A stretch of DNA of 25,841 nucleotides from a virus. The notes under the pieces were generated by a model. The model was given only the letters and a program-made list of their open reading frames with translations. It was not told where the DNA came from and made no database searches. The position numbers and the translations under genes are program-made. Shown here piece after piece: positions 1 through 25,841 of the stretch (the stretch's first letter is position 1; the number at the start of each line of letters is the position of its first letter). The DNA lies in IMG/VR virus record IMGVR_UViG_3300027513_000010. One strand, written 5' to 3'.

Positions 1-2
1 AG

Positions 3-2552
3 CCGAACTACGTGCGGGTCTACAACTTCGCCAAGAGCGACTACGAGTACCGGGTTGTTTCCCGATTGTGGGTCGATCATTACGCCGAGTTGAACGGGCC
101 TGACCCGATTGAGTACGTCAGCAAGGTCACGTCAGCCGAGAACATCGTCCAGCTTCCCAATGGCACGGTGATTTACAAAGCGGTGGGTGAGGGCAAGCTC
201 TCGACCGATGCCGGGGTTCGCAAGACGGACATGTTCTTCTACATCAACAACGATGGCCGGGTGGTGAGCTTGCCTGATAGCCATGTCAAGAGTGGCTGGC
301 ATGGGGAGCAAGGCGAGTTCCTCGGGAACATGGTCGCCAACGGCAAGGTGTCCAAAGTGGCGGTCATCGATGACACGTCACCGAACGCCGCAGCCTTCAC
401 GCCGGGTCTCTCGTCAGAGAAGCCCGCCGCCCTGGTTGCCTACGACCCCGCCGAGTTTTCCCACGAGGAAGCTCTGAGCGGTCATTGGACTTCTCTGTTC
501 GGGTTCACCGTCGAAGGCATGGAACATGCTGTTCCGATCCCCGATAGCTCGCTGACTAACTTGCCCAAGCCCGCCGATGCAGTCGATGTCTCCGGTGATG
601 AAACTGCTCCCGACCCACCACCCATTACCGGTGTCCTTGGGGCGATCCATGAAACGCCCGACAAACTGCCGGTGCGGTCAATCACTGATGCCGGTTTGGA
701 AATTTTCGCCCAACGTGACGAGACCGACGCTGGTACCGGTCTTGAGTTTGCTTTCGGGGATGCCGAATACATCGAAGACATGCAAGTGCGTGCTCAGATG
801 GCGAGAGATTCAGAGACCAATAATCGGTTTGTCGAATTCCATTTCAGAATGCCGGAGGACAGGGCCGAGGTCACGTCTGACATCTTGCTCACTGCTTCCA
901 AGGACGTGACCTACGGGAAGTGGGTCGATCTTGATAACTCTCTTGCCAGTGATTTGAAAAAGGGCGATGTCATCTCCGTTCGCAAGTCGGTGATGTCCGA
1001 CCAACTCAAGCCAAGCAATGGCAATGTGCCCAATGTTCGGCTGGTTGCTGATCCGGTTCACATCGGGGAAGACGGCAAGGGCATTCCGATCTACCGACTC
1101 ACCCTGGCCGCATCCGATGGAACGACCGGGGCAATGGACGTGCAGGAACGATCCATGCCGTCGATCAGGCGCTACGAGTGGGACGCCCACGCCATTGCTA
1201 CTTCGACCCCGACCTCGACGGTCAAGCTCACCGACAAGGCAGTGGCGGCGGGGTGGCACGACAACGGCATCATTGGATTCGACAAAGACCCGTCGCTCGG
1301 GGCTATCTCGATGGACGAGACCGGCGCAAAAATCTTCTCGGGGAAGAGCATCAAAGGCGGTGCTGGCTCGGGAGCATCGAGCACGGCTGAGATGGGCAGG
1401 CGTATCGAGCGCAAGTTTGCCGATGGAAGCTACGTCCGTATGAATGCTGTTCCCTCGTCAGTCAGCGGAACATCAGCGGGCAAGGGGTCTTCATACGGGG
1501 AGATACGTCGCTGGAACGAGTCGGGCATGGTCACGATTCGGGTGCCCGAAGCTGTGGCCGAGAACCCCGATGAGTTCCAGGCCGCGGTGAGTCGGGCGAT
1601 GGAGGCAGTCGGGATTCCGCCCGAAGCGCAAGGCCCGGCCACCGATGAGCAGATCGCTCGCTTCGCCCTTGGCAAGCTCTACAAGACCCACTCCCCGCAA
1701 TTCGCCCACCGGGAGGGTGGCGTTCAAGAGTTGTCGCCCAACGATGTCGGCATGGTGAAGGTCTTCGACCGATTGAACAAAGACCTAGAAGCCACGCTCG
1801 GGCGAAAGGTCACAATTGACGATTTGGAAATCCATCTCTTGGAAGATGGCCGCTTCGTGCCGATGCTGAGTAAGGAAGTGGCGAAGGCCATCACAGCCAA
1901 GCAAGGGAACCTTTGGTACCGCCACCGGCTGTACGGCGGCGGTGACGCCACCACTGTCGCTGAGATTCTCTCTAGCCCGAATCGGGGTCTCATGGGCGCA
2001 GCCGAGCGTTTCTCGGTGGGAATTTACGCTGGCGGGCAATCCAAGGAAAGCGACATGTCCTCGGGAGCCGGGAGTCGGGTGTACCTCAGCGGCAAGACCT
2101 ACTCGGCAAAAACCGATGATGAGGGCGTGTTCATGTTCGCCGGAGACCTCATCAATCAGTCGCTCGATATATACACCTCAGCTACCACGGGTGATTCATG
2201 GGGTTATCGGCCCGTTAACAACTCATTTTTGACTCAAGGCGGCATGTTTGAATACATGCAGAAGCAGAAACTAGACCCTCGACAAGTTGCCTACATATTC
2301 GTAAGCGCAAGTCAGCGACAGGACATTCTCGCCAAACTGAAGGCCAAGGGCATCACTGAGATTGGTGGCCGGTCGGTCGAGGAAATCATTCGTAGCTCAG
2401 ACATTCCCTTCAACATGAACGACGATGCGTTTCAAAATATCGGCATGACCGAGGCAGGAAACATCGTGAAGGTCACGGACTTGTTGCCGCCGGAAGTGAA
2501 GGCGCAGCTTCCCACCATCGCCGTCAGTGGTGAGGCCGGAGCAGCGGTATGA
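3..2552 (+). CDS. 5'-truncated very large putative virion-associated protein (>846 aa) with C-terminal ADP-ribosyltransferase-like domain
   Basis: Frame is open to the window edge. C-terminal region reads WYRHRL..EIL..GLMGAAERF..G...GQS..D...G.G.RVYLS....DSWG....FEYM, resembling the H/R..aromatic-S..E layout of ART folds. Stop overlaps the next ATG (ATGA). Confidence 0.75.
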   Translation, partial: PNYVRVYNFAKSDYEYRVVSRLWVDHYAELNGPDPIEYVSKVTSAENIVQLPNGTVIYKAVGEGKLSTDAGVRKTDMFFYINNDGRVVSLPDSHVKSGWHGEQGEFLGNMVANGKVSKVAVIDDTSPNAAAFTPGLSSEKPAALVAYDPAEFSHEEALSGHWTSLFGFTVEGMEHAVPIPDSSLTNLPKPADAVDVSGDETAPDPPPITGVLGAIHETPDKLPVRSITDAGLEIFAQRDETDAGTGLEFAFGDAEYIEDMQVRAQMARDSETNNRFVEFHFRMPEDRAEVTSDILLTASKDVTYGKWVDLDNSLASDLKKGDVISVRKSVMSDQLKPSNGNVPNVRLVADPVHIGEDGKGIPIYRLTLAASDGTTGAMDVQERSMPSIRRYEWDAHAIATSTPTSTVKLTDKAVAAGWHDNGIIGFDKDPSLGAISMDETGAKIFSGKSIKGGAGSGASSTAEMGRRIERKFADGSYVRMNAVPSSVSGTSAGKGSSYGEIRRWNESGMVTIRVPEAVAENPDEFQAAVSRAMEAVGIPPEAQGPATDEQIARFALGKLYKTHSPQFAHREGGVQELSPNDVGMVKVFDRLNKDLEATLGRKVTIDDLEIHLLEDGRFVPMLSKEVAKAITAKQGNLWYRHRLYGGGDATTVAEILSSPNRGLMGAAERFSVGIYAGGQSKESDMSSGAGSRVYLSGKTYSAKTDDEGVFMFAGDLINQSLDIYTSATTGDSWGYRPVNNSFLTQGGMFEYMQKQKLDPRQVAYIFVSASQRQDILAKLKAKGITEIGGRSVEEIIRSSDIPFNMNDDAFQNIGMTEAGNIVKVTDLLPPEVKAQLPTIAVSGEAGAAV

Positions 2553-3343
2553 AGAAGTTCTTCCCCCATCATCCGGCCACGTTGGAGGCACACGGAAGCG
2601 TCGATGGAACGATCAGTTTGGAACTTCTCAAGGAATTCTCGTGGAAAGAGGAAGCAGGCAACGACTATTCCTATGCCGGAGAACGTGACCTTGGTGATGC
2701 GTACAAAGAGGTCTACCTCACAAGCATTGATGACTCGATCTATGGCTATTTCAAGGGTGAAACCAATAATGGATTCAAAATCATTGTCCGTCCTTACAGC
2801 CAATACGATCCGGTCAGAATGGGGATCAGCGCCTACCCCTGGCCGGTGTCCGTGGCGCAGGATTTCCTAGATGGAGAAAACAGCATGTCCCTGAACGCCC
2901 TCGTAGATGACAACGGTGATGTCGCCACTCTGATGCTCGACTCGCCCACGACTAGCTATCTCCGGTACACCGGGCAGTGGTTCATGCTCACCGACATCGA
3001 AGCAATCGGTGACTACGACATCGTCAGCGTGGAAGACAACGCTCTCGATCTGTACGACCCGGCTGACCAATCGGGCAAGTCCGTGAAGATCACGTCGATG
3101 CCGGTGTCTGAGGTCGATGATTTCAGAGTCCAAGTTCGGTACTCCGGCGAGAGTGAGGCTGACGCTCTCAAGCCTCTGCTCACCGAGACCATCACCGCTT
3201 CGCTCACTGTGCCGACCATCGCCTCAGTCCGAGACCTTCCAACCGCAGTCGAGTTCGCCGAGTCCCATCCCGAGTTCCAGTGGTACGTCGAGCGCCGGTC
3301 ACGAGCGCTCGGCTTGGAGATGGAGTTCCCCTGGCGTGAGTAG
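2549..3343 (+). CDS. hypothetical phage protein, acidic, with C-terminal DL..A....WYV.RR.RALG...PW helical motif
   Basis: 264-aa ORF, GGAG RBS at 2538-2541, ATGA overlap with upstream stop. The C-terminal motif resembles one recalled from actinophage head-region proteins. Confidence 0.8.
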   Translation: MKKFFPHHPATLEAHGSVDGTISLELLKEFSWKEEAGNDYSYAGERDLGDAYKEVYLTSIDDSIYGYFKGETNNGFKIIVRPYSQYDPVRMGISAYPWPVSVAQDFLDGENSMSLNALVDDNGDVATLMLDSPTTSYLRYTGQWFMLTDIEAIGDYDIVSVEDNALDLYDPADQSGKSVKITSMPVSEVDDFRVQVRYSGESEADALKPLLTETITASLTVPTIASVRDLPTAVEFAESHPEFQWYVERRSRALGLEMEFPWRE

Positions 3344-5363
3344 TCGTACCTATCCCCGGCCATCGTCCATCGATTCACTGCATCTCAATGAGGCTGCGGT
3401 GCTCGATGAGCTTGAGCTTGTCGAGTGGCACGAGACCGATGCGGCGGTGTGGGCCAGGCGTGTTTTGAAAAACGAGCGGGGCCGGACTCTAAAAGCCCTG
3501 CTTGGGGATAACCCAACGCTTCCCGAAGGGCTGATCGCGGCAGGCACCGACTCGCTGGTTATCGGGTTGACCAGGGACGGACTCATGTATGAGGACGGCC
3601 AGTGGGTCGAGAACGAAGAGATGTGGGGAGCCACCGTCCCGCTCTCGGGCGACGATGTCGCCTTCGTAGCTCGTGCCTTCTCGGAAGGCTGTGACTCGGT
3701 GCTTTTCCGTCCGGTCTTCCCCCTGGCCTGGATTACCACTGACCCCGATCCGGTGCTGGCGGCGGCGGCGATTTCAAAACTGCCGTCGAACACCAAGCTC
3801 GTCGCCATCGTGGACGAACTCGACAAGAACGCAGTCTTGGAATTGATTGCCCTGGCTCCCGGCCCCACTCTCTACCGGCGACATGACGGCAAGTGGTACG
3901 AGGACGAGCAGTGGCTCATCCCGCTCCGCTCTATCGATCCGCCGCCCATCGTCGTGCTCACCGAGGAAGGTCTCCAAGGGAGCGTCATCGAGCAAGTGGA
4001 TGAAGCGACCAAGGGAGTCGAGTTCATCCCCAAGGAAGTGAAGCAGCGGAAGATTCGCTCTTCGGCGGCTCTCGATGTCATCGAGGATCATCTCGGTAAT
4101 TTGGAAATGCAGACGCTTCTCGCCGTCATCAAATCGCCGGAAGGTCTCAAGGGAACCGAGCGGCTCCGGCTCTATTGGACGACCGGCCAAGGCGGGCTGA
4201 CGAAGATCAGATGGGGCACCCCCGGCTCATGGACTCGATGTCACCGACATCTCGTCAAGTACCTCGGGCCGAGGGCCAAGGGCTATTGCACCAATCTCTG
4301 CCAGCGGATGGGTGGGTTCGGAGTGGCTTGTCATGTCGGGACTCGGGGTAGTGCTGCTCCGCTCTTGGCCGCTACCGACGATGACCCCTACGGGGATCGA
4401 ATTTCAAAAGAGGTTCGCAGTCGGTACCCGGCGTTCCCGGCCACCAAGCGCTACAAGCTGAAGCGGAAGCCCACCGGCGATTCCCGCACTCCCTACGCCC
4501 GAGAGGATCGCAAGACCACCCGAGAGCTATCCGATGCCGAGATAGAGCAGCGTCGGGAAGCGGCTCGCAAGTCAGCCCTGGCCCGGCGCAAGGGCCAATC
4601 TGAGAGCCGGGCTTCTCAGTGGAAGACGATGAATCTTCAGCAAAAGGTCGAGCTTGCCGCTCAGTTGGAAGCGGGTGCACGGCGACGGCTGGAAGAGTTG
4701 GAGTCGAAACTGAGGGCCACCGAAGACCCGTTGCTGCGAGCCGACATTCAGGGCGAGATGGACGACATCAGGGACATGCTCGGGGCGAAGGATGAATGGC
4801 TTCGGAACGCCCGATACGACGAACTCAAGCTGGCCGATTCTCAGATCGACAAGGCCGAAGGTGAGGTTGACCGGCTCCGTGATGGCTACGACCGGAAGCT
4901 GGACGCTCTGCGCGCCTCTCGTGACCAAATCCAGGCACAGCTTTCCCTCATCAAACCCGACCCCGATGCGATTCAACGGCGGGCCGATCAGATGGCGGGA
5001 AAGGCCAGTGATTTTCAGGAAGAGGCAAACGCCCTCTTGGAAAAGGCGGCGTATGCCTCGCCGGAGAAAGCCGCTCAACTCACTGCACAGGCCAACCGGC
5101 TCAAAGACCAGGCCAGTGCGGTTTACACGAGCATGGACGAGAACCTCGATCCCACGCTCAAGCTGAGGAACCAGCTTGCCAAGGTTCGCATGGACATCAG
5201 CAATGTCACTTCTGAGAAGGCTCGGAACATCGCCAGCAAGCGATCCGTGGTTGAGAAACTCAAGGACAACCGCTCCCGGCTGGTGCAGGGGTACCGGGAT
5301 GCCAGCGAGTATCTTCGTCGCCGCCGGGGTTCAGGGCAGACCGAAGGGAGCTTCCTCGTGTGA
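3336..5363 (+). CDS. multidomain phage head-region protein with YW..G.GG..KIRWGTPG.WTRC...L.KY motif and long C-terminal coiled coil
   Basis: Start moved to GTG 3336 (GGAG at 3322-3325, overlapping the upstream gene end); the 3117 extension lies inside the previous gene. KIRWGTPG domain at ~4160-4315. The charged helical C-terminal half looks coiled-coil. Confidence 0.8.
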   Translation: MSSRTYPRPSSIDSLHLNEAAVLDELELVEWHETDAAVWARRVLKNERGRTLKALLGDNPTLPEGLIAAGTDSLVIGLTRDGLMYEDGQWVENEEMWGATVPLSGDDVAFVARAFSEGCDSVLFRPVFPLAWITTDPDPVLAAAAISKLPSNTKLVAIVDELDKNAVLELIALAPGPTLYRRHDGKWYEDEQWLIPLRSIDPPPIVVLTEEGLQGSVIEQVDEATKGVEFIPKEVKQRKIRSSAALDVIEDHLGNLEMQTLLAVIKSPEGLKGTERLRLYWTTGQGGLTKIRWGTPGSWTRCHRHLVKYLGPRAKGYCTNLCQRMGGFGVACHVGTRGSAAPLLAATDDDPYGDRISKEVRSRYPAFPATKRYKLKRKPTGDSRTPYAREDRKTTRELSDAEIEQRREAARKSALARRKGQSESRASQWKTMNLQQKVELAAQLEAGARRRLEELESKLRATEDPLLRADIQGEMDDIRDMLGAKDEWLRNARYDELKLADSQIDKAEGEVDRLRDGYDRKLDALRASRDQIQAQLSLIKPDPDAIQRRADQMAGKASDFQEEANALLEKAAYASPEKAAQLTAQANRLKDQASAVYTSMDENLDPTLKLRNQLAKVRMDISNVTSEKARNIASKRSVVEKLKDNRSRLVQGYRDASEYLRRRRGSGQTEGSFLV

Positions 5364-5797
5364 GCCAGACCCTCTATTTTGAAAAACACGAGTCGGTCAT
5401 CGTCGCCGATGGCTTCGGGTTCAAAGCTCCGAAGGATTGGGGGAAAAGAGTTAATGAGCCTGCGCCTGAAGTTCAGGATTCAAAACTCGATTTTGAAATT
5501 GACCCGACCTCGAAACTGAGTGCACTGATCCACGAGTCAGAACTCGATCTGGCTCGGATGACTGCCGAAGGCCGGGCCAAGGTTTCTGAATTGCGTGATG
5601 CGGTAGCTGACCTCGATGTAAAAGCGCTGGTCACATCGGGAGCAGGGCATTTGGAGTTGATCGAGGGACAACGCAATTTGAAAGTGACCGAGATACGCCG
5701 GATCGAAGCCGAGACCGAGACACAGATAGCCCATCAGAAAGAGAGGGTCGCGAGACTGAAGACTCTTCGATCCGAAAAGCGAAAGGAATTGCTGTGA
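5360..5797 (+). CDS. hypothetical coiled-coil protein
   Basis: 145-aa ORF with GTGA overlaps at both ends and GGGAG upstream of the start. Confidence 0.75.
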   Translation: MSQTLYFEKHESVIVADGFGFKAPKDWGKRVNEPAPEVQDSKLDFEIDPTSKLSALIHESELDLARMTAEGRAKVSELRDAVADLDVKALVTSGAGHLELIEGQRNLKVTEIRRIEAETETQIAHQKERVARLKTLRSEKRKELL

Positions 5798-6690
5798 CGT
5801 TGGAAGACGGGATTCACAACGGCCACTCCCCATTCGGGATGGTTCGTGAGGACATCAAGGCGCTGGTCGCCGCGGCCTTCCCGGTAAGACCGCCTCGGGA
5901 ATGGTTCGACAACCCGAACTTCCTGCGACTCTCACCGCTTTCGGTCGAGAACTCGGGACAGTGCCGGGGCCACATCGCCTCGTGGCGACAGTCTCATATC
6001 GGGATGAGTGGTTCGGTACGTGCCCCCAAGTCGAAGAGCAAGTACGCCTTTTTCAAAACTGGCGTGGTCGAGACTGACAAGGGCGACTTCGTGGACGTGG
6101 GACAGATCACGCTCACCGGTGGGCACGCCGACATCAACGCAACCGTGGCCGATGCGGTAGCTCACTACGACAACACCAACTCAGCGATGATGGACGTGAA
6201 TGTGGGCGAGGATCGGTTCGGGATTTGGGTAGCCGGAGCACTCCGGCCCGATGTCTCCGAGAGCCAGCTTCGCATCTTGCGTGCCTCGTCGGTCTCCGGT
6301 GACTGGCGACCGATCAACGGTGGCTTGGAGCTTGTCGCCGTCTGTGCCGTGAATGTGCCTGGCCTCCCTATCCCGAGGGCAAGGGTTGCTTCCGGTCAGA
6401 TGCTCGCTTTGGTCGCTGCCGGGGTCGAGCCGCTGGTCGATCTAGCCCTGGAAGAGATGGTCGATGCCAGCTTCCAAGAGGCCTTCGGGGAGCAGTTGGG
6501 TGAGGTCTACGAGCGGATCGTCGCCCTGGAAGAGAAGAACCCCACCATGACCGCCGCAGAGCGCCGTGAGGCCATCGCTGAGGCCATCGAGACCGTCAGT
6601 GGGGAGACAGAGAGCCGGAGGGAGTCGCTTCGCAGGAACGTCCACAGGGAGGCTGTGAGCGCCTCTCTGCGAAGCCGAGTCCATTCCTGA
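5794..6690 (+). CDS. putative capsid maturation (prohead) protease with scaffold-like C-terminal tail
   Basis: Motifs GGHA (candidate His), GEDRFGIWVAGAL, ASSVSGDW (candidate Ser) and LELVAVCAVNVPG parallel the HK97/assemblin-type protease pattern H..ED..GL....S....L..VS.V..PA. Helical charged tail follows the second ALVAA. Confidence 0.7.
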   Translation: MTLEDGIHNGHSPFGMVREDIKALVAAAFPVRPPREWFDNPNFLRLSPLSVENSGQCRGHIASWRQSHIGMSGSVRAPKSKSKYAFFKTGVVETDKGDFVDVGQITLTGGHADINATVADAVAHYDNTNSAMMDVNVGEDRFGIWVAGALRPDVSESQLRILRASSVSGDWRPINGGLELVAVCAVNVPGLPIPRARVASGQMLALVAAGVEPLVDLALEEMVDASFQEAFGEQLGEVYERIVALEEKNPTMTAAERREAIAEAIETVSGETESRRESLRRNVHREAVSASLRSRVHS

Positions 6691-6691
6691 C

Positions 6692-8803
6692 ATGTCGCTG
6701 ACCAGGGCCGAGTTGCGCCAAAGGGTTCACGGCCCTAACTCGGCCCTGGTCGCGGCTGATTGGAACCCCGACCTTCACCCTCGGGGAAGTGATGGCCGGT
6801 TTATCGAGATTGGCTGGCTCATCAACCTCATCGACATGGCCGGGTTCCGGCACGGTCAGCGGGGGAAGAAAGAAGTCCAGGGTGAGGTCATCGACATCAT
6901 CCCTGACCCCGAGAAACCGGGCGATCCGATCATCCGAGTCAAAATGACCGACCCTCGTTGGGAGGGTGACAAGTTCGGGCACACCTTCGATGCCCGCAGC
7001 TATCAGGTCTCACAGAGGGAACCGACCAAGGCCAAGATTTCAAAACCAAGTGTGCCGCCCACACCGCCACCCGACACTCCGACACCCCCAATCGTGAAGT
7101 CGAGCATGGCGGTGGGCACACCGCTCCCCCCGATGGGTAAGCCCCCTAATTGGGACTCGCTGTCCACATCGGCGAAGCATCAATGGGTCAAGGATCAGAT
7201 GGAGGCTGACCTTGCCGCCTTTCGGGGGGAGCCAACCATTTTCGATCTGGCGGGCACCGGCCCCGAGATGGAGCACGCTCTTGCCGAGCGCTATCGCTGG
7301 CTGACTCACATCGATCCCGATACCGCTCTTCGGGTCGATGCCGTTGTCACCGATCAGCAAGCGTCCACGGTGGGAGACCCGAGGGTGAAGCCCGGTGGCC
7401 CTGGTGCCATCGCTGTCGCCCATCCCGGCACCGACCACCCCGGCGGGATTGGGCCGGTAGCCGGGAAGCGAGCCATCGTGCTCGGGCAGAGCTATTTCCA
7501 AGACGACAAGCTGTGGCAAAAGACCAAGGGGATGAACTCAGGCAAGTCGATGCCTTGGAGTGTGGGCAGTGCACAGGGTGATGAGACCTCAACCCTGGTT
7601 CACGAGTTCGGCCACCAGCGACAGTTCCGGTATCTGTCGGAGACCATGCTTGAGGTCGGTCAGCCGTTTTCAAAAGTGGGGCAGTCTGATGGCTTCGGCA
7701 CCATGCCGGATAGCTCCAACTGGCCGGAGACTCAGGCGGCTCGATACGCGATTCAAAATCTGGCTCCGAGTGCTTACGGCAAGTCCAAGTCCTCGGAGGC
7801 CTATGCCGAAGTGTGGGTCGCGGTGACCACCGACTACGAGCCGGTCAGCCCCGAGCTACAGGCAGCGTGGGACACATGGCACTCCGGCATGAGCATCCCC
7901 TCTCAGATGCCTCAGACCCGCTACGACCCCGCTGAAGTCAAGCCCTATCACATGCTTAGTCCGCAGGAAAAGGACGAGTATTGGGCCGAATACGGGCCTC
8001 TCATCGAGCTTCCTGGCATGAGGGAGCATTACCCCGACACTGCCAAGCTCTATGACGCATGGGAGCCGAACATGGCCCCTACCCCGGCTGGCCCCGAGGA
8101 AGCAGTCCCGATTGATTTTGGAAAGCCGCTTCGATCCACTGTCGGAGCAACCCATCCCGGTTTTGACCAGCGGTTCAATGTCGAGGTCGATGCTTTGGAA
8201 GGACGCTTTGGCGATCTGACCAATGATGCTCTGGCCTACATCGGAACCGGTGAGGACGAGCAGGGCAGAGCATGGTTTTTGGAGGGGTTGCAGTTCCAAG
8301 CCGCCGCTTCATCCAGCCCGTTTGGTTCGATGATGGCTTCGATGGAGGCTGACGCCCTTACCGATGGCGGTGTGGAATCGATTTGGGACTTGCCCTCGAT
8401 GAAAGGCACCTTCGGTCAAGTGATTTCCACTCCCAACCGAATATTGATGATCGTGAACCCGAGACTCGACCCCGATGAGATTCCCGAGTCGGAGCTTTTT
8501 GAACACCCCGGTCTGACCGGGATGCAAGCCACCATCGTCCATGAGTACGGCCACGCCATTCATCGGAGCGTTCAGCGAAAGACGATGGCTAATCCAGATT
8601 CAGCGAGTTATCTTTTGAGTTGGACAGAGATGATGGGGGAGAACCCAATCACGACCTACGGCTCTCGGAGCATGACCGAATCCCTGGCTGAGAAGTTCGT
8701 CCGGTACTACCACGAGATGGAGGGCGGCGAAGGTTGGGAAGAGTTCATCGAAAACAGTCGAGAGATATTGGGTCTTTCCGAAGGGGTCGGAGCAGCGATA
8801 TGA
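6692..8803 (+). CDS. putative virion-associated effector: N-terminal WNPDLHPRG..GRF motif, Pro-rich linker, two tandem zincin metallopeptidase domains
   Basis: HEFGH (7601-7615) with SAY..EAYAE (7796-7810) and HEYGH (8540-8554) with TTY..ESLAE (8678-8692). This is the HExxH plus downstream E pattern of lethal-factor-like zincins seen in MuF-type phage proteins. Confidence 0.75.
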   Translation: MSLTRAELRQRVHGPNSALVAADWNPDLHPRGSDGRFIEIGWLINLIDMAGFRHGQRGKKEVQGEVIDIIPDPEKPGDPIIRVKMTDPRWEGDKFGHTFDARSYQVSQREPTKAKISKPSVPPTPPPDTPTPPIVKSSMAVGTPLPPMGKPPNWDSLSTSAKHQWVKDQMEADLAAFRGEPTIFDLAGTGPEMEHALAERYRWLTHIDPDTALRVDAVVTDQQASTVGDPRVKPGGPGAIAVAHPGTDHPGGIGPVAGKRAIVLGQSYFQDDKLWQKTKGMNSGKSMPWSVGSAQGDETSTLVHEFGHQRQFRYLSETMLEVGQPFSKVGQSDGFGTMPDSSNWPETQAARYAIQNLAPSAYGKSKSSEAYAEVWVAVTTDYEPVSPELQAAWDTWHSGMSIPSQMPQTRYDPAEVKPYHMLSPQEKDEYWAEYGPLIELPGMREHYPDTAKLYDAWEPNMAPTPAGPEEAVPIDFGKPLRSTVGATHPGFDQRFNVEVDALEGRFGDLTNDALAYIGTGEDEQGRAWFLEGLQFQAAASSSPFGSMMASMEADALTDGGVESIWDLPSMKGTFGQVISTPNRILMIVNPRLDPDEIPESELFEHPGLTGMQATIVHEYGHAIHRSVQRKTMANPDSASYLLSWTEMMGENPITTYGSRSMTESLAEKFVRYYHEMEGGEGWEEFIENSREILGLSEGVGAAI

Positions 8804-8961
8804 CACAGCAAGAAAACCCCCAGGACAAGTACCGGCTCTACGGCATCGACAAGAATGGCGACCGGCATGACCTTGGTGTGTTCTCCGATGCCGAGTACGC
8901 CGGAGTGTGGGACTTGTTCGATGAGCTTTATGAGAGTGTTGAAACCGTGGTGCTGACATGA
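8800..8961 (+). CDS. small acidic protein (53 aa), candidate partner/immunity protein
   Basis: ATG 8800 overlaps the upstream stop, with GGAG at 8789-8792; its own stop overlaps the next ATG. Confidence 0.7.
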   Translation: MTQQENPQDKYRLYGIDKNGDRHDLGVFSDAEYAGVWDLFDELYESVETVVLT

Positions 8962-9215
8962 CCACTTATCTCACTCCGATGTGCTACTCCTGTGTGCATC
9001 TCAATCCCGGCGAATTGACATGCACTGCCTTTCCGCAAGGCATCCCCGATGAGATTCTCGATGGCCGGGTCGATCATCGTGAGCCGGTGGAAGGCGACGG
9101 CGGGATTCTCTTTGAGCAGTCGCCGGACTCGCCGGTGCCACCCTTTGAGATGTATCCCTTCGCATCGAAGCAAGCACTAGTCTCGTCGCTTCGTGAGCGA
9201 GTCCACCGGCGCTGA
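8958..9215 (+). CDS. small Cys/His metal-binding protein (CxxCxH..C.AFP.GIP..I..G..DH..P..GD.GI.F) with C-terminal ALVSS-LRERVH extension
   Basis: ATGA overlap. Motif recalled from small genes that follow MuF/zincin-type phage head genes. Confidence 0.8.
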   Translation: MTTYLTPMCYSCVHLNPGELTCTAFPQGIPDEILDGRVDHREPVEGDGGILFEQSPDSPVPPFEMYPFASKQALVSSLRERVHRR

Positions 9216-9480
9216 TCTAGGCCCGCATCTCCATCGGTTCTCGGATGGGTCGGTCTGTACCGGACGGCTGCGAAACTATCTGGCGGTGAGCAAGACGGTG
9301 ATTCACCACGACCACTACCCGATTGAGGTCAATGTGACGGAGTCGCTCGCTCGGTGCGACTCTTGCGGCGTGACGGGCGTGCTGGTTGTACGAGATGCCC
9401 CCACTGAGGCCCGCCGTAGCCAAAGTGCAGTGCTCCCTCCCACCACTTCGGGCAGTCGGTCGAGCACACTGCATAGCTGA
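9193..9480 (+). CDS. possible small Zn-binding protein
   Basis: PHLH..C....RCDSCG pattern, but overlaps an opposite-strand ORF by 152 nt. Confidence 0.35.
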   Translation: MSESTGADLGPHLHRFSDGSVCTGRLRNYLAVSKTVIHHDHYPIEVNVTESLARCDSCGVTGVLVVRDAPTEARRSQSAVLPPTTSGSRSSTLHS

Positions 9481-9592
9481 CTCCCTCGTGCATGGCTCGG
9501 GTGTAAAAGACCGGGTCGATTTCAATTCCACAGAAAAAGCAGCGTGGATCGTTGGCGACCTTGTCCCGTCCTCTTGGTGATGGAGTTTTCAC
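9329..9592 (-). CDS. possible small Zn-binding protein (CFFC...CSTDC)
   Basis: GTGA overlap with the upstream minus-strand gene and two Cys pairs. Confidence 0.5.
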   Translation of the reverse strand: MKTPSPRGRDKVANDPRCFFCGIEIDPVFYTRAMHEGVSYAVCSTDCPKWWEGALHFGYGGPQWGHLVQPARPSRRKSRTERATPSH

Positions 9593-9834
9593 AAACCAAG
9601 GTCTTCGTCCCGAGGGCGCTCTCGTTCGATCATCTCATTTCGCCACCGGAGGGTGTGCGGATCGTAGGGAGCAAGGTTCGGAGCTTCGGGGTCAACGTCT
9701 TTGAAAACTTCCAGCTTTCCAAGTCGCCGCTTATCCAGTTTGTCCCAGGCAATGAACATGAAAAACAGCCATCCACCTAGAAGGCAAATGACTGCTATCC
9801 ATTCCAGAATGTCGATCAAGATGTCTTCGGTCAT
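9589..9834 (-). CDS. small membrane protein
   Basis: N-terminal hydrophobic helix ILEWIAVICLLGGWLFFMFIAW followed by basic residues; ATGA overlap. Confidence 0.75.
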   Translation of the reverse strand: MTEDILIDILEWIAVICLLGGWLFFMFIAWDKLDKRRLGKLEVFKDVDPEAPNLAPYDPHTLRWRNEMIERERPRDEDLGL

Positions 9835-10019
9835 CGCGACTCCGCATCCTTGAGAGCCAGAGAGATTAGGTCGATGCGCTGAATCTCGGCGGCAAGCTGC
9901 CGGTGTTCATCAGTGCCCTTCCCTACCTCGCCCATCTCTTTGTGTGTTGCCCGCTTGCGATCCCTCAGCAAGCCCTCGATGTATCGAGCCTGGTGTTCTT
10001 CGACCGTGATGATCTTCAC
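9831..10019 (-). CDS. hypothetical helical protein (62 aa)
   Basis: GTG at 10019 with GGAGG RBS at 10024-10028. Confidence 0.7.
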   Translation of the reverse strand: MKIITVEEHQARYIEGLLRDRKRATHKEMGEVGKGTDEHRQLAAEIQRIDLISLALKDAESR

Positions 10020-10033
10020 GGTTCCTCCCTCAG

Positions 10034-10402
10034 TTAGTTCACTTTCGTCCAAGTGAAATCGAACCAATCGTCCTCTGCTTCGTTGTATCGATCCCGCTGC
10101 AAGTCCCAATGAGCACGCCAGACGGCGTACAGCATTTTGTGTCGATCCTCTTCGCCCTGATCGATTTCATCCTTGACCGACGTGTAGTCAATCTCAGAAA
10201 CCGCCTTGCTGAAATAATCAGCGACAACGACTCTCGGAACCGTTTTGCGGAATCGGTAATCGCTCCCGCTCTTCTCGATGATGTCACCGGGGCCGAAGGC
10301 CCGCTGAATATCTTCACGGACTCTGGCCCGCACCATGAGGTAATCGGGACTGTCCTTGTGCTGGACGATGGAGAAGAACCCATCCTTGGTGAATATCCAC
10401 AT
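10034..10402 (-). CDS. conserved hypothetical phage protein (MWIFT..GF.S.V....L.VRAR...D....DY.FR type)
   Basis: Recognisable motif, AAGGAAGG RBS and promoter directly upstream. Confidence 0.8.
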   Translation of the reverse strand: MWIFTKDGFFSIVQHKDSPDYLMVRARVREDIQRAFGPGDIIEKSGSDYRFRKTVPRVVVADYFSKAVSEIDYTSVKDEIDQGEEDRHKMLYAVWRAHWDLQRDRYNEAEDDWFDFTWTKVN

Positions 10403-10448
10403 TGGCCTCACCTTCCTTTCATGTCTGTATCTAGGTCAATTTCATGTG

Positions 10449-10477
10449 AGTGTAATAGGCTGGCTACTTCATTGCAA
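10449..10477 (-). promoter_or_regulatory. sigma70/SigA-like promoter TTGCAA-N17-TACACT
   Basis: Minus-strand -35 at 10472-10477, -10 at 10449-10454, in an AT-rich gap. Confidence 0.6.
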
Positions 10478-10684
10478 AAGCACTTCCGCCGCTTCGGGAA
10501 CCAGGCTACGGGTTGCGATAACCCATCGATGGTCGTTTTCTAGTGGATGGTCGAGTTCGACAATACAAACCAAATCTCCGAGTTGAGTGATCTTCCCCCT
10601 CTTGCCTTCGACTGTTTCCAGAGAGCTTCGGAACACTTCATCGGCAGAAACAACGACGACTCTCATTCCGACTTTCAATTTCAT
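10469..10684 (-). CDS. small SH3/KOW-like protein, paralogue of 10681..10908
   Basis: K.GMRV...G.I....V.LD....W...R.LVP.A.EVLL shared with its neighbour. Confidence 0.75.
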   Translation of the reverse strand: MKLKVGMRVVVVSADEVFRSSLETVEGKRGKITQLGDLVCIVELDHPLENDHRWVIATRSLVPEAAEVLLQ

Positions 10685-10908
10685 CGGAGCAAGACCTCGT
10701 CAGCAAACGGCACCAGCCGACGATTCCTGATCCACGCCTTGTTACCCCGGTCAGCCGAGAGACCTTCGGTATCGAGTTTCACCAGCGAGCAATATTGCGT
10801 GTATTGATCGTCGTGGTATCGGACGATGGTTCCTGTCTCGTTGTCAAAAAGGGAGTTCTCTTGTGCCTCGGAAGCGGGGAGTATCGAGACTCTCATTCCC
10901 GTTTTCAT
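10681..10908 (-). CDS. small SH3/KOW-like protein, paralogue of 10469..10684
   Basis: Same shared pattern; ATGA overlaps. Confidence 0.75.
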   Translation of the reverse strand: MKTGMRVSILPASEAQENSLFDNETGTIVRYHDDQYTQYCSLVKLDTEGLSADRGNKAWIRNRRLVPFADEVLLR

Positions 10909-11180
10909 GGGAGCAAGTAGGACGCCGCGGCGTTGGTGTCCCTGAACTCAGAGCATCCGCAGATGCCTCCCGGTTTGACGGGAGCAGTGCAAACATCGTG
11001 ACTGTCGCCGCCGATGTGTCCGGTACTTCGATGCCCGCAGAGGCAGACCGGATTGAGGTCTTTGAAACCGAGGCATCCACACCCGTCCTTGTAGCAATCA
11101 CCAGCGGAATTCAGATTGTGGTGGGCGCGCCAGTGACCGCACTGGCAAGGGTCGTTGGTGTATCTCTTCTGCACCGTCAC
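10905..11180 (-). CDS. Cys/His-rich protein with two CxCGH..H..C..CxC..F repeats
   Basis: CQCGH..H..C..CGC..F and CLCGH..H..C..CGC..F; GTGA overlap. Confidence 0.75.
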   Translation of the reverse strand: MTVQKRYTNDPCQCGHWRAHHNLNSAGDCYKDGCGCLGFKDLNPVCLCGHRSTGHIGGDSHDVCTAPVKPGGICGCSEFRDTNAAASYLLP

Positions 11181-12004
11181 TCTTCCTCGGGAAGCTCATC
11201 ACCAAAGAGAAGATCGGCAGCGCTTGGAGACTTGGCCTCAGCCGCCTTCTCAGCGAAAGTCCCGAGAGAACCATCAGCCAGGCCATACAACTCCAAGACC
11301 TTTCCATCCTTGCCGTAGGTCTTGCCGTCGAAACCGGTGTAGGTGACTCCCTCGGCGGGAGTGGCGACCAGCGCCGCCACCCCTCCGTCCAAGCCCTCCA
11401 TCGCCTCGGCCATGCTCGGGTAGGGCCAGCCGTGATTGTCGGCGCAAACCGGGCCGTAGCCTGCGTAGATCGACCGCTCGTCGGTCAGATGGGCGGCACA
11501 GTTGACGCAGATGCCGTAGGTCTTACCGAAGGCCTTGGCCTCTTCCCAAGTGAGCTTGGTGGTTTCGTCCAGGCCTTTCAGCCCGCCTCGGCCTCGGTAG
11601 TCGAACTCCCACTTGGTGAGTGGGCCGGTCTCGGACTCGACTTCGCTCATCCGCTCGACAAGCACCTTCGCCACGGTGTAGCCGTTGCGGGTCGTGTAGA
11701 CCTTGACGTACTGACCGGCTGCGTTCTTGTGCATTCCAGCGGGCGGGTCAACGTAGGTGGTCTTGGGCTTGGGCAGCTTGGGAGCGGCTAGTGCCCGCTC
11801 GATGCAAGCACTCGCATCGCCTTTGAGAAGAACCCCTTCGGGAGCTTCCCCATCGACAAGCCATGCTCCGGCACCATGCCATGTGTCCCAGGCGGCGAGC
11901 CGAATGGCGCAACCCTCGGCGAACTTCGGATCAACCTCACGCTCAGAGAGAAGGGTTTTCAGAAAAGAAACTTGTTTCTCGGTTGCGGGTGCTGGTGCTG
12001 TCAT
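11177..12004 (-). CDS. DUF6011-like Zn-binding domain protein
   Basis: CVNCAAHLTDERSIYAGYGPVCA fits CxxC..LTD..S...G.GP.C; N-terminal ATEKQ..FL motif; ATG 12004 with AGGAG RBS. Confidence 0.8.
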   Translation of the reverse strand: MTAPAPATEKQVSFLKTLLSEREVDPKFAEGCAIRLAAWDTWHGAGAWLVDGEAPEGVLLKGDASACIERALAAPKLPKPKTTYVDPPAGMHKNAAGQYVKVYTTRNGYTVAKVLVERMSEVESETGPLTKWEFDYRGRGGLKGLDETTKLTWEEAKAFGKTYGICVNCAAHLTDERSIYAGYGPVCADNHGWPYPSMAEAMEGLDGGVAALVATPAEGVTYTGFDGKTYGKDGKVLELYGLADGSLGTFAEKAAEAKSPSAADLLFGDELPEEE

Positions 12005-12039
12005 GTCTGGCTCCTGTCTCTTGCTTGCCTTACAAGGCA

Positions 12040-12068
12040 ATTATATCGAAATGAAAATACTAAGTCAA
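12040..12068 (-). promoter_or_regulatory. near-consensus sigma70/SigA promoter TTGACT-N17-TATAAT
   Basis: -35 at 12063-12068, -10 at 12040-12045. Confidence 0.85.
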
Positions 12069-12311
12069 GTCGATCTGTCCAGCCTCTATCGCTCTGAGCC
12101 AATCAAGCATCTCTGTTTGGCTCGGTTCAGGCTTGGGATGATTCCACTCCCAAATCCCATCCTCAGCCAGCATCAATGTCTGATCGCAGTAACGGCAGGG
12201 AAGTAAATCGCCAGGCTCGGCATCATCGAGAGCGCCCGTCACTTTTGAAACTTGCCACGTTTGGAGACAGCACCGCATTACACCGCCGATGCGAAGTCGG
12301 TGCTCTCTCAT
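12060..12311 (-). CDS. small Cys-containing protein (RCC...CRYC)
   Basis: ATG 12311 overlaps the upstream stop. Confidence 0.7.
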   Translation of the reverse strand: MREHRLRIGGVMRCCLQTWQVSKVTGALDDAEPGDLLPCRYCDQTLMLAEDGIWEWNHPKPEPSQTEMLDWLRAIEAGQIDLT

Positions 12312-12646
12312 GTGCGGTTGTCGGAAATGAGAAGTTGTGCCATTGCGTCCAGATCGTCCCACGGCAGATCGTAGAACTCAATGACGGCGGCGGGGGGAGT
12401 TTTCAAAACTGAGCAGAAGGTCAGTTGCTCGTGGTCGCTCAGATCGAATTCCCAACCCTGGCCCTCTTCGTCCTCAAGGTAGACCGGAAACGAAGAACTC
12501 TCGACCACGAAGGCGTCGTAGCCCAAGTGGACGAGAGTTCTGGCTAGTAGGTAGCTCCGAGGGAGATGGCCTTCCAGATCGGCGACTGAGAGCCGGTAAA
12601 CCATCTCCGCTGCGGCGACGGCCTTACTTGGCGGCAGCGTCACCAT
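12308..12646 (-). CDS. hypothetical protein
   Basis: 112-aa ORF filling the gap in the operon. Confidence 0.65.
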   Translation of the reverse strand: MVTLPPSKAVAAAEMVYRLSVADLEGHLPRSYLLARTLVHLGYDAFVVESSSFPVYLEDEEGQGWEFDLSDHEQLTFCSVLKTPPAAVIEFYDLPWDDLDAMAQLLISDNRT

Positions 12647-12914
12647 TGGTGTTGTACGCCCTCGGGACGTAGCCAGCGGCGACGAGTGCTTGCTGCACCC
12701 ACCCGATGGAGTACCCGGTCACAGCCGAGATGTCCTTCAAGGCCACGCCATTCTTGCGCGCAGTCATGCCGAGCTTCCCGATCTTGGTCTTGGAAGCATC
12801 GATCTGCTTCTCCAACTTCGCGATGTTGTCGGCCTCGGCCTTGATCTTGGCGAGCGCATTGCTGGCTCGACCCTCTCGGGCAAGCTCGCCCTTTGTCTTG
12901 GTGGCAGTTGTCAT
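12624..12914 (-). CDS. small basic helix-turn-helix DNA-binding protein
   Basis: ARKNGVALKDISAVTGYSIGWVQQAL HTH pattern after a coiled coil; GGAAGG RBS. Confidence 0.75.
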   Translation of the reverse strand: MTTATKTKGELAREGRASNALAKIKAEADNIAKLEKQIDASKTKIGKLGMTARKNGVALKDISAVTGYSIGWVQQALVAAGYVPRAYNTNGDAAAK

Positions 12915-12934
12915 GCCTTCCTTCCTGGCCCCGT

Positions 12935-13540
12935 TTAGAACGGAGCCTTGGGTTGAGTTTCGTCCTCTTCGTTGTTATCGGTTGTGGTGTCACTGTTCTC
13001 AACTACCGGTATCGGCGGCGGAACATCTTCGTCCTCTGCCGCAGCCGGGATTGGCGGCGGTGGGGGAAGCTCATCATCGGTGTCGGCCCCTAGCTCGGGA
13101 GTGGGCGGTGCCTCGTCACTCGATGTCCCTGGCGGGTGCAACGACTTGACATCGGTTCGCATTTCCTTCTCCCATTCCCGGTGGGCGACAGTCGCAACCA
13201 CGGAGCGCCCGAGCATCAGTGATGCGATCTGCTCGGCACTCGGCTGGTTGGTTGTCAAAAACTCCGGCGTGAATCCGAGAGCACGCATGGCTCGCATGAA
13301 CATGCGGCGATGGCCCGGCTTGCTGGTGTTGTCGGGGAACACGAGGTTGTTCCACAGCCACTCCCCGTTGTACGCCCCGCCGTCGATTTCCAAAACCATC
13401 TGAATCATCGTCTTGCCGGTGCCCGCTGGTGCGACTTCGGCCTCGATTACTCGGGTGTCGTACTTCCCGATAGGAACAAGGTCAGTCGTTGCCGCTCCGT
13501 CCGGCCCGCCGCCAATGAGGTCATTCCAATCCAAACTCAT
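12935..13540 (-). CDS. DUF669-like single-stranded DNA-binding protein
   Basis: VP.G.Y...V..AE......GK.MI...LEI..G.Y.G..LW.NL pattern, acidic/Pro tail ending in PF, adjacent to a Sak4-like ATPase. Confidence 0.75.
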   Translation of the reverse strand: MSLDWNDLIGGGPDGAATTDLVPIGKYDTRVIEAEVAPAGTGKTMIQMVLEIDGGAYNGEWLWNNLVFPDNTSKPGHRRMFMRAMRALGFTPEFLTTNQPSAEQIASLMLGRSVVATVAHREWEKEMRTDVKSLHPPGTSSDEAPPTPELGADTDDELPPPPPIPAAAEDEDVPPPIPVVENSDTTTDNNEEDETQPKAPF

Positions 13541-14316
13541 GTGTCCTCTTTCGTTACGCCCGCTGCTTCCAGAATTGCTTTGTCGCTCGGCTCTTCCGGC
13601 ACCGGCAACGGGAAGACCTTCTCGATGAGGGCTTCCAAATTGGGGTCGTCTACTACTGGCGGGATTTTGCCTCCTAGTCTCTGGCCTGCCTCAAACTGCG
13701 ACGTGCGCCTCGTGAGCAGCCGTCGCTTCTCAACCAACTCGTCGCCCTCCTGCTCCATCTCGACGTAGAGATACCCGGTGAGGTCGAGGAAGTAGGGCAT
13801 CACGTCTTGTAGCTGTCCCTGGACGAATGGCCCCCACATGCCATCCCGGTTCTTCGCCATGCTGGTGAGCACGACGCACTCAAGCGGCTTGGTGGGGTGC
13901 ACGGTCAAGTCCCTGATGTCACGGATCAGACCGGCGACCTCTCGGAAGGCATCGCCCCATTGCTGCAATTGCAACTGGCTACGGCCCGAGATGCCCTCGA
14001 TATAGCGTTGCTGCAATTCGGAGATGGAGTCGATGATGAAGGAATTGAACGGGTGCTTGCCCGAGGCCAGCCATTGGTAGGCCTTCTGAACTGTGTCCCA
14101 TGACCGGGTTGGCACCACGCACGTATCCCACGACCCATCGGCTTCGGGCGGGGCACTCTTGGCCGGGTTCCAATCGATTCGTTTGATGGGGAGAAAGCGT
14201 GAGGCAGCTTCCACGTCCATGTAGAGCCGGGGCGCGGGCGACGTGACCGAGAGAGTTGATTTCCCGCTCTTCGATGCGCCGTAGATGAGGAACGAAACGC
14301 TCCTGTCTTCACTCAT
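13537..14316 (-). CDS. AAA_24 / Sak4-like ATPase (putative single-strand annealing recombinase)
   Basis: LIYGASKSGKST Walker A, MDVE, FIIDSISELQ Walker B, Q.WG; ATGA overlap at 14316. Confidence 0.8.
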   Translation of the reverse strand: MSEDRSVSFLIYGASKSGKSTLSVTSPAPRLYMDVEAASRFLPIKRIDWNPAKSAPPEADGSWDTCVVPTRSWDTVQKAYQWLASGKHPFNSFIIDSISELQQRYIEGISGRSQLQLQQWGDAFREVAGLIRDIRDLTVHPTKPLECVVLTSMAKNRDGMWGPFVQGQLQDVMPYFLDLTGYLYVEMEQEGDELVEKRRLLTRRTSQFEAGQRLGGKIPPVVDDPNLEALIEKVFPLPVPEEPSDKAILEAAGVTKEDT

Positions 14317-15251
14317 GCCGTTGTGCTCCAATCAGGGCCGGAAGTCCTTGAGGTTCCCGGCACCACATCTGACTCGTCAGATTTCGTTTCAGTATAATAC
14401 CTTTCATGCCTTCCACCAACCAGGAATTTGACATTCAGATATTCCTCAGCCGCCGCTGGTGAGTCGTCAGCGATGAGGCAAGGCTGTCGATAATCGCACC
14501 AGGCGCAGTGCTGGTTGGGACTCGGGTAATCGGACTTCTCATCGATGGCTCGGATCATGTCGATGCAGATGCGCTCGATGTCTCGGAGCCGGTTGGGGCC
14601 GGAGCGAGCAGTGCCGGGAACCTTGAATCGCTCGATCTTGGGAGACCGGCCCTTGACGAGCACGGTGTACCAGGCCTCGGCCATCGGATCGTCGGGGTGG
14701 CTGAGATTCTCGATGGCGGTGTAGACGTGGTGCTGGTAGCTGTGCTCCAACCGAGCACGCTGGCCGGAGTCCCATCTCCCGAGAGATTTGAAATCGTTCA
14801 GAACTAAGAGGCCGGAGTCTTCCCGTCGAAACTTGGTGTCGATCTTCCCACGGAGCAGGACATCTCCCCCGAGAATCTCGGCCTCGATCATTTCCTCGGT
14901 GCTCACCACTTCCAGGCCGTGGTCAGCCCCGGTCTCTTCCAGCCAGTCGAAGTAGGCCGAGACCAGGCGACGACCGAGAGCGATGTCCTTGTAAAGCTCG
15001 TCCATTTCCCACTCGGGAACCGAGTGCTCTTCCTGCCAGGCCACCGCCTTCGCCGAGAGAGCGTTGTAGAAAACCACCGGGTCAGCCCCGCCGCCGGAGT
15101 AGTAATTTTCAAAAACCTTGTGCACCCGGCTCCCGAGTTCTCGGTAACCGTGCACTTTCGGGTGTGGGTGGAAGTCCCGCACGTAGTTCCAGTTCCAGAG
15201 TCGGCGGCACTCAAGGAAATTGTCGATGTCGGAGTGGGTGAAGATCATCAC
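14313..15251 (-). CDS. PD-(D/E)XK exonuclease (RecB/Cas4-like) with probable Fe-S cysteines
   Basis: THSDI..F..C, LG..VH..E, GKID, NDFKS and C-terminal CAWCDYRQPC. Confidence 0.85.
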   Translation of the reverse strand: MMIFTHSDIDNFLECRRLWNWNYVRDFHPHPKVHGYRELGSRVHKVFENYYSGGGADPVVFYNALSAKAVAWQEEHSVPEWEMDELYKDIALGRRLVSAYFDWLEETGADHGLEVVSTEEMIEAEILGGDVLLRGKIDTKFRREDSGLLVLNDFKSLGRWDSGQRARLEHSYQHHVYTAIENLSHPDDPMAEAWYTVLVKGRSPKIERFKVPGTARSGPNRLRDIERICIDMIRAIDEKSDYPSPNQHCAWCDYRQPCLIADDSPAAAEEYLNVKFLVGGRHERYYTETKSDESDVVPGTSRTSGPDWSTTA

Positions 15252-15481
15252 GATCCCATCAACTCCAATTCGTCGGGGAGCAGGATGATGACTCCGTCCA
15301 AGTCCTTTTCAGATAACTCAAGCTCGGTCTCGTAGGGAGCGAAGACGGACTCGGGCACTTTCAAATTGACCGCGATCCATACTCCCGGTGATTCCGGTTT
15401 GCGGGTTCGCACCGTGTTCACCATCACCTTGCCGTGAGCAGATTTTTCAATTCGTAAATACGCCCTGCCGGTCAGCATCAC
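15248..15481 (-). CDS. hypothetical protein
   Basis: 77-aa ORF with GTGA overlaps at both ends. Confidence 0.7.
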   Translation of the reverse strand: MMLTGRAYLRIEKSAHGKVMVNTVRTRKPESPGVWIAVNLKVPESVFAPYETELELSEKDLDGVIILLPDELELMGS

Positions 15482-16551
15482 GTTCCCATCATCGACATCA
15501 TCGGCATCATCACAAACCCCACTTGCTCATCGTCCGGCCCGTCGAGATGAAACATGTTCTTGGGGTTGGTGTCGAAACTCAGCCGTACATCGCCGGGAGC
15601 CAGAACCGAGACCATCGCCCGCAGCATTCCGGCATTGAATGCGATGGAGTAGTCGGCAACATGCCAGTCGCCAACCAGGGTCTCTTCGCTGGTGCCGACA
15701 TCAGTTCTGAAAGCCGAGACTTCCCCGCCCTTCTTGGATTTCAAATCGAGCTTCATGGGGAGATGACCGCGTGCGATCACGCTGGCTCGATCACAGGCGG
15801 CGAGCAAGTCTTCACGAGTCGTTTCAAAATGTCCGAGTAGGTCGAAGCTGTCGAGTGCGGTTTGGAAGCTCGGGAACTTGGCATCGCTCCGAAGAGTGCT
15901 GATCGCATTCATCCCCTGTCGAAACGTGACCCGATTGTTCTGCACGATGACATCGACATCGCCGCCACCCGAATCCAAAACCTTCTCGGCGAGGGGAAAG
16001 AACCCGCTCGGCACCACGACTTGCTCCCCGGCCTCCCACGGCGGGGTTCCGAGATGAGTCACCACGGTCATGCGGAACTTGTCGGTGGTGATGAAGTGCT
16101 GCCCGGTGATAAGCACGGTGTCAGTGCGGTAGGCACCGAGGTAGCGGATCGCTCGGAGCAGTTGCTCGATCCCGATTTTGAAAGTGGTTTTCTTTGAGAA
16201 GACCACGTCCATGTAATCCGCCGGGTTGCCGTAGCCGAGTTGGTACTTGGGGCCGAGCGAACTTTTGAGAATCAGCCTGCCGTCCTTTTTTGAAAGCGTG
16301 ACATCTCCCGGCGGCATTGCCTTCACCGCACGGATTGCTTCCGGTGGCAAAAGCAGGCGGTCGCCTTCCTCGGCGAGTGGGATGGGGATGGCGGTCTTGA
16401 TCGCAGTCGTGGTGTTGTGAGCCGAGAACACGACCCACTCCCCGGTGCAGTCGAGAAGGACTTGCCGGTGCACAGCGATGCCGCTCGACAAAGCGAACTC
16501 GACCTTTTCCAAGGCAGTGCTGAGGTCAGATTGCGGGGCAGTAAGAATCAA
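15478..16551 (-). CDS. dnaN: DNA polymerase III beta-subunit-like sliding clamp
   Basis: 357 aa; TTDKFRM (cf. ATD..RL), KFPSF (cf. FP.Y), IAFNAGML (cf. I.FN..YL), C-terminal VMMPM (cf. LIMP.R). TTG is the only start after an in-frame stop. Confidence 0.8.
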   Translation of the reverse strand: MILTAPQSDLSTALEKVEFALSSGIAVHRQVLLDCTGEWVVFSAHNTTTAIKTAIPIPLAEEGDRLLLPPEAIRAVKAMPPGDVTLSKKDGRLILKSSLGPKYQLGYGNPADYMDVVFSKKTTFKIGIEQLLRAIRYLGAYRTDTVLITGQHFITTDKFRMTVVTHLGTPPWEAGEQVVVPSGFFPLAEKVLDSGGGDVDVIVQNNRVTFRQGMNAISTLRSDAKFPSFQTALDSFDLLGHFETTREDLLAACDRASVIARGHLPMKLDLKSKKGGEVSAFRTDVGTSEETLVGDWHVADYSIAFNAGMLRAMVSVLAPGDVRLSFDTNPKNMFHLDGPDDEQVGFVMMPMMSMMGT

Positions 16552-16595
16552 TGTCTGAGGCTGTTTCCGAGTCGCCTCACCCTACCAGCCCGAAG

Positions 16596-16739
16596 TCAGC
16601 GCCGGTCGTTTACCCGCTGATCTTGTTGCTCTCTTTGCTGCTTGTTGATTCGTCGGCCCACGAGCACGGCCAAGAGCACGAACATCACCAAGAGGGTGAT
16701 GGTGACACCGACCAACATGCCTTGCGCGAACTCACTCAC
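16596..16739 (-). CDS. small single-pass membrane protein (47 aa)
   Basis: GTG 16739 overlapping the upstream gene end; GMLVGVTITLLVMFVLLAVLVGRR. Confidence 0.65.
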   Translation of the reverse strand: MSEFAQGMLVGVTITLLVMFVLLAVLVGRRINKQQREQQDQRVNDRR

Positions 16740-16929
16740 TAAGACGCTCTTGCAAGGCTTCGTAAATGGAATCCATCTCAGCTTCGGTGGCAATGAGATG
16801 AATGGTTGGCCCACCGCCACCGCCCCGAGTGGCCTTGACTCGTACCTTGGCTGTGGGCACAAGCTCCATGAAGGTGTCTGCGATCTTCACCCCGGCGCTG
16901 CCGTACCGAACCATTACCTCGTCAGCCAT
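16732..16929 (-). CDS. hypothetical protein
   Basis: 65-aa ORF with GAGGGAG RBS and overlaps at both ends. Confidence 0.7.
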   Translation of the reverse strand: MADEVMVRYGSAGVKIADTFMELVPTAKVRVKATRGGGGGPTIHLIATEAEMDSIYEALQERLSE

Positions 16930-17137
16930 CAGTCTCCCTCTCTTCCTTGGTGTGCAGATACGGACAAGTCGCTGGCTGGCAATTGCCGAGCCGATGTTCC
17001 TTGAACCGATCTATCCGAGTGCGCCCGAGCAGGCGGCTCACAGTCTCGTCGTAGCGCTGCGCTGCTTCGGCTACTGCCGGGTTGGTGCGCTCCAATTCCT
17101 CAAGTTCCTCGGTGAGTGTCCTCTTGCGATTTACCAT
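16922..17137 (-). CDS. hypothetical protein (71 aa) with C-terminal H..C...C...H
   Basis: ATG 17137 overlaps the end of an upstream micro-ORF. Confidence 0.6.
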   Translation of the reverse strand: MVNRKRTLTEELEELERTNPAVAEAAQRYDETVSRLLGRTRIDRFKEHRLGNCQPATCPYLHTKEERETDG

Positions 17138-17220
17138 TTGCGGCGTATCCAAGCCACTAGAGCCGTCCAGTAAACCCAGGTGACGACGCTGACCCTCTTG
17201 GCGAGTGTTGGCCTGCTCAT
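17131..17220 (-). CDS. 29-aa Trp-rich membrane micropeptide MSRPTLAKRVSVVTWVYWTALVAWIRRKW
   Basis: Not in the ORF track. ATG directly follows the transglycosylase stop and its end overlaps the next ATG. Confidence 0.5.
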   Translation of the reverse strand: MSRPTLAKRVSVVTWVYWTALVAWIRRKW

Positions 17221-17829
17221 TTACAATCCCCGACATTCGCCCCGATTGTATGGACTCCAAGCTGTCCAGCCCTGTATGTCCTTGATCCTGGCGGCGGCGT
17301 AGAGGTTCTTCTCGGGGATCATCAAGTCGTTCACTGACATTCCGAAGTCATTGGCCCATCCTGGCATGACTTGCATCAGACCGGAGGCTCCGCTCGGGTT
17401 TTTCGCAGTGGGATTTCCCGCGCTCTCTCGCTCCATGAGGCAGAGGGCGGTCTCGACATCACCAGGGGCGAAGTGTCCGGCCACCAGCGGACGCCACTCT
17501 TCGACCGAGTCCATCCAAATCTCGCCCGCCGCTGCTTGGGACACTTCCCCGGTCGCTGACGCTATCGCCGCTGTAGTGGTCGGGCTGCAATCGCCGGTGA
17601 AGTGGCAGGAATGGCGGGATTCAAAATCCTGTCTTTCAAAATTCAGAACCGCCAGCCGCTCGATGGCGCTCGATGTGAGCACGTCGGTTTCCTGAATGTC
17701 TTGGTAGACCTTCTCAACTCGGGCTTCCCAACTCGACTCCCACTCTTGAATCTCTTCGTGGTCGTGAGCTTGGGCGGTCAGGGGTATCAGGATCAATGCA
17801 GCGGCCAGGGCCAGTCTTATCTTGGTCAT
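17221..17829 (-). CDS. secreted SLT-family lytic transglycosylase
   Basis: Signal peptide MTKIRLALAAALILIPLTAQA; RESAGNPTAKN (catalytic ES), ASGLMQV, N...A, W.AW; AGAGGA RBS. Confidence 0.85.
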   Translation of the reverse strand: MTKIRLALAAALILIPLTAQAHDHEEIQEWESSWEARVEKVYQDIQETDVLTSSAIERLAVLNFERQDFESRHSCHFTGDCSPTTTAAIASATGEVSQAAAGEIWMDSVEEWRPLVAGHFAPGDVETALCLMERESAGNPTAKNPSGASGLMQVMPGWANDFGMSVNDLMIPEKNLYAAARIKDIQGWTAWSPYNRGECRGL

Positions 17830-17852
17830 GTTGTCCTCTTGTTGGGTTGGTG

Positions 17853-18077
17853 TCAGAAGCGAGAGGGGAAGTTCGACTTGCCGTTCGATCTACGACCGCG
17901 AACCGGCTTCCCGCTCTCAGTCCACATGCTCAGATATTCAACTCGGGTCAAGCCCTCGATGTCCTCTGGCAATGCGCCTTCGCCGGACTCATGTTGCCCA
18001 CGGAGCTTCTCTGATTCCCAATTCACCACGACCCCACCTTGGTACAAGTAGGGCGCGTTGATTCGGAAACGGGTCAA
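17853..18077 (-). CDS. hypothetical protein
   Basis: TTG 18077 overlapping the upstream stop; fills the gap. Confidence 0.45.
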   Translation of the reverse strand: MTRFRINAPYLYQGGVVVNWESEKLRGQHESGEGALPEDIEGLTRVEYLSMWTESGKPVRGRRSNGKSNFPSRF

Positions 18078-18457
18078 TTCCACGGCCACTGAAAACGCCG
18101 TACGAAGGAAGGCTGTCGGGTGGCTATCTCGCCGGTGAGAAGAGCGGCCTGGCTTTCCTCGGGCAGACCGAGAACGAGCCGGTTGATGCCGTCCCACTCC
18201 GGCCACTCTTTGTAATCAACGCCCCGCTCGGCAAGTTGCTGCGACACCACTTGGGCCATCTCACTGAGGTAGCCCTCGTGGTCGGCGTAGATATGCTCGT
18301 CGTTCTGCTCGTAGATTTCCCGCACGACCTCGTCGTTGCGGCCAGCCCAATAGCCGGAGTAGTACGCGTGCCGGGCTGTCTTGCGCTGCATGATGAACAT
18401 GGACGCGACGAGTGCGATAAGCACCAGCGACATGACGATGTCAAGAGTCTCGGTCAT
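18074..18457 (-). CDS. membrane-anchored hypothetical protein
   Basis: N-terminal TM helix followed by RK and Y..GY..GR; ATGA overlap. Confidence 0.75.
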   Translation of the reverse strand: MTETLDIVMSLVLIALVASMFIMQRKTARHAYYSGYWAGRNDEVVREIYEQNDEHIYADHEGYLSEMAQVVSQQLAERGVDYKEWPEWDGINRLVLGLPEESQAALLTGEIATRQPSFVRRFQWPWN

Positions 18458-18858
18458 TCCTCTTCGTTCGCTCCCACTCCAAGGACGGCTCCAAGCTCGT
18501 CCATCACCCCTTGCACTCGCTCTAGGTCGGATGGCGACATCACCCTTAGCGAGAAGAACATAGGGTAGCCATTGACCGACCGCGGGCCTGCCTTATCCAA
18601 GTGCTCGTAGATCAGTCCGACCGGGGCAGCATCCTCAATCCCACCGGGGAGAACGACATCGATCACGGACTCCTGATATTGCTCGGGTGTCATCATCGAC
18701 AAGACGGGGAACACCATCGTTATGTCTCGGGGATCGAGAAGTTGCCGGTCGGTGAACACCGTCCCGGCCATGATGCCGAGAGCAAGCTCCCGTACCTCGG
18801 GATCAGTCAGTGACACGTAGCTCAAAGTAAAATCCTCGGGTCGTTGTTCGGAGGGCAT
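18454..18858 (-). CDS. conserved hypothetical phage protein (YE...KAGPR.VNGYPMF)
   Basis: 134-aa ORF; start uncertain because there is no adjacent SD and it lies in a hairpin. Confidence 0.7.
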   Translation of the reverse strand: MPSEQRPEDFTLSYVSLTDPEVRELALGIMAGTVFTDRQLLDPRDITMVFPVLSMMTPEQYQESVIDVVLPGGIEDAAPVGLIYEHLDKAGPRSVNGYPMFFSLRVMSPSDLERVQGVMDELGAVLGVGANEEE

Positions 18859-18923
18859 CGGCGTAGAACCGAATGTTTGGGACTATCGCTTCTCCTATCA
18901 CCGCTGCCCTCCAAGCAACGACC
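18839..18923. repeat. 23-bp imperfect inverted repeat (long RNA hairpin)
   Basis: 18839-18861 ggtcgttgttcggagggcatcgg matches the reverse complement of 18901-18923 (ggtcgttgcttggagggcagcgg) at 20/23 positions; 39-nt spacer. Confidence 0.8.
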
Positions 18924-18937
18924 ATTTTCAGTTGGGT

Positions 18938-19189
18938 TCATTTTCTTCCTCGTGCTTCATGCTCTCTGAATCTGGCAAACTCGGCGGCGCTCCATGAAGT
19001 GAGATGCCAGAGTCCGCACGTCTTGCATTGGTAGGGCCGGAGGTTCAGTTGCTTCCTCCCTTTCGCCCATTTCTTAGCCCGATCCCTGGTATTGAAAACA
19101 CGCTTGCCGCATGTAGCCGAGATAGCCGGACGGGTTTGTTGATTGTCGGTTGAGGGCCGTGGTGAGTGGCTCCCCGCGCTCTTCGTCAT
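18938..19189 (-). CDS. small Zn-finger protein (CGK..F......Y.C..CG.WHLTS)
   Basis: Motif common in actinophage small genes; ATGA overlap. Confidence 0.75.
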   Translation of the reverse strand: MTKSAGSHSPRPSTDNQQTRPAISATCGKRVFNTRDRAKKWAKGRKQLNLRPYQCKTCGLWHLTSWSAAEFARFREHEARGRK

Positions 19190-19368
19190 GCGGCCACCAC
19201 CAATTTGATGATGTCGTCAATGTCGGATTCAAAAATTCTGCCGTTGCGCTCTTCGTTCCATGACGAGCAACAAGGCTGACTGCTTGGGCCGTCGTAGGTG
19301 CAGTGGCCCTTCCAAGGCATGTCGAGTCGTTCGATGATCGACTCACGCAAGGCCGTCATATCGATCAT
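19186..19368 (-). CDS. hypothetical protein (60 aa)
   Basis: ATG 19368 overlaps the upstream stop; contains HC...CC. Confidence 0.6.
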   Translation of the reverse strand: MIDMTALRESIIERLDMPWKGHCTYDGPSSQPCCSSWNEERNGRIFESDIDDIIKLVVAA

Positions 19369-19661
19369 GCGGCTTGTCGCTCCCCGGTACGGGCGGATCG
19401 GAACTTGTTGTGCACGTCTTTGACGCCCTTGAGTAAATCCTCGTAGTCGCTGTAACTGAGTTGGGCGACCCACGACCCGGCATTGTCGAGTGAGCGCTTT
19501 GCCAGAGCATGATGATTCTCGGCTTCGATTAGATCGCTGCACTCGGAGCACGCCGCCCATGCCCCGAGTGACCCGCTGACTTCGTCATAGACGAAGCTCT
19601 TGGCCGGGTAAGCCCAAGCGACTTCCGACGAGCCGCAAAAATCACACTTCGGTTCCTTCAC
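19365..19661 (-). CDS. Zn-binding protein (CDFC....W.AC..C..LIE)
   Basis: Two CxxC pairs; GTGA overlap. Confidence 0.75.
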   Translation of the reverse strand: MKEPKCDFCGSSEVAWAYPAKSFVYDEVSGSLGAWAACSECSDLIEAENHHALAKRSLDNAGSWVAQLSYSDYEDLLKGVKDVHNKFRSARTGERQAA

Positions 19662-20314
19662 AGCAACCGGCCCTCGACTCTGATGCTGATGAGCCAGGCA
19701 ACGCCGTTCTCATCGACGGCAACCCGGCTCCCGTCCTGTGCTCGGGCCACCACGTTCAGTCCGGCATCGATGAGGAAGTCGTCGGGAACCTTGTCACCGA
19801 TCCCATCAAGCTCGACTCCCTCGACGTTGGCTCGGTAGACGTATCGACCCGCTCCGACTCGGACGAGACCGGGTTCCTTGCTCACGAGGTTGCTGATTGC
19901 CTGACTGATCTGGCGGATGGAGAACGTGCTCTCGGGGTCGAGCAGTTTTTGAATATCCCGGCTGGTGAGTTCCTGGCCTGGATGCGATGTGAAAACCGTT
20001 CTCACTATGTCAACGTGAGAGTTGCTTCTCTTCGACTCCCGGTGCACGTCGCCCATGTCCTTGTCGAGATTGTCTGGCTGGTAGGAATACACGCCCTGTG
20101 AGATGCGGACGATGCCGGTCGTTTCCCGGTTGTTTCGCAGATACGAGAGAGCGGTTGAGGCCTGGCTCGCGTTGATAGCTCCGTCCATTGAATCAACGAT
20201 GTCCTTGGCGGTGACTTCCACCTTGCCGGTGTTGAGCAGAGCGACCCGAACGGCCTCGGTGAAAGACCCGTTGTCGTTGTCCTCGATGTCCTCGATGTGT
20301 CCAATCACAGTCAT
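19658..20314 (-). CDS. tandem winged-helix DNA-binding protein
   Basis: Two internal repeats, VR.......E.T..DI.......Q.S.A.S.L.....G.VR...G.Y.Y; AGGAG RBS. Confidence 0.7.
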   Translation of the reverse strand: MTVIGHIEDIEDNDNGSFTEAVRVALLNTGKVEVTAKDIVDSMDGAINASQASTALSYLRNNRETTGIVRISQGVYSYQPDNLDKDMGDVHRESKRSNSHVDIVRTVFTSHPGQELTSRDIQKLLDPESTFSIRQISQAISNLVSKEPGLVRVGAGRYVYRANVEGVELDGIGDKVPDDFLIDAGLNVVARAQDGSRVAVDENGVAWLISIRVEGRLL

Positions 20315-20685
20315 GTGCTTCTCCTGAATAGCTCTTCGTGTAAAAGCTCTCGATGGTTATGAGCGCCTTCCACCTTGTACCCGTCCTGATACCGATATTG
20401 TCGGGACACCATCCGATAGCTGTAGGTGTCCCTCCCATACCCGACCACGCAAAGATCGATCCGCTCGGTGTGACACCGCTGGCAGATCAGAACACGGACT
20501 GCGTCGGGATGCCAGGGATGGTGAAGCGCTCGGGATTTCAAATCCTGATCGTTCGACTTTGCCACCGGCCCAACGTAGCTCGGCATCCAAGCGTGACCGA
20601 TAGTGCGGCATTCCAAATACTCCCGATTGAGTTTGTGAATCCCGGTTGTGATCTGCTCGACGCTTGGCTCGATCCGCTCAGTCAT
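20311..20685 (-). CDS. Zn-binding actinophage protein (CR..GH.W....L.C.RC.T.R....Y.Y..GY)
   Basis: Recognisable motif; ATG 20685 coupled to an upstream micro-ORF. Confidence 0.75.
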   Translation of the reverse strand: MTERIEPSVEQITTGIHKLNREYLECRTIGHAWMPSYVGPVAKSNDQDLKSRALHHPWHPDAVRVLICQRCHTERIDLCVVGYGRDTYSYRMVSRQYRYQDGYKVEGAHNHRELLHEELFRRST

Positions 20686-20821
20686 GGTCGGCCCATCTGA
20701 GGTCTGGAAGGTCGGGCGAAGCTGAGAAGAGTCGATCAGCATGTAGCTGGCAGAGGGGAAGCACGTCACCCAATACCGCTACGGCGGGCGCGTGTTCGCA
20801 TTGGCTCAAAGCACAATTCAT
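20678..20821 (-). CDS. 47-aa putative Zn-binding microprotein (C....C......LC..H)
   Basis: Not in the ORF track. MNCALSQCEHAPAVAVLGDVLPLCQLHADR...; ATGA overlap upstream and 8-nt overlap downstream. Confidence 0.6.
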   Translation of the reverse strand: MNCALSQCEHAPAVAVLGDVLPLCQLHADRLFSASPDLPDLRWADHD

Positions 20822-21051
20822 TTCTTGTCCAGGCCTTCTCTCGGTCTTGTCTTGCGTGGCAATTTACCACCGCCTGCAATCACGGCAACGGCATTCTTCG
20901 GCTTACGGCGACAAGGCTCCAACGGATGGTCACGAGTCGGCTCCCCGCAGTTGTGGCAGAGGGTGATTCCTAGACCCTTGAAGTCGTGGTCGCCGTAAGT
21001 CTCCGAGCGCTCAGAGCGCCGGTCGGGACGACCTTCGGAACGTCGGCTCAT
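20818..21051 (-). CDS. small basic Zn-binding protein (CHNC.....H....C)
   Basis: TAATG overlap with the VWA gene stop. Confidence 0.65.
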   Translation of the reverse strand: MSRRSEGRPDRRSERSETYGDHDFKGLGITLCHNCGEPTRDHPLEPCRRKPKNAVAVIAGGGKLPRKTRPREGLDKK

Positions 21052-23075
21052 TACGAACCCCATCCGCTTCCCCGCTTTGAGGCGAAGGCCTTGTCAACCG
21101 CTTTTGAAATCACTCGTACCAACTCCATCGGCAGAGACTCGGCGTTGTGGTGGTGCCTGTCGATCCTGATTGCCTCAACGTTCGGTATCGCATGGTCGGC
21201 TTGATCGACCCAAATGATGGCGACCCCGGCCTTGTGCATTCGCTCCATCCAGGCCGCTCGCTTCTCTGGCTCAAAGGCGTTCACAAGCTCGTTGTCTGAA
21301 ATCACGATCAGCACCTTGGCTCCTGGCGCAGTAGTCAGACCAAGCGCTCCATCCAGAGCGGCCATTGCGATGTCGAATTCCTCGACCCCGCCATTGGCTT
21401 GACGCTCCCGAACCTCGGTCGGAATCTCGTCGGGGTTCAAGACCGATTCGACAAACGTTCCGAAGGTGACGGCTGCGGTCTTAGCGTGAATCCGGTGACC
21501 CGCTTTGCCCACGATGTAGGCAGCGGTGGCGACCATGCTCTGCGCCCAAGACATCGACCCCGAGGTATCGGTTGCGATGCCCACTATGACCGGAGCGCCA
21601 AGCCCATGCTTCCGCTTTTTGTCGATCCAGGGCTTGGCCGTGCTCATGCGACCCTGCGCTCGTTCGGCAGATCGCCTCACCGCTTCCCGGCTCTTGAGTC
21701 GTCCGGTGGGCTGCTCAGAGAGCACCCGCGCTGAGGTAATGGTCGGAACCGTCAGAGTCTCAAAGTGCTGTGCCAGCTTGTTCGATGCCGCAACCTCATG
21801 GGGAGTCGGCTTGCGGACTTTCCACTGAGCGCCCTCGTAGCTCTGCCTCTTTTCAAAAACCTTCGACACTGCTTCCCGAGGGTTGGTGGTCTCGATTTCG
21901 ACCCGCTCCCAATCCACTTCCTCGACCAGCTTGGTCACGGCCTTGCGGAATGCCGGGATGCCGTCAGCGGTGGCGGATGAGGACTCACCCTTAACCTCGA
22001 TTACCGGCAATTCATCGGCATCAACGAATTCACTTTCGTCGGATTCGCCGTCGCTACTCTCACCGTCAGTGGGTTCGCCGGGAGCATCGCTTTCGCCTTC
22101 CCCGCCATCTCCGTCGCCGTCGCCGCCGCCCTCACCCTCTTCGCCATCTTCCTTGTCGGCATCCTCGGTCTTGCCCTTGGTACCGACTTCGCCCTTGGCC
22201 TTTTCCTTGACATGATGGGAGCAACCGCCTTCGTCACCCTCAGTATCTTCGCTGGTGATTCCGGCAGTCTCATTCCATTCCTTGGCAAGTTCGACCAGCC
22301 GTTCAAAATCACGGTCGGCATCGACTGCCATCGCCTCGTCATAGATGTCGGTCAGATCATCGATTAGATCGTCACCGAAATGAGACCGCATGACATTGTC
22401 AATGGGCGAGAATTCCAGGGCGCTCAGAGTCCCGGCGTTGGCCCGACCCTTGATAAGTGCCCAGGCCTGCAATGCCTGTCCAACCGAAACCATGTCGGCT
22501 TTTGAAAGCTCATCGAAAAGCAGTCGTCCGACTGCCCTCAGATATTCCTTCGTTCTGAATTTGGGGAAGTGCGGGTTCCGCTCATCGATAGCCCGCTTCT
22601 CAACTCGGCCTTCCTCAAAGATGGTCAGAGTGTGAATGATGGGCAGAGTTGTCCTGAATTTGGTACCGGCCCAAGTTGACCAACGAGCGTGCGCCGCCTC
22701 GTGAATGAGGACACCGAGAACCTCCCGTCTGATCTTGTTGTGAGCCTTGGTGCCGCCAGCGGTCATTGACCGTCCCGAGTAGCGAACCCAACTGTCACCG
22801 TCGAGGATGGCCTTCGCCAGATCGCTCACGTCAAGGTCAGGATGGAGTCTCAGAAACTCGCCAACGTGGAACGTGATGTCGGCCTCACCCGGCGTGTACC
22901 AGGCCATCGCCGGGGCGGGCTTCACGGTATCCCAACTGACCTTCGCCAGAACACCGTCCCGTTTCAGGCCCATCTCCCTCAGCATCTCATTTAAGACTCG
23001 CTGAAATTCGACCTTGGTGCTCATCAGAACCGAGATGTCGGGGTAGGCGTTCTTAACCGGAGCGATGGTGGTCAT
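21051..23075 (-). CDS. metallopeptidase-VWA domain protein (CobT/CbbO/NorD-like partner of AAA+ ATPase)
   Basis: LIHEAAH plus EE.RVE N-terminal zincin, Gly/Glu/Asp-rich linker, MIDAS DTSGSM, LIVISD. Confidence 0.85.
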   Translation of the reverse strand: MTTIAPVKNAYPDISVLMSTKVEFQRVLNEMLREMGLKRDGVLAKVSWDTVKPAPAMAWYTPGEADITFHVGEFLRLHPDLDVSDLAKAILDGDSWVRYSGRSMTAGGTKAHNKIRREVLGVLIHEAAHARWSTWAGTKFRTTLPIIHTLTIFEEGRVEKRAIDERNPHFPKFRTKEYLRAVGRLLFDELSKADMVSVGQALQAWALIKGRANAGTLSALEFSPIDNVMRSHFGDDLIDDLTDIYDEAMAVDADRDFERLVELAKEWNETAGITSEDTEGDEGGCSHHVKEKAKGEVGTKGKTEDADKEDGEEGEGGGDGDGDGGEGESDAPGEPTDGESSDGESDESEFVDADELPVIEVKGESSSATADGIPAFRKAVTKLVEEVDWERVEIETTNPREAVSKVFEKRQSYEGAQWKVRKPTPHEVAASNKLAQHFETLTVPTITSARVLSEQPTGRLKSREAVRRSAERAQGRMSTAKPWIDKKRKHGLGAPVIVGIATDTSGSMSWAQSMVATAAYIVGKAGHRIHAKTAAVTFGTFVESVLNPDEIPTEVRERQANGGVEEFDIAMAALDGALGLTTAPGAKVLIVISDNELVNAFEPEKRAAWMERMHKAGVAIIWVDQADHAIPNVEAIRIDRHHHNAESLPMELVRVISKAVDKAFASKRGSGWGS

Positions 23076-23509
23076 TCCGGTACCCAAGTCTCGTCGTCAA
23101 TCTTGCCGAACAGTCGGTTGTTCCGAGTGCCGCCGTCGTAGCGAGCGGACGGCTTCTGGCCGTTGTTGATCGACTCGATGTCAGACTCGGTCAACTGCAC
23201 CAGGGTTGGCACGCCTCGCACCACTGCTCCGATACTGTCGGACTCGGACTTGGCGAGCAGAGTACGGACTTGCTCTCGGGCGGCAGCGTGGTCGGCGTAC
23301 TGCAATCCCGACCAACGGGCTTTCTTGGAACCCTTGGCTCGCTGGTAGACGTAGACGTTGTTCCCGGTGAGGAACACTTGCACTTGGCTGTGCAGTTTCA
23401 TGGACTCCCGGTAGAACCGGAGGTACTCGATATGAAGCCCGTAGGCATCGATGCCGTCATGCCGATCTATGCGGTCGGTCTTGACGATCTTGGCGGTAGG
23501 TGTGGTCAT
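23072..23509 (-). CDS. hypothetical protein between AAA+ and VWA genes
   Basis: 145 aa, AGGAG RBS, own promoter, ATGA overlap with the VWA gene. Confidence 0.8.
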   Translation of the reverse strand: MTTPTAKIVKTDRIDRHDGIDAYGLHIEYLRFYRESMKLHSQVQVFLTGNNVYVYQRAKGSKKARWSGLQYADHAAAREQVRTLLAKSESDSIGAVVRGVPTLVQLTESDIESINNGQKPSARYDGGTRNNRLFGKIDDETWVPE

Positions 23510-23544
23510 AGGCGTTCTCCTATTTCTTGTCTGTGTCTGATCTG

Positions 23545-23573
23545 ATTATAGCAGGTCGTAATTGTTGTGTGTC
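23545..23573 (-). promoter_or_regulatory. extended -10 promoter TGcTATAAT with CAATTAC box
   Basis: -10 at 23545-23550, TG at 23552-23553, CAATTAC at 23558-23564, poor -35. Confidence 0.7.
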
Positions 23574-24515
23574 CTAGAAGGTCAGTGCCTTGGCATCCGC
23601 TCCGAACACCGACTTGATTGCCTCGGTCACGTAGACCCGATCTTCGGGCCGGGCCTGGCCGACGAAGTTGGCAAGTGCCACTTCCTCACCGTAGGTCTCG
23701 GCAATGTCTCGGTAAGCCAGCACTTCACGAAGCTGCGGAGGGTTCCCCACAACGCCGCTCTCGGCTTTCTTCTCTAGGTTCCTGGCAACCTCGATGATCT
23801 GCGCCGGAACCTTGAGGGTCTTGGCAATTTTCCAATCGGTTTTCATCTCGACATGAAATGCGAACCGGCTCAGAAGCGCCTCGGACATCACTGCCCCTGG
23901 CACGTCGGGGTTGGTTGCCCCGAACACCAAGAACCCTTCCTTGGCCTTGACCTTGCCCCGGTCGGGGTTGGCGGTCACGGTGATTTCGCCTCGACCGTCC
24001 ATCAGTGAGTAGACCACCGACAATTGCCTCGGGTCGATCAGCGCAATCTCGTCAATGAGAAGAGGCACGCCGTTCTCGGCTGAGACAATGGCCGGGCCAT
24101 CGACCCATGCGTAGGTGCCGTCCGGTTGCTGAACCCATGAGCCGACAAAGTCTGCCGCCTCGGTCTCGATGGAACCCTGGACGGTAATGACATTGTCCAA
24201 GGCCGCTTCGATCAGCGCCGTCTTGCCGGTGCCGGGAGGCCCATAGAGAAGCACGGCGAGATTCTGACTGTATGCCTTCTCGATGAAGGCCACGTCTTGG
24301 AATGAGGTACCGCCGATATTGATTCCCCGAGGCAAGTAGGTCTCGCCGTTGGGTCGCTGGTAACTCTTTTTCAGCGGACTGAGAACATTGGCAGCGGCGG
24401 CGACATCAGCATCGCCCGCTTTGCCTTTGACGAAGCTCTTGCCGGGCACGTAGACCTTGACAAGCTCTTCGTTGAATTTCGACAGAGCTTCGTCTGTCGC
24501 GAGAAGTATGGACAT
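23574..24515 (-). CDS. MoxR/CbbQ/NorQ (CobS-like) AAA+ ATPase
   Basis: LLYGPPGTGKT Walker A, W.DGP, LLIDEI Walker B, ATNP sensor I, ALLSRF Arg finger. Start at 24515 after AAAGGAA. Confidence 0.9.
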   Translation of the reverse strand: MSILLATDEALSKFNEELVKVYVPGKSFVKGKAGDADVAAAANVLSPLKKSYQRPNGETYLPRGINIGGTSFQDVAFIEKAYSQNLAVLLYGPPGTGKTALIEAALDNVITVQGSIETEAADFVGSWVQQPDGTYAWVDGPAIVSAENGVPLLIDEIALIDPRQLSVVYSLMDGRGEITVTANPDRGKVKAKEGFLVFGATNPDVPGAVMSEALLSRFAFHVEMKTDWKIAKTLKVPAQIIEVARNLEKKAESGVVGNPPQLREVLAYRDIAETYGEEVALANFVGQARPEDRVYVTEAIKSVFGADAKALTF

Positions 24516-24551
24516 TGGCATCGTTCCTTTCATGTCTGTTTCCTTTTCTGA

Positions 24552-24580
24552 ATTGTAGCGGATTTACAATCCACTGCAAA
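24552..24580 (-). promoter_or_regulatory. SigA-like promoter TTTGCA-N17-TACAAT
   Basis: TTTGCA at 24575-24580, -10 at 24552-24557; same geometry as the promoters at 25261 and 25507. Confidence 0.65.
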
Positions 24581-24617
24581 TCTCATCTGGCGTGAGGCTG
24601 CATCCTAGAGAGCACGG

Positions 24618-24767
24618 TCACTTGACCCCTCGTATTTCGTAGGTGACCATCAGGGCCGCAGCCTGCGCTTCCTTGGCCTCCCGAACCTTGCCGGTCTTGG
24701 TGGCCTCCGTCCACTGGCGAACCAGGGCGGCTTGTTTGTTTTTGAGTTCAATCACTCTTCGCTCCAT
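24618..24767 (-). CDS. 49-aa helical protein MERRVIELKNKQAALVRQW...
   Basis: Not in the ORF track. Purine-rich leader and GCCAATG start context as at two other genes. Confidence 0.6.
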   Translation of the reverse strand: MERRVIELKNKQAALVRQWTEATKTGKVREAKEAQAAALMVTYEIRGVK

Positions 24768-24784
24768 TGGCGTGTCTCTCTTTC

Positions 24785-24982
24785 TCAAGCGGTCTTGCTG
24801 ATGGTGTAACCGGGAACTTGGATCAACTGACCCGTCCCGTCGAGTTCCACCATGTAGAGCTTCTCGGCGGCGGTTCCCTGGATGCCTGCGATGAAGGTGG
24901 CAGTGGCGGTCACGTCACCGATGGTGATGTAGACCTTCTCGCCACCGAAGAGGCCCGACGTGTCGCCGTACCTCCGGCTCAT
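24785..24982 (-). CDS. small beta-barrel-like hypothetical protein
   Basis: ATGA overlap; GEKVYI...A.F......YMVELD pattern is SH3-like. Confidence 0.65.
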   Translation of the reverse strand: MSRRYGDTSGLFGGEKVYITIGDVTATATFIAGIQGTAAEKLYMVELDGTGQLIQVPGYTISKTA

Positions 24983-25218
24983 ACGGCCCACGGGAATCGG
25001 GCCATGTTTTCCTCGTCGGTCATAAACCGATACGTGGCACTGGCCTCAACGAATTGGACAACCTCTCGACCAACCAGGCTCTTGAGCGGCCACTCGGTTG
25101 TCTCGTAGACAACCTCGGGGGTCTCAGCCTCGTCCGAGGCCAACGTCCAAACCAGGCCGTAGTAGACCTCTTCGGAGTCGTAGCGTTCCCACACAACGGG
25201 AACGGGAGTAGTGGTCAT
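24979..25218 (-). CDS. hypothetical protein (79 aa)
   Basis: AGGAGG RBS and promoter upstream of ATG 25218. Confidence 0.75.
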   Translation of the reverse strand: MTTTPVPVVWERYDSEEVYYGLVWTLASDEAETPEVVYETTEWPLKSLVGREVVQFVEASATYRFMTDEENMARFPWAV

Positions 25219-25260
25219 AGGCGAGCCTCCTGTCTGTGTCTGTGTCTTGCTCACGAGCCA

Positions 25261-25289
25261 ATTATACATCGGTGTAATTGTTATGCAAA
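25261..25289 (-). promoter_or_regulatory. SigA-like promoter TTTGCA-N17-TATAAT with CAATTAC box
   Basis: TTTGCA 25284-25289, CAATTAC 25274-25280, TATAAT 25261-25266. Confidence 0.8.
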
Positions 25290-25466
25290 CTCCGCAAGGG
25301 TGGCGAGCTTCTGACTCAGAGCTTTGAGTTCCTCTTTGGTCAGCTTGTAGAAGTTGCTCGACGTACCTCCCTCGATTGGGTTGGTGACGGCAAGCCAGCC
25401 ATCTTCGTAGAGCGAGAGGCTCACGTCCTTGTCGTCCTCTGCTTTGAGTGTCAGCACTGCTTCCAT
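25281..25466 (-). CDS. hypothetical protein (61 aa)
   Basis: AAGGGAG RBS upstream of ATG 25466; promoter upstream. Confidence 0.75.
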   Translation of the reverse strand: MEAVLTLKAEDDKDVSLSLYEDGWLAVTNPIEGGTSSNFYKLTKEELKALSQKLATLAEFA

Positions 25467-25506
25467 AATGGGTCTCCCTTCGTTGGGGCTTGTTCTTACC
25501 CTCAGA

Positions 25507-25535
25507 ATTATACTCATCTGTAATTGAAATGCAAA
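25507..25535 (-). promoter_or_regulatory. SigA-like promoter TTTGCA-N17-TATAAT with CAATTAC box
   Basis: TTTGCA 25530-25535, CAATTAC 25520-25526, TATAAT 25507-25512. Confidence 0.8.
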
Positions 25536-25547
25536 TCCAGATGGAAT

Positions 25548-25580
25548 AGAAAAACCCCCTCCAACTGGCAGAGGGGGTTT
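25548..25580 (-). terminator. intrinsic terminator
   Basis: Stem aaaccccctc (25552-25561) / gagggggttt (25571-25580), 9-nt loop, TTTTT run on the minus strand; sits just upstream of a promoter. Confidence 0.8.
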
Positions 25581-25634
25581 AACTAGCTGATTCTGCCCAC
25601 GCCCACTTCCCCGAGGGCGCTCAGGAGGGACTTG

Positions 25635-25841
25635 TCAACCGGGGATTTCTACCAGGCCGGTCTCGTTTTCGATCCGCAGAACAGGCTTTGTTTTCGCGTC
25701 CTGCAACATGCCTTGCAGAACCAAGATCATCTCGTCCCGAGAACCGGCGGTTGGAGTGACCGGCTTGGCCGTCCACGAGTGCGGGCCTTCGTCGTCGTAG
25801 TAAACCTCGTGCATGGTGAAGACCCTCTCTTCGTCTTCCTC
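25635..25841 (-). CDS. 5'-truncated conserved phage protein (HEVYYD..G...WT..P....L..ML.....PVL)
   Basis: Open frame from the window edge to TGA at 25635-25637; not in the ORF track. Confidence 0.7.
   Translation of the reverse strand, partial: EEDEERVFTMHEVYYDDEGPHSWTAKPVTPTAGSRDEMILVLQGMLQDAKTKPVLRIENETGLVEIPG

Follow-up and report, generated by a model that had tools for sequence, protein, structure and literature searches.

The stoperators of Cluster A mycobacteriophages are asymmetric sites of 13–14 bp, which are oriented with transcription, lie mostly between genes and are bound by the immunity repressor of these temperate phages. The Chi sites known so far are asymmetric and rich in G, and the DUS of Neisseria and the USS of the Pasteurellaceae are chromosomal words of competent bacteria that are read by a pilus-linked receptor and are not mirror-symmetric. 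In Pseudomonas phages, the nick-associated motif TACTRTGAC, an asymmetric 9-mer with about 9–13 copies per 45 kb, is conserved within its lineage and kept between phages despite little nucleotide similarity; ~88% of its copies fall in coding sequence, most are on the same strand, and they gather toward one side of the genome (PMC11780129). A literature search for over-represented palindromes in phages, or for the word TTTSAAA (TTT[C/G]AAA) itself, yielded nothing relevant. Here we analyzed a stretch of DNA of 25,841 nt from an uncultured actinobacterial phage, hereafter called the window, in which TTTSAAA is found in 27 exact copies. Megablast against phages gave no match for the window, and no exact record was found for its 678-aa protein.

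Abundance and placement of TTTSAAA in the window

A recount verified every start of the 27 exact matches given in the preliminary description. Its eight near-variants (TTCAAAA or TTTTGAA, lacking the third T or A) were located at most 2 nt from the approximate positions reported, and their true starts are included in Table 1. The chance expectation of about one copy given there is also close to the ~1.3 obtained from mononucleotide composition. Dinucleotide shuffles of the window produced 2.47 copies on average, with a maximum of 9 in 100 shuffles, and a second-order Markov model, under which TTTSAAA is the top-ranked 7-mer of the window, predicted 2.5 (z = 15.6). The reversed word AAASTTT, having the same composition, and the word TTTWAAA are both represented by 0 copies. 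Four designs of synonymous-codon shuffle were used, with expectations that together span 2.4–9.9: synonymous-codon shuffles gave 2.4–4.3 copies, and those keeping dinucleotides as well gave 3.5 when pooled and 9.9 within genes, with a maximum of 17, against the 27 observed. When the synonymous shuffles were further constrained to create no hexamer missing from the window, only 1–4 copies were expected. The enrichment thus persists against codon-shuffled and Markov backgrounds alike, and because it outlives every synonymous null, whether codon-, dinucleotide- or avoidance-preserving, the selection proposed earlier, or another force, acts on DNA and not on protein. A total of 27 of the 73 possible amino-acid contexts in the window hold the word. 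Control words fill 0–7% of their possible contexts, compared with 37–46% for TTTSAAA in the window and in the complete sister phage G002; with roughly one possible context in two left empty, selection per site is moderate.

The placement of the sites within genes was also described correctly before: all 27 lie inside ORFs with coding signal, on both strands and in frames 0, 1 and 2, and the codon readings quoted (TTG AAA, TTT CAA A, ATT TCA AAA and TTC AAA) are right. The density is ~1 per kb, and on the sense strand the word reads TTTCAAA at 14 sites and TTTGAAA at 13. It is spelled through otherwise rare synonymous codons, such as TTT, TCA, TTG, GAA and AAA. Both examples that had been cited for symmetry extending into the flanks (20533–20545 and 14785–14795) are real, but the statement that the flanks often do so was too strong: the sole general flank signal is a T at −4 and an A at +4 in ~50% of sites, with no signal farther out. 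The information content of the word amounts to 7–8 bp, mirror-symmetric.

Table 1. Exact copies of TTTSAAA and near-variants in the window, with the gene, the reading of the sense strand and further remarks.
Word	Positions	Gene or ORF (strand)	Sense reading	Remark
TTTGAAA	953..959	3-2552 (+)	GAT TTG AAA	
TTTCAAA	2430..2436	3-2552 (+)	TTT CAA AAT	
TTCAAAA	2774..2780			near-variant
TTTGAAA	3464..3470	3399-5363 (+)	GTT TTG AAA	
TTTCAAA	3772..3778	3399-5363 (+)	ATT TCA AAA	
TTTCAAA	4402..4408	3399-5363 (+)	ATT TCA AAA	
TTTGAAA	5378..5384	5360-5797 (+)	TTT GAA AAA	retained in sister phage
TTCAAAA	5479..5485			near-variant
TTTGAAA	5492..5498	5360-5797 (+)	TTT GAA ATT	
TTTGAAA	5677..5683	5360-5797 (+)	AAT TTG AAA	retained in sister phage
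TTTCAAA	6051..6057	5794-6690 (+)	TTT TTC AAA	
TTTCAAA	7038..7044	6692-8803 (+)	ATT TCA AAA	
TTTCAAA	7668..7674	6692-8803 (+)	TTT TCA AAA	retained in sister phage
TTCAAAA	7752..7758			near-variant
TTTTGAA	8497..8503			near-variant
TTTSAAA	9700..9706	9589-9834 (-)	GTT TTC AAA	
TTTSAAA	11061..11067	10905-11180 (-)	GGT TTC AAA	
TTTSAAA	12244..12250	ORF 12060-12362 (-)	GTT TCA AAA	
TTTSAAA	12401..12407	12308-12646 (-)	GTT TTG AAA	
TTTSAAA	14787..14793	14313-15251 (-), PD-(D/E)XK nuclease	GAT TTC AAA	retained in sister phage
TTTSAAA	15107..15113	14313-15251 (-), PD-(D/E)XK nuclease	TTT GAA AAT	
TTTSAAA	15359..15365	15248-15481 (-)	AAT TTG AAA	
TTTSAAA	15739..15745	15478-16551 (-), sliding clamp	GAT TTG AAA	
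TTTSAAA	15822..15828	15478-16551 (-), sliding clamp	TTT GAA ACG	
TTTSAAA	16177..16183	15478-16551 (-), sliding clamp	ACT TTC AAA	
TTTSAAA	16289..16295	15478-16551 (-), sliding clamp	CTT TCA AAA	
TTCAAAA	17620..17626			near-variant
TTTSAAA	17634..17640	17221-17829 (-), SLT transglycosylase	TTT GAA AGA	
TTCAAAA	19228..19234			near-variant
TTTTGAA	19947..19953			near-variant
TTTSAAA	20536..20542	20311-20769 (-)	GAT TTG AAA	13-bp extended palindrome
TTTSAAA	21103..21109	21051-23087 (-)	ATT TCA AAA	
TTTSAAA	21851..21857	21051-23087 (-)	TTT GAA AAG	retained in sister phage
TTCAAAA	22302..22308			near-variant
TTTSAAA	22501..22507	21051-23087 (-)	CTT TCA AAA	

The word in the sister phage, other lineages and foreign DNA

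The complete sister phage G002 (93.8 kb) encodes proteins that are 37–82% identical to those of the window, and its contig begins just upstream of the terminase gene. It carries 102 copies of TTTSAAA compared with 2 of the reversed word, and 82 of its 179 possible contexts are occupied. Avoidance-constrained synonymous shuffles of this genome gave 32–34 copies, of which 19 sit outside called genes and hence could not be shuffled. Sense-strand readings are C-centred at 41 sites and G-centred at 42, and the 8-mers TTTCAAAA and TTTTGAAA are present in 31 and 35 copies, respectively. Regular spacing was sought in G002 and none was found, the intervals being near-Poisson (CV 0.85) with a largest gap of 3.9 kb, and three clusters of four sites in 400 bp were seen where 4.5 are expected under a Poisson distribution. 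We observed no bias of orientation relative to the gene strand or along G002; in most 10-kb bins the two forms, C- and G-centred, balance out, and no drift is seen toward either end. The word also occurs in an apparently non-coding region of 1.8 kb.

With G002, the window shares a synonymous codon identity of 50%, where 39% is expected by chance, so that the shared density of TTTSAAA is not leftover ancestry. At orthologous positions where both phages could spell the word, it is realised in both at 7, in the window only at 3, in G002 only at 0 and in neither at 6; this positional correlation could partly arise because some codon contexts accommodate the word at a lower cost than others. The earlier proposal of a genome-wide array holds, given that the word is spread across the complete G002 and persists in sister lineages with near-saturated synonymous sites.

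Further lineages enriched for TTTSAAA are L005, L006, L016, L017, L067 and L072. In the next clade out (relatives of JAPVLN010000381.1), represented by two contigs, one of 21 kb (L018) and one of 3 kb (L060), TTTSAAA is replaced by TTCWGAA, with 30 copies in the 21 kb of L018 against 9.2 expected from a dinucleotide-preserving synonymous shuffle (z = 10.8), filling 27 of 85 possible contexts, and 5 copies in the 3 kb of L060. Within its own clade TTTSAAA takes up 37, 46 and 29% of contexts, compared with 7% in L018; for TTCWGAA the figures are 32% in L018 and 3–9% elsewhere. The two words differ at the centre and at positions 3 and 5, where the change is symmetric. A third candidate mirror-symmetric word, GTATAC, was detected in L058, where the array is less secure. 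AGGWCCT and AGCSGCT were considered as private words of remoter relatives and dropped, as they are not top 7-mers. The array is absent from the cultured distant relatives Gordonia phage GMA2 and Actinomycetia phage DSL-LC01, from contigs in Nocardia, Streptomyces and Plantactinospora assemblies, and from the remoter metagenomic relatives L019, L054–L057, L059 and L068–L080.

Foreign DNA does not share the enrichment. Seven HNH homing-endonuclease genes, which are mobile and AT-richer, contain 0 copies of TTTSAAA where 4.3 are expected (P = 0.014). Five high-GC actinobacterial genomes of 3.6–10.2 Mb, none of them the host, contain 2–49 copies each, equal to the reversed control; the word is about 100–1000 times rarer in these chromosomes.

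Possible readers and competing explanations

We consider the chances about even that TTTSAAA (in its softer form, tTTT-S-AAAa) serves the phage as a private word that is recognised on duplex DNA by a dyad-symmetric reader. Selection on double-stranded DNA would then keep ~1 copy per kb throughout the genome, written into genes by the choice of otherwise rare codons. Because the word is its own reverse complement and the change to TTCWGAA is symmetric, the putative reader is most likely two-fold symmetric, that is, a homodimeric protein or enzyme contacting the duplex. It would most likely be encoded by the phage and co-evolve with the word. The rarity of TTTSAAA in high-GC actinobacterial chromosomes means that the word can serve as an address label, by which the reader might locate or tag the phage's own DNA in the presence of host DNA, whether loading, coating, modification or cutting follows. 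A length of 7 bp is short for a classical helix-turn-helix dimer, which counts against this explanation.

Two proteins put forward earlier are candidates only. The 218-aa product of 19658–20314 is predicted to fold as a tandem winged helix, with a fold search giving generic winged-helix matches only (TM 0.2–0.27), and the 96-aa product of 12624–12914 has a weak HTH match. Further candidates are the small uncharacterised ORFs and, in G002, the Prim-Pol/helicase and SNF2 proteins. Lsr2, also named before, is an unlikely reader because it prefers TpA-rich DNA and TTTSAAA contains no TpA. No protein family known to bind such a site was recognised in the window and the sister genome, and comparison of gene content across lineages, with loci of ~20 kb each, brought out no single reader. 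A methyltransferase was rejected as the reader: L016, L017 and L018 carry a PF01555 gene, and a scan of the syntenic place, and of that position only, gave no Pfam methyltransferase match in L015 (the phage of the window) or in G002.

A host protein might instead read TTTSAAA, whether as a Chi-like signal for its end-processing nuclease (RecBCD or AdnAB), as a nucleoid-protein site or through some other exploited host machine, with the switch of word following a switch of host. This is unlikely in our judgement, though it would suit the observation that sister phages share TTTSAAA while their avoided restriction sites differ (ATCGAT 18 vs 0, AGGCCT 10 vs 0), which makes the word more stable than the strain-level defence repertoire, and the start of the G002 contig near the terminase gene may mean fixed ends open to exonucleases. 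A Chi-like role is, however, at odds with the absence of orientation bias along the complete genome or relative to its ends, and a host reader with the background level of the word in the five actinobacterial genomes, none the host. The phage also possesses its own recombination module (an AAA_24/Sak4-like ATPase, DUF669 and a PD-(D/E)XK nuclease), and mirror symmetry in the two confirmed lineage words and in the third candidate suits a reader of duplex DNA, not a single-strand scanner. The symmetry of all three words, the one from L058 being less secure, likewise speaks against TTTSAAA as the site at which the phage primase-polymerase or helicase prefers to start or load, placed on both strands to allow priming of the lagging strand about every kb, since the reader of a single-strand template needs no mirror symmetry. 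We regard this role in priming as improbable, even though G002 encodes an 857-aa Prim-Pol fusion, a family A polymerase and a sliding clamp, and the density of ~1 per kb matches the spacing of bacterial Okazaki fragments. The apparently non-coding 1.8-kb stretch of G002 is repeat-rich, lies beside the Prim-Pol block and holds five words in one orientation, which agrees with priming as well, but clustering in general does not exceed the Poisson expectation, and characterised primases mostly require just 3–4 bases.

Molecular drive that benefits no reader, with biased mismatch repair or gene conversion turning near-cognate into cognate words, would resemble the enrichment of CCWGG in E. coli by very-short-patch repair, or of DUS and USS by uptake bias. 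In favour of drive, the commonest synonymous neighbour, TTTGAAG, is depleted five-fold (2 seen, 10 expected) alongside the enrichment of the cognate word, this enrichment builds step by step between 5-mers and 7-mers, in the manner of a soft process, and just 37–46% of contexts are filled. On the other hand, TTTCAAG, the second neighbour, shows no depletion, and enrichment extends to several of the neighbours; the intruding HNH genes have 0 copies despite sharing the same genomes and being AT-richer; no Vsr-like gene was seen, and a methyltransferase is unmatched at the syntenic place in two array-bearing phages. An enrichment of 10–40 times also far exceeds known repair-driven biases, and we doubt strongly that drive is the explanation. 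It is hardly credible that the enrichment arises incidentally, from codon usage, from dipeptide content or from restriction-palindrome avoidance that funnels codon pairs into permitted AT-rich words. Avoidance itself is extensive: of the 64 palindromic hexamers, the window lacks 41 and G002 lacks 39, including TTCGAA and TTTAAA, which correspond to TTCWGAA and TTTSAAA without their centres, and forbidding all absent hexamers slightly lifts the shuffle expectation. The constrained synonymous shuffles nevertheless remain far below the observed counts in both genomes, by which a by-product of restriction avoidance was rejected, and the TTCWGAA clade avoids palindromic hexamers similarly, TTCGAA included, yet enriches a different word. 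A codon, dipeptide or dinucleotide artefact was rejected in the same manner, as shuffles preserving codons and dinucleotides fall short of the observed number.

Significance and comparison with known systems

The preferred reading of TTTSAAA as a word for a symmetric, phage-encoded reader can be extended, tentatively, to the whole clade: these actinobacterial phages may maintain a private mirror-symmetric self-address word by which a co-evolving reader tells phage from host DNA, both changing together between lineages (TTTSAAA to TTCWGAA, possibly GTATAC). If true, phages would have their own counterpart to the dialects of uptake sequences, and viruses a means of self-recognition so far undescribed in them. 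About a hundred codon choices per genome are held against codon bias to spell one word, and its orderly, symmetric change between sister clades would mark a DNA-reading machine that is important along the whole phage chromosome. Once found, the reader would reveal how the phage marks or handles its DNA, with protection, start of replication, compaction and programmed nicking among the possibilities, and TTTSAAA and TTCWGAA would provide a natural pair of matched specificities for studying the evolution of DNA recognition. In practice, TTTSAAA offers an easy computational marker by which metagenomic fragments can be assigned to this phage clade. It also calls for care with methods of host prediction and codon-usage analysis in which synonymous sites are taken to be free of such a load.

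Several systems invoked in the preliminary description fit poorly. Stoperators, like TTTSAAA, are many copies of one short site dispersed over an actinobacterial phage genome, but they are oriented repressor sites of temperate phages, whereas TTTSAAA is 7 bp, symmetric and intragenic in either orientation; no integrase-sized recombinase was recognised in G002, and the proteins scanned in the window and G002, a set that leaves out many small genes, included none of an integrase or repressor family. Chi, including its accumulation in phages, is similarly a short word that selection on DNA keeps in excess, and it could protect linear phage DNA. Chi and KOPS are, however, asymmetric and polar, and Chi is orientation-dependent and abundant in its host, unlike the mirror-symmetric TTTSAAA, which is unpolar along G002 and relative to the gene strand and stays at background level in five actinobacterial genomes (none the host). 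Nor does TTTSAAA show the terminus skew of KOPS or the confinement to one domain of matS, being spread nearly at random everywhere in G002.

Nick-motif arrays such as TACTRTGAC and the nick sites of T5 are also short, lineage-conserved words of a phage group that lie mostly in coding sequence; TTTSAAA differs in having ~100 copies per 94 kb and in being symmetric and evenly spread. Odd-centred sites of type II restriction-modification systems (CCWGG, GTSAC, TTSAA) share the short inverted-repeat arms around S or W, and their specificity shifts symmetrically between relatives. Phages normally avoid such sites, whereas TTTSAAA is enriched, and the sole methyltransferase seen, that of PF01555, does not accompany the array as a restriction-modification module would, being unmatched at the syntenic place in two phages that bear it. 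TTTSAAA is phage-borne and mirror-symmetric with no uptake machinery, in which it differs from the DUS and USS; nevertheless, it shares with them a density of ~1 per kb, occurrence in both orientations, a mostly intragenic location in permissive codon contexts and dialects that differ between lineages.

Gene content and affiliation of the window

The 25.8-kb window has a GC content of 58%, and its closest cultured relatives, which are large Gordonia and Microbacterium phages and Actinomycetia phage DSL-LC01, show only 25–44% protein identity to it, which places the window in an uncultured actinobacterial phage. Its genes are compiled in the table below. Two promoter-like sites, almost identical to each other, were also observed; they are laid out as TTTGCAT, CAATTACA and then an extended -10 of TGTATAAT or GAGTATAAT, and in the first a GACACAGACACAGA leader follows ahead of a small gene. 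The -10-like word and a GACACAGAC motif are found again in L015, which is further DNA of the same phage, and in L007, L055, L057 and L058. In phage DSL-LC01 (L003, 1–50000), ATTATAAC and TGTTATAA occur 18–24 times with 0.1 expected, and are probably a phage promoter word unrelated to TTTSAAA.

Features of the window, of its sister phage G002 and of the contigs L015–L018
Sequence	Coordinates	Strand	Feature	Basis
Window	3-9215	+	Block of large genes	No family match
Window	Downstream of 3-9215 block	-	Replication and recombination block	Family matches
Window	11177-12040	-	DUF6011 protein	Family match
Window	12935-13540	-	DUF669 protein	Family match
Window	13537-14331	-	AAA_24/Sak4-like ATPase	Family match
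Window	14313-15251	-	PD-(D/E)XK nuclease	Family match
Window	15478-16551	-	DNA polymerase III beta-type sliding clamp	Family match
Window	17221-17829	-	SLT transglycosylase	Family match
Window	19658-20314	-	218-aa winged-helix protein	Predicted fold
Window	21051-23087	-	678-aa protein
Window	23574-24533	-	AAA_5/MoxR-like ATPase	Family match
Window	25261-25300, 25507-25545	-	Promoter-like sites
G002	71559 (L011:11559 region)		Terminator-like hairpin
G002	80.3-82.1 kb (L012:300-2100)		1.8-kb non-coding stretch
L015	340-975		HNH_3 homing-endonuclease gene
L016	14960-15412		HNH_3 homing-endonuclease gene
L017	6711-7124, 17466-17888		HNH_3 homing-endonuclease genes
L018	769-1341, 5098-5673, 15572-16177		HNH_3 homing-endonuclease genes

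Enrichment of TTTSAAA and the shuffling controls

All 27 TTTSAAA copies claimed in the preliminary description were recovered exactly where it had placed them, and its eight near-variants (TTCAAAA or TTTTGAA) are all real. Base composition predicts about 1.3 copies in the window, dinucleotide shuffles gave a mean of 2.47 and a maximum of 9, and a second-order Markov model expects 2.5, with TTTCAAA far ahead as the most deviant 7-mer (z = 15.6). The reversed word AAASTTT, which has an identical composition, and TTTWAAA are both absent. Every one of the 27 sites lies within an ORF with coding signal; all three frames are used, and, read in the sense direction of the gene, 14 are TTTCAAA and 13 are TTTGAAA.

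Four kinds of synonymous shuffle were applied to the window. Permuting synonymous codons within each gene left 4.3 copies and permuting them across genes left 2.4, while a neighbour-matched third-base permutation, which preserves the protein, the codon usage and all dinucleotides, left 3.5 when pooled and 9.9 (maximum 17) within genes. The enrichment, which might have disappeared under such shuffles, therefore stays (27 against 2.4–9.9), and coding bias is ruled out as the cause of the array. Occupancy, defined as the share of places where the encoded peptide permits the word synonymously and the word is present, reached 27 of 73 permissive places (37%) in the window, with 0–6% for seven control words of like composition, and 82 of 179 (46%) in the sister phage G002, where the word fills 24 of the 29 places at which Phe-Glu precedes a codon starting with A (TTT GAA A).

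Palindromic hexamers are widely avoided in both genomes: 41 of the 64 are missing from the window and 39 from G002 (16–53 copies of each expected), which lacks 107 hexamers of all kinds. While G002 lacks most other palindromic hexamers, it has an excess of GAATTC, with 38 copies, and of CAATTG, with 30, where about 16 of each are expected. The avoided sets differ between the window and G002 (ATCGAT 18 vs 0, AGGCCT 10 vs 0, GTGCAC 9 vs 0), suggesting different host restriction repertoires. Monte-Carlo synonymous swaps, in which a swap was rejected if it produced a hexamer that the real genome lacks, yielded 1–4 sites in the window against 27 observed. In G002 they yielded 32–34, including 19 that are immovable because they fall outside called genes, against 102 observed. 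Restriction-site avoidance is thus ruled out as the cause and, as constrained and synonymous shuffles both fall short of the observed counts, an artefact of avoidance or codons can be practically dismissed.

Information rises from 5-mers through 7-mers with none added at 8-mers, and about half of the sites have T at -4 and A at +4, the flanks showing no other signal. Enrichment in G002 requires one G or C between a run of T and a run of A, each at least 2 long and together at least 6, and forms with two central G/C are likewise elevated. The best notation is tTTT-S-AAAa, which is identical to its own reverse complement.

Maintenance in the sister phage and a word switch between clades

A clamp protein search followed by a viral contig scan revealed G002 (IMGVR_UViG_3300018481_000019), a 93,817-bp contig rated complete and collinear with the window at 37 to 82% protein identity. 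It carries a terminase at the left end, a family A polymerase, an 857-aa Prim-Pol fusion and an SNF2 helicase, and harbors 102 TTTSAAA against two reversed words. Site spacing is near-random (CV 0.85, longest gap 3.9 kb); C- and G-centred forms are even in most 10-kb bins, with no drift toward either end, and number 41 and 42 in the sense of genes on both strands. Of the asymmetric 8-mers, there are 31 copies of TTTCAAAA and 35 of TTTTGAAA. By a Poisson test, clustering is not above expectation outside a 1.8-kb stretch with no coding potential in any frame, which is situated upstream of the Prim-Pol/helicase block, contains five words in a single orientation and may act as an origin or have a regulatory role. 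Direct and inverted repeats abound there: one inverted repeat is 28 nt long, 12-nt units return every 65–70 bp, and a YGTTTTTGAAA unit recurs. Elsewhere in G002, one word lies within the loop of a terminator-like hairpin, whose 11-bp GC-rich stem flanks TTTTGAAAA.

Identical residues of the window and G002 share 50% of their codons against 39% by chance, so synonymous positions are close to saturation, which argues that the equal word density is maintained and not passively inherited. Among 16 orthologous places permissive in both, the word is present in both phages at seven, in the window only at three, in G002 only at none and in neither at six, suggesting that individual sites persist; the word may also cost more in some codon contexts than in others, which could add to this pattern. 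TTTSAAA is also enriched in further DNA of the window's own phage (L004, L015 and L064) and in the contigs L005 and L006 (clamp 41–43% identical), L016 and L017 (AAA_5 74% identical) and L067 and L072 (SNF2 72% and 68% identical).

The next clade has a different word. Its contig L018 (34 kb, NCBI assembly GCA_029940505.1), whose AAA_5 is 60% identical to that of the window, has just 5 TTTSAAA in 21 kb, and in the same 21 kb the top 7-mer is TTCWGAA with 30 copies (TTCAGAA 15, TTCTGAA 15) against 9.2 expected under a dinucleotide-preserving synonymous shuffle (z = 10.8). L060, an independent 3-kb contig from this clade, has five, with 0.6 expected. Occupancies of the two words form a clean reciprocal control: across the window, G002, L016, L018 and L019, they are 37, 46, 29, 7 and 0% for TTTSAAA and 9, 5, 3, 32 and 3% for TTCWGAA. 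From TTTSAAA to TTCWGAA the centre base changes class, and the arms change symmetrically, with C for T at position 3 and G for A at position 5. Without the centre base the two words become TTTAAA and TTCGAA, both of which have zero copies in each array-bearing genome (window, G002, L016 and L018), whereas relatives without the array contain 3–8 TTCGAA; this may hint at the reader, or may be chance, given how many palindromes are avoided. A weaker third case is the GC-rich relative L058 (IMGVR_UViG_3300010047_000008, 68% GC), with 20 GTATAC in 21 kb and about one expected, since only some copies lie in genes, through the rare codons GTA TAC or TAT AC, the remainder being in promoter-like sites or a repeated unit, CCGGTATACAGGG. 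No comparable array was found in the more distant relatives examined.

Possible readers of the word and known systems

The data show that a single mirror-symmetric word is kept at about one copy per kb genome-wide over long evolutionary times, by a force that acts on the sequence of duplex DNA, and that the identity of the word shifts symmetrically from clade to clade. The simplest agent would be a two-fold-symmetric protein or enzyme reading double-stranded DNA, probably phage-encoded, for which the word would be a private label of phage DNA; we give this about an even chance. Such a putative reader might coat, load, modify or nick the DNA. A host-encoded reader seems unlikely; five high-GC actinobacterial genomes contain 2–49 TTTSAAA per 3.6–10.2 Mb, like the reversed control, and next to the DNA of such a host, phage DNA would carry the word at 100 to 1000 times the density. 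That the word serves as a start or loading site of the primase-polymerase is rather improbable. Seven HNH_3 genes, variably present and inserted at different places between relatives, total 3.7 kb at 47–55% GC, below their surroundings, and all lack the word of the genome that they sit in, with 4.3 copies expected (P = 0.014), which makes a fast, uniform mutational process unlikely; molecular drive without a reader is similarly doubtful.

Among candidates for a phage-encoded reader, a PF01555 methyltransferase adjoins the polymerase gene in L016, L017 and L018, but is unlikely because the ORFs at the syntenic place in L015 and G002 gave no Pfam methyltransferase match. The 218-aa protein of the window, which the preliminary description had listed for binding tests as a tandem wHTH protein, is indeed predicted to fold into two winged-helix domains and a small beta domain (mean pLDDT 72); as a reader it is a candidate and nothing more. 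It has no family match, and a fold search returned generic matches only. It is conserved in the TTTSAAA clade at 36–38% identity and is not at the syntenic place in L018, the TTCWGAA contig.

No description of TTTSAAA or a similar symmetric word array in phages was found in a literature search. The array had been likened to stoperators, Chi, KOPS and matS, and lacks the defining features tested for each of them. In its density, its coding placement and its lineage-specific words it is like uptake-sequence dialects; as a conserved phage word within genes it recalls the nick-associated motif arrays of Pseudomonas phages (PMC11780129), and the grammar of the word resembles that of odd-centred Type II recognition sites.

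Follow-up and report, generated by a model that had tools for sequence, protein, structure and literature searches.

LRxRVH, a peptide common to a phage head maturation protease and neighbouring proteins, as a candidate removable prohead-targeting tag

The entry of non-coat, non-scaffold proteins into the heads of tailed phages is understood for few models: T4, P1, phiKZ-like phages and HK97. In T4, the internal proteins IPI-III and Alt carry a capsid targeting sequence (CTS) that is N-terminal only, is ~10 residues long, binds the scaffold core, and is removed by gp21 upon cleavage after L/I-x-E. In HK97, the C-terminal region of the gp4 protease is said to target proteins, also foreign ones, into proheads (a finding attributed to Duda, Oh and Hendrix in 2013). 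This targeting signal is a region of ~80-127 residues; we know of no short motif within it and of no other phage proteins to which it is common. Encapsulin cargo-loading peptides are short, are terminal at either end, and direct unrelated proteins into an HK97-fold shell. In herpesviruses, the C-terminal tail of the scaffold attaches to the major capsid protein (MCP) and is cut off at the M-site, which in pseudorabies virus reads VQA-S (PMC4498786). Polyvalent proteins, in the passages that describe them (Iyer et al. 2017, PMC5512222), are large and multidomain, often contain zincin-like peptidase domains, are encoded beside portal/MuF genes, and are predicted to be packaged and injected.

The window analysed here is a whole stretch of 25,841 nucleotides (25.8 kb) of DNA from an uncultured actinobacteria-type phage, and all features described below are on its + strand. 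The six-frame translation of the whole window contains exactly four matches to LR-x-[RN]-VH. Copy 1 (LRRNVH, 6628..6645) and copy 2 (LRSRVH, 6667..6684) are located in the tail of a head maturation protease, the latter one residue before the stop. Copy 3 (LRQRVH, 6713..6730) forms residues 8-13 of a 703-aa protein, and copy 4 (LRERVH, 9189..9206) is located 2 residues from the C-terminus of an 85-aa Cys protein. All four copies reported by the initial annotation are present at these positions and in these genes. A chance origin of the copies is rejected, because an order-2 Markov simulation (300 runs) gives an expectation of 0.11 matches per window and a maximum of 2. Pairs of copies have 9-12 of 18 core bases in common, and their flanks 14-21 of 60 bases. 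This low identity of cores and flanks indicates that the motif is conserved at the peptide level, not at the DNA level, and agrees with the earlier argument that the differing codons favour selection on the peptide. A recent duplication of DNA was looked for and is rejected as well, because the codons differ and the flanks are unrelated.

The protease (298 aa, 5794..6690) matches the PHROG head maturation protease families with E values of 1e-54 to 1e-57 (PHROG 18402, 3.8e-54; PHROG 859, 4.1e-57; PHROG 21470, 2.1e-57), and 869 actinophage records match it, many of them annotated as capsid maturation protease. A Pfam search of this protein finds no family. By sequence it is a member of the phage head-maturation protease family, and its AF2 model (mean pLDDT 69) has a beta-rich core (~residues 30-190), followed by a C-terminal tail of helices (residues 211-296) with two tags, copy 1 at the end of predicted helix 254-283 and copy 2 in predicted helix 286-296. 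Residues 47-188 of the model align with T4 gp21 (5jbl_A) at a modest Z of 6.2, with an rmsd of 3.5 A over 119 residues; this chain is the top match of 48,161 chains and the sole match that is not a coiled coil. The core is therefore modelled, at this modest Z, as an assemblin-like beta-barrel. Residues H60, H68, S82, H111, H124, D126 and S168, which include candidates for the catalytic Ser and His, are invariant among homologues. So are L, R and V of tag copy 1 (alignment A4) and, among 29 homologues, L299, R300, V303 and H304 of tag copy 2.

Of the 120 closest homologues of the protease (50-76% identical), 90 have strict tags in the C-terminal tail, 1-5 copies each and 165 altogether, mostly spaced by 12-23 residues. 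The last tag is at most 5 residues from the C-terminus in 44 of these 90. The tails are otherwise unalignable, and L, R, V and H of the tag are invariant across them, diverse as they are. To judge from these sequences, the LRxRVH peptide is under strong selection. The protease tags are predicted to be helical in the AF2 model, so that L and V would lie on one face, flanked by R, R and H.

The 703-aa protein (6692..8803) has the tag at its N-terminus, followed by ALVAA (6743..6757), an HPRG module and two domains whose HExxH motifs are read directly in the sequence. According to the ranges of the homology matches, the HPRG module extends over ~residues 17-120, the first HExxH domain over ~150-480 and the second over 480-703. 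The core of the HPRG module, WNPDLHPRGSDGRFIE (6761..6808), recurs in ~100 large proteins, 1-4 times per protein, at N-termini or junctions, and [LV][TV]AA recurs just before the motif in ~100 proteins. A literature search for the HPRG motif yields nothing relevant. The tag is N-terminal also in homologues P0125, P0134, P0146, P0167 and P0124, and is degenerate at the N-terminus in close relatives (LRAFVR in L002, MRAFVH in L005). The large HPRG-module proteins contain 25 strict tags, of which 22 lie at either terminus or precede an internal module by 18-30 residues. In ~20 large multidomain proteins the tag occupies one of the two ends or marks the junction between domains, and L101 and L102 repeat this arrangement of tag and module. 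Neither the 703-aa protein nor P0208, a protein with five tags, has a match in a tblastn search against isolated phages. Joining of the protease to the 703-aa protein is rejected from the sequence both by read-through, which meets a stop after 15 codons, and by a +1 frameshift, since TCC-TGA-C offers no plausible slip.

The 85-aa Cys protein (8958..9215) consists of a phrog_33375 core (residues 5-54; the PHROG match spans residues 6-54) and a C-terminal extension ending in the tag. Its orthologues in L002, L003 and L005, which are 66-73% identical, terminate in SSLRMRVHGR.., and S76 and S77 of the ALVSS string directly before tag copy 4 (9174..9188) are invariant in the three. The tagged extension is missing from distant homologues, of 66 aa in a Flavobacterium phage and of 72 aa in a Brevibacillus phage; this answers a point that the initial annotation had left to be checked. 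The comparison of these sequences indicates that the extension is lineage-specific and that the tag was appended to a small protein family otherwise devoid of it. The gene of the Flavobacterium phage homologue is located directly after a MuF gene.

The tag is restricted to the head module in the complete genome of a relative, G002 (93.8 kb): its six frames contain three strict matches, each at the C-terminus of a head-module protein. The expected linkage of the motif to head genes is therefore observed in this genome. Five of five strict non-protease matches in 81 loci are within 8 residues of an end. In L057, a distant phage whose protease is 48% identical, two further head-module proteins end, directly before the stop, in LRRRVYGD (753 aa) and LRDRVHGGG (343 aa), and the protease in LRARVRQAG; the first and the last represent the variants LRxRV[YR]. 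Outside the protease, the tag is terminal or junctional wherever it is found in the relatives examined. Among cultured phages that have the protease family, no tag is found in Forza, GodonK, GMA2, DSL-LC01, Phaedrus, Puhltonio, Danyall or Tyrumbra.

These results suggest, with about an even chance of being right, that LRxRVH is a removable prohead-targeting tag common to the maturation protease and its cargo. Such a tag would be short, basic and probably helical. The protease would bear 1-5 copies of it on its C-terminal tail, and proteins destined for the capsid interior would have it on any free end, or between domains if they are made as polyproteins; in the window, the candidates are the two-zincin 703-aa protein and the small Cys protein. 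We infer that the tag would dock the protease and the cargo onto an internal receptor during procapsid assembly, that the protease would then cut at hydrophobic-x-A↓[A/S] between tag and body, and that the bodies would thereby come loose inside the head. The most likely receptor would be the strongly acidic, highly conserved, helical and scaffold-like N-terminal domain of the MCP.

The MCP gene is located outside the window, and the MCP analysed is that of G002 (PHROG 777, E 2e-61). Its AF2 model consists of helices at residues 2-62, a helix at 261-275, a strand at 285-291, and an HK97 fold from ~residue 344. Residues 76-383 of HK97 prohead I (8fqk_D) align with residues 259-660 of the model (Z 15.3), and residues 81-394 of the D3 prohead (9osb_A) with residues 257-660 (Z 13.9). 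The G002 protein is thus an HK97-type MCP with an N-terminal scaffold (delta) domain, comprising N-terminal helices and a helix-turn-strand attached to the P-domain. Its first 62 residues are modelled as helices with pLDDT >94, and the net charge of this region is -10 to -18 in most relatives. Co-variation of the presence of the tag with the MCP N-terminus was sought and none is seen, tagged and tag-free phages being equally acidic there, so that no co-variation singles out the MCP as the receptor. The earlier proposal that cargo borrowed the tag from the scaffold stands insofar as the tag is common to the protease tail and the cargo candidates, but the scaffold in this clade is the MCP N-terminal domain, not the protease tail, and "borrowed from the scaffold" should therefore read "shared with the protease tail". 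The MCP family also contains an invariant V-A-S near the boundary between scaffold and capsid domains. This string is a candidate maturation cut site, and no more than a candidate, since the model places it inside a beta-strand.

The proposed tag resembles the T4 CTS in being a short portable peptide common to unrelated proteins and ending at a prohead-protease site, a candidate one here, and the protease core matches the gp21 fold in the model. Unlike the T4 CTS, the tag is N- or C-terminal, is present on the protease itself, and occurs in arrays. One of the four window copies is N-terminal, and those of relatives are mostly C-terminal or junctional. Tag and body are separated by hydrophobic-x-A-[A/S] instead of L/I-x-E, so that the candidate cut follows Ala or Ser. 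The locus resembles HK97 in that the MCP N-terminal domain serves as scaffold and that the targeting information of HK97 resides in the C-terminal part of the protease, but in the Pfam search the protease shows no detectable sequence relation to HK97 gp4. The likeness to encapsulins is functional only: their peptides are not removed, have a different consensus, and involve no protease or DNA packaging, whereas the shell here belongs to a phage that also has genes for portal, terminase and tail. In the herpesvirus scaffold/assemblin system, too, a protease of the same fold class is extended at its C-terminus, a short terminal peptide is proposed to anchor the protein to the shell, and an Ala↓Ser-type site, here a candidate, separates body from tail; by analogy, the release of contents by cleavage would be paralleled here. 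The phage tag differs in being a six-residue motif, often in arrays of 2-5, which is present also at N-termini and on unrelated candidate cargo proteins, and the phage scaffold is the MCP N-terminal domain, not an extension of the protease.

Candidate cut sites are located close to the tags. Positions -4 to -1 of the tag logo, on the body side, are hydrophobic, A/V, A and A/S, and a hydrophobic-x-A-[A/S] site, which resembles the herpesvirus assemblin cut site, is present within 14 residues of 116 of 189 tags (61%, compared with a background of 26-42%), usually between tag and body. This enrichment is only modest, because the tails are Ala-rich. In the window, the candidate sites are V-S-A↓S (6655..6666), directly before tag copy 2 and fitting the logo, L-V-A↓A between tag copy 3 and the HPRG module, and L-V-S↓S directly before tag copy 4. 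The initial annotation had each tag separated from the folded body by ALV[AS][AS]. This holds for the strings at 6743-6757 and 9174-9188, but the family-invariant ALVAA at 6406-6420 closes the protease core and precedes tag copy 1 by 69 residues. Among 29 homologues, its residues A211, L212, V213, A214 and A215 and the following G216 show little or no variation, and it may be an autocleavage site that frees the tail or be purely structural. Several C-terminal tags have no recognisable cut site before them (KAVLRDRVH and RETLRRRVY in L057), so that removal of the tag cannot be universal.

The position of tags beside hydrophobic-x-A-[A/S] sites and at polyprotein domain junctions would also be explained if LRxRVH does not target proteins but is recognised by the protease in its substrates, as an extended prime-side or exosite motif that marks the cuts in its own tail and between polyprotein modules. 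The MCP V-A-S, which is followed by [L/I/M]-R, resembles A-S-L-R of the tag, and is part of a helix-turn-strand element to which the ends of the HK97 and D3 scaffold domains align (PMC12749128). However, the R-V-H part is not conserved at this MCP site, and a predicted beta-strand is a poor location for a scissile bond. Many tags are so close to an end (1-5 residues at the C-terminus, 7 at the N-terminus) that cutting there would free almost nothing; N-terminal copies have no small-residue site ahead of them; and many tails place a cut-like VTA↓SA apart from the tag, between two tags. We consider substrate recognition unlikely, yet serious enough to be weighed.

It is quite improbable that the tag serves another interaction, such as pairing of protease-tail and cargo helices, by which the protease would carry cargo in, or an affinity for the portal or DNA. 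The tags are predicted to be helical and occur in arrays, but they are basic, and like-charged basic helices pair unfavourably. Their basic nature would suit DNA, for which six residues are short. As regards the portal, the G002 protein encoded directly downstream of it ends in a variant, LRRRAYG, and Gordonia phage portals contain A[AS]LRxRVY-like strings near their N-termini, but these strings belong to phages with tagless proteases and may be coincidental.

That the non-protease copies are functionless leftovers of the protease-tail array, spread by fission or recombination of a former protease-cargo polyprotein, is suggested by a single 659-aa ORF in L101 (protease, tags, HPRG module, further domain and terminal tag), by a protease-HPRG fusion (P0074), and by the protease stop and the next start lying 1 nt apart in the window with the tag spacing running across this boundary, so that the N-terminal copy of the 703-aa protein could be a relic of a fused ancestor; but it is very improbable for the tags in general, since that of the Cys protein belongs to a different gene at a distance of 2.3 kb and is kept in its orthologues, two further, different proteins of L057 have terminal tags, the codons have diverged while the peptide is kept, and the placement is terminal across ~20 unrelated architectures.

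If LRxRVH is a prohead-targeting tag, a large group of soil phages with HK97-type capsids would possess an address of six residues that works irrespective of position, and foreign proteins could be loaded into HK97-like shells by means of a very small tag. The motif would single out, among unknown proteins, candidates for capsid cargo, which are then likely to be injected effectors or anti-defence proteins, and would provide a testable link between phage cargo loading and herpesvirus-style release, in which an Ala↓Ser cut removes a shell-binding tail. More tentatively, and with less than an even chance for the whole, these elements may form a "capsid-cargo grammar" in a large clade of uncultured actinobacteria-type phages: LRxRVH, which would dock to the acidic MCP scaffold domain, hydrophobic-x-A↓[A/S], which would be cut, an LHPRGxDGKFIE module as a second, retained adaptor, and a variable effector. 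Arbitrary modules, whether encoded by separate genes or strung together in polyproteins like beads, would then be loaded and released, and the protease and its substrates would have one address in common. The 703-aa protein and its relatives of 985 to 2156 aa fit the description of polyvalent proteins in the passages searched of PMC5512222. Neither the LRxRVH tag nor the HPRG module is mentioned in these passages, and the proposed combination of tag, cut site and module goes beyond them. The neighbours of the 703-aa protein in the Atlas include peptidase-like proteins, which are leads only.

The peptide LR-x-[RN]-VH is found exactly four times in the six-frame translation of the window (6628-6645, 6667-6684, 6713-6730 and 9189-9206), at the very places given in the initial annotation, and in all four cases at most 14 residues separate the motif from one end of a real ORF, which fits the terminal placement described there. 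In simulations with the same trinucleotide statistics, 0.11 matches are expected per window by chance, with a maximum of two in 300 runs. The copies are located in a plus-strand block whose first gene (3-2552) is truncated at its 5' end and encodes 849 aa. It is followed by genes for proteins of 264 aa (2549-3343), up to 748 aa (3117-5363 as listed; coiled-coil tail and conserved Cys-rich segment) and 145 aa (5360-5797), and then for the 298-aa protease (5794-6690; tags 1 and 2), a 703-aa protein containing a pair of HExxH motifs (6692-8803; tag 3), a 52-aa protein (8803-8961) and an 85-aa Cys protein (8958-9215; tag 4). The direction of transcription flips downstream of the Cys protein gene. 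With the start as listed, the 748-aa ORF has a 227-nt overlap with the 264-aa gene, and therefore its true start is probably located near 3340. The Cys-rich segment of this protein (phrog_6439, residues 344-401), which is followed by a long coiled-coil region, has C-terminal counterparts in Forza gp82 and GodonK gp71. The 145-aa protein upstream of the protease ends in ...VARLKTLRSEKRKELL (5756-5773), and its counterpart in G002, the complete 93.8-kb genome of a related phage, ends in ...RVASLRRLRSEKRK. The C-terminal string of the 145-aa protein may be a degenerate fifth tag with V-A-S before it.

The protease gives no match in Pfam, matches PHROG head-maturation-protease families with E values of 1e-54 to 1e-57, and is matched by 869 actinophage records. 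Its AF2 model consists of a beta-rich core followed by three helices that hold both tags, and the best structural match of the core is T4 gp21, with a modest Z score of 6.2. When the 120 nearest proteases (50-76% identity, nearly all metagenomic) are compared, the strict tag, defined for homologue counts as LR-x-[RK]-VH, is detected in the C-terminal extension of 90 proteins (165 tags, one to five per protein). The last tag is located within five residues of the C-terminus in 44 of the 90 tagged proteins, and the tag-to-tag spacing is mostly 12-23 residues. When 29 diverse homologues are aligned, L, R and V are invariant in the first tag and L, R, V and H in the last, and the tails cannot be aligned apart from the tags. 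Extended to its flank, the logo reads hydrophobic-[A/V]-A-[A/S/E]-L-R-x-R-V-H-G. LRxRVH is a genuine motif with strong conservation and a terminal position. It is absent from all eight cultured actinophages examined.

Outside proteases, all five non-redundant strict matches in 81 loci are located within eight residues of a terminus. G002 was scanned in all six frames, in the manner that had been proposed for the whole phage proteome, and three strict matches were found, each at the C-terminus of a head-module protein. Genome-wide, within the scope of G002, the tag is confined to head-module proteins. An 838-aa protein encoded just downstream of the portal in G002 ends in the variant LRRRAYG. 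Orthologues of the Cys protein in the relatives L002, L003 and L005 (66-73% identical) have C-terminal SSLRMRVHGR.., and its Cys core is assigned to phrog_33375 by PHROG search. The homologue of a Flavobacterium phage (66 aa), whose gene comes right after a MuF gene, and that of a Brevibacillus phage (72 aa) end just past this core, without the 30-residue extension that carries the tag at its end. This comparison, which the initial annotation had proposed as a check, turns out in favour of its reading and indicates that the tag was appended to the Cys protein. Orthologues of the 703-aa protein in close relatives keep a degenerate tag at the corresponding place, such as ALRAFVRR at the N-terminus in L002 and MRAFVH at an internal module junction of the 985-aa orthologue in L005. 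In the distant phage L057, the protease, which is only 48% identical, ends in LRARVRQAG, a 753-aa protein ends in LRRRVYGD, and a 343-aa protein starts with the HPRG module, which is built around LHPRGxDG, and ends in LRDRVHGGG; the first two endings are variants of the form LRxRV[YR] and not strict tags. The portal proteins of Gordonia phages Forza (L081 5903-7633), GodonK (L088 2534-4348) and GMA2 (L090 5963-7717) have tag-like strings near the N-terminus, at residues 45-58 (AASLRTRVY, LRNRVY and MRTRVY, respectively), and the proteases of these phages have no tag.

The 703-aa protein is modular. Residues 17-120 represent the widespread HPRG module, here around WNPDLHPRGxDGRFIE (6761-6808), residues 150-480 form a zincin-like domain common to approximately 20 proteins, and no relatives are detected for the remainder. 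Viral peptidase-like clusters are found among its language-model neighbours, which serves only as a lead. The HPRG module consists of '[LV][TV]AA-x-[WF]-[ND]P-x-LHPRG-x-DG-[KR]-FIE' and approximately 80 further residues, and no Pfam family, PHROG family or literature on it was found. It heads approximately 100 large phage proteins of up to 2156 aa, occurs one to four times per protein, either N-terminally or at domain junctions, and is also present at L005 10891-13848, L081 7640-9844 and L088 4358-8797; Forza gp78 and GodonK gp67 also open with it. In these approximately 100 proteins, 22 of 25 strict tags are located no more than 35 residues from the N-terminus, no more than 21 residues from the C-terminus, or 18-30 residues before an internal HPRG module. 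The same grammar is repeated in two metagenome loci. In L101, the protease is fused within one ORF of 659 aa (1970-3949) to three tag-like repeats, an HPRG module, an additional domain and terminal LRGRVHGTQ; in L102, two tags are located at one junction, with ILTA-S or VVA-T after each. The additional domain of the L101 ORF, 'ALPxGxYPI...GRAK...HI..RA', also ends longer protease homologues (approximately 400 aa) and is free-standing in G002 as a 107-aa protein (67274-67597, minus strand).

Strings of small residues with the pattern hydrophobic-x-A-[A/S] flank the tags on the side that faces the protein body. V-S-A-S precedes tag 2, ALVAA follows tag 3, ALVSS precedes tag 4, VTASA occurs between the tags of many protease tails, and [LV][TV]AA stands ahead of almost all HPRG motifs. 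For 116 of 189 tags, such a site is present at a distance of up to 14 residues, compared with a background of 26-42%. This enrichment is real, and the Ala-rich composition of the tails makes it only modest. The candidate cut pattern matches the herpesvirus assemblin consensus; the M-site and R-site of pseudorabies virus are VQA-S and YLQA-T, respectively (PMC4498786).

The major capsid protein (MCP) of the window's own phage lies outside the window. The MCP of the clade (PHROG 777) is encoded at 71588-73609 on the minus strand of G002, equivalent to L092 5588-7609 (minus strand), and the G002 protease at L005 9977-10894 (plus strand). In this clade, the genes for MCP and the major tail protein do not neighbour those for the portal and protease, from which they are approximately 38 kb away on the opposite strand. 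In the MCP alignment, V-A-S is invariant and is followed by [L/I/M]-R. This string is located in the strand (285-291) of a helix-turn-strand element of the AF2 model, and this element corresponds, in structural alignments, to the final portion of the scaffold domains of HK97 and D3. Residues 76-383 of 8fqk_D and 81-394 of 9osb_A align to residues 259-660 and 257-660 of the model, respectively, and the D3 PDAR is P81-A113 (PMC12749128). Because of this alignment, V-A-S is predicted to be near the expected maturation cut, and because it is inside a strand, it is kept only as a candidate site. The N-terminal domain of MCP is nearly invariant in the family and consists of predicted helices (pLDDT >94), and the N-terminal 62 residues have a net charge of -10 to -18 in most relatives. 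The tag is basic and is predicted to be helical in the AF2 model. This domain is a plausible receptor of the tag; tag-free relatives possess the same domain, and therefore nothing singles it out as the receptor.

The best-supported reading, for which the comparative evidence gives roughly an even chance, is that LRxRVH is a targeting tag. A terminal peptide would bind the shell and would be severed by the protease, in the order tag-site-body or body-site-tag. This order fits the logic of herpesviruses, in which a shell-binding terminal peptide is cut off by the protease. The C-terminal part of the HK97 protease is reportedly an encapsidation signal, which the tag on the protease tail fits. The concept itself has precedents in the CTS of T4, the gp4 tail of HK97, the scaffold tail of herpesviruses, encapsulin loading peptides and the predicted packaging of polyvalent proteins (PMC5512222). 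What is new is the specific tag and its usage: it is common to the protease and presumed cargo, occurs at either terminus and in arrays, and is accompanied by a candidate cut site and the HPRG module. The main rival explanation, that LRxRVH is merely part of the recognition of the cut site by the protease, is rather unlikely, because copies are located at extreme termini, N-terminal copies have no preceding site, site and tag are separate in some tails, and the MCP site lacks R-V-H. It is much less probable still that the non-protease copies are relics of gene fission, which would account for the N-terminal copy on the 703-aa protein, but leaves the Cys protein and the L057 proteins unexplained. 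Recent DNA duplication is excluded as the source of the tags, because the codons differ among the four copies (9-12 of 18 bases identical), in agreement with the initial annotation, and the 60 flanking bases are unrelated (14-21 identical).

Several small non-structural proteins of the window and G002 share the C-terminus ...[D/E/Y]LLP, in some cases in a closely similar form. These ends are ...ASYLLP and ...ADLLFGDELPEEE in the window (10905-11180 and 11177-12040, both minus strand), and ...ADELLP, ...SAELLP and ...YLLP in G002 (86617-86865, 88627-88911, 88908-89222, 89616-89822 and others). This ending may serve as another C-terminal tag, distinct from LRxRVH, with a clamp, chaperone or protease adaptor as conceivable partners.
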